A DNA stretch of 64,000 bases from Marinicella sp. (GTDB taxonomy: Bacteria > Pseudomonadota > Gammaproteobacteria > Xanthomonadales > Marinicellaceae). Shown here one piece after another: positions 1 through 64,000 of the stretch (positions are counted from its first letter, which is position 1; every line of letters begins with the position of its first letter). The notes under the pieces are model-generated. The model was given only the letters and a program-made list of their open reading frames with translations. It searched no databases and was not told the origin of the DNA. Made by a program: the position numbers and the translations under genes. Location: positions 928,001-992,000 of the forward strand of contig OZ246001.1 of the NCBI GenBank assembly GCA_965230295.1. The letters are read 5' to 3'.

Positions 1-3000
1 AACTGACACCTGTGATTAAGGAATCAGTGATTCCAGTTGGACTGGTGGTGGTGATTCGTTTAACTTGATTCAGGTCATCGTATTCGTAAGCCAACGTCAT
101 ACCTGATGGATATGACATGCTTGCCAGACGGTCATAAGAATCATAACTGTAACTGATCGTCAGATCATTGAAAGCTGCATAGCTGGTGGCATCAAACCCA
201 CTGACCTCTTGCGCTTTACTCAACAAATTTCCAAAGGCATCATAAGTGAATGCAGTCTGTCCACTTTGATCAATGAAGCCGGTCAGTTGGCCAAGCCCTC
301 CTGCACCTTGGTCATAGAAGAAATAATTGTCCAGGCTGCTGTCAGCATATTCCACCAAAGTCAAACGATTTCTGCCGTCATAAACCCTTTCAACCAGATG
401 ACCATTGGCATCTGTCTTACTGACTTTATTGCCTGCCGCATCATAAGTTTGATGACTGGTTCCACTGTCAGGACTGATCAAGGTGATCAGATTACCAAAA
501 TCATCGTAATGGTGGGTGGTCACATTGCCCCTGGCATCGGTGGTGGTCTTCACCCGGTCAGCCACATCATGACTGAATTGAGTCATGGTGTTGGCCGTTG
601 CAGGGACAGTACCCAAATAATCTTGAGTTTTTTGGGTCAAACGATTGAGGCTGTCATAACTGTAATCAGTCGTCACCCCTTTACCGTTGGTGTAGCTGTT
701 CAAGTCTCCATTGCTGCTGTAATCGTAAGTCACAGAAACACCGGATTGTTGTCTACTGGCCAAGTATCCATATGCATCAAACGATTGGTTGATCACTCGA
801 CTGGGTATCGAAACACCCTTACCAAAGGATTGTTCTGACAACAGGTTTCCTTCACTGTCCAATGTGTACTCAATGCGGTTGTCGGCCTCATCAGTGATCT
901 GTATCAACCGCAATGCATCGTCATAAGTCAGACTCAACCTTGTTGCTTTCGCTGTGCCATAATTCTCAGTCACAGAACTGAGGTGTCCGGTATGCAGATA
1001 GCCATATTGGGTCACCCGAGTTTCGGTGCCAACAGCCATGTATTCAGATGAGGACAACAGCCTATCTGTACTTGGTTCATAAGTGTACTCAATGGTCACA
1101 CCATTGGGCCTTTGCTCTTCGGTTACTTTTCCTGACGCTGACCAGCGAATCTGATCTCGTTCAACCAATCCACCAGGACCAGTCACCCGTTTCAGGCGAT
1201 TCTGCCTGGTTACCACAGGATTGTCTTTGGCATAGTATACGTAGTCTGTCTGATCAATGGCACCTGGTCTGGGACCATCATCCAAGCTGATTTGATTGAA
1301 AGGTCCTGCATAGGTATGAGCGACTGATCGGCTGATGGCAGTGCCATCTGGTCTGAAACCGCTGCTGCTGACAGACGTGACTTGACCATAGTTGTCATAA
1401 ACATAAGAAGTCACTTTGTTTTGACCATTGAAAACCGACGGCTCAGAGATACTGGCAACTTTGCCGTAGAATCGAGAATCATAAGTATAATCAGTGCGGC
1501 GTTCATGAGCACCTACACCAGGTTCATCGGCCTCTATGCGATAAGCAAATTGGCCCTTGGTGTCATAACCCCCGTAGGTGGTTGTGGTGCCTTCGTTGGT
1601 GTGGCTGATTAAATTGTTTTGAGCGTCATAATCGAATGATTCATTACCCAGTTCACAGCCAGAACATCCCGGACCACTGAAACTCTTCAAGCGCCACAAG
1701 TCACCTGATTTCTCAACTTCAAGGCTGCTCACAGCATCCAATGAATTTGTCAGCGTTCTGTTGATATCAGATGTATAAGAGATCGAAATTCGATTAACCC
1801 CATTGGCCAACTCACTGGAAATCAAGCGTCCCTGACCATCATGAACGAAGGTACTGTAACGAATGCCCCGTTGGTCAGTGATGCCGGTCAATAAGCCAGG
1901 ATGCTTACTATTTTCATAATGGAAGATCTTGCGATTCAACCTGAGACTGGACGGATAATTGATATGAGTTATGTTGTCCTGAGTATAAGTAAATGTCCAA
2001 CCACGACTGCTGCTGTCGGTCACACTGTTGATCCTAATAACCGAATCAATCACATCAAAGAAAATGTTGATGTACAAACCATACTCGTCAGTAACACGAA
2101 TGTGATCACTGTTGTGAGTGACTCGGATTCTTTCTCCAGTGTTCAATCGAATTTCATTCAAACGACCCTGTGAATCATAATATTCTTTGTCACCATTCTT
2201 GGCATAAAATGTCCATCCTTTGCTGGTTTGTTCCAAACCGCTTTTCACATGATTGGTGGCCACCCAATTAAATTGCAACCTGTAGTATTGATAGATACGA
2301 CCGTCAGGACGGGTCACATTCACCCACTCAACACCAGATTCATCCAAATAAATACCTGACACGCTGCGGTTGTAATCATGGGTCCAACGCATGCCTGTGT
2401 CACCATGGACAGGCTCTCCAAAGGCATCCACCTCTGTGTGTGAGTTATAAGTCACACCAAATTTCAAACCATGGCCCAGTTTGAGCAAGGGTTCATGGTG
2501 ATGGTGGTTACCAGTGGCCACATTGATCGCTTTGGCGATCACGGTACCGCCACCCTCACCCATGGGTGACATGGTTTGGGGACCCTGGTCGTCTTCGTTG
2601 ACACAACCTTTGTCTGTATTCAAATAAGAACCGACCGGGCAACTGATACCATAGTAGTATGTAGCTTGGTGGTCAATTCCATTCACTTCCGGCCAACGCA
2701 AGAAGCCATCATAAGACCAGTGTGGATGTTCAGCACCGGCATCAGAGTGAACACAAACCTGATCTGGTTCGGACACTTGTGCTGCCGCCATGTTACATAA
2801 AACTTGTGCTTTCGCCACATTTTCACTCAGGTAGTACACCTCAATTTGTTGTGGTACATCATCATCCAAATTAACCAGATTAGTCACTTCAGGAACCACT
2901 GCTGCGTAGGCTACATCAGTACTGTTGATGACATATGTCAGATCATAATTCACGTCATAATCAGTGATTTCATCATCCAGCCCAACCACTGTCAGTGATT

Positions 3001-6000
3001 GACTTTGTGACCAATCGGATGGCGTGAAAGTCAACTGACTGACTGCGATTTGTGCTTCGGTGGCGTCTGAAACATTGAAATCCAAAATCACATCAGCCGT
3101 CGGCTCAACTGACAAAGACACATCAAATTGCGCTTGTAATTGTCCCGCTTCATCGGTTTCAAAGCCACTCAGATTGTTCATGATTACAGCAGCCACATCA
3201 TCATCGATGTTGGTCACACTGACCACAGCCATTGCAAGCCCGTCATAATGACCATCTGTACTACTGACAGCGCCATTGATTGTGTAATCAACATCGCCAT
3301 CAACCACGCCATCGTCCACACCAGTGATCAGCACATCTTGGGCCACATTCCAATTGGCAGCAGTGAAAGTAACACCGCTGTCAACTGTGCCTTCTGAGAC
3401 ATCACTGCTGTTGAAAGCGATGGTCACATCGGCCTCTGGTTCTGAATTCAAAACCACACCAAATTTGGCAGTACCACCTTGCTCGGAGGTGGTCAGACCA
3501 TTCACAGGTAAGACCGTCACACCTGCCACATCATCATCGGTGTTGGTGGCATCAATGGCTGGAATTGCCAAGCCATCGTAGCTGGCATCTGCGCTGCTGA
3601 TTGTGATGCTGACTTGATAGTTTTGATCACCATCAATCAAAGCATCGTCTTGACCCGTTAAGGTGATGGTTTGTTCGGTACTCCAGTTGACTGTGGTAAA
3701 GACCAATCCAGTCGGTGCCACCAAGGCTTCTGATGCATCAGAGCTGTTGAAAGTCACCGTCACGTCAGCGGTAGGTTCAGCCGTCAAACTGATGGTCACA
3801 TCAACCGAACCACCGGCTTCACTGGTTTGCAAAGCCCCTTGTGGAGTGATGATTAACCCTGTGCTGTCATTGTCTTCATTGGTCAAATTAACATCTGCAA
3901 TGACAATGCCTTCGTAATTGACATCGGTACTGCTGCTGGTGAAGCTCAATAAATAAGCTTGGTCACCATCCACCAAAGGATCATCTTGTCCGGTGATTGT
4001 TACCACCTGTGCTTGATTCCAATTGATCGCATCGAACACCATCAAGCTGACATCTACAGTGCCTTCTTCTTCATCAGAACTGAGCAAAGAGACATTCACT
4101 GCATGCAGCGGTTCACTGGTTAAAGTAACTTCAAACTGTGCGGTACCGCCGGCTTCAGTGGTTGTTGTGCCACCAATCGCAGTCACAGAGACTCCGGCTT
4201 GGTCATCATCCGTGTTGGTCAGGCTCAGCGCATCAACCACCAAACCATCATAATTAACGTCAACACTGCTGACTGCCGTATTGATGTCATAGGTCACATC
4301 ACCATCAACCACCGCATCATCTTGACCGATCACATTAATGACTTGTGGCGTGTTCCAATCCGTTGAAGTGAAAGTCAACTGGGCAGGACTGACCTGTCCT
4401 TCGGTTTCAATCGAACTGGATAAATCCAAAATCACATTGTCAGACGGTTCTGTCAACAATGTGACTTCAAAACTGATCACATCACCTGTTTCAGAAGTGG
4501 TAGAACCAGCCAAAGCGGTGAACAGTACACCCGGGATGTCATCATCGACATTGGTCACTTCAAGATCGGCAATTTGTGTGGCAGCGAACTGGGCATCGGC
4601 TGATTGTATCGGACCAAATTGCAAAGCGGCCACCTGATCACCATCCACCAAGGTGTCATCCACACCGGTTACCGTGATGGCTTGTGGTAGCGACCAGTTA
4701 TTCAAATCAAACAACAATTGACTCACATCTGTTGAAATTTCACTGTCGTCACTGACCGTCACAGGTATGATCACATAATCTTCAGGCTGTTGTACCAGTG
4801 TGACATTGACCGTGGCCTGGTCGCCAGCTTCGCTGACCGCATTATCAACAGCCAGAACTTCAATCACCGAGGCATTGATTTGCAAAGTCTCTGTGCTGTA
4901 ACTGACCACCGATGAGGAGCCATCTGAGATTACGGCATACAAATATACCGCATTTCCAGCCAAGGCACTGATGTCCCAATCATAAGAGTCATCACTGTTT
5001 TCAGACAATCCGGCCACAATCAGCACACCATCGGAACCACTGTTGTCCAGATCATAGTACAAATCGATGTTGGCATCCGAGTCGGCATCACTGGCCAACC
5101 ATTCAATGCGGAAATTACTGGCCGCTGTGCTGGTGGCTTGTTGTAAGGAAACAAACTCAAAAGCAGGCACATCATCCACCAGATCATCAATCACAAAAAC
5201 TGACTGTAACGGAGAAAAGGGTGTTTCAGAACCGTCACCATTCAAAGCTTTGGCTTGCCAATAGTATTGGTTGCGATCGGTCATCGCCGGACTCAACGCC
5301 ACGGGCTGATCGACCACTTGTGATGAGAACAACACCGTGGCATCGGCATCTTCATAGATGTCCACTTGGAAAGTCTCGGCAAAACCGGTGTATTGATCAA
5401 TAGCGACCTTCAACTCTGGTGTGACTGTGGAAACCCAGCTTTGGTCGGCCGGGTTAACCGTTTTAATCAAAGGCGCACCGCCTAATTTCTGGGTGGTGAA
5501 TTGGCCGTATTGCCAACGACCGTAGCGGAATTCAGGGATCTTATTGCCCCGTGCTCGCCAATAATAGACTGTGTCATCAGTCAAACCAGTCACTGACCAA
5601 ATGACTTGTCCCGAGACATCAGTTACTTGAGTGAATTGTTGAATACCAGGTGATGTGAAATCTGGTTGCACATCAATTTCAATATCGATAAACACATCCA
5701 GTGGCGCATCCACAATCAAATCCACATCTACTCCGGTCAACGCTTGGTTGACCGGGGCATTCAATTGGTAACCGGTTTGCGGTGAAACGTTAACTCCGCT
5801 GGTGAATTGACTGTCCGCACACAACACTTCGTTGTTACCATCGGTTACTTTGGCGGTCCAGAAATAATCAACAAAAACTTCATATTCATTATAAGGCTGC
5901 CAGCTGCGCAGCTGACCTGAGCTGGCTTGTAACCAACCGGAATCAGCCAACATGATTGTTTTTGCAGCATCTTCAAACACTTCAAAACGATATTGCAAGG

Positions 6001-8263
6001 CATCGCCTTCGGCGTCCAGGCCTTGATTCACAGACAACTCAACGACGTTGTCATTGACTGACAAGCCAGCCTCAGGATACTCCAACCCACAATATTCAGG
6101 CGCGTTGTTCGTGGCACTGAAGAAGAACTCATCGTATGACCAGTTACTGTAGGTGACACCGTCAAACGCCCTTACCCGCCAAATATAACGAACATCTTCA
6201 GTCAAAATTTGACCGTGTGCCCACACGGTGGTGCTTAATTCAGATTCGTCAATGGTTTCGCTGAAGAACAGGTTCTGTAAACTGTTCTCATACATCTCGA
6301 ATTCATAGACCATGGCTGCGTCCACCGCACCCACTGAATTGACAATCATGAATTCAGTGGGCTCCACCGCCACTTGAGCACCTGCCAATGGGCTCTCAAT
6401 CACCACCGCTTGGGGCCGGTCTTCAACCGTAGGATTACCACCATGATCATGTTCTTGTTTATCTGTGGCACTGTCCTGATCAAAATCACCCGTGCCATCT
6501 TCATCCAAATCGCCAAAATGCTCCATTTCCCAGGCATCCAGTAATCCATCACCATCGGTGTCATCCGGGTCTAGTTGGGAGATGATCAATTGCACATTGA
6601 CATCCTCATCAACGGTGCCGTCACTGGCCCTGAACGAGGCATTAAAAGTGCCCTCAGCATCGGGGGTCCAATTAAACTGCCATGTACCCGATCCGGTGGC
6701 GGTTAAGCTTGCGCCTACAGGCAGACTCAATGGCGTCAGGGTCAACACATCCTGGCTGTCGTCATCGGTGACCAGAATATCGAAACTCATGGCTTGATTC
6801 ACATACCCAGTTTGCGGACTGGTCACCGCCACTTCGGGTCTGGCATTGGGTTCCAACCCATCAAATATCACTGTGTAAGTAACCGTGTTTCCATTGTGGC
6901 TGTAACTTTCATAAGTATCAAACAAACCGATGAAATAAGTGAAAACGCCCGGATCGCCCTCCACTTTGTATTGCCAAATATTTTCAGTTGGCAACACTTT
7001 ATTATCATCACGAATCGCGGTGATCATTTGCGGGATGCCTGCATAATCATCAGGCCAGTGAACAAATACTGGATCACCGTCTATTTCCGGAGTCACTGTC
7101 ACTGTCACAAAGCGTCTGTCATTGCTGACGCCGTTGTCTACAACTGCACCCTCCCCCAGTATTTCCAAATTATCTACCCGAACATCCATACCATTGGATT
7201 CATAGACATATAAAGTGTCTCCTGAGAAGGCCAGAAAATCAGTTACCCCATCACGGTCGGCTTCGGCCACTTTGACTTTGTGTAATAGGGTATGAGTTTG
7301 GGGTTGGCCGTCAATCAGGGAAGTTAACTCACCCCCTAAATCATCGGAATGAACATAATCTGCGCTAAAATCTACAAACTGGCCAGTCAATGAAGTCGTC
7401 ATCTGCCAACTGACCATGGCACTTTCCTCAGATGGCAACGTCCCAATGTCAGCCAGCAAGGAAGGCACAACGGGTTGGTCATTCACTGATGTACCTAACA
7501 ATGTAAAGTCAATCAACAGACCCTGATTATTTTCGGTGATGGTGGGTTGGGCCGATTCAATTTTCAGATTGGTGGCCTCACCATCGCCGATGTTTTTGAC
7601 GCGCAACCCCAGGTCGAATGGTTCTGCCGGTTCTATGATCGGTGGTGGTGTGTTGGGATCATCAGCAAACACATCAGCCGGCAGGAAATAATCCAGCTTC
7701 AGAAAAGGCGTAGGTCGCACTTCGATGTAGTCTGGGGCCACTTCAATGGTTTGGCTTTCTTCACCAAATTTGTAATTAACCGTTGCACCAACACCATAAG
7801 TTTCACCAATTTTATTGCCTGCAGGTACAGCTACTTTTCTTGGAATGATTAACCATCGTATTTCAGCCGTTTCACCAGCCGGTAATACGGCCATACCATC
7901 AGTCAATTTGGGCACGTCTTCCAAATCATCTATGGCCAATGGTTGGCCATTAGAATCTTCCAGTCCATCAAGGTAGTCAACGGTGATGAAAAACTTCACA
8001 TCATCCGTACCCTGTGCGTGGTTATAAGAAGCAGTGACCGGATTGCCATCGACATCCCTAAACACCACATTGATGCCCAGTTCACTCAAATCCAGCGCTT
8101 CCAAACCGTTGGTGATCACCATTTTCGCTTCGAACGCCTGACGCTCAAAAGTCACCTCTTGTCTGATTTCAATTTTCACCACCGCGCAGATCAATTCTGC
8201 CAGGGCCATCATGGGTGCCATCAACAACACCATTGCCAACATCATTTTTTTCATCATATTCAT
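1..8263 (-). CDS. Giant secreted multidomain protein (>2750 aa, 3' end outside window): signal peptide, 'CAVVKIEIRQEVTFERQAF' domain, TSP3-like Ca-binding loops, FN3-like repeats, six Calx-beta-like repeats, DUF6531-like segment, YD/Rhs repeats
   Basis: Not in the ORF track because it has no stop in the window. Manual translation from ATG 8263 (or 8257/8254, after AAAGGA) gives MNMMKKMMLAMVLLMAPMMALAELICAVVKIEIRQEVTFERQAFEAKM. The same frame reads DTDGDGLLDAWEMEHFGDLDEDGTGDFDQD (~6480-6570), AINVATGNHHHHEP (~2490-2530) and YSYDSYDRLASMSYPSG at the left edge. Confidence 0.9.
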   Translation of the reverse strand, partial: MNMMKKMMLAMVLLMAPMMALAELICAVVKIEIRQEVTFERQAFEAKMVITNGLEALDLSELGINVVFRDVDGNPVTASYNHAQGTDDVKFFITVDYLDGLEDSNGQPLAIDDLEDVPKLTDGMAVLPAGETAEIRWLIIPRKVAVPAGNKIGETYGVGATVNYKFGEESQTIEVAPDYIEVRPTPFLKLDYFLPADVFADDPNTPPPIIEPAEPFDLGLRVKNIGDGEATNLKIESAQPTITENNQGLLIDFTLLGTSVNDQPVVPSLLADIGTLPSEESAMVSWQMTTSLTGQFVDFSADYVHSDDLGGELTSLIDGQPQTHTLLHKVKVAEADRDGVTDFLAFSGDTLYVYESNGMDVRVDNLEILGEGAVVDNGVSNDRRFVTVTVTPEIDGDPVFVHWPDDYAGIPQMITAIRDDNKVLPTENIWQYKVEGDPGVFTYFIGLFDTYESYSHNGNTVTYTVIFDGLEPNARPEVAVTSPQTGYVNQAMSFDILVTDDDSQDVLTLTPLSLPVGASLTATGSGTWQFNWTPDAEGTFNASFRASDGTVDEDVNVQLIISQLDPDDTDGDGLLDAWEMEHFGDLDEDGTGDFDQDSATDKQEHDHGGNPTVEDRPQAVVIESPLAGAQVAVEPTEFMIVNSVGAVDAAMVYEFEMYENSLQNLFFSETIDESELSTTVWAHGQILTEDVRYIWRVRAFDGVTYSNWSYDEFFFSATNNAPEYCGLEYPEAGLSVNDNVVELSVNQGLDAEGDALQYRFEVFEDAAKTIMLADSGWLQASSGQLRSWQPYNEYEVFVDYFWTAKVTDGNNEVLCADSQFTSGVNVSPQTGYQLNAPVNQALTGVDVDLIVDAPLDVFIDIEIDVQPDFTSPGIQQFTQVTDVSGQVIWSVTGLTDDTVYYWRARGNKIPEFRYGRWQYGQFTTQKLGGAPLIKTVNPADQSWVSTVTPELKVAIDQYTGFAETFQVDIYEDADATVLFSSQVVDQPVALSPAMTDRNQYYWQAKALNGDGSETPFSPLQSVFVIDDLVDDVPAFEFVSLQQATSTAASNFRIEWLASDADSDANIDLYYDLDNSGSDGVLIVAGLSENSDDSYDWDISALAGNAVYLYAVISDGSSSVVSYSTETLQINASVIEVLAVDNAVSEAGDQATVNVTLVQQPEDYVIIPVTVSDDSEISTDVSQLLFDLNNWSLPQAITVTGVDDTLVDGDQVAALQFGPIQSADAQFAATQIADLEVTNVDDDIPGVLFTALAGSTTSETGDVISFEVTLLTEPSDNVILDLSSSIETEGQVSPAQLTFTSTDWNTPQVINVIGQDDAVVDGDVTYDINTAVSSVDVNYDGLVVDALSLTNTDDDQAGVSVTAIGGTTTTEAGGTAQFEVTLTSEPLHAVNVSLLSSDEEEGTVDVSLMVFDAINWNQAQVVTITGQDDPLVDGDQAYLLSFTSSSTDVNYEGIVIADVNLTNEDNDSTGLIITPQGALQTSEAGGSVDVTISLTAEPTADVTVTFNSSDASEALVAPTGLVFTTVNWSTEQTITLTGQDDALIDGDQNYQVSITISSADASYDGLAIPAIDATNTDDDVAGVTVLPVNGLTTSEQGGTAKFGVVLNSEPEADVTIAFNSSDVSEGTVDSGVTFTAANWNVAQDVLITGVDDGVVDGDVDYTINGAVSSTDGHYDGLAMAVVSVTNIDDDVAAVIMNNLSGFETDEAGQLQAQFDVSLSVEPTADVILDFNVSDATEAQIAVSQLTFTPSDWSQSQSLTVVGLDDEITDYDVNYDLTYVINSTDVAYAAVVPEVTNLVNLDDDVPQQIEVYYLSENVAKAQVLCNMAAAQVSEPDQVCVHSDAGAEHPHWSYDGFLRWPEVNGIDHQATYYYGISCPVGSYLNTDKGCVNEDDQGPQTMSPMGEGGGTVIAKAINVATGNHHHHEPLLKLGHGLKFGVTYNSHTEVDAFGEPVHGDTGMRWTHDYNRSVSGIYLDESGVEWVNVTRPDGRIYQYYRLQFNWVATNHVKSGLEQTSKGWTFYAKNGDKEYYDSQGRLNEIRLNTGERIRVTHNSDHIRVTDEYGLYINIFFDVIDSVIRINSVTDSSSRGWTFTYTQDNITHINYPSSLRLNRKIFHYENSKHPGLLTGITDQRGIRYSTFVHDGQGRLISSELANGVNRISISYTSDINRTLTNSLDAVSSLEVEKSGDLWRLKSFSGPGCSGCELGNESFDYDAQNNLISHTNEGTTTTYGGYDTKGQFAYRIEADEPGVGAHERRTDYTYDSRFYGKVASISEPSVFNGQNKVTSYVYDNYGQVTSVSSSGFRPDGTAISRSVAHTYAGPFNQISLDDGPRPGAIDQTDYVYYAKDNPVVTRQNRLKRVTGPGGLVERDQIRWSASGKVTEEQRPNGVTIEYTYEPSTDRLLSSSEYMAVGTETRVTQYGYLHTGHLSSVTENYGTAKATRLSLTYDDALRLIQITDEADNRIEYTLDSEGNLLSEQSFGKGVSIPSRVINQSFDAYGYLASRQQSGVSVTYDYSSNGDLNSYTNGKGVTTDYSYDSLNRLTQKTQDYLGTVPATANTMTQFSHDVADRVKTTTDARGNVTTHHYDDFGNLITLISPDSGTSHQTYDAAGNKVSKTDANGHLVERVYDGRNRLTLVEYADSSLDNYFFYDQGAGGLGQLTGFIDQSGQTAFTYDAFGNLLSKAQEVSGFDATSYAAFNDLTISYSYDSYDRLASMSYPSGMTLAYEYDDLNQVKRITTTSPTGITDSLITGVS
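2855..4870 (-). repeat. Six diverged ~112-aa Calx-beta-like repeats inside the giant CDS
   Basis: Units end in VTNVDDD / TNTDDD / TNEDND / TNTDDD / TNIDDD / VNLDDD at about 335-345 bp spacing. Units carry FxxxxWxxxQ and GxDDxxxDGD-type motifs. Confidence 0.75.
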
Positions 8264-8310
8264 CCTTTATTGAATTGTCTGAATGTATTCTTCGTTCCTG
8301 ATCAAATGGC

Positions 8311-11300
8311 TCACCAGCCGCCTCCGTTGCCGCCGCCTCCGCCACCACCGCCACCACCAGCGCAAGGGTTCGTTTTGGGACATTTGTCGCAACTGTTGTA
8401 CAATTCGATACAACCTTCAAGCTTGCACCCTAATTTCACATCATCTAAGTTATCCAATGTGGCACCGGCATTGCCATAATATCCACTGCTAGAACTAAGA
8501 CCCGCTCCAGCATGGAAAAATGGGACATGGATTTCGCAACCAAAACTGGCTGAAGCACAAGAACTGGGTGGTGGGGGTGGACCTGGAAAAAATCGTTCTT
8601 TGTTGTCAAATCGATTGGTCCCACCTTTACTCCTTTTGTAAGGTCCTATTCCGGCAGACCCTTTGAATTTGGGCCGGTCGTCATCGGCATCGGTGATGTC
8701 TGTTCCAATTCTAAAGGACAGGCAAATTTTTACTTTGACACAAGTCCAGGAAAATTCAAATTTCAATTTGCCACATGTCCTGGCACCCAGCCCCAAACAA
8801 ATACCCCCATCGAATTTAAGCAAACCAGTTGGATCGGTGTATCTTAGTGGCGCATTACTGACGTAGACATACTCATTGGCATCGGCATAAACACCCAATG
8901 GATCACGCTGAATATATCGGCCCAAACCAGGAGCATAATCCCGATTGAAGTTATGGTAGGTAAACGACTCGGGATCTGCATATTGGCCCGGCATCATCAA
9001 TGGATCGGTGTGCCCGTTGACGGCTTGCCAATCATGTGATTCACCAAAAGCAGAGAATTCACGGGCCAGTTGCACCACACCTTGACTGTCGATGATTTTG
9101 TGCGGTGTGCCCAGATGATCATTCAGGTAATAGAAATAACCTTCAGCTGATTTCTTTAAGATCGGTTTGGCCCCTTCTAATTGATGCGGCTCATGTAAAT
9201 AATTAACTGTTGAACCATCGGCAAGACGCTCATGAATCAAACCTTCTTTGCCATAGTGGAAATAGGTGGTTTCATTGTTGGCCAGATCCTTTTTAAAAAT
9301 ACGTCTACCGAACGGGTCGTAATGGTATTCATGGGTAGCTGTTCCGCCACCGTCTTGAATTTGGGTTAAACGCATGGCTTCGTCATAAACGTAGTTATTC
9401 AAAACGCCTAAACCGGCATCAGTGACTTGTGTCATGTTGCCATTGTCATCATAGACATAGGATTGGGTGATGGCATCCACCAGTTGGTTGTTGGCATTGT
9501 ATTGCCAAATGGCATCGTTGGTGGTCAGTGAAGTGGTGCGGTTTCCTACCGCATCATACTGGTACCCTTCGGTTGGTAGGGATGGGTGTGTGGCACTGAT
9601 CAGCTGGTCCAGGTTGTCATATCCAAAAACATGGTTTCCTTGTTGGGTCTCTTTGCTGGTCATGAAACCATAGTCATTGTAGCCATAGACATGCTCCTGA
9701 ATGGGATTGGCTTGGGCGTCAGTGGCCGTGATGCTCATGGTCCGTTGCAGACCATCATAAGTCATCTGTTTCACCACCCCACCAGGCATGGTCACCTGTT
9801 GTGGCTTATTGACCTTAAAATCAGAATAAACGATGTCGCCCTGGTTGGGAATCACCACTTTGGCCAAACGCGCATCATCATAAGAAAATGGGTACTTGAT
9901 GCCATCCACTCCGGTGAAGCTTTTGGTCAAGCCATCTTTGAAATATTCATAGCTGTGGTTGAATGAGTGGCCATGTACGGTCAGAGTTTCACTCAACTTG
10001 TTCAGCTTAAAGTCATAGGTCGCTGTGCCCACCAAAGTGCCGTCTTCATATCGTTCAATAGCTCCACGGTTGTTGAGGGTATAAGTTATGGTATTGACCA
10101 ATTGTTGTTGCCCATCAATGGAGCGAAAGGAGCGGGTTCCGACCTGTCGACTGTCGTCATCGTATAAATATTCAATGCGATTGCCCATGGCATCTTCTTT
10201 GAATGTCACATAATTGTTTTCATCATAAATAAAATGAAACGCTTCATTCATGGGACGAATCACATCTTTCAGATTGTTCGCCAAATCATATTCAAACCGA
10301 TGTCGGTTCAATTTGGCATCATAAAATTCAATCATGTTATCCCGGTCATCATACCGATACTGTTGCTGTAAAACCCCTTCATGATAACGATGGGTCCTTC
10401 TGTTGAGCGCGTCGTATTCAAATGTGATGGTCCGTTCTGCATTGCCGGAAGTTTCAATGATGTTACCTACGGCATCGTATTCGATGTTCATGACATCGAT
10501 TTTGGTCTCACCAGCTTGTTCATAGGTTCGTGTTTCCTGGATGATGCGATTTTGCAGGTCATACCGCAAATCCATACTGTAAGTGGGGAAAACCACCCGG
10601 GTGGGTTGATAAAACGCTCCCGAATTCATCGGTGCATCCACCAATGGTTGATAAGAATATGTGGTGATCAAGCCACTTGCTGTGATCATGGCCGTCATAC
10701 GACCAAAATCATCGTAGGTATAGGTTGTTTCATTACCCTCCTCAGAAATTGCCTTGCTGAGGCTACCTGCCGATGAATACTCGGTGATCAGCTCACCACC
10801 CATTTCATCAGTAACCTTTATTCCACGACCCAATGGATCACTTTCATAAAATCGTTTTGACTGATCTGGATGTTCCACCTCAAGCAAGTGCCCAAGCTTG
10901 TTGTATTTATACTTGGTTTCAAACTGGTTGGGGGTCTGCTTCAAGGTCATGTTGCCGGCATCATCGTACTCAAACGTCCACAGTTTGGTCCTGGCATCTG
11001 TGTATGTTTTGACATTGCCGCGAGCATCATGGGTGAAGAACCGTTCATTCAGTCTGCCATCGGTTGCTTTGTTCATGTTGCCATGGTCATCGTATTCATA
11101 AGTCTTCACTGACTCGGCCGTCTGGGCATCTGCCAAAGATCTGACTTCGGTCACTTGACCATAGGCATCATGAGTCAAGCGATGAATGCGTTCAGCTGGT
11201 TCTCCCACTGCTTCAACCACCTCAAACAAATTGTTGTTGACATAAGAGTAGGTGGTCAAGACACCATTGCGATCACGCATGGTCAGCAAATTGGAATTGG

Positions 11301-12393
11301 ATACATCAAAGGTATATTCTTCAAACGTACCGTCAGGAAAGGTGATTTTTTTGATATTCCTGAATTCATCAAAATCCCGTCGGATCTGTTTGCCATAGGC
11401 ATCTGTTTCGATGAATGCCCGCAAATCTTGGGTGATGGATCTGACTGTGAAGCCATTGATGTCATGTCGTGCCAGTTCACCATCCCGCTTGAACCAACTC
11501 TCAGTCACCCGACCACCTGGAAAGGTGGTTTTTAAATAGTATTCTTTTTTGCCTTTGAGGTAATCAAACACATAATGAGCCTTGTGCCCCAACACATTGG
11601 TGATCGATTTCACCCGCCCGGAACCACCATACTCAATGGTCTTGATTTTCAATTCCGGATCAGTGATCTGGGTGAGGTTTACATATCCATCATCATTAGG
11701 GGTGTTGCTGTAATCGTAAGTCCAGTTGAAACCCCTCAAATCAGTCACTGCGGCCAGTTTATATCGTTTGGGTGTGGCCGATTCGTCTACCACTTGCCAT
11801 TGGTATATGACTTGTCGACCTTCGTAATCACTGACCGATTGCAGTTGCCCATGTTCAGTGTGATAGCCAAAGGTCAAGACTTGTAAGTTTTTGGCATTCC
11901 TGACCCCTACCAATCTTTCTACCTGGGTTGAATTAACCATGGCGGTTTCATAAAGGAAAGTGGCTGCATAACCTGTGATGTGACCCATGCTGTTGGCACG
12001 TCCGTCGTTATTGTAATGCATGAAATTGCCATCACGATCGGTCCAGGTCCAGCCACTGTGGTCACTTTTTTTGCGCAGTTTCATTCTGGGGCCAAATTTA
12101 AAAATGGTGCCTGCTGAATCCAATTTCTCATAACTGTCGCCACCCCGGATGATGCGCAACACCGTAAGATCGGTGGGATTGATCTCAAACACCAAAGTAT
12201 CCCAGGCAGGGTTGAATTTCCATTGTCCTTGTTCATACAAACGACTCCAACTGACATGTCCGCCAGGTACTTTGACGGAAATGTCTTCAACCACTTCATA
12301 GTAATGCCCTGAGGTGGGTTCAACCCTGGTGTGTCCATTAATTTGAACCATCAACAAAATGACGATCAACAGTGTCTTTGCGATTTTATTCAT
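8311..12393 (-). CDS. Rhs/YD-repeat protein with Sec-type signal peptide and Cys-rich, poly-Gly C-terminal cargo
   Basis: 1360 aa. Hydrophobic N-terminus MNKIAKTLLIVILLMV, many YD repeats, Rhs core (YLNDHLGTP...PGQYAD...RDYAPGLGRYIQRDPLG...PLRYTDPTGL), then a ~169-aa tail ending GGGGGGGGGGNGGGW. Confidence 0.95.
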   Translation of the reverse strand: MNKIAKTLLIVILLMVQINGHTRVEPTSGHYYEVVEDISVKVPGGHVSWSRLYEQGQWKFNPAWDTLVFEINPTDLTVLRIIRGGDSYEKLDSAGTIFKFGPRMKLRKKSDHSGWTWTDRDGNFMHYNNDGRANSMGHITGYAATFLYETAMVNSTQVERLVGVRNAKNLQVLTFGYHTEHGQLQSVSDYEGRQVIYQWQVVDESATPKRYKLAAVTDLRGFNWTYDYSNTPNDDGYVNLTQITDPELKIKTIEYGGSGRVKSITNVLGHKAHYVFDYLKGKKEYYLKTTFPGGRVTESWFKRDGELARHDINGFTVRSITQDLRAFIETDAYGKQIRRDFDEFRNIKKITFPDGTFEEYTFDVSNSNLLTMRDRNGVLTTYSYVNNNLFEVVEAVGEPAERIHRLTHDAYGQVTEVRSLADAQTAESVKTYEYDDHGNMNKATDGRLNERFFTHDARGNVKTYTDARTKLWTFEYDDAGNMTLKQTPNQFETKYKYNKLGHLLEVEHPDQSKRFYESDPLGRGIKVTDEMGGELITEYSSAGSLSKAISEEGNETTYTYDDFGRMTAMITASGLITTYSYQPLVDAPMNSGAFYQPTRVVFPTYSMDLRYDLQNRIIQETRTYEQAGETKIDVMNIEYDAVGNIIETSGNAERTITFEYDALNRRTHRYHEGVLQQQYRYDDRDNMIEFYDAKLNRHRFEYDLANNLKDVIRPMNEAFHFIYDENNYVTFKEDAMGNRIEYLYDDDSRQVGTRSFRSIDGQQQLVNTITYTLNNRGAIERYEDGTLVGTATYDFKLNKLSETLTVHGHSFNHSYEYFKDGLTKSFTGVDGIKYPFSYDDARLAKVVIPNQGDIVYSDFKVNKPQQVTMPGGVVKQMTYDGLQRTMSITATDAQANPIQEHVYGYNDYGFMTSKETQQGNHVFGYDNLDQLISATHPSLPTEGYQYDAVGNRTTSLTTNDAIWQYNANNQLVDAITQSYVYDDNGNMTQVTDAGLGVLNNYVYDEAMRLTQIQDGGGTATHEYHYDPFGRRIFKKDLANNETTYFHYGKEGLIHERLADGSTVNYLHEPHQLEGAKPILKKSAEGYFYYLNDHLGTPHKIIDSQGVVQLAREFSAFGESHDWQAVNGHTDPLMMPGQYADPESFTYHNFNRDYAPGLGRYIQRDPLGVYADANEYVYVSNAPLRYTDPTGLLKFDGGICLGLGARTCGKLKFEFSWTCVKVKICLSFRIGTDITDADDDRPKFKGSAGIGPYKRSKGGTNRFDNKERFFPGPPPPPSSCASASFGCEIHVPFFHAGAGLSSSSGYYGNAGATLDNLDDVKLGCKLEGCIELYNSCDKCPKTNPCAGGGGGGGGGGNGGGW

Positions 12394-12522
12394 AGCAATT
12401 TTTCCTTAATAACTTGTTTCTATTTGCAATGTGGGTGGGGACCACTGTGGTCTTATTGCCACCTTCATTGCAGTTTTATATTCAATCCATATTTATTCAG
12501 AACATGTTTTCTTTGGTACCAG

Positions 12523-15500
12523 TCAGTTGCCGCTACCGGGGCCACCGCCTCCAGGACCGCCGCCTCCGCCGCCACCTCCAGGGCCTCCGCCGCCTCCGCC
12601 TCCGCCGCCTCCGCCGCCACCGCCGCCACCGGCACCAGAAACGTTACAACATTGATCACCTTCACATTCAGGCGCACAAGGGGAAGATTCCTCATTGGCA
12701 CCAGGTCCGCCACACCACAGTGCCGCATCTGCTTGCCAACATCGGAAATCAAGTGGTCCACCGTCACGACTGTTGCGAGGTGGTTTGGGCAGCTTAATGC
12801 CAGGCTCACCACAGTCATCACCCGCCACATATGACACGTAACTGGGTGATGCGGTCCCGTCAATCTCGCCGCTTGGGCACTGGAATTTGTAAGCGCCATT
12901 GATTTGATTGGTGTAGCCAGAACAACCACCACCGCCCGCATTGCCATCAGCACCGGGAACCAAAGATCGTTTATTGATCAACTTAAAGGGTAAATAGTGG
13001 GTTTCATTGGCTTCGATGCTCTCTGGAACTTCTCCCAAAATCTCGTAAATGAAATATTCATCTTCATTGGGAAAGTTCAAGGCCAGATCGTGGGCCCTGA
13101 TCAAGCCCAAGTTTTTGATTTCCAGTAAACCGGTATACACATCTCCGGGATACATGTCAGGCAAATTGGTGACTGTGGGGCTGATCATCACCACAGGCGC
13201 CGGTACATTGGTTTCAAAGGTCGCATTCATAACCACTTCATAGCGATCTTCAATGGTGATTTCTGTCACTGACCAATCGATGGTGATCAGGTTTCGTTGT
13301 AAAAAGAAGAATTCACTGTTACCAGGAGGACCAGACTGTGGATCCGGTAAGACCCGCATGCGACCATTTAAATCTTCATAGTTAGAGCTGGTGACCTGAT
13401 AACGGTATCGCCCAATATTGATTGGCTCAGTTTGCACCGCGCCTGAGGCATCTGTGACCCACTCATAAACTCGATTGGAATCTATTTCGCTGGTTAATCT
13501 GATCCGCACATTGGCCAAACCTATGGGGTCTGGGTATTCTAATGGATCCAGTCCGGTATATACATTGGCGGTTTGAAAAGCCACAGTGCCCATATCATTG
13601 GTGGTAACCATAGCTGTCAATGGCACATAAAATGGATCTATGTTGTCGCCAGTGATCTCAATGACGTAACCCGAGAGTATTTCACAGGGATCAGGTATTT
13701 GATCACAAATGTTGCTGGGTGGCGTCATGCCTACGTTGACTTCCACACTCTGATAGATTCCCAAAACAGGGATCGTTGCGTTGGACATGAGGTAGATCCA
13801 ACTGGGGGCAACATCAACCACCTGTCCCTGCTGATCCAGTTCAACAATCCTCAGAGACAATTCTTCAGCATCAGCAAAACCATTGTTGGTCATCTCAAAA
13901 GTATCAGTCACCGCCACTCCCGGATTGCTGCGCAGGTCTAACAAATGGGGTTCAACTTCCAATGCCGGCATGCCATTTGCAGCTTCAAAGTTCAATGTGG
14001 CACGACCCAACTCCAAGGTACCGTAATTATCTGAGATAATCCTCACTGTCAATTGACCTTGGCTGACACCCCCATTAGACACATTCAATAACACCGGTAC
14101 GGCTTGCCAATTCATTGGGTGGTTTAACAACGGCAGGGCTGCAGGCAAGGTGATGGCTTGTGCAGGCACATCGGAGGAAACCAGCTCTACCCTAACATTT
14201 TGATACTCCAAGCCACGGGGGGCTTTCAAATACAACAAATGTTCAGTGTCAACGTTGTAAGGGATTCTGACATTTTCATCTTGAAAATCCGCATAGATCC
14301 GTCCCACTTGGAAGCTACCATCCATCGGACGATCCAAAATGTCTGGGTGAGTCACCGACACTTGATATGTACCGGCATCGGTACTACCGGCTGTGTGGGT
14401 GTATGAGAACTGACCAAAGGCATCAGTGAACACATCAATGTTTTGCTCAAAGCCTTCATTACGCAATGATAAATTCAGGGGCACATCAGCCACTGGCTGA
14501 CCATTGTTTCGTGACACTGCTTGACCACTGATGCTGGTGGTTTCACCTTGAACTATCAGCGGTTCACTGACACCCAACAATTCACCCGCGTATGACGTTT
14601 CAGCCAATACCGTGGGTTGGCGTGTTTCAACACCCTGCAGGATGATGGCTTGACCTGAATTTTGGTCAAAGTACATTTTTTCAATGCTGGCTACCACCAC
14701 CACATGATCCCCTGCATTGGCTGGGATGTTGATCGGCTGTGACGATGACAAATAACTGGTGCCAGCCGGGATGCGAGCCACAGTCACTCCAGTGGGGAAC
14801 GTGAATACGTTGTTACCCAACACTTGTCTGAAACCCGCCAAAGCCAAGGTGTTGCCATCGTCATCTTCCAGTCGCAAATGCACATCGCCACTGTCAAGTG
14901 AACCAGTACCCTTTGCGGTGATCAAATCAACACTTTGTTCGCCTGGGTTTTGAATCAGCAATTGAACTTCACCAGTGGTGCCCCTGACAAAATTGTTGGT
15001 GGTGATGCTGATGATCAAGCCACCTTCTTCAACCGGTATGGCCAATTGACTTTCGATGTTGGCTGACGAGCCATCGGTTGGACGATGGTGAATGGTCATG
15101 TCAACCAAAACCTCTTCGGTTCCTACCGGCATGTTTCCTGGGATGTTCAGAGAAACTTCCGCACTGCCAAAACCAGCTATCGAAACTTCATTGGAGTGAT
15201 ACGTTTCACCCTCTACCATCAAAGTCATGGTCACATGGTCAATGGCCTCGGCTTCGTGGTTGGTGATTTCCATGAACAGTTGGTTCATCAACCCACGCTT
15301 GAGGCTTTGTTCGACCATCAGATCGGCAGTCAAATCGGGTAATTTGAGGGTATTGGGCAGAGACTCTCCTCCATTGATGGCGACCACCGCATATGTGCGG
15401 CCTGAACCAGCATAGGAGTCGTCAGTATAGGTGGTGGTTCCTGAGATTGTGCCTGAGGTGTTCAACTTCACCGCATTGCCATTGTCGATTTGATACACAT

Positions 15501-18500
15501 CGAACTCAGTGGCTATGTTGTGTGACCAGTTCAAACTTGGAGACGAGGTATCACTCACCGAGATGTTGAAGTTTTGTACCGGTAATAACGAGGGATTGAT
15601 TGATGCCTCATTGGAAACAGCAGATTCATTGCCCACCGCATCAACAGCAGTCACCAGGTAGGTGCTGGCACCCGAAATCGGCTGACCATCAACCACAGTC
15701 ACCAGATCATTCACCAAGTTGTCGGGGTTGATGTTGTTTAATGTGGGTTGAGGATTACCATTGCGATATAAGCGGTAATGTGCCACTGCATCGGCTGGGT
15801 CGTTCGGTTCCCATTGTGCCTGAATGCCGCTACCGGTTTCTGACAATGTCAACATTTGAGGCGCCGTTGGAGCCACACTGTCGGCTATTGCCACCACTGT
15901 CAAGCTGGTGCCACTGACCGCTTCATCGCTGTTTTCACTGCGCACACTGGCCACGGCATAAACGTATTCGCCATCAGCAGGGCTGTCAACATAATCCGTT
16001 ACGGTTGGTCCTGTGCGATCGAGGTATACCAGGTTCCCAGGGCCCACTGGTTTGCGATACAGCTCATATTCAGCAGCATTCAACACCGGAAACCAAGTCA
16101 AGCGTACTTGACCATCTGGCAAGGATGTGGCCGCCAAACCTTGGGGGGCTTCCAATGGTGGCAAGTCCTCACGATAAATTTGAAACTGGTTGTTGATGGC
16201 GATGCCATTGTTGACATTACCTGCAATATCTTTTGCATGAATTCGAAAACTCAAAGTCTCGGGTGAGACACCCGCGTCACTAGGCACATTATTCAATACA
16301 GCACTGTAAACCCCTGCATTGAAAATCACAGAATCTATCTGAATTTCTGCTCGGTTATTACCTGATAATTGATACCAGACCAAAGGCATATCCATTGTTG
16401 CTTCACTCAGTGTGAATGAAACCGACAGCTCTGGACTACCATCATAATCAATGGGTGAATTCGGTGACATCTCCAATGTCATCACTTCAGGTCCTTGGGT
16501 GTCGATACTGATGTCAGTGATGGGTCCGGTGTTGGTACCCAAATTACCTGCACGGTCATAGGCTGACAAGACGGCTGTTGCAGAAGATTGAAAACTTTCC
16601 CCTCCAAACTCTATCGTGCCAGTAAATTCAGCTGTAGACGATGGTTGGAAATCAACAATGATGGGAGAAGTGCCCGCTGCAGATGGTATAAAACTGAGGA
16701 ATGGTACTTCTGCCAAAGGCTCAGACATGGTCAGAGTTACACCCACCAGTCCTGTTACAAAAGGCTGTGTTTTGTCAAATACCAGACTTTGAACAACTGG
16801 TGCCGTTTGATCAGATACGGCACTGGCCATTCCAGATAAGGGGCCCTCAATGCCTGACCCATCCAAGGCGTTAACTCCGGATATCCAATAAAAATACTGA
16901 CCATCACCTGGTGTCAAATCATTATAGAAAGTGGTCACCACTGGGTTCCCAGCAGTTTGCAACGTTTTAACTCCATTGGCAGAGGTGGATCGATATATAT
17001 GATAACCCACAGTGCTGCCATCGTTGTCTGCATTCCAGGTCAATTGAATGACACCCATGGGTTTTGCCTGAGCGCTCAGCCCAGACGGGGCACTTGGAAT
17101 GTCTTGGTTAACTGTGACATTAAAAACAGTGTATGGTCCAACAGTTGTGCCATTGGCTGGTCGGCTAATCACTGTTCTGGCACGCAAGGTGTTGTTACCA
17201 TCCTGTAAGCTGACAAATCTTTGGAATTGACCGTTTGAGTCTACGGGTATGCCAGTGATTGAACCCACGCCAACCACTTCCAGTTCTACGGTGGCGCCGG
17301 CCACTGACTGTCCCACAACGGATACTTCCAATTCACCCACTTGTGCACCATCCAGAGGTTCATTGATAGTGGGGGGAGGTGGTGCATCCAGGGCGACATT
17401 GATTTGATAATTGGCGGTACTTTGGTTACCAAAAACATCTTCTGCCACGATGTTCAGTGTCACCAATCCATCAACTTCATCGGCCAAATTCCACATCGCT
17501 TGAAACCCGTCGATGGCATTGCTGTCTGTGACACTCATGCCTCCTGATGACGTTTCAAATCGAATCGAAGAAACACCTGAATCATCACTGGCATCAACCA
17601 CGATCAAACCACTGTTTCTCACAACCATTGCATCCACAGCAGGGGCACCACTGATGGTCACAGCATCAATGCTTGGCCCGTCAGCATCGGCCAATGGGGT
17701 TTCAGATACCGACGTGAATACGGGATCAAAATCGCCATGTCGATTGATTGCTATCACGGCAAATTGGTAACTCTGACCATTGGTCAAACCGTCAATATCT
17801 AATGACAAAGGTGCTTGACTGGCTCCACTGCCATAGTTGATTCCAGTGTGCACTTCCGGGTCGATGGTACCGATGGCATGGTATACACGATATTGATTGA
17901 CCACATCAGCTGGTACTGCATGTTCCCATGTCAATGTTACACGACCATCATGTGGTTCTGTACTGACCACTGTTGGATGATTAGGCCATGTCACAGCCGT
18001 TTGACTCCGACGATCTGACACGTTATCAAAACCATCAACGGCAGACACTTCAACCAAATAGCTCGTGGCACGATCCAGGTTCGTTATGGAAAACGAGCTG
18101 ATTGATGAATCCACATCACCAATCGCAACGTCATTCAGAAACACCCGGTAATCGGTCATGTCTCCAGCCGAGTTGATGGAATGACTCCAATATATATCTA
18201 CACTGGATTCTGTCGATTGGTCGACCACAATGCTGCCAGGCATTTCAGGTGGCTCCACATCAACAAACAATGCCTCTACTGAAGTCACACTTGGATCATA
18301 CAAGCCAAGTATATCAGTGGCCACCACGGCATAATGGATGGTTTGTGGCGGAAGGATTTCTGTCACTTGATAAGTTTTTGTACCTGCTGGAATGGTAGCG
18401 ACTTCTGTACCTTGTGAGATGTTGTCAAATGACCCTGTTGTAGATGAATACACCGTATAAAAATCAATGTTTCCCCCATTGGCTAATTCATCGTATGATT

Positions 18501-21500
18501 GCCAATCCAGCAAGGCCGTGCGTCCGTTGCCATCAACCACCACACTGATTGACACTGGTTCTGGTGTTTGGTTGTTGAAGACAATTTCAACCGCTGTAGA
18601 TATACTGGTGTTGCCCGCACAATCAACGGCAGTGAACTGGAAAGTATTGACCCCTTCGGACAAGCTCACTTCAGTTTGCCATGTGGTTTCATTGTCTGCA
18701 GCAACAACTTGTTGGCCATCCAAAAATACAGCGGTGCCTAATTCTTTGGTGCCTGAAATCAATTGGGAACTGACTGATGTGGGAGAAATCACCGCATTCA
18801 CACTCAATTGGACCGGATTGATGGTGTCAACCACGAAAGTCGATCCAAAAAGATCGCTGTCATTGCCTTGTGTATCTTGAACGGCAGCACTGATGGTGTA
18901 ATTTCCATCAAGCAAAGTGGATGTTGGGGTAAAGTTATAAAAATCTCCAACGATCTCTGTTGTGCCGTTGACAGGATTGCCATCTAAAGAGAGGTCAAAT
19001 GTTGATTGAGCCAAGTTGAATCCATTGCCCAAATGATCATACAGCGACAAACTGACCACATTTGGACTTTGTGAAACACACTGCAAATCAAATGGAGTGG
19101 CTGAGACAACTGCAGGCCGTCCTGCTGCATAAAAATAAGTGATTCTGACACTGTCAGATACATTGCCTGCTCGATCAACTGCCGCCACATCCCAAGTGGT
19201 TGTACCTGCAGGCAAATTGATCAGTGCCGACCATTCATTATCTGAATAACCAGTGACCACTTGTCCATTGATGCTGATGGCCGTATTGGCAGGACGGGTA
19301 CCACGCAAAACTTGTAACTCTGAGGCCACCAAATTGCTGGCCGGTTCTACTGCTACCGCCCAGAGTGTAGGAGAGTCTGGTGGCGTGATGTCATATTCAA
19401 TCACATGAGTGTATTGGTCATCCACGGGTTCACCTGGTACCCCATCGGAATCCTGGTCCAAAACATCGGCCACGACATCCATTTGGTAATCACCTTCTTG
19501 ATCCATGGATTTACTTAACACCAAATCCACCACTCCTGAGCCAACCAATTCAATGGTTTGCACCTGGATCGAATCACTGTTGTGAGAGATCAAAAAGTCT
19601 GAAGTCTCTAAATTAAGGACATCTATCGCCTGGTTAAAGCGCAATCTGATTCGGTTGGCTGCGTTGTTCAAATGTGCCTGATCTGTATGCACAATTTGTA
19701 AAGGTAAATCGACAGATTCTAAGATAACGCTGCCAAATTCACCGCTTTGCGACCCTTGGGCCGTTGAAGAGACCTCACCCCCAAAAGCCTCAACCCTGGT
19801 GTTTAAATTACTGCCTTGATTGACTCCATAGTGGATGGCCACGCGACCTCCACCACCACCCCAGCCCCAACCATCGGATGAGCCGCCATTGGCCTGGAAT
19901 GTTCCATCACCGCTCAGTGCTTGGACTTCTAACCAAATAGATCCACCACTGCCACTGCCATTATAGTCAATATCACTGCCATCAGCCTCCAATGAACCTT
20001 CATGGTGCATGTATTTGGCATCGATCTTCAGTGCACCACCACCTCTGGTATTGCCTCCACTGCCACCAACACCGACCAATGTAGGCATTTGTTCATCACC
20101 ATATATCGCATTGGTCGTACCACCACTGGTAGCTTGTACGCCGCCCAGTCCTCCATGTGACCCTGCTGCGGTTCCGGACAGTTCATTGCTTTTAAGCATC
20201 CCTGCTCCTTTAAGATTGATGCCCGATTCACTGTCAATCAAAACCTGATTGGCATTCAAATGAACCCTGTCAGTTAAGTCTTCAGCCGGTTGCTGAATAA
20301 CCTGGCCGTTATTGATTAATGCAATTTTATTCCACTGTTGCACATAAGATGGGATGTAGGTCCAGTTATCAACAATCAAATCTTGGACACTCAGATTCAA
20401 CACATCACCTTGAATCCATGAAAACTGTTCACCAGCGATCATCTCACTGGTGAAAGCGGTATTTTGCTCAATAACAGAATCATAAATAGTTATGTTTTTT
20501 ACCTGCACATTGGTGCCTGGCTCAAACATGACAGAAGCATTGAGAACTGTCAGATATTCACCATTGGTGTTTCGACCGACCTCACCAATGGCAGTTGTTG
20601 CACCCACAATCCAATCAGCCTCATTGGCAATGATGATTTCACCCAAAGGTTGGGCATTGTCTTTCAAATAAACAGTTCCGGCACCGCCACCTTCAAGACC
20701 AGCCTGGAAGCCACCATAAGCCATCACCTGCGAGGTCAAATCAAATCCATTCAAGGTGTCATAGTAAACCGCAACCCGGCCACCGCCACCAGACCCGTAG
20801 TCGGTGTAAGTACCATTGGCACTGATCGTACCAGCACCACTGAGCTCATTCACTTCAAGCCACACCGAACCACCACTGCCACCGCGCCTGTTGACCGATT
20901 GGGCATCGGCCCGAATCGAACCGGATAAATCCAATACGCCGGTAACCGTTAACCGGATCGCACCACCACCGCGGTTGTAATAACCACTGGTACCCAGATC
21001 AACCGGATTGCGCAGATCACCATAAACCGGGTTGGTAAAACGACTTGGATTATCGTCCCACAACATCCCCGAACCACCGTGACTGGCTCCAGAAAGTGAG
21101 CCCATTATATTGGTATCATGATCTGCTGCTTTACCACTCACATCAATCGATGAATCAGCACTGACTGACAAATCAGTCACGGTGATGTGGGTGCCTTGAT
21201 AACCTTCGCTGTGGGTCAAAACTGCACCGTTGAGTAAATTGAGGGTAGATAAGTTCTGGGCGACATTCATCGTTACCACTGCACCATCAAGGGTCAAATC
21301 TACCAGGCCAGACTGACTGGCATCGATGGTCAACTGGGCTCCACCGGTGACCGATAAATTGGTCCAGGTCGGGTGATCCACACCCAAAACAATGTGCACA
21401 CCGTCCTCAATCACGTGTGTGGAAGAATCTGGTATATTGAAAATATTTTGGTGTGAAACCATCGACTGGTTGATGTCAAAGGTCGTGTTGACCGTCAGTT

Positions 21501-23622
21501 GGCCCAGTTGTAGCCACTGGCTGACTGCACTCATCACCAGTTCATCCAGCACCAAATCATGGTTTTGTTCGACCAAACCATCCACCACTGAAACACGGCT
21601 CAGCTGATTGACATCTGACTGAATATCCACAAAGGCATGACTGATCTGGATGGGTTCATCCAAGTCACCTGAAGCTGGTTGGTTCAACGGAGTGGCAGCA
21701 CCCATAATCCAATCAGCCTCATTGGCAATGATGATTTCACCCAAAGGTTGGGCATTGTCTTTCAAATAAACAGTTCCGGCACCGCCACCTTCAAGACCAG
21801 CCTGGAAGCCACCATAAGCCATCACCTGCGAGGTCAAATCAAATCCATTCAAGGTGTCATAGTAAACCGCAACCCGGCCACCGCCACCAGACCCGTAGTC
21901 GGTGTAAGTACCATTGGCACTGATCGTACCAGCACCACTGAGCTCATTCACTTCAAGCCACACCGAACCACCACTGCCACCGCGCCTGTTGACCGATTGG
22001 GCATCGGCCCGAATCGAACCGGATAAATCCAATACGCCGGTAACCGTTAACCGGATCGCACCACCACCGCGGTTGTAATAACCACTGGTACCCAGATCAA
22101 CCGGATTGCGCAGATCACCATAAACCGGGTTGGTAAAACGACTTGGATTATCGTCCCACAACATCCCCGAACCACCGTGACTGGCTCCAGAAAGTGAGCC
22201 CATTATATTGGTATCATGATCTGCTGCTTTACCACTCACATCAATCGATGAATCAGCACTGACTGACAAATCAGTCACGGTGATGTGGGTGCCTTGATAA
22301 CCTTCGCTGTGGGTCAAAACTGCACCGTTGAGTAAATTGAGGGTAGATAAGTTCTGGGCGACATTCATCGTTACCACTGCACCATCAAGGGTCAAATCTA
22401 CCAGGCCAGACTGACTGGCATCGATGGTCAACTGGGCTCCACCGGTGACCGATAAATTGGTCCAGGTCGGGTGATCCACACCCAAAACAATGTGCACACC
22501 GTCCTCAATCACGTGTGTGGAAGAATCTGGTATATTGAAAATATTTTGGTGTGAAACCATCGACTGGTTGATGTCAAAGGTCGTGTTGACCGTCAGTTGG
22601 CCCAGTTGTAGCCACTGGCTGACTGCACTCATCACCAGTTCATCCAGCACCAAATCATGGTTTTGTTCGACCAAACCATCCACCACTGAAACACGGCTCA
22701 GCTGATTGACATCTGACTGAATATCCACAAAGGCATGACTGATCTGGATGGGTTCATCCAAGTCACCTGAAGCTGGTTGGTTCAACGGAGTGGCAGCACC
22801 CATAATCCAATCAGCCTCATTGGCAATGATGATTTCACCCAAAGGTTGGGCATTGTCTTTCAAATAAACAGTTCCGGCACCGCCACCTTCAAGACCAGCC
22901 TGGAAGCCACCATAAGCCATCACCTGCGAGGTCAAATCAAATCCATTCAAGGTGTCATAGTAAACCGCAACCCGGCCACCGCCACCAGACCCGTAGTCGG
23001 TGTAAGTACCATTGGCACTGATCGTACCAGCACCACTGAGCTCATTCACTTCAAGCCACACCGAACCACCACTGCCGCCGCGCCTGTTGACCGATTGGGC
23101 ATCGGCCCGAATCGAACCGGACAAATCCAATACGCCGGTAACCGTTAACCGAATCGCACCACCACCGCGGTTGTAATAACCACTGGTACCCAAATCAACC
23201 GGATTGCGCAGATCACCATAAACCGGGTTGGTAAAACGACTTGGGTGATCGTCCCACAACATCCCCGAACCACCGTGACTGGCTCCAGAAAGTGAGCCCA
23301 CTATATTGACATCATGATCTGCTGCTTTACCACTCACATCAATCGATGAATCAGCACTGACTGACAAATCAGTCACGGTGATGTGGGTGCCTTGATAACC
23401 TTCGCTGTGGGTCAAAACCGCCCCGTTGAGCAATTGAACTGATGGAAAAGCATGTACACCATCGATGGTCACGATGGTTCCATCAATGATCAATTCTTGG
23501 CCATCATAAGTGGTATCTCCGTCACCAATCACCGTTTCAGTTGTTAAAGTGACTGAACATACTTCCTGCGCAAAAAGCATTAAAAATGCTGTAAATACCC
23601 AAAATTCCTTTTTTAAATTCAT
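12523..23622 (-). CDS. Giant secreted Gly-rich-repeat / Ig-like / fibronectin type III protein with Cys-rich poly-Gly C-terminus
   Basis: 3699 aa with a signal peptide. N-terminal repeats carry GASHGG..YGD..P..LG..GGGAIRL..GGSGGSVWL..GGGGRVA. Big/FN3 motifs follow (YYAVVA-type strands, AVDxAGN), then a FETNVPAPVV domain, 9 Cys, and a Gly/Pro tail. Confidence 0.93.
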   Translation of the reverse strand: MNLKKEFWVFTAFLMLFAQEVCSVTLTTETVIGDGDTTYDGQELIIDGTIVTIDGVHAFPSVQLLNGAVLTHSEGYQGTHITVTDLSVSADSSIDVSGKAADHDVNIVGSLSGASHGGSGMLWDDHPSRFTNPVYGDLRNPVDLGTSGYYNRGGGAIRLTVTGVLDLSGSIRADAQSVNRRGGSGGSVWLEVNELSGAGTISANGTYTDYGSGGGGRVAVYYDTLNGFDLTSQVMAYGGFQAGLEGGGAGTVYLKDNAQPLGEIIIANEADWIMGAATPLNQPASGDLDEPIQISHAFVDIQSDVNQLSRVSVVDGLVEQNHDLVLDELVMSAVSQWLQLGQLTVNTTFDINQSMVSHQNIFNIPDSSTHVIEDGVHIVLGVDHPTWTNLSVTGGAQLTIDASQSGLVDLTLDGAVVTMNVAQNLSTLNLLNGAVLTHSEGYQGTHITVTDLSVSADSSIDVSGKAADHDTNIMGSLSGASHGGSGMLWDDNPSRFTNPVYGDLRNPVDLGTSGYYNRGGGAIRLTVTGVLDLSGSIRADAQSVNRRGGSGGSVWLEVNELSGAGTISANGTYTDYGSGGGGRVAVYYDTLNGFDLTSQVMAYGGFQAGLEGGGAGTVYLKDNAQPLGEIIIANEADWIMGAATPLNQPASGDLDEPIQISHAFVDIQSDVNQLSRVSVVDGLVEQNHDLVLDELVMSAVSQWLQLGQLTVNTTFDINQSMVSHQNIFNIPDSSTHVIEDGVHIVLGVDHPTWTNLSVTGGAQLTIDASQSGLVDLTLDGAVVTMNVAQNLSTLNLLNGAVLTHSEGYQGTHITVTDLSVSADSSIDVSGKAADHDTNIMGSLSGASHGGSGMLWDDNPSRFTNPVYGDLRNPVDLGTSGYYNRGGGAIRLTVTGVLDLSGSIRADAQSVNRRGGSGGSVWLEVNELSGAGTISANGTYTDYGSGGGGRVAVYYDTLNGFDLTSQVMAYGGFQAGLEGGGAGTVYLKDNAQPLGEIIIANEADWIVGATTAIGEVGRNTNGEYLTVLNASVMFEPGTNVQVKNITIYDSVIEQNTAFTSEMIAGEQFSWIQGDVLNLSVQDLIVDNWTYIPSYVQQWNKIALINNGQVIQQPAEDLTDRVHLNANQVLIDSESGINLKGAGMLKSNELSGTAAGSHGGLGGVQATSGGTTNAIYGDEQMPTLVGVGGSGGNTRGGGALKIDAKYMHHEGSLEADGSDIDYNGSGSGGSIWLEVQALSGDGTFQANGGSSDGWGWGGGGGRVAIHYGVNQGSNLNTRVEAFGGEVSSTAQGSQSGEFGSVILESVDLPLQIVHTDQAHLNNAANRIRLRFNQAIDVLNLETSDFLISHNSDSIQVQTIELVGSGVVDLVLSKSMDQEGDYQMDVVADVLDQDSDGVPGEPVDDQYTHVIEYDITPPDSPTLWAVAVEPASNLVASELQVLRGTRPANTAISINGQVVTGYSDNEWSALINLPAGTTTWDVAAVDRAGNVSDSVRITYFYAAGRPAVVSATPFDLQCVSQSPNVVSLSLYDHLGNGFNLAQSTFDLSLDGNPVNGTTEIVGDFYNFTPTSTLLDGNYTISAAVQDTQGNDSDLFGSTFVVDTINPVQLSVNAVISPTSVSSQLISGTKELGTAVFLDGQQVVAADNETTWQTEVSLSEGVNTFQFTAVDCAGNTSISTAVEIVFNNQTPEPVSISVVVDGNGRTALLDWQSYDELANGGNIDFYTVYSSTTGSFDNISQGTEVATIPAGTKTYQVTEILPPQTIHYAVVATDILGLYDPSVTSVEALFVDVEPPEMPGSIVVDQSTESSVDIYWSHSINSAGDMTDYRVFLNDVAIGDVDSSISSFSITNLDRATSYLVEVSAVDGFDNVSDRRSQTAVTWPNHPTVVSTEPHDGRVTLTWEHAVPADVVNQYRVYHAIGTIDPEVHTGINYGSGASQAPLSLDIDGLTNGQSYQFAVIAINRHGDFDPVFTSVSETPLADADGPSIDAVTISGAPAVDAMVVRNSGLIVVDASDDSGVSSIRFETSSGGMSVTDSNAIDGFQAMWNLADEVDGLVTLNIVAEDVFGNQSTANYQINVALDAPPPPTINEPLDGAQVGELEVSVVGQSVAGATVELEVVGVGSITGIPVDSNGQFQRFVSLQDGNNTLRARTVISRPANGTTVGPYTVFNVTVNQDIPSAPSGLSAQAKPMGVIQLTWNADNDGSTVGYHIYRSTSANGVKTLQTAGNPVVTTFYNDLTPGDGQYFYWISGVNALDGSGIEGPLSGMASAVSDQTAPVVQSLVFDKTQPFVTGLVGVTLTMSEPLAEVPFLSFIPSAAGTSPIIVDFQPSSTAEFTGTIEFGGESFQSSATAVLSAYDRAGNLGTNTGPITDISIDTQGPEVMTLEMSPNSPIDYDGSPELSVSFTLSEATMDMPLVWYQLSGNNRAEIQIDSVIFNAGVYSAVLNNVPSDAGVSPETLSFRIHAKDIAGNVNNGIAINNQFQIYREDLPPLEAPQGLAATSLPDGQVRLTWFPVLNAAEYELYRKPVGPGNLVYLDRTGPTVTDYVDSPADGEYVYAVASVRSENSDEAVSGTSLTVVAIADSVAPTAPQMLTLSETGSGIQAQWEPNDPADAVAHYRLYRNGNPQPTLNNINPDNLVNDLVTVVDGQPISGASTYLVTAVDAVGNESAVSNEASINPSLLPVQNFNISVSDTSSPSLNWSHNIATEFDVYQIDNGNAVKLNTSGTISGTTTYTDDSYAGSGRTYAVVAINGGESLPNTLKLPDLTADLMVEQSLKRGLMNQLFMEITNHEAEAIDHVTMTLMVEGETYHSNEVSIAGFGSAEVSLNIPGNMPVGTEEVLVDMTIHHRPTDGSSANIESQLAIPVEEGGLIISITTNNFVRGTTGEVQLLIQNPGEQSVDLITAKGTGSLDSGDVHLRLEDDDGNTLALAGFRQVLGNNVFTFPTGVTVARIPAGTSYLSSSQPINIPANAGDHVVVVASIEKMYFDQNSGQAIILQGVETRQPTVLAETSYAGELLGVSEPLIVQGETTSISGQAVSRNNGQPVADVPLNLSLRNEGFEQNIDVFTDAFGQFSYTHTAGSTDAGTYQVSVTHPDILDRPMDGSFQVGRIYADFQDENVRIPYNVDTEHLLYLKAPRGLEYQNVRVELVSSDVPAQAITLPAALPLLNHPMNWQAVPVLLNVSNGGVSQGQLTVRIISDNYGTLELGRATLNFEAANGMPALEVEPHLLDLRSNPGVAVTDTFEMTNNGFADAEELSLRIVELDQQGQVVDVAPSWIYLMSNATIPVLGIYQSVEVNVGMTPPSNICDQIPDPCEILSGYVIEITGDNIDPFYVPLTAMVTTNDMGTVAFQTANVYTGLDPLEYPDPIGLANVRIRLTSEIDSNRVYEWVTDASGAVQTEPINIGRYRYQVTSSNYEDLNGRMRVLPDPQSGPPGNSEFFFLQRNLITIDWSVTEITIEDRYEVVMNATFETNVPAPVVMISPTVTNLPDMYPGDVYTGLLEIKNLGLIRAHDLALNFPNEDEYFIYEILGEVPESIEANETHYLPFKLINKRSLVPGADGNAGGGGCSGYTNQINGAYKFQCPSGEIDGTASPSYVSYVAGDDCGEPGIKLPKPPRNSRDGGPLDFRCWQADAALWCGGPGANEESSPCAPECEGDQCCNVSGAGGGGGGGGGGGGGGGGPGGGGGGGGPGGGGPGSGN
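20608..23430. repeat. Near-perfect 1098-bp (366-aa) tandem repeat, about 2.6 copies
   Basis: AATCCAATCAGCCTCATTGG recurs at 20608, 21706 and 22804, exactly 1098 bp apart. The translated units are almost identical (DVNIVG vs DTNIMG; DDHPS vs DDNPS). Confidence 0.95.
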
Positions 23623-23645
23623 AACAAATGCCTGTTTAATCGTAA

Positions 23646-24521
23646 TTATTTCATGGTTACTTTCAGTGCTGGGTCAGAAACCCAGAATTTTTTAAATTGG
23701 CTGTGCTCAGCCGTATCGGCCACGATGTTCATGGCGATGTATTGGTGTTGCTGTTTGCGGTAGATGTTTTTTTGTGGGTCCACCACTTGCCAGCCACCGT
23801 CAAGCCAAACCTCACTCCACGTATGGAATTCGGTCGGATCGAGAATGGAGTCTTGCTTCACAACATAGCCATTGACTGCACGGGCTGGAATGCCCAATAT
23901 GCGGTTGATGGCAGTATTTAAATAGGCGTACTCTGTGCAGTCACCAGACAGGTTCTTGGCAGCAAAGGCGGCCCCTTTGTCTTTCGAGCCATAGCCTGTG
24001 TATTCAATATTTTCTACCAACCAGTTATGTACCTGTTCGGTGGCTTCATCACCCAAGTATTCAAACTGTTGTGCAACCTCAATAACGTGTTCATTTTCCA
24101 ACTCGATTTGCGGCTGTGAAGTCAGAAATAAGGGCTGTGCAGAGTCAGCACCCAGGGCTGTTTCTGACAGCTTCAGTTGGGTTGTGATCACAACTTCCTT
24201 TTTGCCATACGGTGCCAGTCGTTCAATGTTGAACTGCAGAATCACATTGCCATAAGCATCCTGCTGGCGTGTGAATGGATCGTTGCTGGTCACCTTTGTA
24301 ACTTGCTGCGTGCTGGTCAAAGACACAGGTGCAAACACGTAAAATTCAATGTTTTCAGATGCTGTTGACTGCTTATTTTCCAACAAAAATGCGTATCGGA
24401 TGGTGCGGTCGATGTTCCATTCCTGGACGATGGTTGCCTGTTTGATGAACAGCCACCACAGCCCAATGACCAACAAGGTCATGGCAGCAACCCACAGAAT
24501 CATGCGCTTCTTCATGAACAT
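23646..24521 (-). CDS. Membrane-anchored transglutaminase-like (Cys-His-Asp) protein
   Basis: N-terminal TM helix. GDCTEYA...GIPARAVNG...FHTWSEVW...WQVVDP gives an intact transglutaminase-like triad. Confidence 0.92.
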   Translation of the reverse strand: MFMKKRMILWVAAMTLLVIGLWWLFIKQATIVQEWNIDRTIRYAFLLENKQSTASENIEFYVFAPVSLTSTQQVTKVTSNDPFTRQQDAYGNVILQFNIERLAPYGKKEVVITTQLKLSETALGADSAQPLFLTSQPQIELENEHVIEVAQQFEYLGDEATEQVHNWLVENIEYTGYGSKDKGAAFAAKNLSGDCTEYAYLNTAINRILGIPARAVNGYVVKQDSILDPTEFHTWSEVWLDGGWQVVDPQKNIYRKQQHQYIAMNIVADTAEHSQFKKFWVSDPALKVTMK

Positions 24522-25408
24522 GACATTCTGGCTCCGTCGGTGCGACGTTTTTGGTATTGCACAATGCGCCGATTGTGTTCATGCACTTGTAAGGCTGATT
24601 GCACTTTGCTGGCACCAACGGCATAGACATTGGCCTTAAGTTTGGTGCGCCATTTTTTTACAACCTCGCGTGCATCAAGATGATCTGGAATGACCAGTAA
24701 AACGTTCTTTATCAATCCTTTGGCTTCAGTGATTTGTTGGGTAAATGATTGTGGAGACTGCAATATAGCAAGGCCATCCAAGGCGATCACACTGTCAAAG
24801 TATCGATCCATATGGGGGTTGTTGGAGCTGTCAACAATTTGCCAAAAACCGGTATCACCACCCATGGCATTGTTCAGTAAAAACAGGTCATCTAATTTTG
24901 AATACAAAGATTCACCTTCGATTACTGACTTCCAGTAGTCAACCCCTCCATCGAGAATTTTGACGTTGTTAAATCCGCGTTTCAGCAGTTTCTTGTGCAG
25001 GTCTTCCAGATGTCGATAAGACTGGCCTTGCCCAACCAGCACCACTTCTCGTTCTTTGAAAAATGGTATGGTCAATAATTTCGAATGGGGTAAATTGAAT
25101 GATTGATCGATATGATTGTGTTGATAGGCATCTACATTGCGAATATCGACCACCATCAATTGAGGTTTATTTTGACTGATTTTGTGCTGTAGCAGATACG
25201 GAGAAATGTATTTCTCAGGATCACGATGCCACTCAATCTTTTGCTCTGGTTGCACCAAATCAATGGATTTGAAATCACACTGCAAAATGGCTTGTTCAGC
25301 CAATACGGGTAGAGCCACAATTAAAATTGCAGCTGCAAAAAAGGTATTACGCGCCCTCATAGCAGCTGAAATAATAGATCGGTATTGGGATCGGTATCGG
25401 GTGTGCAA
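24512..25408 (-). CDS. Exported rhodanese-like domain protein, probably non-catalytic (likely start ATG 25360)
   Basis: VVDIRNVDAYQHNHIDQSFNLP and GFNNVKILDGGVDYW are rhodanese signatures. The active-site loop reads VVLVGQG with no Cys. Signal-peptide-like MRARNTFFAAAILIVALPVLA. Confidence 0.85.
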   Translation of the reverse strand: MHTRYRSQYRSIISAAMRARNTFFAAAILIVALPVLAEQAILQCDFKSIDLVQPEQKIEWHRDPEKYISPYLLQHKISQNKPQLMVVDIRNVDAYQHNHIDQSFNLPHSKLLTIPFFKEREVVLVGQGQSYRHLEDLHKKLLKRGFNNVKILDGGVDYWKSVIEGESLYSKLDDLFLLNNAMGGDTGFWQIVDSSNNPHMDRYFDSVIALDGLAILQSPQSFTQQITEAKGLIKNVLLVIPDHLDAREVVKKWRTKLKANVYAVGASKVQSALQVHEHNRRIVQYQKRRTDGARMSCS

Positions 25409-26043
25409 ATGATTTTCAAATGCACCAGTGCTGCGATGGGTTGATTGATTTCTCGGATAATCATCAAACTGTCCTCTGTCTTCTAGATTGCAAAATGTCC
25501 TTTTTTGGTTTAGGTTTTGTTACAAGTCATGTGTTTGGTATGACTCGTTCTTACCACCACCTAATTGGGTGCAAAATTTACTGCACTTCTGAAAACATTG
25601 CAAGAAAAAAATTCAAATCAAATTGATTTTTTTAGCCAATCAAGTACATAGCAGGCTTCTGTTAAAGGATGTTGGCAACAGTATGATACACAAATTCTGT
25701 TCACAATTGCTTGGCTTGCAACAAGCACAAGAGGAATCCGAATCCATCGATAATAAACCGGTCATTATCACCATTTCTACAACAATCTGCACCTCGTTCA
25801 GAGTGTTTATTTGCACTTCGCTTTTAAGCCAGTTGTTCAATCGATGCCTGTTAAAATCTAGAGGATCAGCCCTATTTCAAGCTCTAGACGTTATTTAGGT
25901 GGTCAGGTGCAGCCTGCCCAAAGCTTTGAACATAAACTTCAATTGAGTAGCGGTCACCCACATTAAGTTGTCATTTTCACAAGATTACCACCTCGGTAAG
26001 TGGTAATATATTAAATAAAAGGACAGGAAAAGAAATCAAACAT

Positions 26044-27015
26044 ATGTCATCCAACATACCAGAACACCCTTCAACTGCCAACAGGCAAATTAAAACCGAT
26101 CAAAGTGATGCGCAAGCCATTGAAGCAGTCATCGATGCAGTTGGGCAAAAAATCCTTGATAAACAAGAATCAATCAAAACAGTCATTGCAGCACTGATTG
26201 CTGGTGGACACGTGTTACTAGAAGATCTACCAGGGCTGGGGAAAACAACCTTAGCAACAGCCATATCACAAGTTTTTGATATGGACTTTAAAAGGATTCA
26301 GTTGACTTCTGACATGATGCCCAGCGATGTCTTAGGTGTCAGTATTTACGATGCCACCACCCAAACATTCAGTTATCACAAAGGACCCATTTTTACTCAA
26401 TTCTTATTGGCAGATGAGCTCAACCGAGCCACGCCCAAAACCCAAAGCGCTTTGTTAGAAGCCATGGCAGAAAATCAGGTCAGTATTGATGGAAGAACTT
26501 ATGCTTTGGATGAAGTGTTTTTTGTCATGGCCACCCAAAACCCCATAGATGAAGCAGGCACCTATGCATTGCCTCAATCACAACTGGATCGATTTTTAGT
26601 CAGTTTGTCATTGGGTTATCCTGAACAACAAAGTGAGCGGGAGCTTTATGGGGCCGCTTACCTGAACGCGTTTAAACAACCTATTGAAGCCTTGAGTTCG
26701 CCTGACCAACTGCTTAAATGGCAACATGATGCCAGGCAAGTTCATGCCAGCGAAGAAGTGTTGGATTACTTACAACTGCTGATTCACAAAACCCGAATTC
26801 ATGGCGAAATACACCATGGGTTATCGCCCAGAGCTGGATTGTCCATGTTCAGGTTGGCACAAAGTTTCGCCTACATGGCCAACCGGGATTTCATCACACC
26901 AGCAGACATTCAACAAGCTTTCTATCCTGTATGTCGGCACCGTCTGATGATGCTTGATGGACGACATGCCCGCGAATTGATCCACACCATTCTTGATGAT
27001 ACCGCAGTTATTTAA
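26044..27015 (+). CDS. moxR: MoxR-family AAA+ ATPase
   Basis: GHVLLEDLPGLGKT, LADELNRATPKTQSALLEAM, ATQNP, QLDRF motifs. Confidence 0.95.
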   Translation: MSSNIPEHPSTANRQIKTDQSDAQAIEAVIDAVGQKILDKQESIKTVIAALIAGGHVLLEDLPGLGKTTLATAISQVFDMDFKRIQLTSDMMPSDVLGVSIYDATTQTFSYHKGPIFTQFLLADELNRATPKTQSALLEAMAENQVSIDGRTYALDEVFFVMATQNPIDEAGTYALPQSQLDRFLVSLSLGYPEQQSERELYGAAYLNAFKQPIEALSSPDQLLKWQHDARQVHASEEVLDYLQLLIHKTRIHGEIHHGLSPRAGLSMFRLAQSFAYMANRDFITPADIQQAFYPVCRHRLMMLDGRHARELIHTILDDTAVI

Positions 27016-27943
27016 AGACAAACTGAATAACTTCTTCAACCGCCGTGGCAAAGAGAAACTGCCGGTTATTTTTGATTGGCGCAGAATATATGTGCTGCCC
27101 AGCAAACCAGGACTGTTCTTTTCTGTCATTTGGTTTTTGATGATGTTGGCGGGTCTCAATTTCAACAACAACATGAGTTTGATGTTGGTGTTTTTATTGT
27201 TCGGTTTGGCCCAAGTAGCCCTGTATAAATCATTTTTCAACTTACGCAATTTACGTCTGGAACAAGTCAAAGCAGAACCCGTGTTTTTGGGTGAAGACAT
27301 CACTTTGCACTTACAAATGGGTGCAGACCACGAGAAATGGCAAATCAGAACCGAGAATCACCTGAGCACCGATGTCAACAACATCTCCCAAGAAAGCGCC
27401 GAACTTAAATTGCTGGTCAAAAGTACCACCAGAGGATGGCAAGCGGTAGAAAGGATCAAACTCATGACGCGTTTCCCATTGGGTCTATTCACTGTATGGG
27501 TTTACTGCACACCCAATGAATCGGTTCTGGTTTATCCCAAGCCTGAAGAACCTTGTCCTGATTTCCCCAGCCATGGTGGCCAGGATGGCGAACAAACCAC
27601 GTTGATCAAAGGTGAAGAACTCAGTGGCATCAGGCACTATCAGCAAGGTGACCCCATCAGGGACATTGCTTGGAAAAAATCGGCACAAAGTGACCAAACC
27701 TGGGTCAAGGAATTTAACCAGACTCAAGGCAAGTACCTTCGTTTTGACTTTTCCCAACTGTCAATGAGCCACTTGGAAGCCAAACTCTCTCGCATGACTG
27801 CCTGGGTGTTGGCGGCTGAACAACAACAAGCTGAATACCAAGTTATGTTGCCGGGGTTTGATTCTGGCATGTCCATAGGAGAAAGACATCTGCACCATTG
27901 TTTAAAAGCATTGGCATTGTACCAATCAGGAGGTGAAGCATAG
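26993..27943 (+). CDS. DUF58 domain protein
   Basis: RRIYVLP, N-terminal TMs, FPLGLF, IRHYQQGDPIRDIAWKKSA. Canonical position in the moxR-DUF58-transglutaminase operon. Confidence 0.9.
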   Translation: MMIPQLFKDKLNNFFNRRGKEKLPVIFDWRRIYVLPSKPGLFFSVIWFLMMLAGLNFNNNMSLMLVFLLFGLAQVALYKSFFNLRNLRLEQVKAEPVFLGEDITLHLQMGADHEKWQIRTENHLSTDVNNISQESAELKLLVKSTTRGWQAVERIKLMTRFPLGLFTVWVYCTPNESVLVYPKPEEPCPDFPSHGGQDGEQTTLIKGEELSGIRHYQQGDPIRDIAWKKSAQSDQTWVKEFNQTQGKYLRFDFSQLSMSHLEAKLSRMTAWVLAAEQQQAEYQVMLPGFDSGMSIGERHLHHCLKALALYQSGGEA

Positions 27944-27960
27944 CTCGAATTCGCTCCCAA

Positions 27961-29919
27961 TTGAGCCTGAAACAATTGTTCTGGATTGTTTTTGCCGTGA
28001 TGCTGGCGGTGTTACCACAGCTGTATAGATTGCCACTGTGGTTTTTGCCCATGACCATCATTGTGGTCAGCTATCGCTTTTATGCCCAGATTTACCAAGT
28101 AAGAAAAGCCTACAACATCATCCTCATATTGATTGCATTGGTTGCCTTGATGATGATTGTTTACAGTCAAGGTTTTGGCTTGTCCAGAGAAATCAGCGTA
28201 ACCATTTTGATCACCATGTCGGTGCTGAAATTATTGGAAACGTATTCGATGCGAGATGCATTATTGGTGGTCATGCTTTGTTATTTTGTCACCATGACCC
28301 GGTTTTTATATTCACAGGATTTATTACTGATATTTTATTTATTGGGGTCTGCTTACATCACCACGCATGCTTTATCGGTATTGAATTACCAACAGTCTGA
28401 TCGCTGGTTTGATCGCAAGCAATTGAAATCAACGGCCTCTTCCCTGTCTTTAGCCATTCCTTTTGCCATACTTTTTTTTCTGGTGTTTCCACGATTGGGT
28501 TCACCCATTTGGGGTTCACCAGATATATTTGGCGAGGGTAAAACAGGCGTCAGTGACACCATGAGCCCCGGTTCCATCATTGAACTGTTCATGGATGACT
28601 CACCTGCTTTCAGGGTCACTTTCGAAGACCAAGTAACGCCTCCAAACAACAGACTCTATTGGCGTGGCCCGGTTTTATGGAATTTTGATGGCCGCACCTG
28701 GAGCCGAAAAAAACACCGCTCATTGCGAGAAACCATTCGCCAATACCCTTCTGAACAGGCCATTGCTTATCAAGTTGAATTGGAAAGCACTGGCCAAAAC
28801 TACATGTTTGGCCTAGATTATGTGGCTGCTGCAGTTGATAAAGCTTTGTTGTTACCTGACTCGCTGTTGTATTCTCCCACCAAAATAAACCAGCTCAGGC
28901 ATTATGAACTGAAATCGGTGATGCTGGATCGCTTTTACCAGCAATTAAGTGAAGACGATAAGAATTTATTGTTAGCCTATCCGGAAGGCCAAAATCAACA
29001 AACTTTAGCCATGATGAAAACCTGGCAGCAAGAGGCCAATAACCCCATAGAAATCATCAATCGAGGCTTGCAATATTTCAACCAAAATGACTTTTTTTAT
29101 TCATACACCCCTCCACCCCTTGAAGGCGAGGTGATCGATGAATTCATCTTCAACAGCAAGCGCGGCTTCTGCGAACATTTTGCCTCAACCTATGTCATCA
29201 TGATGCGCATGGCAGGGGTACCTGCACGTGTGGTTACAGGTTACCAGGGCGGTGTGGATAATGATGGTTATTTATTGGTAAAACAATCCGATGCCCATGC
29301 TTGGACCGAAGTTTATATTGAATCAGAAGGTTCTATTGGCTATTGGCAACGGGTGGATCCAACTTCTGTAGTGGCACCTGAGAGGGTTGAACGTGGCGCT
29401 CGAAACATCATGAATGAAAAACGCCATTGGATTGATTTCGAATGGCTGAAAAACACCAAAGAATCCCTGGATAAATACCGCTATCAGTGGAACCAATGGG
29501 TGCGTGACTTCAATGTCAGCAAACAAGAAGCCTTGTTCCGCGCCATTGGCATCGAATATCGTGATGGCAAATACCTGGCCTTGATGATGATCTCAATCCT
29601 GCTGGTTACTGGCATCTTAGTCATCATTCCGTTGTGGTTTATGAAACGCAAACACTTTCATGCTTTACAAAAATTGTATTTACAGTTTGCCAAACTGGCC
29701 AAGAAAACACCTGATCTGTACGGACAGCATTTACTGGGTATTGAGCATTTCTCTCAAAAATTCATCGATCAGTACCCCCAAACCGCAGCCCAAGTGAATC
29801 ACTTTGTTGACCTTTACGTCAATGCCCGATACAGCCGCCATGATGTGAACCAAGAAAAGTTAATCACACACTTACAAAACACCTTACAAAAAATAAAATT
29901 GAAGCTAGAAAATATCTAA
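27961..29919 (+). CDS. tgpA: TgpA-like membrane transglutaminase (DUF3488 + transglutaminase domain)
   Basis: Multiple TMs, LYWRG, GFCEHFAS...GVPARVVTGYQGG...DAHAWTEV...WQRVDPT. Confidence 0.92.
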   Translation: MSLKQLFWIVFAVMLAVLPQLYRLPLWFLPMTIIVVSYRFYAQIYQVRKAYNIILILIALVALMMIVYSQGFGLSREISVTILITMSVLKLLETYSMRDALLVVMLCYFVTMTRFLYSQDLLLIFYLLGSAYITTHALSVLNYQQSDRWFDRKQLKSTASSLSLAIPFAILFFLVFPRLGSPIWGSPDIFGEGKTGVSDTMSPGSIIELFMDDSPAFRVTFEDQVTPPNNRLYWRGPVLWNFDGRTWSRKKHRSLRETIRQYPSEQAIAYQVELESTGQNYMFGLDYVAAAVDKALLLPDSLLYSPTKINQLRHYELKSVMLDRFYQQLSEDDKNLLLAYPEGQNQQTLAMMKTWQQEANNPIEIINRGLQYFNQNDFFYSYTPPPLEGEVIDEFIFNSKRGFCEHFASTYVIMMRMAGVPARVVTGYQGGVDNDGYLLVKQSDAHAWTEVYIESEGSIGYWQRVDPTSVVAPERVERGARNIMNEKRHWIDFEWLKNTKESLDKYRYQWNQWVRDFNVSKQEALFRAIGIEYRDGKYLALMMISILLVTGILVIIPLWFMKRKHFHALQKLYLQFAKLAKKTPDLYGQHLLGIEHFSQKFIDQYPQTAAQVNHFVDLYVNARYSRHDVNQEKLITHLQNTLQKIKLKLENI

Positions 29920-30165
29920 ACGGTTAACACTGATTACGCATTCAATCATTAGATTCATGTGTGGACTTGAGGTAAAAAGAAACAAATATTTAATGAAATT
30001 TTCATGCTTTGGCATCCTCACTCTACTTTCATCACTTGGTTCAAAGACACAGCAAAAATTCGCCCATTTGATTCAGACATTGTTCATTTTTAAATTCCTA
30101 TAATCCGCCTCATCCCAACTTCAGCGTTGCGGAATAAAAACAACAACTAATCAGGAGAATTTAAA

Positions 30166-30711
30166 ATGAGAAAACTACTGTTAACCAGTTTATTGGGCAC
30201 CAACTTATACGCTCAAGCCAATGATGACATCAATTACAACTTTTTTGAAATAGGCTACGGCTACACTGATTTTGACAACAGTGCTCATGCCGATGGCTTT
30301 TATCTGGATGGTGCTTTTGAGCTGTCAGATCGCTTTTACATAGGTGCCTTTACTGACAACAGAGACCTCAGGAATTTTGACTTCAATCGATATGGATTGT
30401 CATTGGGCTTCCATACCAATGGCTCTGGAAAAACTGACTTTTATACAGAATTTAAGGCCGGCAGGTTTGAGATAAATAATTTAAACAACAACACATTGGG
30501 TTTGTATGCGGGAACCAGAACAGCATTCAACCAACGGTTTGAACTGATTTCTAAATTCGGCTACACCCATGTCGATGACTTGAATGATAATTTCTGGGAG
30601 GCTGAATTGAAAGGCTTGTTTAAATTCAATGATCAACATGCCATGACTTTGGGGTTGGATAGCTTTGATGGCGAACCTGGTGCTAAAGTGGGTTACCGTT
30701 TTAGTTTTTAA
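30166..30711 (+). CDS. Small outer-membrane beta-barrel protein
   Basis: Signal peptide, INYNFFEIGY, alternating aromatic strands, C-terminal VGYRFSF beta-signal. Confidence 0.8.
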   Translation: MRKLLLTSLLGTNLYAQANDDINYNFFEIGYGYTDFDNSAHADGFYLDGAFELSDRFYIGAFTDNRDLRNFDFNRYGLSLGFHTNGSGKTDFYTEFKAGRFEINNLNNNTLGLYAGTRTAFNQRFELISKFGYTHVDDLNDNFWEAELKGLFKFNDQHAMTLGLDSFDGEPGAKVGYRFSF

Positions 30712-30725
30712 TCGCTTTATTGATG

Positions 30726-30751
30726 CAGCCGCTCAGGTAAGTGAGCGGCTG
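30726..30751. terminator. Hairpin between convergent genes, probable bidirectional terminator
   Basis: CAGCCGCTCA-ggtaag-TGAGCGGCTG, a perfect 10-bp stem. Confidence 0.7.
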
Positions 30752-30756
30752 TTCAA

Positions 30757-31743
30757 TTATTTTAACTTGATGTTACTCAGTCGTGTTTTATCCACCACAA
30801 GTTGTAACACATCCGGCCTTGAATAATGACCCACAGGATCAAAATTCTGTCGTTCCTCAAACACCTTGCTGTGATCAATGGTTGCCGCATACAATCCTTC
30901 CTCACCCACTTGAGGTTCAATCACAAAAGACCCATCTGGCGCACACAAACATGAGCCGCCGTCAGACAAGAATTTTTCCGGGCTGTTTTTCATCAACACA
31001 TCATGATAAGGGCTGGAGTCTGGGAAATCTTGAGGTCGCATCAAACCACTGACTGAAATCACAAATGAACGGCCTTCTTTGGCCATCATGGGAGTGATGT
31101 CATGGGTGTTGCGAATACTGCCAGGCCAGTTGGCCACATGTAAATCTTCACCTTGAGCATACAAAGCGGTGCGAGCCAGAGGCATCCAGTTTTCCCAACA
31201 GTTCAATCCTCCCACTGTAAAAGCACCCAATGAATGGGTTTGCAGACCATGGCCATCTCCGGGTGACCAAGTCAATCGCTCTTCATAAGTGGGTTGCAAT
31301 TTACGGTGTACAGATTTGATGACACCCTGTTCATTGATATAGACGATCGAACAATACAAGCTGTGTCCCCCACGATCCAAAGGTCTTTCGATGATGCCTA
31401 AATAACATGCCATCTGATGTTGTTTCAGCACCGCACAAATGTCATCCAGGTCACCCCGTTCAATTTGCACGGCTTGCTCACAATAATGGGCATGAAATTC
31501 TTTTTGATCCTGGGCATTGAATCTTGCCCCATGGGTCAGTTCCACCCAAAAAGGATAACCCGGCAACAAGCCTTCTCCCAAGGCCACCAACTGACAGTCT
31601 TGTCCACCGGCCTGGTGCAAATAATCAATGATTTTCTCTGTGGTTCTGATGCGGTCTAACCAAATTGGCGCGATTTGGATCAAACCAACTTTTAAAGTGT
31701 TGTTCATAAGTAATCCAGATGTGATTAAAACAGTGGTGACCAC
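30757..31743 (-). CDS. Nitrilase / carbon-nitrogen hydrolase (likely start ATG 31707)
   Basis: E-K-C triad: GEGLLPGYPFW, HRKLQPT, LNCWENW. C-terminal FDPVGHYSRPDV. Confidence 0.92.
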   Translation of the reverse strand: MVTTVLITSGLLMNNTLKVGLIQIAPIWLDRIRTTEKIIDYLHQAGGQDCQLVALGEGLLPGYPFWVELTHGARFNAQDQKEFHAHYCEQAVQIERGDLDDICAVLKQHQMACYLGIIERPLDRGGHSLYCSIVYINEQGVIKSVHRKLQPTYEERLTWSPGDGHGLQTHSLGAFTVGGLNCWENWMPLARTALYAQGEDLHVANWPGSIRNTHDITPMMAKEGRSFVISVSGLMRPQDFPDSSPYHDVLMKNSPEKFLSDGGSCLCAPDGSFVIEPQVGEEGLYAATIDHSKVFEERQNFDPVGHYSRPDVLQLVVDKTRLSNIKLK

Positions 31744-31831
31744 TAGCGTGGCAATTCGGTTTATTTTATACCAGTCACATCAACAGTTCTGCTATCATCA
31801 TGAATTATTCAATCATCTGAGCAAATAACCT

Positions 31832-33124
31832 ATGAAATACATCCACAACACCATGGCCATTCTTCTGCTGTTAATCAACTCTCAAATAACTGCAGAAACC
31901 CAGGTTATTTATGCAGGTGAACTGCTGGCGATCCCGGGGGAAGCACCACTCAAAGAACAAACCATCACCATCACCGATGGTGTGATCACAGATGTGAGTG
32001 ATGGATTTACCACCTATGACCCATCTGAGGACATTAAAATCATTGATTTACGTGACTCATTTGTGATGCCGGGCTTGATGGACATGCATGTGCACTTGCA
32101 AGGTCAATTGGGACCCGACAATGACAGGGATGCATTGAAAATGTCCAGCCAGCTCGTTGGTATGCGCACAGTTCACCATGGTAAAAAAACATTGCTGGCT
32201 GGTTTCACCACGGTTCGTGATGTAGGCTCTGATTCGCAATACATGTATGCCTATCGAGACGCCATCAACCGTGGTTGGGTTGATGGTCCCCGGATCATTG
32301 CTGCTGGCGGTGTGGGCATCACCGGTGGACATGCTGATGTCAGTGGTATCAAACCAGAATTGATGGAATTTTACACCGATCGTTCCATTTGTGACGGTCC
32401 TTACGACTGTCGACGTGCTGCCAGAGATGCCATCAAATATGGCGCTGATCTGATTAAAATCACTTCAACAGGTGGTGTGATGACCGATCGGGCCACTGGA
32501 ACCGGTCAGCAAATGGAAATGGATGAATTGAAGGAAGTGGTTCTGGCCGCCAAACGCATGGGTAAGAAAGTGGCTTCTCATGCCCACCAAGAAGATGGCA
32601 TCATCGCTGCTTTAAAAGCTGGCGTTCACAGCATTGAGCATGGTACTTATACTGGCAAGGAGGCCATTAAGCTATTCAATCAAACGGGCGCTTATCTGGT
32701 ACCGACTTTGTTGGCCGGAGAAACCGTGGTCAGACTGGCCAAGACCACCGACATGTTGCCACCCCCGGTAGCGGCCAAAGCCATCAAAGTCGGTGCTGAC
32801 ATGCAAGGCAACTTCATCAAATCCTATGAAGGCGGGGTGAAAATCGCTTTCGGTACTGACAGTGGAATCTCACCGCACGGTACCAATGCTGAAGAAGCGG
32901 TATTAATGAGTGAAGCGGGTATGCCGAACGATCAAATTTTAGTCAGTGCCACGATCAATGCCGCTGATTTAATTGGTATGAGTAACCAACTGGGCACCCT
33001 TGAGGTTGGCAAACAGGCTGACATCATTGCCACCCAATCATCGCCTATTGAAGACATCAAAGTCTTGTTATCTGTTGATTTTGTGATGAAAGGAGGCAAG
33101 GTATATAAACATGGTGGCCTGTAA
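31832..33124 (+). CDS. Secreted metal-dependent amidohydrolase (Xaa-Pro dipeptidase-like)
   Basis: PGLMDMHVH, AGFTTVRD, GGHAD, SHAH, SIEHG, IAFGTDSG. Signal peptide. Confidence 0.9.
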   Translation: MKYIHNTMAILLLLINSQITAETQVIYAGELLAIPGEAPLKEQTITITDGVITDVSDGFTTYDPSEDIKIIDLRDSFVMPGLMDMHVHLQGQLGPDNDRDALKMSSQLVGMRTVHHGKKTLLAGFTTVRDVGSDSQYMYAYRDAINRGWVDGPRIIAAGGVGITGGHADVSGIKPELMEFYTDRSICDGPYDCRRAARDAIKYGADLIKITSTGGVMTDRATGTGQQMEMDELKEVVLAAKRMGKKVASHAHQEDGIIAALKAGVHSIEHGTYTGKEAIKLFNQTGAYLVPTLLAGETVVRLAKTTDMLPPPVAAKAIKVGADMQGNFIKSYEGGVKIAFGTDSGISPHGTNAEEAVLMSEAGMPNDQILVSATINAADLIGMSNQLGTLEVGKQADIIATQSSPIEDIKVLLSVDFVMKGGKVYKHGGL

Positions 33125-33262
33125 TTCAGTGCATCTGAAACAAGACATTAGGTCAAAGCTGACTGGAGACTGAACCACCGCAGGGTGGTTTTGTGAAATT
33201 TGATTCAGTTTTTGCCATCGCTGTATCCAGGGCTGGGTTTGATGTGGACTTGGTGATGAAAG

Positions 33263-34072
33263 TTGGTTAAGTTCTTAAGCATGAAAAATTATAAACTGCT
33301 GTTATTACTGTTACCTGTTATGTGTGTTGGGCTGACAGCCTGCCAACCGAAAGGTACCACCTTGTATCAACATCCTGATGCACAAAACCACCCCATTGAT
33401 GAGATGGTGGTGGTCATCGATTACCTGAACCTCAGAGATGACATTGGCCAGTATTGGGATTTCGACAGTTATTTTCATCAAAAAATTCTGAATAAACTGC
33501 TGAACGACATTGTTGCAGTCACCCAAGAGGCTGGCTATCCGCCCATTTCAAGTTATCTGTTGTCCAGTGGTTTATTGATGAACAATGAATTCGCTGTAGA
33601 ACATTACATCGATGAAACATTACAGCCAGAACTGCTGTACCCGCCATTTATCATGGCGCAAGAAAACATCCCGGAAGAACACATGCCGCTACACCAGGAA
33701 TTTCTGATCCTGATGGTGAAGTACATCGCCCAAAGACGCCATCATGAAACCGATGAGTTGTCGCACCGTGGCATGCAAATGCCCTATCATTTTGAAAGTT
33801 TAAATCTACCTGAGGACACAGGCATCCTCTATATACATGTGGACTTGTCAGCACCAGGTGCCATCAAACAACTCAGTGGTTTATTGGTATCAGGAGCCAT
33901 TGCCAGCCAATCTGATTATGCTTCGGTTCACATTGATGCTTCTTATAAAAGACATGCCAGTGCTTTTTTGGTGCACAAAGGCAGTGGACAAATCTTGTGG
34001 AAAAACCACTCCAATACCTGGACACCTGAGTCACCCATTGAATCACTGTTAAGTCAATTTCCGCGGCGTTGA
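33263..34072 (+). CDS. Hypothetical lipoprotein (likely start ATG 33281)
   Basis: MKNYKLLLLLLPVMCVGLTAC lipobox. No domain recognised. Confidence 0.7.
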   Translation: MVKFLSMKNYKLLLLLLPVMCVGLTACQPKGTTLYQHPDAQNHPIDEMVVVIDYLNLRDDIGQYWDFDSYFHQKILNKLLNDIVAVTQEAGYPPISSYLLSSGLLMNNEFAVEHYIDETLQPELLYPPFIMAQENIPEEHMPLHQEFLILMVKYIAQRRHHETDELSHRGMQMPYHFESLNLPEDTGILYIHVDLSAPGAIKQLSGLLVSGAIASQSDYASVHIDASYKRHASAFLVHKGSGQILWKNHSNTWTPESPIESLLSQFPRR

Positions 34073-34073
34073 C

Positions 34074-35219
34074 TTAATCACAACTCACGCCAAAATCTGA
34101 ATAAAAAATTTCATCAGAAACGCCTTGGGGAACCAAGTTTGAAAATGGTATCTGTTGAAACCAAGCGGCGATTTGAGGTGGAATCACCGGTGATGAAAAA
34201 TAATTTCCATTCAGAAAAAATTCATTCATCTGACTCAGGTTACCGAATCCTGCCGGTACCGCCCCTGTTAAACGGTTGTTATTGACATAAAATCCAATCA
34301 GCAAGGTCATTTGAGACCACTCATCAGGAATGGGTCCGCTCAGACCATTGTGGTTGAGGGAAATGAAATCAAATTCCGTTAATGCCCCTAAGGAAGCAGG
34401 TAGGCGGCCGATCAGAAAATTGCGGCTTAAATCCAATTGTTTCAAAGAACTCATGCCACCGATGCACTCAGGGATCCTGCCGATCAAATCATTGTTAGCC
34501 AAAAAGAGGAATTCAAGCTGATTGAGATCAGTGATTGAAGCTGGAATGGCTCCGGTTAGTCCAGCATCAATGGCTGAAAAGTATTCCAGCGATGCCATTT
34601 GAGAAACACTGACTGGTATAGGTTCATTGAATTGATTGCCATCCAACCACAGGTCAGTCAGGTTTGACATACCAGTCACTTGTGACATGACTTGACCGGA
34701 TAATTGGTTGTTTTGTAGTTGTAGAATTTTCAAATCCAGTAAATTCACCCAATCTTCGGGCACATCTCCAGACAACTGATTGTCTCCCAGGATCAAAAAC
34801 TCCAGGCCAGCCAAGTTCCCAAGCCCTTCCGGGATAAAACTGAACAGGCTGTTGCCGGATAAGTTCAGCGAGACCAACTGAGTCAAGTCTTTCATTGTAC
34901 TGGGAATAATCCCATTCAAATTATTATTTCTTAGGTCCAGGAACCAAACATTCTTTTCAACGGCGCCAAAGGCAGATACACCAAACCAACTATCAACATC
35001 GGCGTTGCCCCAATTGGTGTTGTTGGTCCAATTGTCTCCATCGGTGATGTTGTAGAGGTTCACCAATGCATTGCATTCCAAAACAGGGGAATTGATTCCA
35101 GGCTGAAAACAAACTGTATTGAAATCCAAATCTGCTTGTGCCATCCATGTGCACAGCATCATCCCATACATAAAAAACTGTTTTAAAAACCCGGTCTTCA
35201 TGTCACTTATTATCAACAA
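34074..35219 (-). CDS. Secreted leucine-rich repeat protein (plant-type LRR consensus)
   Basis: ECNALVNLYNITDGDNW cap, then repeated LxLxxNxLxGxIPxxLxxL. Ends DEIFYSDFGVSCD. Confidence 0.9.
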   Translation of the reverse strand: MLIISDMKTGFLKQFFMYGMMLCTWMAQADLDFNTVCFQPGINSPVLECNALVNLYNITDGDNWTNNTNWGNADVDSWFGVSAFGAVEKNVWFLDLRNNNLNGIIPSTMKDLTQLVSLNLSGNSLFSFIPEGLGNLAGLEFLILGDNQLSGDVPEDWVNLLDLKILQLQNNQLSGQVMSQVTGMSNLTDLWLDGNQFNEPIPVSVSQMASLEYFSAIDAGLTGAIPASITDLNQLEFLFLANNDLIGRIPECIGGMSSLKQLDLSRNFLIGRLPASLGALTEFDFISLNHNGLSGPIPDEWSQMTLLIGFYVNNNRLTGAVPAGFGNLSQMNEFFLNGNYFSSPVIPPQIAAWFQQIPFSNLVPQGVSDEIFYSDFGVSCD

Positions 35220-35278
35220 GTGGCGCCAGAATATAAAGCACAGAAAACAATTTCGTACTGACCGTCCAGTGTTACATG

Positions 35279-36172
35279 TTATCCATTGGCTTGACCGATC
35301 AACTGAAGGTACTTATCTGCAATTTGCCCGGCTGTTTGCTCTATATCAGAACGTGAAGAACTGTGAGGAGTCACAGTGATCTTTGGGTGTTGCCAAAAAG
35401 GATGATCCTTGGGCAAGGGTTCTTGCTCGAAAACATCCAACACGGCATGCCTGAGCCGCCCCGAGTCCAAGCCTGCCAGCAATGCCGCTTCATCAACATG
35501 TTTCCCGCGACCTACATTCATCAGCATGACCTCTGGCCGGCACCAAGATATGGAAGTCGCATTGATGATGTGATGGGTCTGTTCGTTAAGTGGCAACAGG
35601 ACAATCAAATACTGACTGTTTTGACAAACGTGTTTGAGCCCTGCACTGCCATGAAAACATGGATGTAGAGGATGCTCTTGTCTATGGGTCCAGGCCATGG
35701 TCCTGAAACCCAAATCTGCACAGCGGTCGGCCACAAAGGTACCCAATTGCCCCAGCCCCAAAACCCCAACTGTTGGCATGGCGTCATCCGACTCGAGAAC
35801 TTGCCAAACTTGAGATTGTTGTTGCAGTAGATATGCATGTTGGTGGCGGTGGTCATTGAGGATGTGTTGTAACACATATTGGGCCATGTTTTGTTGTAAA
35901 GCCAGGGTAACAATGCGACCAGTACGAATGTTTACAGGTAAACGGGAATCGGCTTCTATATGATCCATACCGGCACCCATTGAAACCACCATTTTCAATT
36001 CTTTCATGGGGTCAGTGATGCCCTCAGGGTGATTCCAAAGGACTGCTAATTTAACTTGTTCAGGGTGGTTGATGTCAGGCCATTGTTGGATGTCAACTTC
36101 AGGCAGCAGCCGACTTATGCTTTGACACAAGTGATCTGTGTTGCGGTCGGTGATGATGACCGCAATACTCAT
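35279..36172 (-). CDS. ghrA: Glyoxylate/hydroxypyruvate reductase A-like 2-hydroxyacid dehydrogenase
   Basis: SMGAGMDH, GVLGLGQLG, NVGRG, LDVFEQEPL, TPH. Confidence 0.85.
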   Translation of the reverse strand: MSIAVIITDRNTDHLCQSISRLLPEVDIQQWPDINHPEQVKLAVLWNHPEGITDPMKELKMVVSMGAGMDHIEADSRLPVNIRTGRIVTLALQQNMAQYVLQHILNDHRHQHAYLLQQQSQVWQVLESDDAMPTVGVLGLGQLGTFVADRCADLGFRTMAWTHRQEHPLHPCFHGSAGLKHVCQNSQYLIVLLPLNEQTHHIINATSISWCRPEVMLMNVGRGKHVDEAALLAGLDSGRLRHAVLDVFEQEPLPKDHPFWQHPKITVTPHSSSRSDIEQTAGQIADKYLQLIGQANG

Positions 36173-36642
36173 GCCTTGGCTAAGAACTCTAAATGTTTGA
36201 GTGCGCGCTTATAGACGTTTTTCTTAAAGTGTATAACATTTTCAGCCGGGTACCAGAAATTAACCCATCGAAAGGCTTCAAACTCAGGCTTACTGGTTTT
36301 ATTGAAATCAACTTTCGATTCGTCTTCTAATAACCTCAACAAGTAATACACTTGCTTTTGCCCAACAAATGACGGGTCAGAATCACGTTTGTGGAATTTT
36401 TTGGGTAACTGGTATTTTAACCAGCCGGGAGTCGAACCCAAAACGTCCACGTGGTGGGGTTTTAAACCCACTTCTTCGTATAATTCCCTGAACATGGCCT
36501 CTTCCGGGGATTCGTCGTTATTTATACCCCCTTGCGGAAATTGCCAACCATTTCCTCTGGTTCGCTTGGCCCAAAACACTTGACCTTCATTGTCGAGCAA
36601 GATGATGCCCACATTGGGCCTAAAACCATCTCGATCAATCAT
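36169..36642 (-). CDS. rppH: RNA pyrophosphohydrolase
   Basis: MIDRDGFRPNVGII, WQFPQGG, Nudix box AMFRELYEEVG, GQKQ. Confidence 0.97.
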   Translation of the reverse strand: MIDRDGFRPNVGIILLDNEGQVFWAKRTRGNGWQFPQGGINNDESPEEAMFRELYEEVGLKPHHVDVLGSTPGWLKYQLPKKFHKRDSDPSFVGQKQVYYLLRLLEDESKVDFNKTSKPEFEAFRWVNFWYPAENVIHFKKNVYKRALKHLEFLAKA

Positions 36643-36852
36643 GATGACATAAAATTTTTAAACTGAGTCTATTGTTTCAAAAAAATGAAACTTGAGCAAG
36701 CAGTTTAAAGCAAACAGAAAATAATGTGCATTACCACACAACACTTGAATGGCACCTCCAGATCGTCGCTCAACCATTCAGTAAACAGGGTATACATCCC
36801 CCAAAGGCCCAATTCATGCTATCATAATAACCGTGTGAAAAAGCGGTGTGTG

Positions 36853-37998
36853 ATGTTAAGTGATGACAACAGTCATGATTACTATGCAGAACAAATGCAT
36901 GTGATCAAAAAATGGGCGCTCAATTTGGGTGCCATATATTTGGTGCTGTTTTGTGTTGTTGATTACTACCGTTACACAGGTGCCTCTCTAGAACAAGCCA
37001 TGATTGCCAGATTTATCTTTATGGTGATACCCATGGTTGTCGTTCTGGGCATTTTCTATAACCAAAAAAAATTAAACGTCAGCGTCCAACAGTTTGATTG
37101 GGTTGCTTTTGTTGTGATCATTGCGGTGGGCATTGGCCATTCAAGGATCATCGAAATAGGTGCCAATAACGCCATGTTTTTCCCCAGGATTGGTTTGACC
37201 ATCGTATTGATATATTCCGGTTTGTTATTAGCACTGCCCATCAGCAAAGCCATATTCAGTTCTTTAACCATCATTGCCATTGCGGCATTCACTTATTACA
37301 AAACAGGCATGAACGGTGGGGAAATTGCCTCATTGGTGTTCTTTTATTTGGTTTTTGCCAGTTGTTGTATATTCATGAACCATGTGTTCACCAAGATACT
37401 GAATGCCAATTACAGCTTGATCAAAGTGATCGATCACCAAGCCAACTCTGACTATCTGACCAAGTTATTCAATCGCCGTTATTTTTATGTTCAATCTGTA
37501 AAAATTTATAAACAATCAATCAGGGACAAAACACCGCTGGCTTTTCTGCTGGTTGACTTGGACAACTTCAAAGCCATCAATGATGAAAAAGGTCATAAGT
37601 ATGGTGATACCGTGTTGGTCAAAGTGAGCGAAGTCTTACAACGACATTGTCGGCGTCCCTTGGACATCGCAGCCAGATTAGGCGGTGATGAATTTGTTCT
37701 TTTACTGCATGACACCACCACCAGGCACATCGAAGAAGTGTGTGGCAGCATCATCAGTGACATCAATGAAATTGGTGTTGAAATCAAACGCAGAAACAAC
37801 AGCCTGGATTTAGGTTCTTCAATTGGTGTGGCCTTTAAGGAAAGCGATTCTCAAGTCAATGTGAAAGCCATGATGAACATGGCTGATAAAGCCTTGTATC
37901 ACGTTAAACACCACGGCAAAAATAACTACTGTATCAAAGCCCCTAAAAAAGAGTTGATTTTTTCCGGGAAGAAAATGGATCATTTGAAATTGGTCTGA
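36853..37998 (+). CDS. Membrane-bound diguanylate cyclase (GGDEF)
   Basis: N-terminal TMs, DLDNFKAIND, RPLD I-site, ARLGGDEF. The track start at 36724 is probably over-extended. Confidence 0.92.
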   Translation: MLSDDNSHDYYAEQMHVIKKWALNLGAIYLVLFCVVDYYRYTGASLEQAMIARFIFMVIPMVVVLGIFYNQKKLNVSVQQFDWVAFVVIIAVGIGHSRIIEIGANNAMFFPRIGLTIVLIYSGLLLALPISKAIFSSLTIIAIAAFTYYKTGMNGGEIASLVFFYLVFASCCIFMNHVFTKILNANYSLIKVIDHQANSDYLTKLFNRRYFYVQSVKIYKQSIRDKTPLAFLLVDLDNFKAINDEKGHKYGDTVLVKVSEVLQRHCRRPLDIAARLGGDEFVLLLHDTTTRHIEEVCGSIISDINEIGVEIKRRNNSLDLGSSIGVAFKESDSQVNVKAMMNMADKALYHVKHHGKNNYCIKAPKKELIFSGKKMDHLKLV

Positions 37999-38060
37999 CT
38001 GACCCGGTAAACGGAACCCACCCTGCTCAGTGACACCAAACAGGGCAGAAACTTCATGGT

Positions 38061-38996
38061 TTAAAACCCGTAACCAAACTCATCCAGGAATTTTTGACGA
38101 AAATCTTTCTTAGAAATGTAATGGTTTTGAGTGCCAGCAGTGGCAATTTTTATGCTCCCCAATAAAGAAGCAATGCGACCAGTGGTTTGAAAATCCAAAC
38201 CATTGGTCAAGCCATACAACAGGCCTGCACGGTAAGCATCTCCACAACCTGTGGGATCAACCACTTTTTCTGCCTTAACCACAGGGATGTGATACATGGT
38301 GCCATCGGCATATATTTCCGAGCCTTTTTCACCACGGGTTACGATCAAAGCATCCAGGTGCTTGGCAATTTCACGGGCATCCATACCGGTTCGATCATGC
38401 ACCAACTCATACTCATAATCATTCACTGCCATCCAAGTGGCTTGCTCAATGAACTGCTTCAAGTCATCGCCATCGAACAAAGGCATGGCCTGACCTGGAT
38501 CAAAAATAAACGGAATACCTGAATCGGCAAATTCGGTGGCATGCTGAATCATGCCATCTCTGCCATCTGGGCCAACGATTCCAATAGCAATGTCATCATA
38601 ATCTTTGACATGATTTTCATGAGAACAGTTCATGGCGCCCGGGTGGAAAGCGGTGATTTGGTTGTTCTTCATATCGGTGGTGATATAAGCTTGTGGAGTA
38701 AAGTAGCTTTCTTTTATTTTGATGGCTTCTAATGAAACGCCTAAACTTTGTAACCTTTGTCCGTAAACATCGAAATCTCCACCCACAACACCCATGGGTA
38801 CAGGAGTGCCACCAATCATCTTTAAATTATAAGCGATGTTGCCTGCCACACCACCAAACACCCGACTCAATGTGGGCACCATAAAGGATATATTCAGTTT
38901 GTGTATTTGGTCTGGCAAAATATGATTGGCAAATTCATCTTCGAATACCATGATGTTGTCGAAGGCCAATGACCCACAAATTAACGCTCTACTCAT
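38061..38996 (-). CDS. PfkB-family carbohydrate/adenosine kinase
   Basis: GSLAFD, GGVAGNIAY, FDPGQ, VDPTGCGDAYRAG. Confidence 0.9.
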   Translation of the reverse strand: MSRALICGSLAFDNIMVFEDEFANHILPDQIHKLNISFMVPTLSRVFGGVAGNIAYNLKMIGGTPVPMGVVGGDFDVYGQRLQSLGVSLEAIKIKESYFTPQAYITTDMKNNQITAFHPGAMNCSHENHVKDYDDIAIGIVGPDGRDGMIQHATEFADSGIPFIFDPGQAMPLFDGDDLKQFIEQATWMAVNDYEYELVHDRTGMDAREIAKHLDALIVTRGEKGSEIYADGTMYHIPVVKAEKVVDPTGCGDAYRAGLLYGLTNGLDFQTTGRIASLLGSIKIATAGTQNHYISKKDFRQKFLDEFGYGF

Positions 38997-39116
38997 TAAA
39001 AGAAACCTCAGAATAATTAGTTAGAATTTCTGTCAAACAGAAAAAGCGCCTATCTTACCATGTAGCAGTCATGTTCTTTATAAAATATACCTGCGTGAAA
39101 ATCAATCGACCCAAGG

Positions 39117-39215
39117 GCTGAAGTTGTTACGGTCTGTCTCATCGTTGCTTGTCTCGTGAAGGACTTGCCATTCACTTCTACGAGGCGCCTTGATCAAGCC
39201 CGTAACAACTTCAGC
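39117..39215. repeat. ~100-bp MITE-like element with 16-bp inverted repeats
   Basis: GCTGAAGTTGTTACGG (39117-39132) and CCGTAACAACTTCAGC (39200-39215) are perfect reverse complements. The interior is non-coding. Confidence 0.65.
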
Positions 39216-39228
39216 AGAAACCCTCAAA

Positions 39229-40680
39229 TCACTCTGGAGTTTCTTGTAAAAATTCCTCTAATAATTGTTTGGTTTGCACTGGATTGGCCTGTCCTTTGGT
39301 TTGTTTCATGATTTGGCCAACAAAATAATTGAACATCTTATCATTGCCGCCCCGGTAACTGGCCACTTGATCCGGGTTGGCATCAATCACTTGTTTAACC
39401 AATTCGGTTAAGGCCGATGCATCAGATATTTGTGCCAAACCTTGGTTGCTGATGATGTCAGCAGCCGATTCACCGCTGTCCCACATGTCTTCAAGTACTT
39501 GCTTGGCCACCTTTCTCGATATGCTGCCATCAGCCACCTGATCCAACAGGCCGGCATAAGCCTTGGCATCAATTGGGCTGTTGGTGATGGAAGCACTTTG
39601 GGTATTGAGCAAGGCGCTGAATTCGCCCAGTAAAAACTTGGCATTCAAATCGGCAGCGGCTTTTGATTGGGCATCACTTTGTTCAAAGTATTGTGACATT
39701 TGCATGTCGTTTGCAATGATTTCGGCATCATCAGCCTTGATCCCCATGGTCTCAACATAGCGTTTGATTTTTGCTTCAGGAAATTCAGGCAAATGGGCTT
39801 TTTGCGTTTCCACCATTTCCCGCGGAATACTGATGGGCAGTTGATCAGGGTCTGGAAAATACCGGTAATCATTGGCATTCTCTTTGCTGCGCATTGAGCG
39901 TGTCTGGTCCTTATCGGCATCATACAATCGTGTTTCTTGAACCACAGATCCACCCGATTCAAGAATTTTAATCTGTCGTTTGGCCTCATGGTTGATGGCC
40001 TTTTCAATAAACCTGAATGAATTCAGGTTTTTAATCTCCGCTCGGGTGCCCAATTCATTTTGACCCACCGGGCGCACTGAAACATTGGCATCACAACGGA
40101 ATGACCCCTCTTGTAAGTTACCATCACAGATACCCAAGTGCGTCACTCGGGTATAAATTTCTCGCATGTAAGCCACCGCTTCTTTGGCATTTGACATCTG
40201 TGGCTCAGATACCACTTCAATCAATGGCGTTCCGGCTCGATTCAAATCAATTGCAGAGTATTGGTCGTACTTATCATGGATAGATTTACCCGCATCTTCT
40301 TCCAAATGGGCGCGGGTAATCTCAATGGTTTTGTCTCCATTTTCAGTCTTGATCACGATGTGGCCCTTGCCGACTATGGGGTCGTCCATTTGACTGATTT
40401 GATACCCTTTGGGCAAATCCGGATAAAAGTAATTTTTCCTGGCAAATACCGTCACTTCAGGAATTTCGGCATCAACCGACAAACCAAACCGAATGGCATA
40501 TTCCAATGCTTTTTGATTGATGACAGGTAAGGTTCCAGGCAAGCCTGCATCCAAGAAACTGACTTGAGAGTTGGGCGCCGCACCATAACTGGCTTTCATC
40601 CCGGAAAACAACTTGCTGTTGGTGTCTAAGCGCACATGAATTTCCAGACCAATCACCATTTCCCATTGTTGCTGGCTCAT
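39229..40680 (-). CDS. gatB: Asp/Glu-tRNA amidotransferase subunit B
   Basis: VIGLEIH, RKNYFYPDLPKGYQISQ, HLEEDAGK, MRSKENANDYRYFPDPD. Confidence 0.98.
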   Translation of the reverse strand: MSQQQWEMVIGLEIHVRLDTNSKLFSGMKASYGAAPNSQVSFLDAGLPGTLPVINQKALEYAIRFGLSVDAEIPEVTVFARKNYFYPDLPKGYQISQMDDPIVGKGHIVIKTENGDKTIEITRAHLEEDAGKSIHDKYDQYSAIDLNRAGTPLIEVVSEPQMSNAKEAVAYMREIYTRVTHLGICDGNLQEGSFRCDANVSVRPVGQNELGTRAEIKNLNSFRFIEKAINHEAKRQIKILESGGSVVQETRLYDADKDQTRSMRSKENANDYRYFPDPDQLPISIPREMVETQKAHLPEFPEAKIKRYVETMGIKADDAEIIANDMQMSQYFEQSDAQSKAAADLNAKFLLGEFSALLNTQSASITNSPIDAKAYAGLLDQVADGSISRKVAKQVLEDMWDSGESAADIISNQGLAQISDASALTELVKQVIDANPDQVASYRGGNDKMFNYFVGQIMKQTKGQANPVQTKQLLEEFLQETPE

Positions 40681-42125
40681 AAGAACGCCTCCGGCACCTG
40701 CAAATGATGTGTTGTTTGTTGTTGGTATTTATCTGCCACAGACAAAATGCCCTGTTCATCGAAATACCGGCCAATCAACTGCAGGCCCACGGGTAAACCG
40801 CCACTGAAACCAATCGGCATAGATAAGCAAGGCAACCCAGCCAATGAAGCCGGGATGGTGAACTGATCGGCTTGATACATGCTGACACCGTCTGTTTTTT
40901 CGCCATGTTTAAATGCCACCTCTGGTGTCACTGGACAAGCCATCAAATCAACATCGGCAAATGCTTTTTTAAAATCATCACTGATCAGGCGTCTGACTTT
41001 CTGTGCTTTCAAATAATAAGCATCGTAATAGCCAGAAGACAAAGCCCAGGCACCAATCATGATGCGTTTTTGTACCTCTTCACCGAACCCTTCAGAACGA
41101 CTGTGTCGGTATAGTGATTCTAAATCGCCAATTTGTTTTGTTTGATGGCCAAATCGCACGCCATCAAAACGAGACAAATTGGATGAACATTCAGCAGGGG
41201 CTAAAATATAATACGCAGATACAGCCAGGTCAGCATGAGGTAATTCAATGTCTACGATTTCAGCGCCTTGGCTTTTAAAATGTGCCATGGCATCCAATGT
41301 GACCTTTTTGATGCCTTCGTCTTGCAAAGCATCTATCCAGGCACTGACCACGCCCACTTTCAAACCTGATAATTCTGGCGTAGATGGTTTCTGCCAAGAA
41401 AATTGGGGTTGTTGTGCAGATGTTGAGTCCATTACATCATGTCCTGACATGGCAGACAACACCAAGCCACAATCATCAGCCCTCGGTGCCATCACACCAC
41501 CCTGGTCCAATGAAGAAGCAAAGGCCACCATGCCGTAACGAGAGACCCTGCCATAACTGGGCTTGATGCCAGTGATGCCGCAAAAGGCTGCGGGTTGCCT
41601 GATTGATCCACCGGTATCTGTACCCGTGGCTATGGGCGTCATTCTGGCGGCCACTGCTGCTGCCGAACCACCGGAAGAACCTCCTGGAACACGGTCCTGT
41701 GCCCAAGGATTGATCGCTGCACCAAAAGCAGAATGCTCATTGGAAGATCCCATGGCAAATTCATCCATATTGGCTTTACCTAAAGACACCATGCCTTGAT
41801 CAGACAGTTTTTGTACCACAGTGGCGTTGTATGGTGGGATGAACTCACTGAGCATCTTGGACCCACAGGTGGTTTTTACACCCTCGGTACAAAATAAATC
41901 TTTGTGGACCAATGGAATACCTGCCAACATGGATTCATTTGATGAGACCAAAGACTGCGCTTGCATCACTTCGGCTGCGTTTAATTCAGGGTTGAGCGTA
42001 ATCAATGCGTGGATGTTTGGGTTGAATGCTTTGGCGCGGTCATAATACAAACCACACAATTCTTGCACACTGATTTGCTTGGCAGCCAGCATGGCTGACA
42101 TTTCGCGTATACTGAGGTTGATCAT
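40677..42125 (-). CDS. gatA: Asp/Glu-tRNA amidotransferase subunit A
   Basis: Amidase signature PGGSSGGSAAAV, GTDTGGSIRQPAA, SSNLSRFDG. Confidence 0.98.
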   Translation of the reverse strand: MINLSIREMSAMLAAKQISVQELCGLYYDRAKAFNPNIHALITLNPELNAAEVMQAQSLVSSNESMLAGIPLVHKDLFCTEGVKTTCGSKMLSEFIPPYNATVVQKLSDQGMVSLGKANMDEFAMGSSNEHSAFGAAINPWAQDRVPGGSSGGSAAAVAARMTPIATGTDTGGSIRQPAAFCGITGIKPSYGRVSRYGMVAFASSLDQGGVMAPRADDCGLVLSAMSGHDVMDSTSAQQPQFSWQKPSTPELSGLKVGVVSAWIDALQDEGIKKVTLDAMAHFKSQGAEIVDIELPHADLAVSAYYILAPAECSSNLSRFDGVRFGHQTKQIGDLESLYRHSRSEGFGEEVQKRIMIGAWALSSGYYDAYYLKAQKVRRLISDDFKKAFADVDLMACPVTPEVAFKHGEKTDGVSMYQADQFTIPASLAGLPCLSMPIGFSGGLPVGLQLIGRYFDEQGILSVADKYQQQTTHHLQVPEAFL

Positions 42126-42409
42126 TCAATCACCTTAGGAACCAAATAGTGGTCATCATCGGCATGCGCAGCCAATGCCAACAAAGCCTGTTTATGAGAG
42201 GAATCAGTGACTGTATCTTGACGGGTCATTTGCCATGCATCATTGGGATGAGCCATGGGTTTAATGGCCGTTGTATTGGCGTCATTGACGTGCTCAATCA
42301 TGTCCATCACTTGATTCAATGAAGCAGTGATCTCACTGACTTGATCATCAGGTATATTCAGCTGCGCCAAGGCAGCAATTTCTTCTAATTCTTTACGATT
42401 AATTGACAT
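42122..42409 (-). CDS. gatC: Asp/Glu-tRNA amidotransferase subunit C
   Basis: IAALAQL...PMAHP...YLVPKVIE. Overlaps the gatA start. Confidence 0.95.
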   Translation of the reverse strand: MSINRKELEEIAALAQLNIPDDQVSEITASLNQVMDMIEHVNDANTTAIKPMAHPNDAWQMTRQDTVTDSSHKQALLALAAHADDDHYLVPKVIE

Positions 42410-42433
42410 TTAGGTAGTAGGATTCATATATAA

Positions 42434-43564
<1,131 letters not shown>

Positions 43565-43597
43565 TTTGAACATGAAAACAACCACGTTTTATTTTCA

Positions 43598-44443
43598 ATG
43601 GACAACCTGAAAAGCAACCAGAAAATAACCCAATCTCCACTGTTTAAATTTTTAATACTGGAATTCATCTGCATGCTGTTGATGATTTCTGATAAAAATA
43701 ATCAACTGGCCCAACCCATCAGGAACACTTTGTCACTGGCAGCCATTCCATTGATCAAACTCATCGAATGGCCCCAGGAAATTTATCAAATAGCTGAAAT
43801 TGCGGTTTCCAGACAGGCCAATTTGATCCAGGAAAATAACGAACTCAAAGAACAACTGTTGGATGCTGAGCTAAAAGTACAACAAAACGTATCTTTGGTG
43901 GCCGAGAATGAAAGGTTGCGGACCATGTTGGCGGCCACTCAGACTTCACCTTTGACCACCAGCGTGGCATTTGTCTCTAACATCAGCCAAACACAGAAAA
44001 CACAACATGTGGTGATTGACCAAGGCAGCCAGGATGATCTGTTTGTTGGTCAAGCCGTGCTGAATTTGGATGGTGTGATTGGCCAAATTGATGTACTGGG
44101 TCATAATTTTGCCCATGTTATTTTGATCACCGACCAAACCCACGCGATACCCATCGAAATACTGCGGACAGGTATGCGCACCATCGCTTATGGCAATGGT
44201 GAGGCAATCGTGTTGACTGAAATTCCCACCAGTGCCGACATCAAAACGGGAGATATTTTGGTGACATCAGGATTCGGCAACCGCTTTCCACGAGGCTTGA
44301 AGTTGGCTGAGATTCAAGAACTGGACGTCAGCCCTGATCGCACCTTTAAAACAGCCAATGCCAAACCATTTGCCCAACTGGATCGCCTGACAGAAGTGTT
44401 CTTGATCTGGCCCAATGATCCTTCAGACCCAGCTGATGAATAA
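43598..44443 (+). CDS. mreC: Rod shape-determining protein MreC
   Basis: Coiled coil ENERLR, GDILVTSG..RFPRG. Synteny with mreB. Confidence 0.93.
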   Translation: MDNLKSNQKITQSPLFKFLILEFICMLLMISDKNNQLAQPIRNTLSLAAIPLIKLIEWPQEIYQIAEIAVSRQANLIQENNELKEQLLDAELKVQQNVSLVAENERLRTMLAATQTSPLTTSVAFVSNISQTQKTQHVVIDQGSQDDLFVGQAVLNLDGVIGQIDVLGHNFAHVILITDQTHAIPIEILRTGMRTIAYGNGEAIVLTEIPTSADIKTGDILVTSGFGNRFPRGLKLAEIQELDVSPDRTFKTANAKPFAQLDRLTEVFLIWPNDPSDPADE

Positions 44444-44927
44444 TAAGATCAACAACCACAATACAATGTTGATGCACCTGTCTATCTTGGGTGCCATATT
44501 GTTGAGCTTGTTACCCTTGCCTGATCAGTTGGCTTTGTTCCAACCCCATTGGGTGGCTTTGTTAATTGCCTACTGGTCTTTGTATGCTGCCAACAGTCGT
44601 GTCATGTATGTGGCCTTTGCCTATGGTCTTTTGGTAGACATCTTGATGGGCAGCCTGCTAGGCAAGCATGGCATGTCTTTGGTGGCCTTGTCATTCTTGG
44701 TCACAAAATCCGCCAAACAATTACGGATGACCTCTTTTTGGCAGTTGTTGATGATGGTTCTGGTGTGGCTATTCAATGACATTGTTATCAGGGCGGTTAT
44801 AGATTGGCTCAGTTATCGATACCAACCGGAGCTAAGTGATTTGTTGCCGTTGATTACCGCCGCATTGGTTTGGCCTTGGTTGAAATACCTGATGGATCGA
44901 ATACAAACAAACATGCGCAGTTCCTGA
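44415..44927 (+). CDS. mreD: Rod shape-determining protein MreD
   Basis: PHWVALLIAYW, GLLVDILMGSLLG. Synteny. Confidence 0.9.
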   Translation: MILQTQLMNNKINNHNTMLMHLSILGAILLSLLPLPDQLALFQPHWVALLIAYWSLYAANSRVMYVAFAYGLLVDILMGSLLGKHGMSLVALSFLVTKSAKQLRMTSFWQLLMMVLVWLFNDIVIRAVIDWLSYRYQPELSDLLPLITAALVWPWLKYLMDRIQTNMRSS

Positions 44928-44928
44928 C

Positions 44929-46749
44929 ATGATGGACCAGCAACTCAAACAACCGTTCAAAGAAAGAAGAATTTTCACCGAAAGAGTCATCGTTTCTGTG
45001 GTGATTGTCAGTTTGATTTTTTTGCTGTTGTTAAGCCGGTATTTTTACCTGCAAGTGATTAAGCATCAAGATTACAGCAGTCAAGCAGATCAAAACAAAA
45101 TTAAGTTCAGTCGAATCAACCCTACACGCGGATTAATTTATGATCGAAATGGCGTTTTATTGGCGGAAAACATCACCACTTACCGATTAGAAGTCACGCC
45201 TGAAAAGACCAAAGACTTGCAACAAAAATTACAAAGCATTCGATCCATTATCGGTTTTGATGATGAACACCTGGAAAAGCTCAAGGAACAACTAAAATAC
45301 AATCCAGTCTTTAAACCACTGACGGTAAAAGCCAAACTCTCGGAGATTGAGGTCGCCCAGTTTGCCGTACAAAAACACCACTACCCCGGGTTTTCAATCA
45401 AACCCTATTTGAACAGAAAATACTTATACCCTTACGAGTTATCTCATTTATTAGGCTATGTCGGTAAAATCAGTCAATTCGAATTCAACCGCCAAGACCC
45501 TGACATATATGCCCAGGACGATTATTTTGGCAAAGCAGGGATTGAAAAGTATTATGAAAACAGTTTACATGGCATACCCGGCCAATTGATCACCGAAATC
45601 AATGCCAAGGGCAAACAGCTGAAACAAGAAATTCAATCGCCCCCAACCAACGGAACCAACCTAACCTTAACCATAGACATGAGCCTTCAGCTGGCAGCGT
45701 ATCAAGCGTTTGGCGATGAAACTGGCGCAGCGATAGCCGTTAACCCCCAAAATGGCGAAATCTTGGCCATGGTTTCTAAACCGGGCTATGACACCAATCA
45801 GTTCATTTATGGCATCAGTCAACAAAATTTTGATTTATTGGCCAACTCACCTGAAAAACCCTTGTTTGATCGCAGTATCAAGGGTGGTTATGAGCCAGGT
45901 TCCACAATCAAGCCTTACATTGCCTTGGCTGGCTTATATCACCGATTGATCACACCAGATACGACACTGGTATCAAATGGTTACTTCCAACTCCCCAAAC
46001 AAGAGCGGCGCTACCATGACTGGAAACAAGGCGGCCACGGTGAAGTTGATGTGGTGGATTCATTGGCTGAGTCAGTCAACGTATTCTTCTATGATTTGGC
46101 TTATCGATTGGGTATCGATAACATCCACGGGTTTTTGGCACCATTTAAATTCGGGCACATCACCGGCATCGATATTGCCGGCGAGAAAAAAGGTATACTG
46201 CCGTCCAGAGAATGGAAACAAGCCAATCGCAACATGATATGGTTTCCAGGGGAAACGGTGATCACAGGTATTGGCCAAGGGTATTTTGTGATCACCCCAG
46301 TACAAATGGCCCAAGCCTTGTCAGTACTGGCATCGAAAGGACAGATCAACCCGTTGCATTTGGTACAAAAAGCAACCACACCCAACACTTTGCCCTTTGT
46401 GATCAGTGAAAACCATTGGAGTACCGTTCACCAAGGCATGACGGATGTGGTTAACGCCGTCAATGGTACAGCCCGTTCCATTCAATCACCAGATTATTTG
46501 ATTGCAGGTAAAAGTGGCACTTCCCAGGTGTTTGGTAAAAGCGAAGAAGACATCTACAAAAAAGACGAAGAATTACCAAAACACCTAAGAAATCACGCTT
46601 TGTTCATTGCTTTTGCGCCAGCGGAACAACCTGAAATAGCCGTGGTGGTGGTGGCTGAGCATGGCGCCAGCGGTACCAAAGCAGCCGCCCCGATTGCCCG
46701 CAGCATCATCGATGCTTACATGCTAAAGAGAACCAGCGAAGGGACCTGA
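44929..46749 (+). CDS. mrdA: Penicillin-binding protein 2
   Basis: PTRGLIYDRNG, SxxK (GSTIK), SxN (SVN), KSG. Synteny. Confidence 0.96.
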   Translation: MMDQQLKQPFKERRIFTERVIVSVVIVSLIFLLLLSRYFYLQVIKHQDYSSQADQNKIKFSRINPTRGLIYDRNGVLLAENITTYRLEVTPEKTKDLQQKLQSIRSIIGFDDEHLEKLKEQLKYNPVFKPLTVKAKLSEIEVAQFAVQKHHYPGFSIKPYLNRKYLYPYELSHLLGYVGKISQFEFNRQDPDIYAQDDYFGKAGIEKYYENSLHGIPGQLITEINAKGKQLKQEIQSPPTNGTNLTLTIDMSLQLAAYQAFGDETGAAIAVNPQNGEILAMVSKPGYDTNQFIYGISQQNFDLLANSPEKPLFDRSIKGGYEPGSTIKPYIALAGLYHRLITPDTTLVSNGYFQLPKQERRYHDWKQGGHGEVDVVDSLAESVNVFFYDLAYRLGIDNIHGFLAPFKFGHITGIDIAGEKKGILPSREWKQANRNMIWFPGETVITGIGQGYFVITPVQMAQALSVLASKGQINPLHLVQKATTPNTLPFVISENHWSTVHQGMTDVVNAVNGTARSIQSPDYLIAGKSGTSQVFGKSEEDIYKKDEELPKHLRNHALFIAFAPAEQPEIAVVVVAEHGASGTKAAAPIARSIIDAYMLKRTSEGT

Positions 46750-47825
46750 TGAAAAAACGATTTTTCACATACATTCCAGACCCTTTTTTAATGACATTGC
46801 TGCTGTTGGTTTTGGGTTTTGGGTTGGTGGTTTTGTACAGTGCCGGGGGCATGGTCCTGGTTGAACGGCAAGCGATTCGAATTGGTTTGGGTTTGTTTGG
46901 CCTGTATTTCATTACCCAGATCAGACCTGAACGGTTTGAACAATTTTCGCCTTTGGTTTATTTAGGCTCAGTGATGTTGTTGGTGGCGGTCTTCTTTTTT
47001 GGCATCACGGTGAAAGGCGCGCAACGTTGGCTGGACTTAGGCATCAGCATTCAACCATCGGAACTGTGCAAGATTTCTCTGCCCATGATGGTTGCCTGGA
47101 TCTTTCGGCACACACCCTTGCCTCCCAATTGGAAACATTTACTGGCTGCAGCGGTCGTGATTGGAGTGTGTACGGGGTTGATTTATAAACAACCTGATTT
47201 AGGCACCTCAATTTTGGTGGCTGCCAGTGGCTTATTTGTGATTTTCCTGGCTGGCATTTCCTGGCGATTGATTATGGGTGCCGGTCTATTGGTAGGCTTG
47301 TCATTACCCGTCTTATGGCAATTCCTCCATGAGTACCAAAAACAACGCGTGTTGATGTTTTTAAACCCTGAAGCAGATCCGTTGAACCATGGCTGGAACA
47401 TCATTCAGTCTAAGATTGCCATTGGCTCTGGAGGCTTTTGGGGTAAGGGCTGGACGATGGGCAGCCAAACCCAGCTGGACTTTTTACCAGAACATTCTAC
47501 TGACTTTATCCTCTCGGTGTTGTCTGAAGAATTTGGCTTTTTTGGGGTATTGATGCTGTTCTTGTTGTACTTCATGATCATCATGCGATGCTTCTTCATC
47601 GCCCAACAAGCAAAAAACACCTACAATCGTTTGGTTTGTGGGGCACTTACTTTGATTTTCTTTGTCTACATTACCATCAATGCTGGCATGATATCAGGTG
47701 TGTTGCCGGTGGTGGGTGTACCACTGCCGCTGGTCAGTTATGGAGGTACATCAGTACTTACATTAATGGCATCATTTGGTATCATAACTTCTGTTCACTC
47801 ACATAAAAAATTAATACAACAATGA
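46749..47825 (+). CDS. rodA: Rod shape-determining protein RodA (SEDS)
   Basis: GAQRW, QPSE, QPDLGT, FLPEHSTDFI, PLVSYGG. Confidence 0.96.
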   Translation: MKKRFFTYIPDPFLMTLLLLVLGFGLVVLYSAGGMVLVERQAIRIGLGLFGLYFITQIRPERFEQFSPLVYLGSVMLLVAVFFFGITVKGAQRWLDLGISIQPSELCKISLPMMVAWIFRHTPLPPNWKHLLAAAVVIGVCTGLIYKQPDLGTSILVAASGLFVIFLAGISWRLIMGAGLLVGLSLPVLWQFLHEYQKQRVLMFLNPEADPLNHGWNIIQSKIAIGSGGFWGKGWTMGSQTQLDFLPEHSTDFILSVLSEEFGFFGVLMLFLLYFMIIMRCFFIAQQAKNTYNRLVCGALTLIFFVYITINAGMISGVLPVVGVPLPLVSYGGTSVLTLMASFGIITSVHSHKKLIQQ

Positions 47826-48784
47826 AAACGACTCTCTTTTTAAGTTTCACCCTGATGTTCACACTGATTTCAACTTTGGCTGTGGCAAAAGTTGACCTCC
47901 GACAAGTTGATGAATTCATCCAAACAACAGCCAAAGATAACGGCCTTGACCCCCAATGGGTTCGGCAGATTATTTCTCAAGCCAACCACCAACAAAGCAT
48001 CATCGATGCCATGAACAAACCAGCTGAAAAAACCCTAAAATGGTTTGAGTACAGAAAGATTTTTATGACTGAAAAGCGCACCCGTGAAGGGGTTGAGTTC
48101 TGGCAAAAACACCAAGCAGTGTTGGATCAGGTCTCCACAGAAACAGGTGTTCCTTCAGAAGTTATAGTAGCCATCATTGGCGTTGAAACTTTTTACGGGC
48201 GCATCATGGGCAACCACAAGGTACTTGATGCCTTATACACTTTGGCATTTGATTACCCCAAACGCTCCAAATTTTTCACCAGTGAATTGAAACACTTTTT
48301 ATTGTTAGCTCAAGAAAATCACGTCGACCCTTTAGCAGCCAAAGGATCCTATGCAGGGGCGATGGGTTTTGGGCAATTCATGCCTTCCAGTTATCGCCAT
48401 TATGCAGTGGATTACGAGTCAGACAAACGGATTGATCTGTTGAACAATCCCCAAGATGCCATTGCCAGTGTTGCTAATTATCTGAAAAAACACAAATGGC
48501 AACCAGGTGGCGAAGTTTTGAAAGCCATAGAAAAACCCAATTTAGAAGTTAAATATAACCAACTGAAGCCACATCTTGAGGACCACAAACGCAAGCAAAA
48601 ATTCACCGTTCTGAAATTAGACTTGGCCGAAGGAGAGCAAGCCTACTGGCAAGGGTTCAATAACTTTTATGTGATCTCAAGATACAACCATTCACACATG
48701 TATGTGAATGCCGTTTACCAACTTTCACAAGCCATCAAGGCCATGAAAGATGGCACCACAGTGGCCCAAGAGTACACGCGATGA
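47822..48784 (+). CDS. mltB: Lytic murein transglycosylase B
   Basis: AIIGVETFYG, GSYAGAMGFGQFMPSSY, ISRYNHS. Confidence 0.95.
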   Translation: MKTTLFLSFTLMFTLISTLAVAKVDLRQVDEFIQTTAKDNGLDPQWVRQIISQANHQQSIIDAMNKPAEKTLKWFEYRKIFMTEKRTREGVEFWQKHQAVLDQVSTETGVPSEVIVAIIGVETFYGRIMGNHKVLDALYTLAFDYPKRSKFFTSELKHFLLLAQENHVDPLAAKGSYAGAMGFGQFMPSSYRHYAVDYESDKRIDLLNNPQDAIASVANYLKKHKWQPGGEVLKAIEKPNLEVKYNQLKPHLEDHKRKQKFTVLKLDLAEGEQAYWQGFNNFYVISRYNHSHMYVNAVYQLSQAIKAMKDGTTVAQEYTR

Positions 48785-49548
48785 TCAGGCCGATGTTGCG
48801 ATTAATGACATTGATTTTGATCTCCAGCTTGTTGGTAACAGGTTGCGGTAGAAAAGATCGGTACAAAGACATCGATACCAGTAAGATCAAACCTTGGGTG
48901 CCAAAATCTGAACCCTTAAGTAAATATGGCAATCACAGCCCATATCGCGTCTATGGCAAGGTGTATAGAGTCAACAACAATCCAGCGGGGTACACCGAAA
49001 CAGGCAAAGCCTCATGGTATGGCAAAAAATTTCACGGTCGTCCCACTTCCAATCAAGAAGTATTTGACATGTATAAACTGACTGCTGCGCACAAAACCCT
49101 GCCCTTACCAAGCTACGTTGAAGTGACTAATTTAAAGAACAATAAGCAGGTGGTTGTCAGGGTCAATGACCGGGGTCCTTTCGTGGGTGACCGCATCATC
49201 GATTTGTCTTATGCAGCAGCCAAGGCACTGGATTTTGTTCACGAAGGCATTGCAGAAGTAAAAATCCGAGTGGTGAATTCTCCCAAAGATTTGCAAAAAA
49301 ACCCGATCAAACAAGGCCTGACCTATCTTCAATTGGGTGCTTTTGCTGATAAGAATGCCGCTTATAATTTGGCAAAAAAAGCCAGTCAACTACTTGGAAT
49401 TGAAACCTTTGTCACCATATTATCAACCCAATCTGGTGCCCTGCATAGAGTCAGAATTGGTCCCGTACAATCTGAGACCTTGGTTAACCAGTTGATCAAC
49501 AAAATAACCGCCAATGGCATCCCTGATGCCAAAGTGATTACAGAGTAA
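48781..49548 (+). CDS. rlpA: Septal lytic transglycosylase RlpA (DPBB + SPOR)
   Basis: Lipobox LVTGC, GKASWYG, TAAHKTLPLP, VNDRGPF, SPOR LQLGAF. Confidence 0.95.
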   Translation: MIRPMLRLMTLILISSLLVTGCGRKDRYKDIDTSKIKPWVPKSEPLSKYGNHSPYRVYGKVYRVNNNPAGYTETGKASWYGKKFHGRPTSNQEVFDMYKLTAAHKTLPLPSYVEVTNLKNNKQVVVRVNDRGPFVGDRIIDLSYAAAKALDFVHEGIAEVKIRVVNSPKDLQKNPIKQGLTYLQLGAFADKNAAYNLAKKASQLLGIETFVTILSTQSGALHRVRIGPVQSETLVNQLINKITANGIPDAKVITE

Positions 49549-49553
49549 AATCC

Positions 49554-50714
49554 ATGCAAAATAAAAACCACCCCATTTTACTGTGCTGCCTATTGTTTTT
49601 GACCCATTGGGTTTCAGCACAAACCAACACCACACCTCAACCACCTCAAGTCAATGCCAGCAGCTATATCCTGATGGATTACCACAGTGGGCGTGTTTTG
49701 GCTTCCAACAATCCAGATTTACAAGTAGAACCAGCGAGCATCACCAAAATGATGACTGCTTATGTGGTGTTCTCAGAAATCAAATCTGGCAATTTATCAT
49801 TGGATGAAATGATCACTGTCAGTGAAAAAGCATGGCGCACTGGCGGCTCAAAAATGTTCATAGAAGTGGATAAACAGGTCAAAGTGGAAGATTTGATTCG
49901 AGGCATGATCATTCAGTCAGGTAATGATGCCTGTGTGGCCTTGGCAGAACACATCGCCGGCAGTGAAGAAGTGTTTGCCAGCATGATGAACCAGCATGCC
50001 AAGCAGTTAGGCATGCAGAATTCGGCTTTTTACAACGCCACCGGATTACCTGCAGAAGGTCATTTGGTCACGGCCAGCGATGTGGCTTTGTTGGGCCGTG
50101 CATTGATCGCAGATTTCCCTGATCTTTATCATTTCTACGCTGAAAAAGAATTCACTTTCAATAAAATCAAACAACACAATCGCAACACTTTGTTGTACCG
50201 CGACCCCACTGTAGACGGCTTCAAAACTGGCCACACTGAAGCTGCCGGTTATTGTCTGGCCACCTCAGCAGTTCGCAATGGCATGCGTTTGATCAATGTC
50301 ATCATGGGCACCGAGTCAGAAAAAGCCCGGGCAGATGAAACACAAAAACTGATCAATTACGGTTTCAGGTTTTATGAAACACATAAACTCTATCGGGCTG
50401 GCGAACAGCGCGTCTCGCAGGAAATATGGAAGGGAGAGGAAGAAGAAATTCCATTGGGTCTGGCCAATGATTTGTTCATCACCATTCCCAAAGGCAGCTA
50501 TGAACAATTAGAAGCCAATGCCGACATTCCAGGTTTACTGACCGCACCCATCCAGCAAGGTACTCAGCTGGGTACATTGAATGTCACACTCAACGGTGAA
50601 CCGGTAGCAATCAAACCCTTGGTGGCTCTTCAAACTGCCGAGCAAGCTGGCTGGTGGTCTCGCAGTATGGATGGCATCGGTTTGTGGTTCAAATCATTTG
50701 GAGACGATGACTGA
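49554..50714 (+). CDS. dacA: D-alanyl-D-alanine carboxypeptidase (PBP5/6)
   Basis: ASITK, SGN, KTG motifs. Confidence 0.93.
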   Translation: MQNKNHPILLCCLLFLTHWVSAQTNTTPQPPQVNASSYILMDYHSGRVLASNNPDLQVEPASITKMMTAYVVFSEIKSGNLSLDEMITVSEKAWRTGGSKMFIEVDKQVKVEDLIRGMIIQSGNDACVALAEHIAGSEEVFASMMNQHAKQLGMQNSAFYNATGLPAEGHLVTASDVALLGRALIADFPDLYHFYAEKEFTFNKIKQHNRNTLLYRDPTVDGFKTGHTEAAGYCLATSAVRNGMRLINVIMGTESEKARADETQKLINYGFRFYETHKLYRAGEQRVSQEIWKGEEEEIPLGLANDLFITIPKGSYEQLEANADIPGLLTAPIQQGTQLGTLNVTLNGEPVAIKPLVALQTAEQAGWWSRSMDGIGLWFKSFGDDD

Positions 50715-50992
50715 TGCAAAATCTGGACGAACTTGAAGGCAAAGGTTTTGAGTTTCCTTGTGAATACCCAGTCAAGGCAATGGGACCCAACACCGATGAA
50801 TTTGTTGAAACCATCATGGCTACAGTGCGAGAACATGCCCCTGAAGTTTCCAGCAATTCAGTTCACACCAAAACCAGTTCGACAGGCAAGTATAAATCGG
50901 TCACTGTGTTGGTTTATGCCCAGTCAAAAGACCATTTGATTGGTATCTATGAAGACTTAAGAAAAAATAAGGATGTGTTGTGGACCCTGTGA
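50714..50992 (+). CDS. ybeD: YbeD / DUF493 protein
   Basis: [23 protein letters not shown]. Lies between dacA and lipB. Confidence 0.9.
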
Positions 50993-51627
50993 ACCACCCC
51001 ATTCGCATCAAGCACCTGGGTCACCAGGCTTATGAACCGGTTTGGCGTGCCATGCAAAAATTCACTGACGAACGTGACGCCAACACCACCGATGAATTGT
51101 GGCTGGTCGAACACCCACCTGTATTTACCCAAGGGTTGGCTGGTAAAGCTGAACATGTATTGGCCGCTGGTGACATACCCGTTATTCAAGTGGACCGAGG
51201 CGGACAAGTCACCTACCACGGTCCTGGACAGATTGTTGCCTACCCGCTGATCAACCTGCGACGCCATGGCATTGGGGTGAAGTCATTGGTTCATGGTATC
51301 GAACAAGCCATCATTGATACGGTGGCACAATATGGCGTGTCAGCTGCTCGTAAAGACAACGCCCCGGGTGTCTATGTAGACGGTGCGAAAATTGCCTCCT
51401 TGGGTTTGAGGATTCGCAAAGCGTGTTCTTTCCATGGATTGGCATTTAACATCAAAATGGACTTAGAACCTTTCCAAAGAATCAATCCTTGTGGCTTTTC
51501 AGGCTTGGAAGTCATACAATTGGCGGACTTGGCACCTGGTGTTGAAATCAACACGGTAGAACAACAGTTGATTACGGCCTTTTGCCAGCATTTAAATTTC
51601 ACTGCATCCACCGAGCATGCAGCGTAA
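50980..51627 (+). CDS. lipB: Octanoyltransferase
   Basis: [35 protein letters not shown]. Confidence 0.97.
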
Positions 51628-51642
51628 GACGCACAGAACAAC

Positions 51643-52650
51643 ATGAATAACAAGATACCCCTGAACATCCAATCATCAAAAACAGCTGGCCCAAAGTCCA
51701 ACGGACCTAAAGTGGCCGGTGCCAAAGAATTGGGCGCCAAGAAAACCGATCGCAGCCGAGCAGGCTTTGACACGGATGCACCCCGTTTACGCAAACCTGA
51801 TTGGATAAGAGTGCGCATTCCAACTGGCAATGCGGTGCAAAAACTAAAAAGCAAATTACGCACCAATTCTTTGGTCACTGTATGTGAAGAAGCCTCATGC
51901 CCAAATATACACGAATGCTTTGGCAAAGGGACCGCCACTTTCATGATCTTGGGCGAAGTGTGTACCCGCCGATGCTCATTCTGCGATGTGGCCCATGGCC
52001 GCCCTTTACCTCCAGACACCAAAGAGGCTGAAAACCTGGCCCAAACCATCGCTGATATGGGCCTCAGTTATGTGGTCATCACTTCTGTTGATCGCGATGA
52101 TTTGAAAGATGGCGGCGCACAGCATTTTGTCGATTGCATTGCCGCGGTTCGTGATAAAAACCCTGACATCCAGATTGAAATCCTGACTCCTGACTTCCGT
52201 GGCAAAGGCCGCATGGACAAAGCCCTGGAAATTTTGGCCCAAAGCCCGCCTGATGTGTTCAACCACAACTTAGAGACGGCATATGCCTTATACAAAACCG
52301 TCAGACCAGGTGCTGATTACCAATGGTCGCTGGATTTATTGAAAAAATTCAAAGCGCAGCACCCTGAGATCCCCACCAAATCAGGTATCATGGTAGGCTT
52401 GGGTGAAACTTATGAACAGGTTCAGGAAACTTTACAACATTTGGCTGATCATGATGTAGAAATGATCACCATTGGACAATACCTGCAACCCACCCAAGGT
52501 CATCACCCTGTGTTGAATTACTGGACCCCGGATGAATTCAAAGCCATCGAAGAATATGGTTATTCCTTGGGCTTCAAACACATTGCCGCAGGACCACTGG
52601 TGCGTTCTTCATATCACGCCGATGTTCAAGCCCACCAAGCCGGAGTCTAA
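51643..52650 (+). CDS. lipA: Lipoyl synthase
   Basis: [30 protein letters not shown]. Confidence 0.98.
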
Positions 52651-52737
52651 TGTGGATTCCAAAGATAAATTGGACTGAACAATGGTAATTTGTACTGTAC
52701 ATCGCTATTTTGTACTGTACAGCGCTATCTTGGACTG
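52651..52737 (+). repeat. Transposon end with four contiguous 20-bp TnsB-type binding sites
   Basis: TG(G/T)ACTG at 52671, 52691, 52711 and 52731. Units TCCAAAGATAAATTGGACTG / AACAATGGTAATTTGTACTG / TACATCGCTATTTTGTACTG / TACAGCGCTATCTTGGACTG. Confidence 0.85.
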
Positions 52738-52749
52738 ATGAGCGCAGAA

Positions 52750-53034
52750 CTACTCAAACTCTCCTACTTTCCCGATTATGGGCGCATATGGAGGGTTGAG
52801 TGGGTATACGACATTCAGTACATCCGGCGTATAAATCCTTTTCCTATTCTGGTCATCGTTCCATTCAATTTGAACAGGTTGAACCTCAAATTTGCTAACA
52901 TTTGACTTAAATTCAAAATATATCAGCACATCCCTTTCAAGTGTAGATTCAAATCCAGCATCACCAATCGATTTAACACTTGGCAGCAACCCTGTTAAGT
53001 TTCTGTAATTTTTTGGTATTTTCCGAACAGACAC
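52750..53034 (-). pseudogene. tnsA: Truncated TnsA endonuclease (N-terminal ~73 aa)
   Basis: MSVRKIPKNYRNLTG...FESTLERD...FEVQPVQI...YTPDVL is the TnsA N-terminal signature. It breaks off before the ExK motif into unrelated sequence. Confidence 0.88.
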
Positions 53035-53343
53035 AAATGCATAACAAATTAATTCCTAACAATATTATACGTTACATATAAATTACAACTTAGTATATAT
53101 TTTTATTGATACAATCCAAAATATCACTGTACAAAAACATGATGTATAAAATATTTTTCTTTATTTGCAAACAGTTAAACCTTTATATTAATATATTTTT
53201 TCAACAACTCTTCTTTTCGAGTCAAGTTGCAAATCGAATTCTGTTGCTGTATGGCGACTTTTCATTACTACATTTATGAGCATTTAAATTGATCAAATTC
53301 CATCATTTAAGTGCGCTTTTAACAAAGGACTTAAGGTGAAATA

Positions 53344-54795
53344 ATGAGTAAACGATTCCTAATTTTAACTTTACTAGTTTCTGCGAACTTCTCTTCTGTT
53401 TATGCAGATGATTTATTCGATTCTATAATCCCCAATAGCGGGACAATATCCCCAAGACCAACGGTTAATTCCTTCAATGATGTCGAAGTAAATTTTGATG
53501 CACTCGCTGAAGCACCCGAAACTTTAGACATCACATTACCAAATTCAGCATTGATTACTGTCACAATGAGTGACTTTCGATACCGTCGTGGTTATCAGTT
53601 TCCTGATGATGAAGATGATCCACCAGGCACACCCATTACTATAATTCCCGGATTCCCAATCGATGACATGAGTTACAAATGGAGTGGTGGTAACGACCAG
53701 TGGGATGTTTTACTTACTGTAACCAGGGGTGTTTTATACGGCATCATCACCAGTAACGATAAACGTTATGGAATTTCCAAAGTCAATGGCACAGACTATG
53801 CATTGGCTGATTACAATCTACAGGCATTCAGACCGCTTGATGGTGCTGCTGGCACACCTATTCCTACTCCAACTAATCGAAGCAGTATTCTTGAAGGGCC
53901 TACAATCGACAATACATCAATCAGTCATTTAAAGTCTTATGATAATTCAGGAAAGTCATTAACTGATGATCTAACCAGAGGTAGTTCCACAAATTTAGAT
54001 GTCCTCATCATTTGGACAGAAGACGCAAGAATTGAAGCAGGGGGAAACCCAGGAGATTTAAATGATACTGCCGATATCGATGCATTAATGGTAACTGCTA
54101 TTGACCATGCAAATGAAGCTTTTACAAACAGTGAAGCAAACACAAGAGCAACAAAGTTTCATACAGCAAAATTAAATGGATTTGTCTACCACGGCTCTAC
54201 TGTGAACCCTGTACCAGATGATGCATTTGCAATAGATTTAGAAAACCTTACAGCTATAACTTCTGTTCAAACTTTAAGAACTCAAGTAGGCGCAGATGTG
54301 GTCACTGCTATCATGGCTCCTAGTGCAACTGTATTTACGCCATGTGGAGTCTCATGGGTTTAGACTTTTCCAACATGCAGTGATTTAAGACCCGATTCAA
54401 ATTGTGATACTGGTGTAGATTTTGAAGATTTCACTTACAACATCACAGTTCAAGAATGCGTTTTGTTTACCGATGCTTATACACATGAATTTGGACATTT
54501 AATGGGTGCAAATCATATTTTCACAGAACTTACGTCAACATGGAGAAATGCTGTAGTAAGTAATGGATACCCAGAAGCATTTGGGTATTCAAACTCTACT
54601 TTCAGGTCAATTATGTCAGTTACCAACGTTACTTCAAGGCGTTTGAATTTCTCAAACCCTCTAGTAACTGTAAATGGCGTAGTAACTGGTGTATCGGGTA
54701 GTGCAGATAATACGTCTACAATTGACTCATTGACTCCTACAATGGCAAACTACAGAACACGACCTGATTTAATTTTCGAAAGTGGATTTGAGTGA
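53344..54795 (+). pseudogene. Secreted reprolysin-like (M12) zinc metallopeptidase interrupted by one in-frame TAG
   Basis: ORFs 53344-54363 and 54463-54795 share a frame and the gap between them is open (CGVSWV*TFPTC). The downstream part has HEFGHLMGANH, RSIMS and DLIFESGFE. Confidence 0.85.
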
Positions 54796-55415
54796 ACGCA
54801 TTGATTAACAATTTCTTAAAGAAATATTTTGTTCTATTAACATTACTATTGATAAGCTCAGTAAATGCAGAAGTTGCTGATCTGAGCTTATCAATGGAGT
54901 TTGATGGGGAAGATTCTGGAATTGTTTACCAACAAAATGGTACTTTCAGAATAGTTGTTACCAATAATGGTCCAGAAGCAGCCGGAACCAATTCAACTTT
55001 ATCAACACCAATAACAGTCTTTAGCGGGTTCGTTGAACTTGCAGCTGATGGCACAGAAATGAACTATGGATTGGACCCCAATGTCACCCAAGAATGTGGA
55101 TTTGGTTTAATAGCAGTAGACCCAAGGCCTGGCGATCCGCCAGGATTTGTTTTTGTATTCAGAAGTCCAGTCATTCAACCTAATTCATCAATTACATGTC
55201 ATGGGATTTACTCAATCAACTTTCCACTAGGAACAAGAACATATCAGTGGAATGTAAATGGCCACATTGATGATACAGACCCTAATTCATCAAACAACAT
55301 ATTTCCAGTAACTTTTGGAGTTGCCCCTGTTCCTGTCCCTACATCTAATCACTTTGGGTTGTTGATATTATTTTTCACATTCTTGGTTTTTGGTATAACT
55401 AAGCTCAAGAGTTAA
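54792..55415 (+). CDS. DUF11-like exported protein with IPTL-CTERM-like anchor
   Basis: Signal peptide, ADLSL, VTNNGP, DTDPNSSNN. C-terminal VPVPTSNHFGLLILFFTFLVFGITKLKS. Confidence 0.75.
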   Translation: MNALINNFLKKYFVLLTLLLISSVNAEVADLSLSMEFDGEDSGIVYQQNGTFRIVVTNNGPEAAGTNSTLSTPITVFSGFVELAADGTEMNYGLDPNVTQECGFGLIAVDPRPGDPPGFVFVFRSPVIQPNSSITCHGIYSINFPLGTRTYQWNVNGHIDDTDPNSSNNIFPVTFGVAPVPVPTSNHFGLLILFFTFLVFGITKLKS

Positions 55416-55418
55416 TAA

Positions 55419-56078
55419 TTGAATTCGATATTTATGGAAGAATATGAAAGAAAGAATCAGATTGAAATAGAAGAGTTCATCAACGGGTATTCGCTATCTG
55501 ATCTATTTAGGTATTGGAAAGGAACCCTGGATGACTTTGGCATCAACTCACAAAACATGTTTACCGACATCAATTTATCGGACCCTTCATTGGTGGGCAG
55601 GTCACCTGCCTATTCATGGTGGTTTAAAAATGAGCTTTCTATTCAAATCAAAAAATTTAGGGACCACATCAAAACTTGGCCATCAACTAGGGGCCCTATA
55701 TATCCAGAGGAATTCAGAAAAGGTGAGTTAGAAACTTTGGGTTATTTATGGATTCTGAGGAATAACAATTTTAAAGTCTTTGCTTTATTATTGTGCTGTT
55801 CATTGTTCCCCAAAGTAAAATCATCTAGAACACATTACCCTAGAGAAGAATGGCCACCATTTTATTGCGTCGATGCACTTTATCAAATGGCTGAAAAAGA
55901 ATGGCGAAATGGACAAGGCCTATTTTCATGGCATTATTCTTGCACAAATGTGATTCCTACTGAATTGTCAGATCGTCATTTTAAAATCGATTCAGTCGTT
56001 GGAATTGTCAAGTTTGCAGCCATTGAGCATGCACAACTTTTATCAAAATATCAGCCTGTTCGTCTTATCTTTGATTAG
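55419..56078 (+). CDS. Hypothetical protein (transposon cargo)
   Basis: 219-aa ORF closely packed between co-oriented genes. Trp-rich, no recognised domain. Confidence 0.65.
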   Translation: MNSIFMEEYERKNQIEIEEFINGYSLSDLFRYWKGTLDDFGINSQNMFTDINLSDPSLVGRSPAYSWWFKNELSIQIKKFRDHIKTWPSTRGPIYPEEFRKGELETLGYLWILRNNNFKVFALLLCCSLFPKVKSSRTHYPREEWPPFYCVDALYQMAEKEWRNGQGLFSWHYSCTNVIPTELSDRHFKIDSVVGIVKFAAIEHAQLLSKYQPVRLIFD

Positions 56079-56108
56079 ACATGAAGGAATTATCATGAGT
56101 AGCATTGA

Positions 56109-56813
56109 ATGACACAAATTCCGGCAGTTTTTCAAGCTAAAGGTTTTTTGATGCTATTATGTGATGCCAGTTTTCAATTACGACAGGCAGTAAAAGAGAA
56201 AGATTCTTATTCAAACAACAGATACGCCAGAGCTTCAATTATCGCATCAGTGCTTTCAATTGAATCCTGTGCTAACTCACTATTAACTAGCTTAGAACTT
56301 CCAAAAAAATTTCTACAGGAATTAGATAAATTACCAGCAATTGGGAAACTTGAAACTTATTTAAGGATTGAAAACAAAAAAAACATTGATAGAGGAAAAA
56401 GTGAAACACAAAAAGTTATAGAGTTAATAAAACTGAGAAATGACTTTGTTCATCCAAAAATCAAAAAAATTGAAAGCACTATTTCTCCACTCACCGAAGA
56501 TGGAGAATTTTTATCACTACCTTTTTCAATGATGCCAGATAAATGGCCTGCATTAAACATTCCAAAACACAGCATGTTTTGGTCTTCAGATACAGCCAAA
56601 ATTGCTGTTCAAGCTTTATTAGAGTTTTATGAGTATCTATTTACTGAGCTGTTAGAAATGAATAATAAAGAAATTGAAATACATTTTTTTGATTCTCTAC
56701 AAATTGGAGATACGGATATTCTGTTTTGCTTTGATGAAGTCAGGGATGAGTTAAACAGTTTGAAAAACTATGGATTTTCAATAGGTTTTATTGAGAACAG
56801 CTTGCCCAACTAA
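56109..56813 (+). CDS. HEPN-like protein (RxxxxH motif)
   Basis: Helical-looking sequence with SIESCAN upstream and LIKLRNDFVHPK. Stops just before the transposon end. Confidence 0.6.
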   Translation: MTQIPAVFQAKGFLMLLCDASFQLRQAVKEKDSYSNNRYARASIIASVLSIESCANSLLTSLELPKKFLQELDKLPAIGKLETYLRIENKKNIDRGKSETQKVIELIKLRNDFVHPKIKKIESTISPLTEDGEFLSLPFSMMPDKWPALNIPKHSMFWSSDTAKIAVQALLEFYEYLFTELLEMNNKEIEIHFFDSLQIGDTDILFCFDEVRDELNSLKNYGFSIGFIENSLPN

Positions 56814-56817
56814 TCCT

Positions 56818-56875
56818 TAGTACAAATTACCACTGTACAAACAGCATCCAGTACAAAATAACTTTGGAATTAACA
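56818..56875 (-). repeat. Transposon end with two TnsB-type sites separated by 11 bp
   Basis: Reverse complement: TGTTAAT-TCCAAAGTTATTTTGTACTG-GATGCTGTTTG-TACAGTGGTAATTTGTACTA. Confidence 0.85.
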
Positions 56876-56880
56876 TCTAA

Positions 56881-56938
56881 TGTCAATTCCAAAGTTAAGT
56901 TGAAGCGGTTGCTGTTTTTGCACAGTTAAATTGTACTG
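56881..56938 (+). mobile_element. End of a second, related Tn7-like element; partner end not found in the window
   Basis: TGTCAAT-TCCAAAGTTAAGTTGAAGCG-GTTGCTGTTTT-TGCACAGTTAAATTGTACTG begins immediately after the TCTAA duplication and has the same two-site/11-bp architecture. Confidence 0.75.
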
Positions 56939-57094
56939 ACAATGTTTTGAGGTATTTAATAGAAATTGAATATCTGTGTTATTTGGCCTTCTGCATCTAT
57001 TCTACAGCTTCTTCTTTTGATTGAATGAATGGAATGATTTAAAGCCAAGAAGCCACAATTTTATTGCTGATCATTTTGAACTCACCAAGGAAAG

Positions 57095-57405
57095 CTGCTG
57101 AGCAGCTTGACCCGCCGAGCCGGTTAGGCAAATCATGCAATCATGGCGGTTTGACGAAGTCAATAAGCCTTGATGTAATGATTGATTAGCCGTGAGCTTT
57201 TGATGCTGCGGCCGCTATCGCTCCTTGCTATCGCGGCAGACCTACATCCATGTAGGCCAATCAGAGGCGCAGAGCGCGAGGAAGCATGTCATGTTCGCCT
57301 CGGCAGCTACCGCATCGATCCCCAGGACGGGGTGAATGCAGAGAATTGTTGGGAACAATTCCTGCCTGCTATCGCTGCATACTTACATCCATGTAAGCAG
57401 TCGCT
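57095..57405. repeat. GC-richer palindrome cluster, MITE/REP-like
   Basis: Imperfect direct repeats TGCTATCGC.GCA.AC.TACATCCATGTA.G at 57226-57256 and 57367-57397, each with the hairpin TACATCCATGTA. Also the hairpin GAATTGTT-ggg-AACAATTC. Confidence 0.55.
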
Positions 57406-57597
57406 TTCACTTTTGTCTGGAACAGACATGCAGTGCGAAGCAACTGCTCAGACAATAGTCTGTAAAGGTCGGTTTATTTGCGCAGCAAATATGAAGACCT
57501 GTCAGACCATGAACCAGAATGAAGCCCCAAGAACATTCCTTTGTAAACGAATCAAAAAAGTATTGTGTTGGCTTTTTTGATTCGTTAGAACCAACTA

Positions 57598-58278
57598 TCA
57601 ATTCGACTTGGTTCTTAATTTGTATAGCAAAGCCAAAGCAAATCCTGAAAGTATCAGTAAAATGGCAAACACTGGCATTAAAAATGACAGTGGCAACCCG
57701 ACAACTATCAACCCCAGCCCGATTGCTAATAAATTAAAAGCTTGTTTGTTTGGTACCAAAACCCCTATTTTCTTTGATATCAGTTCATCAATACTGAGTT
57801 TTCCGGCTCCGGAAAATACCAATGGAAATAACATTAAAATATACAATAAAGGCAGTTTAAAGTTTCCATATCCTTTATCTGAAATTGCATACCCTTGCCA
57901 GAGGTTTGATAGTGATGACCAGTCAGTTGGCCAATGAACAGCAGCAGTGGCAACTGCTGTAATTACAAGTAAGGACATTGCTGCAAGGCGTGTAAAGATG
58001 CCAACCAGAATCAATATTGAAAAAATGATTTCACCCCAGGTTGCCATAAACCATGACACATCTGTCGGAATTATGTTGAATGGAAATGGAAAACTGTCTT
58101 TGATTGAGCCAAACCAATTACTGCCATTTAATTTAGTCATTCCTGATTCCCAAAACTCCCAAAATAATATCAATCTTAAAAACAGTGCCGGTAACCATTG
58201 AGCCCCAGCATTCAATTGTGCAACTGTACTTAGCGTATTCGATAAAACTTTATTTTTTACAGACATTATGCCCTCCAT
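57598..58278 (-). CDS. DoxX-family membrane protein
   Basis: LRLILFWEFWESG, ATWGEI, TRLAA, AVHW, GNFKLPL, GAGKLSID. Confidence 0.88.
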   Translation of the reverse strand: MEGIMSVKNKVLSNTLSTVAQLNAGAQWLPALFLRLILFWEFWESGMTKLNGSNWFGSIKDSFPFPFNIIPTDVSWFMATWGEIIFSILILVGIFTRLAAMSLLVITAVATAAVHWPTDWSSLSNLWQGYAISDKGYGNFKLPLLYILMLFPLVFSGAGKLSIDELISKKIGVLVPNKQAFNLLAIGLGLIVVGLPLSFLMPVFAILLILSGFALALLYKLRTKSN

Positions 58279-58343
58279 TTTTTTTTGATTGGTAAAAGCA
58301 ACAAAATGAAGGACATCTTCACTTTGTTGCTCATTGGATTGAT

Positions 58344-58799
58344 TTATAAACTTGATGCGGGTTTGTTTTTAATTTTCTTCCAGTGCTTATCAGCTTTTTT
58401 GATGTTTCCCGGGATGTCTTTAACCCATGTTGATTTGATACCGTTATCTAAATTAAAGTATAGTTTTCCATCAACCACTTCCCATACATTAGGATCACCA
58501 ATGAATTTCTTTCCAACTGATGCGCCAAATGCACAGAAACCACCATATTGAGGCAAATACTTTTCGGGATTTTTATTAAAGGTATCTAAGTTATCTTGAT
58601 TGGCGAAGATATAGTTAACTTGATCTATACTGGCCACAAAATTACCATTTCCAGGTATGGGCTTCTTGTCGGTTTGGTATGAAACCAAATCATAGCCTCC
58701 AGCCCCAACTGTACTGTTGCTAACAAAATCTGCGGATGCATTTAAAGTAAACATAATTAATAAAGTGCCAATTAGTTGTAGTGTTTTAATGTTTTTCAT
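58344..58799 (-). CDS. Exported YHS-domain protein
   Basis: GYDLVSY, YIFANQDN..F..NPEKYLPQYGGFCAFG, VDGKLYFN. Confidence 0.9.
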   Translation of the reverse strand: MKNIKTLQLIGTLLIMFTLNASADFVSNSTVGAGGYDLVSYQTDKKPIPGNGNFVASIDQVNYIFANQDNLDTFNKNPEKYLPQYGGFCAFGASVGKKFIGDPNVWEVVDGKLYFNLDNGIKSTWVKDIPGNIKKADKHWKKIKNKPASSL

Positions 58800-58845
58800 G
58801 TTTTTTCTCTGGTTGTATTTAAGTTAATAAAATTAAAAAGTGATA

Positions 58846-59385
58846 TTAGGCGGCTATGGTATTAACGACAGGAAAATCAATTTCTGTCCCGGCCAAATGA
58901 TTGAAGTAGTTGGTGAAGATATTCAAGCCAACGTGAGCAATGATTTCTACCAATTCTGCATCGGTAACTCCGATTTGACGCAACGACTCCGTTGCTGAAG
59001 GATTCAAAACACCTTTATTAACAACTATTTCTTTGACATATTGAAGAATGGCAGCTGTTTTTTGATTTTGAGATTGACCTGTTAGGTTTAACTGGATTTC
59101 TTGTTCATCAAGGCCAGTTTTTTTGGCAATAAAAGAGTGCGCGGATGCACAGTAATCACAATTATTTACCCCACCCACCGTTAATGCTATTTGTTCTCTT
59201 AATGATGGACTCAAGTGGCCTGATGACAATGATCCGCTGAACGCAAGATACCCCTCTAAAGCCTGTACTGAATTGGCCATTGTGGAAAAAATGTTTGGGA
59301 CCACGCCCATTTGTGCTTTTATCGAGTCGAGCACATCTTTCGCTTGGCCTGATTGATCTTTATTGACTGGTTGAATGTTTTGCAT
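58846..59385 (-). CDS. Carboxymuconolactone decarboxylase / AhpD-like peroxidase-related enzyme
   Basis: GVVPN, REQIAL, NNCDYCASAH, TNYFNHLAGTEIDFP. Confidence 0.9.
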   Translation of the reverse strand: MQNIQPVNKDQSGQAKDVLDSIKAQMGVVPNIFSTMANSVQALEGYLAFSGSLSSGHLSPSLREQIALTVGGVNNCDYCASAHSFIAKKTGLDEQEIQLNLTGQSQNQKTAAILQYVKEIVVNKGVLNPSATESLRQIGVTDAELVEIIAHVGLNIFTNYFNHLAGTEIDFPVVNTIAA

Positions 59386-59412
59386 GTTGTTTCTCCTGGT
59401 TAATAACTAAAA

Positions 59413-59560
59413 GTATACCGATCTGTATACGTTGAAGCATATAGTATACAGATCGGTATACACTGTCAAGCATTAATTTTTTTGATTTATTAAAATAAAG
59501 GTGATTTGCATCAATATATGAAAGAGTGTATGATGAGAAAAAGTAAACATATCGGTATAT
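59413..59560. promoter_or_regulatory. Three 18-bp palindromic operators, probably bound by the adjacent TetR
   Basis: GTATACCGATCTGTATAC (59413-59430), its exact reverse complement GTATACAGATCGGTATAC (59444-59461), and a degenerate copy GTAAACATATCGGTATAT (59543-59560). Confidence 0.8.
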
Positions 59561-59563
59561 TAA

Positions 59564-60121
59564 ATGTCAATAAAGAGGCAACAACTCATCGACACAGCCA
59601 TTAAGTTATTTAACGAACATGGATTTCATGGAGTAGGCATCGACTGGATTGCAAGAGATGCTGGTGTTACAAAAAAAACCATGTACCACCATTTTCATTC
59701 TAAAGATGAGTTGATACTGGCGGCCTTACATCACCATGATGGCCTTTTCAGAAATGAATTCATGAATGGTGTCAAAAACAATTTTGAAACACCTTACGAT
59801 AGGCTTTTAGGAATTTTTGATGCAGCACATGTATGGTTTTCTGATCATAAGTTTTACGGTTGCATGTTCATTAATGCAATTGGCGAGTATTCCGAATCAG
59901 CTTCCCCCATACGGAGTGTTTGTAAAGAGTTTAAAAAACAGATGCGCCAATTTATTGTGTTGTTAGCTAAAGATGCTGGGGTAAAAGACCCAGAAACCTT
60001 GGCAAATACTTTGGCAATTCTCTTAGAGGGTTCTATTGTTACAGCCCAGGTTTCAGAAAATCCGAATGCAGCAATTGATGCAAAACAAGCTGCCAAAGTA
60101 TTGGTCGATAATGCTTTGTAA
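59564..60121 (+). CDS. TetR/AcrR-family regulator (NemR-like)
   Basis: HTH GIDWIARDAGVTKKTMYHHFHSKDEL, FYGCMFINA. Divergent from the redox operon. Confidence 0.93.
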   Translation: MSIKRQQLIDTAIKLFNEHGFHGVGIDWIARDAGVTKKTMYHHFHSKDELILAALHHHDGLFRNEFMNGVKNNFETPYDRLLGIFDAAHVWFSDHKFYGCMFINAIGEYSESASPIRSVCKEFKKQMRQFIVLLAKDAGVKDPETLANTLAILLEGSIVTAQVSENPNAAIDAKQAAKVLVDNAL

Positions 60122-60169
60122 AGGTTAATAATCATTCAACTTCATTAACAATTCATAAAAACCCATTCA

Positions 60170-60505
60170 TCATCAGTTTCTGAACGCCTTAGAATTCCGA
60201 TCAGTGCTCGGCTTTATTGATGAAGCACCTTATTCTATTTTTTTGTAATTAATGGATTACCGTTCAATTGAATTTTTAAATCTAATAAGTTTTGTCTAGA
60301 GCGCCTCTGCGGCTTGAATTGAATTTGCTTCCGGTTTTTTATAGAGTATCTGGGCATTGGCCATTTCTAACAACTTTAAATTGGTAGTTAATCATTGATT
60401 AACCTGGTTGATGGCTTGCTTCAATGTCACCACTTCTCATTGAAATTTTTGCAAAACTTCCGTCAATTCAGCAGGTATGGTGGTGTTGGGTAATCTTTTG
60501 ACTTC
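60170..60505 (-). pseudogene. Possible decayed gene fragment
   Basis: Minus strand reads EVKRLPNTTIPAELTEVLQKFQ*EVVTLKQAINQVNQ*LTTNLKLLEMA, which is protein-like with several stops. Identity uncertain. Confidence 0.3.
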
Positions 60506-60614
60506 AAAATAAAGTACTGTTTTGATTCTCAATCAGTATTGAAAGAGTGATCAGTTCTTCTGGCTGGTTTTTTAGGGCTGTATTGCCTATGATAACCCCT
60601 CTAACAAATAAAGT

Positions 60615-62657
60615 ATGAGGTATGACTTGAGGCTTGAATCAACATTTATCCAATTACCATGTCTGTTTGATCAATCAAAGTTACAGCAGGATATTTCAGC
60701 ACTTCCCAATGAAGCCTGGCGAAGTCACCCTCAAGGGTTTGCGGGCAATTCAGCGGTTTCCCTGATAGCCCGTCATGGTGATGCCAATGATGACCGCACA
60801 TATGGATCCATGCAAGCAACACAATGGCTGGATCAATTGCCATACATCAAAGCCGTGATGGCTTACTTTAAAACACCATTGGGCCGTTCTCGCTTGATGC
60901 GCATCGAAGGCGATGCCCAAGTTCCCAGCCACACAGACCTTGACTACTACTGGCAAGGACGCATGCGACTTCATGTGCCCATCATCACCAATCCGAGTGT
61001 ACGTTTTGAGTGTGGTGATGACGCTGTACATATGTCGGCAGGTGAAGCCTGGGTGTTTGACACCACCGAATTACACCGTGTTCTCAATGAAGAAGGTGGA
61101 GAACGCATTCACTTGGTTTTTGATACTGTGGGCAGTGCTCATTTATATGATTTGATCTCAAAATTTCCATCTCCAACGATTGAATCACTTGATCAGACAC
61201 CCTTATCCATCGAAAAGACTGATTTGTTGTTCGAATCTCACAACAGGCCTCAGGTCATGAGCCCATATGAGCAGCAAGTCATTATGAATGAATTTTTGGG
61301 TTTATTAACCACCGAACATGACCCCAATGTGGTTGAATCAATAGCCACAGCATTCAAACCCGTCATGCATGACTGGCGAGCTGCGTGGGCTCAGTATGGG
61401 ACCAACCCATCCGGTCACAACACTTTCATTGAATTACAAAAACGTTTGGCTCAGATCGCAACGAATTGTGGAGCAAATAGAACTTTAAGGAATTCTGCGA
61501 TCGAGTTGTGGTTGCAGCATTGGTTGGTTGATCCGGCTGTGGATGTGGATGAAACCAAGAACACATCCAGGGGACACCAAACACCCAAATCAAACCAGGT
61601 CGAGCAGGCACAGATGTCATTTGACAGTCAATATACTGATAGTTTGCCTGGTTTGATTGCGCATCTGAATGGCACTTTGGTAGCCACCACCTACGCCAGT
61701 AATCGGGTGGTCTTGATGCGTTCTGATGGTCATGATCTGAACACCCATTTCAAAGACTATACTGGCCCGATGGGGCTGGCTTATGATGACAATCATATGG
61801 CTTTGGGGGTACAAAATGCCATCTGGATTTTTCGATCACAACCCGACCTTGGCGCCGCACTACAGCCCAATTGCGATGCGGTTTATGTACCCTTCAAACA
61901 GCACATGACCGGAGACATTCGGATTCATGAGCTGGGTTGGTCAGACAATGAACTGTGGCTGGTCAACACCCGATTTTCTTGTTTGGCCACCCTGGATGAG
62001 GATCACAGCTTCAAACCTCGTTGGCACCCTAAGTTTATCAAAGACTTGAGTGCTGAAGACGCTTGTCACCTCAACGGGATGGCCATGCGTGATGGTAAGC
62101 CTGCATGGGTCACTGCCTTGGGCATCAGTGATCAACCTGGTGGTTGGCGAGCGCATAAACTGCAAGGCGGTGTGGTCATAGATGTGGCCAGTGGTGAAGT
62201 GGCCACTGACGGTTTATGCATGCCACATTCACCAAGATGGCATGGCAACAATTTGTGGGTACTTGATTCTGGACGTGGTGAATTGTGTCAAGTCAACCCA
62301 CAAAACGGACAGCGCGAAACAGTTGCTAAATTTCCCGGCTTCACACGAGGTTTGGCGATGATAGATCGCTATGCATTTGTTGGATGTTCTCGAGTGAGAG
62401 AGAAAGCATGGTTTGGCGGTTTACCCATTCTGGATCAAGACAAACCACCTGAGTGCGGCGTGTGGGTTGTGGATTTGGTTACTGGTCAAATCATTGGTTG
62501 GATAGTTTTTGCAAATGGTCTTGATGAAATATTTGATTTGCAATGGTTGCCTGGCCAACGGTGGCCAGACATTCTGGAACCGGATGAACCGACAGCCAGA
62601 AATGGCTTCAGCTTACCTGCCGAAAAAATCAACCATTTTAACCCTGGCAAAACTTAA
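60615..62657 (+). CDS. Asp/Asn beta-hydroxylase-like domain fused to TIGR03032 (DUF4915) domain
   Basis: N-terminal: RSRLM, HTD, RLHVPI, FDTTELHRVLN. C-terminal: TGDIRIHE, VNTRFSCL, SFKPRWHPKFI, EDACHLNGMA, GLCMPHSPRW, PGFTRGL. Confidence 0.88.
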   Translation: MRYDLRLESTFIQLPCLFDQSKLQQDISALPNEAWRSHPQGFAGNSAVSLIARHGDANDDRTYGSMQATQWLDQLPYIKAVMAYFKTPLGRSRLMRIEGDAQVPSHTDLDYYWQGRMRLHVPIITNPSVRFECGDDAVHMSAGEAWVFDTTELHRVLNEEGGERIHLVFDTVGSAHLYDLISKFPSPTIESLDQTPLSIEKTDLLFESHNRPQVMSPYEQQVIMNEFLGLLTTEHDPNVVESIATAFKPVMHDWRAAWAQYGTNPSGHNTFIELQKRLAQIATNCGANRTLRNSAIELWLQHWLVDPAVDVDETKNTSRGHQTPKSNQVEQAQMSFDSQYTDSLPGLIAHLNGTLVATTYASNRVVLMRSDGHDLNTHFKDYTGPMGLAYDDNHMALGVQNAIWIFRSQPDLGAALQPNCDAVYVPFKQHMTGDIRIHELGWSDNELWLVNTRFSCLATLDEDHSFKPRWHPKFIKDLSAEDACHLNGMAMRDGKPAWVTALGISDQPGGWRAHKLQGGVVIDVASGEVATDGLCMPHSPRWHGNNLWVLDSGRGELCQVNPQNGQRETVAKFPGFTRGLAMIDRYAFVGCSRVREKAWFGGLPILDQDKPPECGVWVVDLVTGQIIGWIVFANGLDEIFDLQWLPGQRWPDILEPDEPTARNGFSLPAEKINHFNPGKT

Positions 62658-62722
62658 CCCCTCTTAAAGGAAGTGACATCGCACAGACCTGACTTTGGAT
62701 AGTTTGCCAACCTCACAGACAC

Positions 62723-62756
62723 AACCCAACCCTTCGGACCAGTGAAGGGTTGGGTT
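62723..62756. terminator. Hairpin between convergent genes
   Basis: AACCCAACCCTTC-N8-GAAGGGTTGGGTT, a perfect 13-bp stem. Confidence 0.75.
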
Positions 62757-62767
62757 TGCTGCCATAC

Positions 62768-64000
62768 TTATTCGAAACCATTTGCAAAAATGACATCAGA
62801 TAATGTGGTTGAGGTAAAGGTGTCTGAAACCCCACCAATGGTCACTTCGGTATCTACCGGGGTAAGGATGGTAGATGCTGAGGTGTGTTGTGCCCTGACT
62901 TCATCGCCATCGACCACTGTACCTGGAGTGGAAACAAAAGGCCCTCCATTGATTGAGTAACTACCACCAGTGACAGAGATGGCAACCATTGTATTGATTC
63001 CCGTAACTGTGATGGTGTTGGAGGTTTGTAACGAGTCCGGAGACACATCTGTTGTATCAGTGAAACTGAACGCATCAGGTGTGGCATCTTCAAGCAGAGT
63101 CGTGGAAGAAAAGGTATCACTGACACCGCCAATGGTAAGCTCTGTATCCACCGTGGTGTTGAATGATGACGATGAAGTATGCTGTACAGCCACTGTATCA
63201 CCATCGACCACTGTACCTGGAGTCGAGACAAATGGACCACCATTCACCGAATAACTGCCATCAGTCACAGTAATCGCAACAGATGTGTTGATTCCACTGA
63301 CATTGATCGTATTCGAGGTTTGTAATGTATTCAAGGCCACATCGGTCTGGTCTGTGAAACTGAACGCATCAGGTGTGGCATCTTCGAGCAGAGTCGTAGA
63401 AGAAAAGGTATCACTGACGCCGCCAATGGTAAGCTCTGTATCCACCGTGGTGTTGAATGATGACGATGAAGTATGCTGTACAGCCACTGTATCACCATCG
63501 ACCACTGAGCCTGGAGTCGAGACAAATGGACCACCATTCACCGAATAACTGCCATCAGTCACTGTAATCGCAACAGATGTGTTGATTCCACTGACATTGA
63601 TCGTATTCGAGGTTTGTAATGTATTCAAAGCCACATCGGTCTGGTCTGTGAAACTGAACGCATCAGGTGTGGCATCTTCAACTTCCGTAGTCGATGTGAA
63701 TGTGTCATCAACACCCCCAACAGTCACAACTGTGTCTACAGCTGTACTGAAGGCTGCAGATGATGTGTGGTGAGCTCGCACCATATCACCATTGTTCACC
63801 GTTCCTGGCGCCGTCTCCAAGGGTCCGCCATTGATTGAATAGCTACCTCCGATGACAGTGATTGGAGTGGGTGAATTGATGCCAGTGATGTCGACCGGAT
63901 CAGAATCAATGGTCGCACTCAAAGCCACATCAGTTTGATCTGTAAAAGTGAATGCATCAGGTGTGGTATCAATGTTGTTGATTGCTATGTAGTCTTCAAC
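62768..64000 (-). CDS. 3' part of a large surface protein with 98-aa Thr/Ser-rich Ig-like repeats and DVIFANGFE tail
   Basis: The frame stays open to the window edge (VEDYIAINNIDTTPDAFTFTDQTDVAL), so 63928 is not the true start. VEDY may be the end of a GEVED domain. Confidence 0.88.
   Translation of the reverse strand, partial: VEDYIAINNIDTTPDAFTFTDQTDVALSATIDSDPVDITGINSPTPITVIGGSYSINGGPLETAPGTVNNGDMVRAHHTSSAAFSTAVDTVVTVGGVDDTFTSTTEVEDATPDAFSFTDQTDVALNTLQTSNTINVSGINTSVAITVTDGSYSVNGGPFVSTPGSVVDGDTVAVQHTSSSSFNTTVDTELTIGGVSDTFSSTTLLEDATPDAFSFTDQTDVALNTLQTSNTINVSGINTSVAITVTDGSYSVNGGPFVSTPGTVVDGDTVAVQHTSSSSFNTTVDTELTIGGVSDTFSSTTLLEDATPDAFSFTDTTDVSPDSLQTSNTITVTGINTMVAISVTGGSYSINGGPFVSTPGTVVDGDEVRAQHTSASTILTPVDTEVTIGGVSDTFTSTTLSDVIFANGFE
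62795..63970. repeat. Four 294-bp tandem repeats
   Basis: GAAACTGAACGCATCAGGTGTGG at 63062, 63356 and 63650, with a diverged copy near 63944. The middle two units are nearly identical. Confidence 0.9.

Follow-up and report, generated by a model that had tools for sequence, protein, structure and literature searches.

Which kind of system would bring a rhodanese lacking its cysteine, a transglutaminase-like enzyme, giant proteins and Rhs shells together in one row of genes, and how would its products leave the cell? The question is raised by five co-oriented genes on the minus strand of the window, the whole stretch of 64,000 nucleotides of Marinicella sp. DNA (contig OZ246001.1) that was analysed. 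The open reading frames give, from gene 1 to gene 5, a Cys-less rhodanese, a transglutaminase-like protein (TGase), a giant of 3699 residues, an Rhs protein of 1360 residues and a giant-Rhs fusion whose conserved N-terminal module is called the N-module. Genes 1 and 2 overlap by 10 nt and the following gaps are 23, 129 and 47 nt, in agreement with the arrangement given in an earlier note on this DNA, in which the last gap had been put at about 50 nt. That note also counted two giants and two separate Rhs shells; the counts hold but the separateness does not, since gene 5 is a giant and an Rhs shell both. The features, with their basis in brackets, are:

1..8263 (ORF 2-8263, open at the window edge), minus strand: gene 5, giant-Rhs fusion (ORF and extension)
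6914..8263, minus strand: gene 5 N-module, about 450 aa, four predicted tandem beta-sandwiches (family search, AF2)
8311..12393, minus strand: gene 4, 1360-aa Rhs protein with a Sec signal (ORF, translation, Pfam, NCBIfam)
8314..8823, minus strand: C-terminal cargo domain of gene 4, an orphan (Pfam and protein search without relatives)
12523..23622, minus strand: gene 3, 3699-aa giant (ORF, translation, Pfam)
12526..12650 (approximate), minus strand: poly-Gly C-terminal tail of gene 3 (translation, Tandem Repeats Finder)
20590..23450 (approximate), minus strand: three near-identical 1098-nt (366-aa) repeats in gene 3 (repeat search)
23646..24521, minus strand: gene 2, TGase with N-terminal membrane anchor (ORF, translation, PF01841)
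24512..25408, minus strand: gene 1, exported two-domain pseudo-rhodanese (ORF, translation, Pfam Rhodanese)

Judged by eye from the translations, all five proteins begin with a Sec-type signal or anchor sequence, as had been read before, and none of them has a Pfam match to PAAR, VgrG, Tc (TcA, TcB), TPS or RTX families, in support of the earlier note, in which no VgrG, PAAR, TcA/TcB, T1SS or TPS gene had been seen. Scans of the locus for promoters and terminators gave signals no higher than shuffled expectation. The neighbouring genes encode MoxR, DUF58, TgpA and pyruvate kinase, the last being convergent with gene 5, and no GGDEF/EAL receptor was found in the locus. The GC content of the cluster, 0.45–0.495, is slightly above that of the following 8 kb, 0.425–0.446.

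Gene 1 spans 298 aa when counted from a TTG start; the ATG at position 25360 is likely the real start, and would give a protein that begins MRARN and carries a signal peptide. The score against Pfam Rhodanese (PF00581) was 38.9 bits (cut-off 22.2), and the protein consists of a rhodanese fold minus the catalytic Cys, followed by a C-terminal domain without recognised fold. The active-site column was read by eye in an alignment of 33 homologues, in those spanning the column only; the window protein has Gly there, and across the sequences read the residue is G, N, D or S and in no case Cys, so that the description as Cys-less stands. The family has other conserved cysteines: in alignment A3 the penultimate, C-terminal Cys was invariant (28/28) and an N-terminal Cys was present in at least 90%. 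The adjoining TGase (291 aa) scored 76.5 bits against Transglut_core (PF01841, cut-off 23), the only Pfam match listed for it; the LapG family (PF06035) was not among the matches listed. The intact triad ascribed to it earlier was recovered as Cys195, His233 and Asp248, invariant in 18/18 family members, and places it in the transglutaminase superfamily. Read by eye, the N-terminal segment resembles a membrane anchor that is retained more than a signal that is cut off. Among solved structures the nearest in sequence is 3isr (E 1.7e-13), an uncharacterised protein annotated as putative cysteine protease.

The giant encoded by gene 3 is ordered as signal peptide, beta-solenoid repeats, Ig/FN3 array (Pfam fn3, Big_13 and Glucodextran_B), a conserved C-terminal part of about 1700 aa, a Cys-rich tail and a poly-Gly end. 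Its N-terminal start contains three copies of the 1098-nt unit, 98–99% identical and spaced 1098 nt. An AF2 model of one 366-aa unit (pLDDT 84.9, pTM 0.85) consisted entirely of short beta strands, and a beta-solenoid fold is predicted; Foldseek returned 0 matches for this model at E ≤ 0.001, the weak top matches being parallel beta-helix enzymes and tailspikes. Tandem Repeats Finder placed its rows in the tail at 12545–12636, and the Cys/Gly-rich C-terminal pattern is kept in relatives.

Both following genes encode Rhs shells. Gene 4 scored 145.5 bits against RHS_repeat (PF05593, cut-off 22), 119.1 bits against TIGR01643 and 60.4 bits against the Rhs-associated core TIGR03696 (Rhs_assc_core, cut-off 32.5), and relatives share its conserved N-terminal region (rhs4_N, E-values from 1e-15 to 1e-41). 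In the Rhs core, the sequence DPxG...DPxGL is an autoproteolysis motif. Gene 4 has it intact, as DPLG...DPTGL, and the release of cargo at DPxG that the earlier note cites as established fits this protein but not gene 5, in which the motif is degenerate (NPVG...QRLGQ). The domain behind the motif in gene 4 (about 170 aa, 11 Cys, poly-Pro, poly-Gly-Trp end) gave no Pfam match at E below 0.01 and does not resemble the tail of gene 3 (E 1.7); a search of 5.8 billion proteins returned the self-match only, among proteins of 748–2380 aa. The mark of polymorphic toxins, a recognisable toxin domain with an immunity gene behind it, was not found for gene 4; the window holds no immunity-like ORF, and genes 4 and 5 lie just 47 nt apart.

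Gene 5, extended 1232 nt past the window start (L005:16769), encodes 3164 aa in the order signal peptide, N-module, TSP3-like motif (at residue 569), six repeats of about 112 aa (counted by regex), Rhs shell and a 46-aa tail. The shell scored 128.7 bits against PF05593 and 49.7 bits against the TIGR03696 core. The tail is conserved, a 66%-identical homologue (P0024) having a similar end, and from its sequence the shell looks non-cleaving. The N-module starts with the motif C-A-x-V-K-I-E-I-x-Q-E-x-T-x-E-R-Q-A-F, in which the lone, invariant Cys lies about 4 residues past the predicted signal-peptide cut. Among the 150 best matches, 146 have this motif; in 107 of these 146 the Cys is the only one of the module, in 139 the start stretch has K/R, and Gln is conserved at two positions. 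The family comprises 2602 cluster representatives (clusters at 50% identity) at E ≤ 0.001 among 1.84 billion, and in every family match the module forms the N-terminus of proteins that are otherwise variable and 432–7485 aa long. It matches no family in Pfam or NCBIfam, and its AF2 model (pLDDT 84.8) retrieved generic Ig and pilin arrays only in Foldseek.

Whether the five genes belong together was assessed in other genomes. In an evenly drawn sample of the class (400 genomes scored for the TGase, 401 for the N-module), the TGase family was present in 7/400 and the N-module family in 9/401 genomes; 7/7 TGase genomes, from 7 different families, were among the 9 with an N-module, and the two genes were adjacent or close in 5/6 non-self genomes. 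One other lineage has all five genes in the window order; in G167 this order reads rhodanese-TGase-giant-Rhs-(fragments)-N-module protein. Other orders are Rhs-N-module-rhodanese-TGase (G166), N-module-rhodanese-TGase-giant up to a contig edge (G212) and N-module-TGase-giant-Rhs (G274); no rhodanese stands beside the TGase in the neighbourhoods of G274 and G409. A less sensitive word-based search gave 18 proteins of the TGase family, and 40 genome loci were collected. The rhodanese is directly upstream of the TGase in 33/40 of them, and within ±10 kb a giant was found at 9 loci, an N-module protein at 7 (8 if L028 is counted, which has a 97-aa fragment where its contig ends) and an Rhs gene at 5. 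Homologues of gene 3 adjoin the TGase at 9/40 loci, as they do in G274, G212 and G167. The same families were also found in Betaproteobacteria-type loci, a Cystobacter genome and other lineages. Linkage of the two small enzymes to giant and Rhs genes elsewhere, set beforehand as the test on which the idea of one system should fall, was thus present. With every TGase genome also one of the 9 that have an N-module in a sample of about 400, and with adjacency recurring in different orders, chance clustering is excluded; the five protein families occur as a set in several families of Gammaproteobacteria. The N-module occurs without a TGase in G156 (100% complete) and in G232 (as a fragment only), and its family appears, from the searches, to be much larger than that of the TGase, so the pairing is probably dispensable for some N-module proteins. 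Within the genus the distribution is patchy (TGase orthologue in 2/24 genomes); the same-genus relative G002 retains rhodanese-TGase-giant up to the contig end.

The related loci also point to a possible export route. In 17/40 of them the rhodanese-TGase pair closes the operon of a dedicated machine that resembles a type II secretion system (T2SS) or type IV pilus; genomes with this machine are referred to as type B. Its genes were assigned with Pfam and NCBIfam (T2SSF, T2SSE, Secretin+STN+TPR+Cohesin, N_methyl pseudopilins), all matches lying below the curated equivalog cut-offs, and comprise GspF, GspE, three unnamed membrane proteins, a TPR-STN-secretin-cohesin protein and three or four pseudopilins. 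The machine thus shares GspE/PilB-like, GspF/PilC-like and PilQ/GspD-like secretin components and prepilin-type pseudopilins with T2SS and type IV pili, but differs from them in the TPR and C-terminal cohesin domains of its secretin, in the three membrane components, which match no family, and in an operon that ends in rhodanese and TGase. Exactly one N-module gene was found in 12/15 type-B genomes searched, and in 11 of those 12 its coordinates place it on the same strand, 1–14 kb upstream. In extended type-B clusters, genes of the gene-3, gene-4 and gene-5 types stand directly upstream of the machine; the fetched DNA of G041 and G042 holds giant, Rhs, N-module and machine, and that of G044 giant, N-module and machine.

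No machine genes are present in the window and no close homologues in its genome, where the three unnamed membrane proteins and the last pseudopilin-like protein have no homologues and the secretin matches cover the core only (E about 1e-17 to 1e-20). The dedicated machine was likewise absent from 5/5 other machine-less genomes searched, one of which has a canonical T2SS 10 kb off with housekeeping genes in between. The window's genome has two T2SS-like clusters, at 654–659 kb and 852–868 kb. A search of this single-contig genome, which is 97.9% complete, detected neither PAAR nor VipB/TssC (PF05488, PF05943), control genomes being positive; since neither a link to PAAR or VgrG nor T6SS markers were found, the Rhs proteins are not classed as T6SS effectors.

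Three type-B Rhs proteins have tails with PT-HINT and HNH, PT-HINT and Tox-REase-9, and PT-HINT alone, and one type-B Rhs gene is followed by a DUF4265 ORF. The type-B Rhs protein is a polymorphic nuclease toxin, and the system resembles a toxin export or display system at least as much as the surface-assembly system or teneurin-like adhesin that the earlier note had proposed; of that proposal the conserved linked set holds up. In the passages of Zhang et al. 2012 (PMC3482391) on trafficking, a 'T2SS/Sec' class of polymorphic toxins is defined by the signal peptide alone, and Tox-REase-9 is listed there with HINT, RHS and 'T2SS'. Such Sec-dependent Rhs/YD toxins share with the present proteins the signal peptide, RHS repeats and DPxG closure and, in the relatives, the PT-HINT tails with HNH or Tox-REase-9, but gene 4 of the window has an orphan tail without immunity gene. 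In those passages (PMC3482391) the class is described without dedicated machine, giant partners, stand-alone active TGase or pseudo-rhodanese, and the TGase domains are inactive, N-terminal and toxin-fused, whereas the one here stands alone with an intact triad.

The explanation we prefer, to which we give somewhat less than an even chance on sequence grounds, is that the five genes encode the cargo and accessory proteins of a conserved, undescribed envelope system that would export giant fibres together with an Rhs-encapsulated payload. All five proteins would cross the inner membrane by Sec. The membrane-anchored periplasmic TGase-like enzyme and its dead rhodanese partner would then process or link the cargo, either by cleavage, as a LapG-type protease, or by transpeptidation or cross-linking. 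The cargo would leave through a secretin, the dedicated one where present and, in this genome, that of one or the other of its two T2SS-like clusters. Outside the cell the beta-solenoid/Ig fibres of genes 3 and 5 would present the Rhs shell or carry it to a target. Against this route, the size of the shell once folded may prevent its passage through a secretin channel. The orphan, Cys-rich cargo of gene 4 without immunity gene and the seemingly non-cleaving shell of gene 5 suggest that the window copy may act on non-kin targets, or may be adhesive rather than bactericidal.

We tentatively consider a wider proposal, for which the chances are clearly lower: the five families and the dedicated machine may constitute a new pathway of Rhs-toxin delivery or display in Gram-negatives that relies on neither T6SS nor Tc nor two-partner secretion and in which a type IV filament-like machine exports or presents beta-solenoid/Ig fibres bearing an Rhs capsule. 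The universally conserved N-module, with its lone Cys, would be the handle for the machine, or would be covalently processed by the TGase and the pseudo-rhodanese with its invariant terminal cysteines. A comparable system is the Kil Tad-like apparatus of Myxococcus xanthus, a member of the type IV filament family in contact-dependent killing, whose toxin is unknown according to the relevant sections of Seef et al. 2021 (PMC8460266), where it is asked if Kil also secretes. Kil is Tad-like, and those sections name no Rhs, giant, TGase or rhodanese partner; the comparison is by description only. The portions of West-Roberts et al. 2023 (doi 10.1101/2023.11.21.568195) on Omnitrophota describe genes for very large exported proteins with adhesion-type domains that directly follow a conserved, T2SS-like secretion locus; this locus has over 10 genes, gspD, gspE and gspF among them. 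These are from another phylum, their Rhs-like helices come from a structural comparison, they are likened here by description only, and 'transglutaminase' occurs 0 times in the text of that paper.

A non-toxic surface fibre or adhesin, in which the TGase would join structural, teneurin-like giants and Rhs proteins by covalent Gln-Lys isopeptide cross-links to form a surface layer or matrix, is a fairly improbable reading. It would account for the intact catalytic triad, for the nearly invariant start of the N-module, rich in Lys/Arg and Gln, for the gene 5 shell without cleavage motif and with its conserved tail, and for the predicted fibre-like folds (beta-solenoid and Ig arrays), and it agrees with the absence of an immunity gene and of a recognisable toxin domain from the window. 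However, the orthologous type-B Rhs proteins have PT-HINT and nuclease domains typical of polymorphic toxins and not of structural proteins, gene 4 retains the release motif, and 3isr is annotated just as a putative cysteine protease.

A release switch of the LapA/LapG type seems unlikely. The Lap system joins a giant adhesin, which is a T1SS/RTX substrate, to a periplasmic Cys protease of transglutaminase fold and to a partner with a regulatory role; LapG is this bacterial transglutaminase-like cysteine protease, from another Pfam family than gene 2, and LapD is a c-di-GMP receptor. By analogy the TGase would act in the periplasm as a protease, cutting the N-module and freeing the giants from an outer-membrane channel, with the pseudo-rhodanese regulating or sequestering it; this enzyme role is shared with the preferred explanation. 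The position of a TGase-fold Cys-His-Asp enzyme next to giant repetitive exported proteins, the strong conservation of the N-module on such variable proteins and the adjacency of an inactive enzyme-fold partner at most loci are all consistent with it. On the other hand, the enzyme falls in PF01841 with no match to the LapG family, the giants carry Sec signal peptides and lack RTX or T1SS features, and a LapD-type or other GGDEF/EAL receptor is absent from the locus.

It is quite improbable that the proteins are kept in the envelope for a cell-internal role without secretion, the link to the machine reflecting pilus regulation. An outer-membrane translocon in cis is indeed absent here and in 5 other machine-less genomes, and Capeness et al. 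2013 (PMC3818213), in the parts concerned with Bdellovibrio Bd0109, describe an exported Rhs-like protein tied to pilus extrusion and retraction, with other Rhs genes beside pilus genes. Yet nuclease domains in relatives and 3000-aa fibres fit a purely periplasmic regulator poorly, and Bd0109 is likened to gene 4 by description only.

Tc toxins and teneurins, the latter eukaryotic membrane proteins, have an Rhs/YD shell enclosing a C-terminal domain, and very large partner proteins; the five proteins here have no TcA or TcB match and Sec signals throughout, and are not assigned to the Tc class. Although Rhs proteins are best known as components of T6SS or Tc, the cluster is patchy in the genus and its GC is slightly higher than that of the next 8 kb, a characterised system (T6SS Rhs, Tc/ABC, two-partner CDI, T1SS RTX adhesin) or a chance juxtaposition in an island can hardly be entertained, given five Sec-type N-termini, no PAAR, VgrG, Tc, TPS or RTX family match, neither PAAR nor VipB genome-wide, and co-occurrence with repeated adjacency in different orders.

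In the full-text literature searched, no characterised system of such composition was found, which agrees with the earlier note, and a description of the cargo/accessory set with its linked dedicated machine was not found there either. Signal-peptide Rhs proteins are common in genomes, and the cluster bears on how they cross the outer membrane of Gram-negatives. It supplies a defined, conserved partner set, to which the relatives add a dedicated secretin-based machine, so that this question becomes directly testable in cultivable strains that are not pathogens, such as Chitinolyticbacter, Rhizobacter, Hahella and Marinicella. Overall, a genomic context is gained for the very large, unannotated N-module family and for the pseudo-rhodanese/TGase pair, whose candidate chemistries are those of a protease, a transpeptidase or a cross-linker.

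Five open reading frames, found by an ORF scan of the window, follow one another in the same direction on the minus strand:

24512–25408, minus strand: gene 1, pseudo-rhodanese, 298 aa; Rhodanese (Pfam)
23646–24521, minus strand: gene 2, transglutaminase-like enzyme (TGase), 291 aa; Transglut_core (Pfam)
12523–23622, minus strand: gene 3, giant, 3699 aa; fn3, Big_13 and Glucodextran_B (Pfam)
8311–12393, minus strand: gene 4, Rhs, 1360 aa; RHS repeats and Rhs-associated core (Pfam/NCBIfam)
2–8263, minus strand, open at the window edge: gene 5, giant-Rhs fusion; RHS repeats and Rhs-associated core (Pfam/NCBIfam)

Genes 1 and 2 overlap by 10 nt, and the gaps that follow are 23, 129 and 47 nt. Judged by eye, the N-termini of genes 1, 3, 4 and 5 resemble Sec signal peptides, whereas that of gene 2 resembles an uncleaved membrane anchor. 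The ORFs, the Pfam/NCBIfam matches and these N-termini (by eye) confirm the claim of an earlier note, made from the sequence alone, that five co-oriented exported genes are present. A search of the ESM Atlas returned only DUF11/CARDB-type clusters (scores 0.81–0.82). The genome is a single 4.0-Mb contig, and both flanks of the cluster are housekeeping genes: pyruvate kinase is convergent with gene 5, and a MoxR-DUF58-TgpA operon is divergent from gene 1. Promoter-like sites numbered 25 versus 28.5 expected from shuffled sequence, and terminator-like sites 15 versus 16.0. The divergent operon (26044–29919, plus strand) encodes a MoxR AAA ATPase, a DUF58 protein and a TgpA-type transglutaminase (652 aa; TgpA_N and Transglut_core), the last being a second, unrelated gene of the TGase family, 2.5 kb from gene 2. 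Weak matches to ORFs of ~660–680 aa in most same-genus genomes suggest that this TgpA-type protein is the conserved one in the genus. The GC content is 0.36–0.40 at positions 52000–60000 versus 0.42–0.49 in the remaining window.

The rhodanese active-site Cys is absent from gene 1 and its aligned homologues, in line with the Cys-less rhodanese described earlier, and the intact Cys-His-Asp of the TGase, also described there, is invariant (Cys195, His233 and Asp248 in 18/18 family members). Among solved structures, 3isr, annotated 'putative cysteine protease' and uncharacterised, is closest to gene 2 in sequence. In the gene 1 family, the penultimate C-terminal Cys is invariant (28/28 members) and an N-terminal Cys is present in at least 90% of the members. 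A Cys-x C-terminal end was seen on several cluster proteins; a shared C-terminal Cys sorting signal was nevertheless dropped, except for the rhodanese, because only 15 of 150 members of the N-module family of gene 5, described below, have a Cys within the last 6 residues. Complex predictions pairing the TGase (residues 30–291, alignment A1) and the rhodanese (alignment A3), run without controls, scored 0.01 and 0.00 versus a mark of 0.32, which counts neither for nor against binding.

A 1098-nt unit, present three times at 98–99% identity, makes up the start of gene 3. One unit was modelled as an all-beta solenoid (pLDDT 84.9), for which the fold search gave no structural neighbour at E ≤ 0.001. 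The repeats are followed by Ig/FN3 domains and a C-terminal part of ~1700 aa, the part conserved in relatives, which ends in a Cys-rich, poly-Gly tail of a pattern that recurs in relatives. Homology of this tail to that of gene 4 was rejected, since BLASTP gave E 1.7.

Gene 4 retains the DPLG...DPTGL motif. Its cargo of 170 aa is an orphan, with no Pfam match at E < 0.01 and no relative among proteins of 748–2380 aa. Two other ORFs of the genome, of 627 and 661 aa (129418–131298 and 1763422–1765404 of the contig, both minus strand), encode unrelated proteins whose Ser/Gly-rich tails close, as gene 4 does, with at least 10 Gly and a final Trp, so that a poly-Gly-Trp end also occurs outside the cluster.

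The stop codon of gene 5 was located 1232 nt past the window edge in DNA fetched beyond it, so that the full length is 3164 aa. The protein is a fusion of a conserved N-terminal module (N-module, ~450 aa), a TSP3-like motif, six repeats of ~112 aa and an Rhs part with a degenerate closure motif (NPVG...QRLGQ). The closest relative of this Rhs part (phmmer E 1e-222; 68–74% DNA identity over stretches) is a third Rhs outside the window (1379225–1383655 of the contig, minus strand; ~1470 aa), which begins like a signal peptide, retains DPIG...DPNG intact, ends in a Cys-rich tail of ~110 aa and stands alone amid unrelated ORFs. Of the features of the cluster left unexplained, the N-module stands out most. 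The first 450 residues match no Pfam/NCBIfam family at E ≤ 0.01; they were modelled as four beta-sandwiches (pLDDT 84.8), and the fold search matched only generic Ig and pilin arrays. The family comprises 2602 cluster representatives (proteins of 432–7485 aa), which are variable outside the module and carry it at the N-terminus in every case. The start C-A-x-V-[KR]-I-E-I-x-Q-x-L-[TS]-L-E-R-Q-A-F is present in 146 of the best 150 hits, and its Cys (Cys26 in gene 5) is the sole Cys of the N-module in 107 of these 146.

The five families form a conserved module, and the gene set is more than chance. The TGase subfamily is rare (18 proteins in a word-based search), and an orthologue was found in 2 of 24 same-genus genomes, namely the window's own and that of Marinicella pacifica. 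The latter retains rhodanese, TGase and giant as far as the contig end. Its cluster lies in another chromosomal context (3926–9041 of locus L018, compared with 25409–26043 of the window): upstream of the rhodanese are an HI0933-like flavoprotein, a GST and a PD40/amidohydrolase protein, not MoxR-DUF58-TgpA, as would be expected after independent insertion or a rearrangement.

Scanning a single genome for each species yielded 40 TGase loci, many of which end early at contig ends and four of which (L053, L056, L057 and L058) contain only distant TGases. These were compared by all-against-all BLAST clustering within ±10 kb and with an HMM from alignment A2. The rhodanese gene immediately precedes the TGase gene in 33 of the 40 loci; within ±10 kb, a gene-3-type giant was found in 9, an N-module protein in 7 (or 8 with a fragment of 97 aa where the L028 contig stops) and a gene-4-type Rhs in 5. 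An independent test from the N-module side used an evenly drawn genome sample of the class. The N-module family occurred in 9 of 401 genomes and the TGase family in 7 of the 400 scored (G306 was unscored). All seven TGase genomes, from seven different families, were among the nine; the N-module occurred without TGase in G156 (100% complete) and in G232 (a 104-aa fragment only). The earlier note had proposed as a check that the small enzymes be sought beside giant and Rhs genes elsewhere, and they are linked; the fetched neighbourhoods are as follows:

G167: rhodanese-TGase-giant-Rhs-N-module, the window's order
G166: Rhs-N-module-rhodanese-TGase
G212: N-module-rhodanese-TGase-giant
G274: N-module-TGase-giant-Rhs, without rhodanese
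G409: TGase, 2.2 kb, N-module
G158: TGase and N-module on separate contigs (assembly fragmented)

Because G167 and L025 are one record, G167 is not independent of the 40 loci. The stretch between its Rhs and N-module genes (contig C3, 593855–596869) holds fragments of an N-module (184 aa) and of an Rhs core (401 aa), which look like recombination remnants or displaced gene ends.

A dedicated type II secretion/type IV pilus-like machine is frequently operon-linked to the module in relatives. In 17 of the 40 loci (type-B loci), mostly of Betaproteobacteria-type going by the record titles, the machine operon closes with rhodanese and TGase. The operon encodes GspF/PilC-like and GspE/PilB-like proteins, three prepilin-type proteins, three membrane proteins matching no family, and a secretin comprising TPR, STN, Secretin_N, Secretin and, at the C-terminus, Cohesin domains; the assignments were made via Pfam/NCBIfam and all fall under the equivalog cut-offs. 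ATPase and secretin were seen in 13 of the 17 loci, the rest being truncated. The secretin at 5057–7447 of locus L051 and 12 other type-B secretins carry N-terminal TPR repeats and a C-terminal Cohesin (PF00963, E 9.9e-12); the phrase 'cohesin domain' was not found in the full-text literature retrieved on secretins with a cohesin domain. Exactly one N-module copy is present in 12 of the 15 type-B genomes searched, and in 11 of these 12 it lies, by coordinates, 1–14 kb upstream on the same strand. Cultivable strains that carry the complete cluster include Chitinolyticbacter albus and a Rhizobacter isolate. Fetched DNA gave the following orders:

G041: giant-Rhs-N-module-pseudopilin-GspF..., running into the machine
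G042: giant-Rhs-two unknown ORFs-N-module-GspF...
G044: giant on the opposite strand, then N-module-GspF...

The Rhs members of the relatives are toxin-type. Rhs tails of the fetched type-B loci and L048 contain PT-HINT with HNH, PT-HINT with Tox-REase-9, or PT-HINT alone, and these proteins are therefore polymorphic nuclease toxins; a DUF4265 ORF follows one type-B Rhs. Binding of the type-B secretin cohesin to the dockerin-like TSP3 motif of gene-5 proteins was not supported, because the distribution is reversed: the motif, defined by our own regular expression, is present in 6 of 7 proteins from genomes or loci without the machine (the window, L027, L029, G166, G274 and G409; not L019) and in 0 of 4 from type-B-like loci (L074, L075, L076 and L036).

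In the window's genome, homologues of the three unnamed machine proteins and of the last pseudopilin-like protein are missing, and its three secretins match the type-B secretin over the core only (E ~1e-17 to 1e-20). The 5/5 other machine-less genomes searched gave the same picture. Neither PAAR nor VipB/TssC was found in the genome, which does contain two T2SS-like clusters (654–659 kb and 852–868 kb) and other type IV filament genes. The second complete T2SS-like cluster (857485–867925 of the contig) lies 60–70 kb from the five genes, adjoins purL and has the order GspE-GspF, five pseudopilin-like ORFs, L/M-like ORFs and secretin; it is a candidate exporter of the five-gene cluster. In the L024 genome, the rhodanese has a T2SS 10 kb upstream, probably by coincidence and not as the missing machine, since housekeeping genes intervene and this T2SS looks canonical.

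Supplements aside, the gene set is undescribed in the full-text literature searched, which was largely without subscription journals. The nearest items are Rhs toxins with signal peptides, classed as 'T2SS', and toxin-fused, inactive TGase domains (Zhang et al. 2012, PMC3482391), giant genes after T2SS-like loci in Omnitrophota (West-Roberts et al. 2023, doi 10.1101/2023.11.21.568195), the Rhs-like Bd0109, which adjoins pilus genes (Capeness et al. 2013, PMC3818213), and Kil, a Tad-like killing apparatus with toxin unknown (Seef et al. 2021, PMC8460266).

The earlier interpretation, an exported surface-assembly operon, is partly supported. Sec would export all five proteins, and the TGase-like enzyme, held at the membrane by its anchor and partnered by the dead rhodanese, may process or link cargo in the periplasm. 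The cargo would then cross via a secretin and, outside the cell, the solenoid/Ig fibres may present the Rhs capsule or deliver it. Overall, the cluster is best regarded as a combination of parts of known kinds (Rhs polymorphic toxin and type IV filament-type export machine) with two accessory families and an N-terminal module.

Follow-up and report, generated by a model that had tools for sequence, protein, structure and literature searches.

In Marinicella sp., the lipoyl synthase gene lipA is followed directly by a tract of transposon-like ends and gene fragments (Table 1). The window, that is, the whole 64,000-nucleotide stretch of DNA that was analysed, has here a patch of 4–8 kb with a GC content of 26–41%, versus 45–50%, a low-GC patch that transposon debris would explain. 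The lipA gene closes with a TAA stop codon at 52648–52650, and its conserved 3ʹ codons, including those for SSYHA, occupy 52591–52623, within the last 60 bp of the gene and 28–60 bp 5ʹ of the insertion point. A TGT end, TGTGGATTCCAAAG, begins at 52651, the first base past the stop, and is followed at 52665–52744 by four 20-bp repeats of the TTGTACTG/TTGGACTG type, predicted to be TnsB-type sites (52665–84, 52685–04, 52705–24, and 52725–44). An ACA end, ...CTTTGGAATTAACA, finishes at 56875. An earlier note had reported this TGT, this ACA, TCTAA on both sides, 20-bp sites, conserved lipA codons at 52591–52620, and a second related end at the same target point; all are present in the sequence, the last as a third end that starts at 56881.

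Table 1. Features at and behind lipA (window positions).
Feature	Position	Strand	Basis
lipA, lipoyl synthase, 335 aa, intact	51643..52650	+	ORF; Pfam Radical_SAM E 1.3e-24, LIAS_N E 2.6e-12
Target-site duplication copy 1, TCTAA, includes lipA stop	52646..52650	.	Sequence repeat
lipA-side end of element A1: terminal TGTGGATTCCAAAG and four abutting 20-bp TnsB-type sites	52651..52744	+	Alignment with same end in 7 related loci
TnsE-like gene, first ~29 codons (MSAELLKLSYFPDYGRIWRVEWVYD...), remainder deleted	52738..52826	+	Full-length homologues at same place in relatives
tnsA remnant covering residues 1 to ~72 of ~217, YTPD motif included	52822..53034	-	NCBIfam TnsA_like E 1.2e-8
Decayed tnsA-side end of A1	53116..53194	-	Inner two sites 53116–53153 clear; terminus putatively near 53194
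Tentative decayed lipA-side end of second element A2, similar to end at 56881	53195..53275	+	Colinear alignment
Cargo: reprolysin-like zinc metalloprotease gene, signal-peptide-like start, interrupted by one in-frame TAG at 54361–54363	53344..54795	+	ORFs in one frame
Cargo: three ORFs, 207, 219, and 234 aa	54792..56813	+	ORF list
tnsA-side-type end, spaced sites, terminal ...CTTTGGAATTAACA	56819..56875	-	Alignment with corresponding ends in G125 and G059
Target-site duplication copy 2, TCTAA	56876..56880	.	Sequence repeat
Solo lipA-side end of further, older element B: terminal 14 nt TGTCAATTCCAAAG and one site 56926–56944	56881..56944	+	Motif and alignment

Two gene remnants lie behind the first end. 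The TnsE-like remnant reads inward from the lipA-side end, and its homology to relatives ends at 52826–52833; homologues at the same place in two relative genomes (G050 and G175) are full length, at 578 and 585 aa. Fused head-on with it is the tnsA remnant, which shares 52% identity with residues 3–88 of intact TnsA (tblastn) and matches Pfam PF08722 under the cut-off (E 8.7e-4). The tnsA remnant that had been noticed is therefore real, as both its identity to intact TnsA and the NCBIfam match indicate, and the 94-aa minus-strand ORF assigned to it is TnsA up to residue ~72. Residues ~73–94 of that ORF were ruled out as TnsA, being the antisense of TnsE-like codons 1–29 (52738–52826). Among the cargo genes, the second part of the metalloprotease matches Pfam Reprolysin_4 (E 4e-5) and has an HEFGH motif; the three ORFs that follow were assigned to no family, with a weak DUF11 match as the sole Pfam result and none from PADLOC.

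One element or several behind lipA

The 14-nt end motif occurs with at most one mismatch at 26 places in the 4.0-Mb genome, and exact matches with repeats behind them occur only at three places, all in the window. A search of the whole 4.0-Mb genome found no partner end for element B and no TnsB, TnsC (TniB), or TniQ of the family; with no family transposase left, the remnants would be unable to move on their own.

The earlier note had taken 52651–56875 as a single element. Its ends are as described, but the interval is probably not one element, as judged from the decayed inner end at 53116–53153. This segment aligns locally with 56822–56860 at a score of 34, which none of 500 shuffles reached (16.1 +/- 2.5), and it sits where intact relatives end, their terminus lying 136–143 bp from the tnsA start. 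Behind the inner end (53116–53194) comes a cargo span of 3.6 kb. Element A1 would then run from 52651 to ~53194 and would have lost everything between TnsE-like codon ~29 and tnsA codon ~72; next would come A2, a remnant with cargo only (to 56875), and then the solo end B (from 56881). The local array would have arisen by stacking, which is also present in a relative genome (G125).

It is possible, though doubtful, that 52651–56875 instead moved as a unit, as a single non-autonomous composite element. The best-preserved ends of the interval are the two outer ones, which are of opposite types, and identical 5-bp sequences flank it on both sides. Moreover, the candidate lipA-side end of A2 is statistically weak (score 20, equalled by 14 of 500 shuffles), which leaves room for a single composite 4.2-kb element. 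However, identical TCTAA copies on both sides are predicted by stacking just as by a single element, stacking is observed in G125, and a decayed tnsA-side end lies exactly where an intact element would stop. The preferred reading, with a probability of roughly 0.85, is that two or three stacked Tn7-like transposons, now dead, have left their remains in the window, and that their family uses the 3ʹ end of lipA as its chromosomal attachment site.

A transposon family at the 3ʹ end of lipA

The family was surveyed in 45 public loci collected via one element protein, the TnsE-like protein; these include close kin and are not independent of one another. In 37 of the 45, lipA lies immediately upstream on the same strand, and the elements at these 37 loci share a single orientation. 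The terminus falls within a 9-bp band, 26–34 bp past the SSYHA codons, in 36 of the 37 (index 61–69) and at index 110 in the remaining one. The conserved lipA codons stand upstream at a Tn7-like spacing, as had been suggested. The insertion point, spanning 9 bp between lineages, varies more widely than that of Tn7. Perfect 5-bp duplications were present at lipA in all seven elements with both termini recognised, among 13 examined.

Intact relatives were found with tniQ, tnsC, tnsB, and tnsA. A full element consists, in order, of lipA, the packed-site end, an inward TnsE-like gene, a few kb of cargo, then tniQ, tnsC, tnsB, and tnsA on the opposite strand, and the spaced-site end, ~140 bp beyond the tnsA start. 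TniQ, TniB, TnsB, and TnsA occur together on the opposite strand in 14 of the 45 loci. The proteins measure ~338 aa (TniQ), ~298 aa (TniB-type TnsC), ~625 aa (TnsB; 625–659), and ~217 aa (TnsA), and have Pfam matches to TniQ (E 7e-32), TniB (E 2e-73), Mu-transpos_C (E 5e-8), rve in one TnsB (E 2e-5), and, in TnsA, PF08722 (TnsA_N; E 7e-19) and PF08721 (E 8.5e-8). A model of the TnsE-like protein (pLDDT 76) matches the solved C-terminal domain of TnsE (9d5l_A; E 8.9e-4, probability 1.0, TM 0.63), and a model of TniQ (pLDDT 84.5) matches the structures of I-B CAST TniQ, TnsD, and I-F TniQ. The cargo of the relatives is mostly anti-phage and restriction-modification genes, including PD-Lambda-5 and CARF genes (PADLOC).

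Occupied and empty sites both occur. Among 30 lipA flanks examined in the window's own family, 7 have an end and 21 no trace of one. Within Marinicella, end offsets are -1, 0, 0, +1, and +44. Two Chromobacterium species carry elements with nearly identical TnsE-like proteins, and across 14.4 kb of DNA the two loci share 95.8% identity. The two insertions are offset from each other by 3 bp, and each is flanked by a matching duplication of its own, GTGTA in one case and TAAAC in the other. In a quick tree, a Methylobacter clade is nested among Chromobacteriaceae and Chitinibacteraceae, and 400 genomes sampled across the class yielded a single family-type remnant, likewise located at lipA.

It is very improbable that there is no targeting, with either one old insertion inherited vertically or lipA merely permissive. 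The insertion is indeed common to close kin, and the tree partly follows host taxonomy. However, junction offsets vary inside genera, and a coherent duplication accompanies each offset; a single genus includes occupied as well as empty sites; the hosts come from several orders, with one clade mixing Methylococcaceae and Chromobacteriaceae; and the only family-type remnant in the class-wide sample is also at lipA. As relatives in many bacteria sit at the same spot, the end of lipA appears to be a dedicated landing site, and sequence comparison strongly supports it as the homing site of the family. The proposal of homing to the lipA 3ʹ end, as opposed to insertion at diverse loci, has thus held up in 37 of 45 loci, with one orientation and seven of seven duplications.

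Exceptions were also recorded. One Marinicella end is 44 bp downstream (G059), an end of the lipA-side type occurs at a non-lipA place (G050, contig 71), one locus (L069) is flanked by an IS-like fragment, and another (L102) adjoins glmS. Distant TnsE-like relatives at two Firmicutes loci adjoin a truncated comM.

Candidate readers of lipA

By analogy with TnsABC+D of Tn7, TniQ would read the conserved lipA codons and recruit TnsC, and TnsA and TnsB would excise the element and insert it in one orientation, 26–34 bp past the SSYHA codons, with 5 bp duplicated. Where the LipA tail is longer, the element end would contribute a new stop and the few codons before it, and repeated homing would produce stacked elements. 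The selector had been proposed to be either of the TnsD/TniQ type or guide-directed. The first part agrees with the TniQ found in the family, and the same analogy suggests a selector of the TniQ kind, with TniQ as the lipA reader; the guide fared worse.

Guide-RNA-directed homing, as in CRISPR-associated transposons, has a precedent in the dedicated guides that take some Tn7-like elements to fixed chromosomal sites (PMC11406308). In the lipA family, however, Pfam and PADLOC detected no cas family among the element ORFs scanned, and a comparison of the final 115 nt of lipA with the interiors of 10 complete elements turned up no exact match longer than 13 nt, the 13-nt match being the end repeat itself. 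Rfam, at its gathering score, reported no family in window positions 51000–61000. With TniQ encoded, no cas gene, and no spacer-like match to lipA, the guide-directed alternative is not supported and appears extremely improbable.

The family TniQ is short, and no second selector is evident in the family; short TniQ proteins are described as characteristic of elements that depend on a second, partner selector (Faure et al. 2023, PMC10293859). The TnsE-like protein might accordingly be the reader, with the short TniQ as an adaptor to TnsC, much as TniQ serves TnsF in Tn6022 and Cascade in CASTs. In the eight elements with listed ORFs, no protein of TnsD length and no TnsF-like gene is conserved. 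Conservation otherwise extends only to the TnsE-like gene, which always lies on the lipA side. No close full-length TniQ or TnsE-like gene of the family was found in 72,556 plasmids (PLSDB), a collection in which the relevant marine and soil hosts are poorly represented. Against such a role, the C-terminal fold is that of TnsE, and Tn7 TnsE is described as targeting replication structures, not sequences (PMC11406308). The same source describes TnsE homologues as almost universal in glmS- and comM-targeting elements, in which other proteins read the site, so a TnsE-like gene would be expected here anyway. It is unlikely that the 338-aa TniQ is unable to read DNA alone and that the TnsE-like protein, by itself or together with TniQ, reads lipA. 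If this were true, a TnsE-fold protein would be a sequence-specific chromosomal homing factor, a role that TnsE is not known to have, and a compact new protein selector would exist for a site found across almost all aerobic bacteria.

Relation to known Tn7-like elements and meaning

The family has the hallmarks of Tn7-like elements, namely TnsA, TnsB, an AAA+ TnsC, TniQ, TGT...ACA ends with repeats, and a 5-bp duplication, and its insertion beside a conserved gene is site- and orientation-specific. It resembles Tn7 in its heteromeric TnsA and TnsB transposase, its AAA+ TnsC and TniQ-family selector, its TGT...ACA ends with several TnsB sites, packed at one end and spaced at the other, and its 5-bp duplication in a single orientation with the packed-site end beside the target gene. 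Conserved coding DNA ~25–60 bp from the insertion point and stacking at the site are likewise shared. However, the family targets lipA rather than glmS and inserts at or inside the last codons of its target gene, whereas Tn7 inserts 23 bp past the glmS stop. In addition, its TniQ is 338 aa, compared with 508 aa for Tn7 TnsD, its TnsC is of the short TniB type, and its tns operon is at the spaced-site end, while at the target side the TnsE-like gene stands by itself on the other strand.

In layout, the family resembles Tn6022/AbaR elements, which have a short TniQ and a TnsE gene at the far end on the opposite strand (PMC10293859); the TnsE-like gene here also runs opposite to tnsABC. Unlike Tn6022, the family shows no conserved TnsF-like gene between tniQ and the cargo among the ORFs of eight elements, the gene after tniQ being variable cargo, although a very diverged TnsF inside the cargo could escape such a search. 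The site is lipA, not comM, which only two distant Firmicutes loci adjoin, and lipA stays functional or gains a new tail, whereas comM is interrupted. Other Tn7-like elements with fixed chromosomal sites include Tn6230 (yhiN), Tn7017 (parE), and the I-F3 CASTs (guaC, yciA, ffs, rsmJ), whose targets differ from lipA (PMC11406308). CASTs use Cascade and guides; the element ORFs scanned contain no cas genes, and no sign of Cascade or a homing guide was seen in the lipA family.

Protein-read sites are few, with glmS, comM, yhiN, parE, and tRNA genes listed in Table 1 of PMC11406308. As the earlier note had supposed, lipA was not found as a Tn7-like attachment site in the main texts of the Tn7 surveys and reviews searched, nor in wider literature searches. 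The landing site is apparently undescribed in that literature, and the kind of element, Tn7-like, is already known.

Tn7-type elements owe both their safety for the host and their usefulness as insertion tools to fixed landing sites, and lipA would extend the list of such sites by a highly conserved, near-universal gene. Also of note are insertion at or inside the last codons, with a new tail and stop from the transposon end, and the position of the tns operon at the far end of the element. With a short TniQ and no evident partner selector, what a minimal TniQ can read becomes a directly testable question, and the 3ʹ flank of lipA is a place to look for defence islands.

Transposon ends and gene remnants behind lipA

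The lipA gene in the window is followed directly by DNA with Tn7-like ends. A pair of termini, two TCTAA copies, 20-bp repeats and a second related end had been described in an earlier note, and the window sequence confirms each of them (see the table). The conserved lipA codons at 52591-52620, previously placed 30-60 bp upstream, lie 31-60 bp before the insertion point. A search of the full 4.0-Mb genome found the 14-nt end motif at 26 places with at most one mismatch, and only the three window ends combine the exact motif with TTGTACTG-type repeats after it; the same scan found no partner for the end at 56881. GC content is 26-41% across 52800-57000, whereas it is 45-50% in and before lipA. 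To the right of the foreign DNA, synteny with relatives returns only at a 680-aa ORF at 60615, and only in genome G125.

Features of the window at and beyond lipA
Feature	Position	Description
lipA	51643-52650	Radical_SAM and LIAS_N; stop TAA at 52648-52650
TCTAA		before the first end and after the end at 56875
lipA-side terminus, TGTGGATTCCAAAG		begins at the base right after the lipA stop
Four abutting 20-bp repeats	52665-52744	directly inside the first terminus
Start of TnsE-like gene, MSAELLKLSYFPDYGRIWRVEWVYD...	from 52738	plus-strand ORF
94-aa ORF	53034-52750	minus strand
Reprolysin-like metalloprotease gene	53344-54795	secreted product; in-frame TAG at 54361-54363; HEFGH motif in second part
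Opposite terminus, ...CTTTGGAATTAACA	finishes at 56875	reverse complement of a like end
Third terminus, TGTCAATTCCAAAG	starts at 56881
Proposed remnant A1	52651 to about 53194
Proposed remnant A2	53195-56875
Proposed remnant B	end at 56881
GC-rich repeat, palindrome CCTACATCCATGTAGG	57221-57257 and 57362-57398
Repeat-rich ORF	62768-64000	minus strand; leaves the window

The 94-aa ORF had been taken for a tnsA remnant, and such a remnant is real: residues 8-74 match TnsA (NCBIfam TnsA_like, E 1.2e-8), and the ORF is 52% identical to residues 3-88 of the intact TnsA of a relative. The ORF nevertheless holds the remnants of two genes, and a wholly TnsA origin was rejected because the start of the TnsE-like gene contributes to it. 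On the plus strand, this start belongs to a 575-585-aa protein that is complete at the corresponding place in two relatives (P0001 from G050 and P0002 from G175), and the homology of the window to these two genomes ends at 52826-52833. Where the two genes meet head-on, approximately 29 codons of the TnsE-like gene and approximately 72 of tnsA are left, the mark of a single internal deletion. Matches in G050 and G125 were also considered as tnsA remnants and rejected, as they are the antisense of the TnsE-like gene start.

The earlier note had drawn a single element from the base after the lipA stop to 56875. Its outer ends are real, but a decayed inner end indicates that the region probably consists of stacked remnants. 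The inner sites of the end at 56822-56860 have a counterpart at 53116-53153, with an alignment score of 34 that was reached by 0 of 500 shuffles (16.1 +/- 2.5); with a 25-nt insertion, the alignment extends to a decayed terminus near 53194, matching the end position in intact relatives. Because this decayed end lies at the place expected from relatives, the DNA up to it is read as element A1, which would be an autonomous copy with an internal deletion. A2 would be a second remnant with little left of its lipA-side end (score 20; 14 of 500 shuffles scored as high) and a cargo of four genes, namely the metalloprotease and three ORFs without a family, while B would be a solo remnant. A single composite element spanning 52651-56875 would also be compatible with the TCTAA pair and with the weakness of the A2 lipA-side end; the pair fails to separate the two readings, since the same 5 bp are regenerated at every stacked junction, and the decayed tnsA-side end running from 53116-53153 to about 53194 speaks against the composite, which is rather unlikely. 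A stack is also present in G125, where the tnsA-side end of a new mini-element runs into what is left of an older copy, a truncated lipA-side end and the start of the TnsE-like gene. No TnsB, TniB or TniQ of the family was found in the 4.0-Mb genome of the window, so the array is immobile by itself. The window holds only dead, stacked remnants of the lipA-homing family.

Other repetitive and Tn7-like features were observed in the same genome. The CCTACATCCATGTAGG repeat has 62 matches genome-wide (at most 5 mismatches), often paired about 140 or 320 bp apart, and is a REP- or MITE-like dispersed element. The ORF that leaves the window contains near-identical repeats of ~100 residues (...DATPDAFSFTDQTDVALNTLQTSNTINVSGINTSVAITVTDGSYSVNGGPFVSTPG...) and probably encodes a repetitive surface protein. 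On contig 1, at 3742756-3747582 (minus strand; 5756-10582 of locus L003), a second Tn7-like-looking operon of four genes encodes a TnsA-like protein of 220 aa, whose match to PF08722 (E 3e-5) narrowly misses the cut-off, an AAA_22 ATPase of 315 aa, and proteins of 622 and 453 aa that match no Pfam family; genes with FRG-domain and DUF4238 products adjoin it. This operon was rejected as kin of the lipA family, as its TnsA-like protein gave no BLASTP alignment to the TnsA remnant.

A Tn7-like family at the lipA 3ʹ end

Homing to lipA, as proposed in the earlier note, is supported by relatives of the window copy. A census in which one genome per species was scanned with an alignment of the TnsE-like protein yielded 45 loci. 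At 37 of these, the gene immediately upstream, in the same orientation, is lipA, which ends about 90-250 bp before the TnsE-like gene. According to record titles, the hosts include Marinicella, Methylobacter, Methylomonas, Thalassotalea, Pseudoalteromonas, Alishewanella, Rheinheimera, Cellvibrio, Xanthomonas and other Lysobacteraceae, Chromobacterium, Aquitalea, Jeongeupia, Rhodocyclus and Glaciimonas. The tns genes expected of an autonomous parent are present as well: at 14 of the 45 loci, TniQ, TniB-type TnsC, TnsB and TnsA are encoded as a group on the other strand, 4-10 kb farther along (Pfam: TniQ E 7e-32, TniB E 2e-73, TnsA_N E 7e-19, TnsA_C E 8.5e-8, Mu-transpos_C E 5e-8). The cargo between the TnsE-like gene and tniQ is variable and includes PD-Lambda-5, type II restriction-modification and CARF genes, among others.

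The insertion point is narrowly placed. When 37 sequences (36 related loci and the window) were anchored on the VRSSYHA codons of lipA, the lipA-side terminus, of the TGWSAATTCC type, began at index 61-69 in 36 and at 110 in one; index 61-69 corresponds to 26-34 bp past the last base of the Ala codon. The counts were 1 at index 61, 10 at 62, 1 at 64, 12 at 65, 5 at 66, 2 at 67, 4 at 68 and 1 at 69. Conserved first and second codon positions in the 37 sequences reach to about 14-22 bp before the terminus. Both termini were sought in 13 elements, and the tnsA-side terminus was recognisable in 7, at 136-143 bp from the tnsA start; all 7 carry a perfect 5-bp duplication (GTGTA, TAAAC, GTTTA, GTCGC, TCGCT, GATTA, GTAAA). 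Loci L081 and L082 have no matching tnsA-side terminus within 700 bp, and in 4 of the 13 the fetched sequence was too short to show one. The lipA-side end consists of abutting sites and the tnsA-side end of spaced sites. As in Tn7, the packed-site end faces the target gene; unlike in Tn7, the tns operon sits at the end away from it.

The 8 loci without lipA are of several kinds. Three have less than 130 bp of upstream sequence (L079, L083, L084), and in L069 the element end adjoins an IS-like fragment. L102, from a Glaciimonas MAG, carries the inner repeats of a lipA-side end, with a remnant behind them, directly after glmS (about 9900-10000), and L101, from a sister MAG, has the same remnant at lipA, which suggests recombination between two Tn7-type landing sites. 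The remaining three are distant homologues at 22-25% identity. L096 has Tn7 gene order at another site. L099 (Desulfitobacterium MAG) and L103 (Peptococcaceae MAG) are Tn6022-like elements in Firmicutes beside a truncated comM, with TnsE-like genes (22-24% identity) just inside a TGTCAATTACATC... end that abuts comM (ChlI and the N-terminal part of Mg_chelatase).

An order-wide search for the end pattern gave 15 places, 7 of which are chance matches within genes, as judged by their flanks. In an even class-wide sample of 400 genomes (E <= 1e-10), 4 genomes matched; of the 6 places, 5 hold distant TnsE-like genes that belong to other families, and the only family-type match is a 117-residue remnant in G543, adjoining lipA. 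A well-preserved end of the lipA-side type, with four packed sites, was also observed away from lipA (L020 10804, G050 contig 71), with hairpin-like sequence outside and hemF and an aldo-keto reductase gene inside; it may reflect rearrangement or insertion via another pathway.

Closely related elements occupy slightly different positions, which is evidence that insertion happened repeatedly and independently. The Chromobacterium vaccinii and C. subtsugae loci are 95.8% identical over 14.4 kb and encode almost identical TnsE-like proteins, and yet their elements begin at different indices, 65 and 68, and each is flanked by a matching duplication of its own. A search for the lipA 3ʹ end in 44 genomes of the window's taxonomic family matched 43, and the 30 matches for which a locus was returned were read. 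Within the window's genus, the end starts at -1 (G050), 0 (the window's genome and G248) or +1 (G125) relative to the end of the stop codon; in G059 it starts 44 bp downstream of the stop. Like ends occur at the lipA stop in two other genera (G175; degenerate in G021), and two flanks have possible scars (G068, G203). Of the 30 flanks, 21 bear no trace of an end. In the G059 assembly (L027 and L024, contigs 9 and 11), one contig has lipA, the 44 bp and an end; the other carries a tnsA-side-type end followed by GTTTAA and a near-copy of the 44 bp (3 mismatches). The two contigs look like variants from different strains, one inserted at +44 and one at the stop. A quick tree search, with SH-aLRT support only, nests the elements of Methylobacter within a clade formed by those of Chromobacteriaceae and Chitinibacteraceae.

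Selection of lipA and the altered LipA tail

The ~575-aa protein, alone or as a profile, has no match in Pfam, NCBIfam or PDB sequences, and is placed as TnsE-like only by a fold search with its predicted structure; some sources name its homologues "TnsE C-terminal domain-containing". The sole clear Foldseek matches of an AlphaFold2 model (15-row alignment, pLDDT 76) are the solved TnsE C-terminal domain, 9d5l_A (E 8.9e-4, probability 1.0, TM 0.63 on target) and 5d17. Among 72,556 plasmids, no close full-length family TnsE-like protein or TniQ was found: 7 weak or partial matches came from the TnsE-like query, the best being to two Xanthomonas oryzae plasmids with 36% identity across residues 4-186, and TniQ gave only N-terminal-domain matches of the Tn5053 kind. 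For TniQ of the family, 306 clusters were obtained at E <= 1e-10.

A TniQ- or guide-directed pathway had been envisaged for lipA. The TniQ kind agrees with the presence of TniQ in intact relatives. Guide direction found no backing: no cas genes were found among the ORFs of the elements scanned, no spacer-like match to lipA was seen (the longest exact match in 10 elements, 13 nt, is the end repeat), and Rfam returned nothing in window 51000-61000. The TniQ model (pLDDT 84.5) aligns full-length with the TniQ of I-B CAST (8fcu_P), TnsD (8v32_J) and I-F TniQ. Faure et al. 2023 (PMC10293859) describe branches with TniQ and TnsE, and a Tn6022 whose tnsE lies on the other strand. They also take a short TniQ as the sign of a partner selector, which could make the TnsE-like protein the partner or reader of lipA; this role is considered improbable. 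A predicted complex of the two proteins scored 0.00 in two runs, with the controls not folded, and speaks on neither side of the question of binding. No further conserved gene beyond the known set occurs in the 8 elements with ORFs listed, which favours the reading that TniQ alone would recognise lipA.

No link between lipA and a Tn7-type element was found in the literature searched. Two surveys, Faure et al. 2023 and Benler et al. 2021 (PMC8649781), have no occurrence of lipA, lipoyl or lipoate in their available main text, although their supplementary flanking-gene tables may list lipA. Nor does lipA occur in the available part of a 2024 Annual Review (PMC11406308), whose table of known sites gives glmS, yhiN, comM, plasmid res sites, parE and tRNA genes, with guaC, yciA, ffs and rsmJ named besides in the text. 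Two co-occurrence matches (PMC4781885, PMC5658596) are, in their available parts, irrelevant to such a link.

The evidence supports a family of Tn7-like elements that use lipA as attachment site and have a Tn6022-like layout without TnsF. In many hosts, insertion falls before the native lipA stop, and the element end encodes a short LipA tail and a stop (for example ...VVNSNDKLD* or ...VTYNAK*); at junctions of the L048 type, such as those of L059, L066, L072, L081 and L087, this tail is 6-17 residues long. An element of the lipA family thereby changes how a housekeeping enzyme ends but does not destroy the enzyme.
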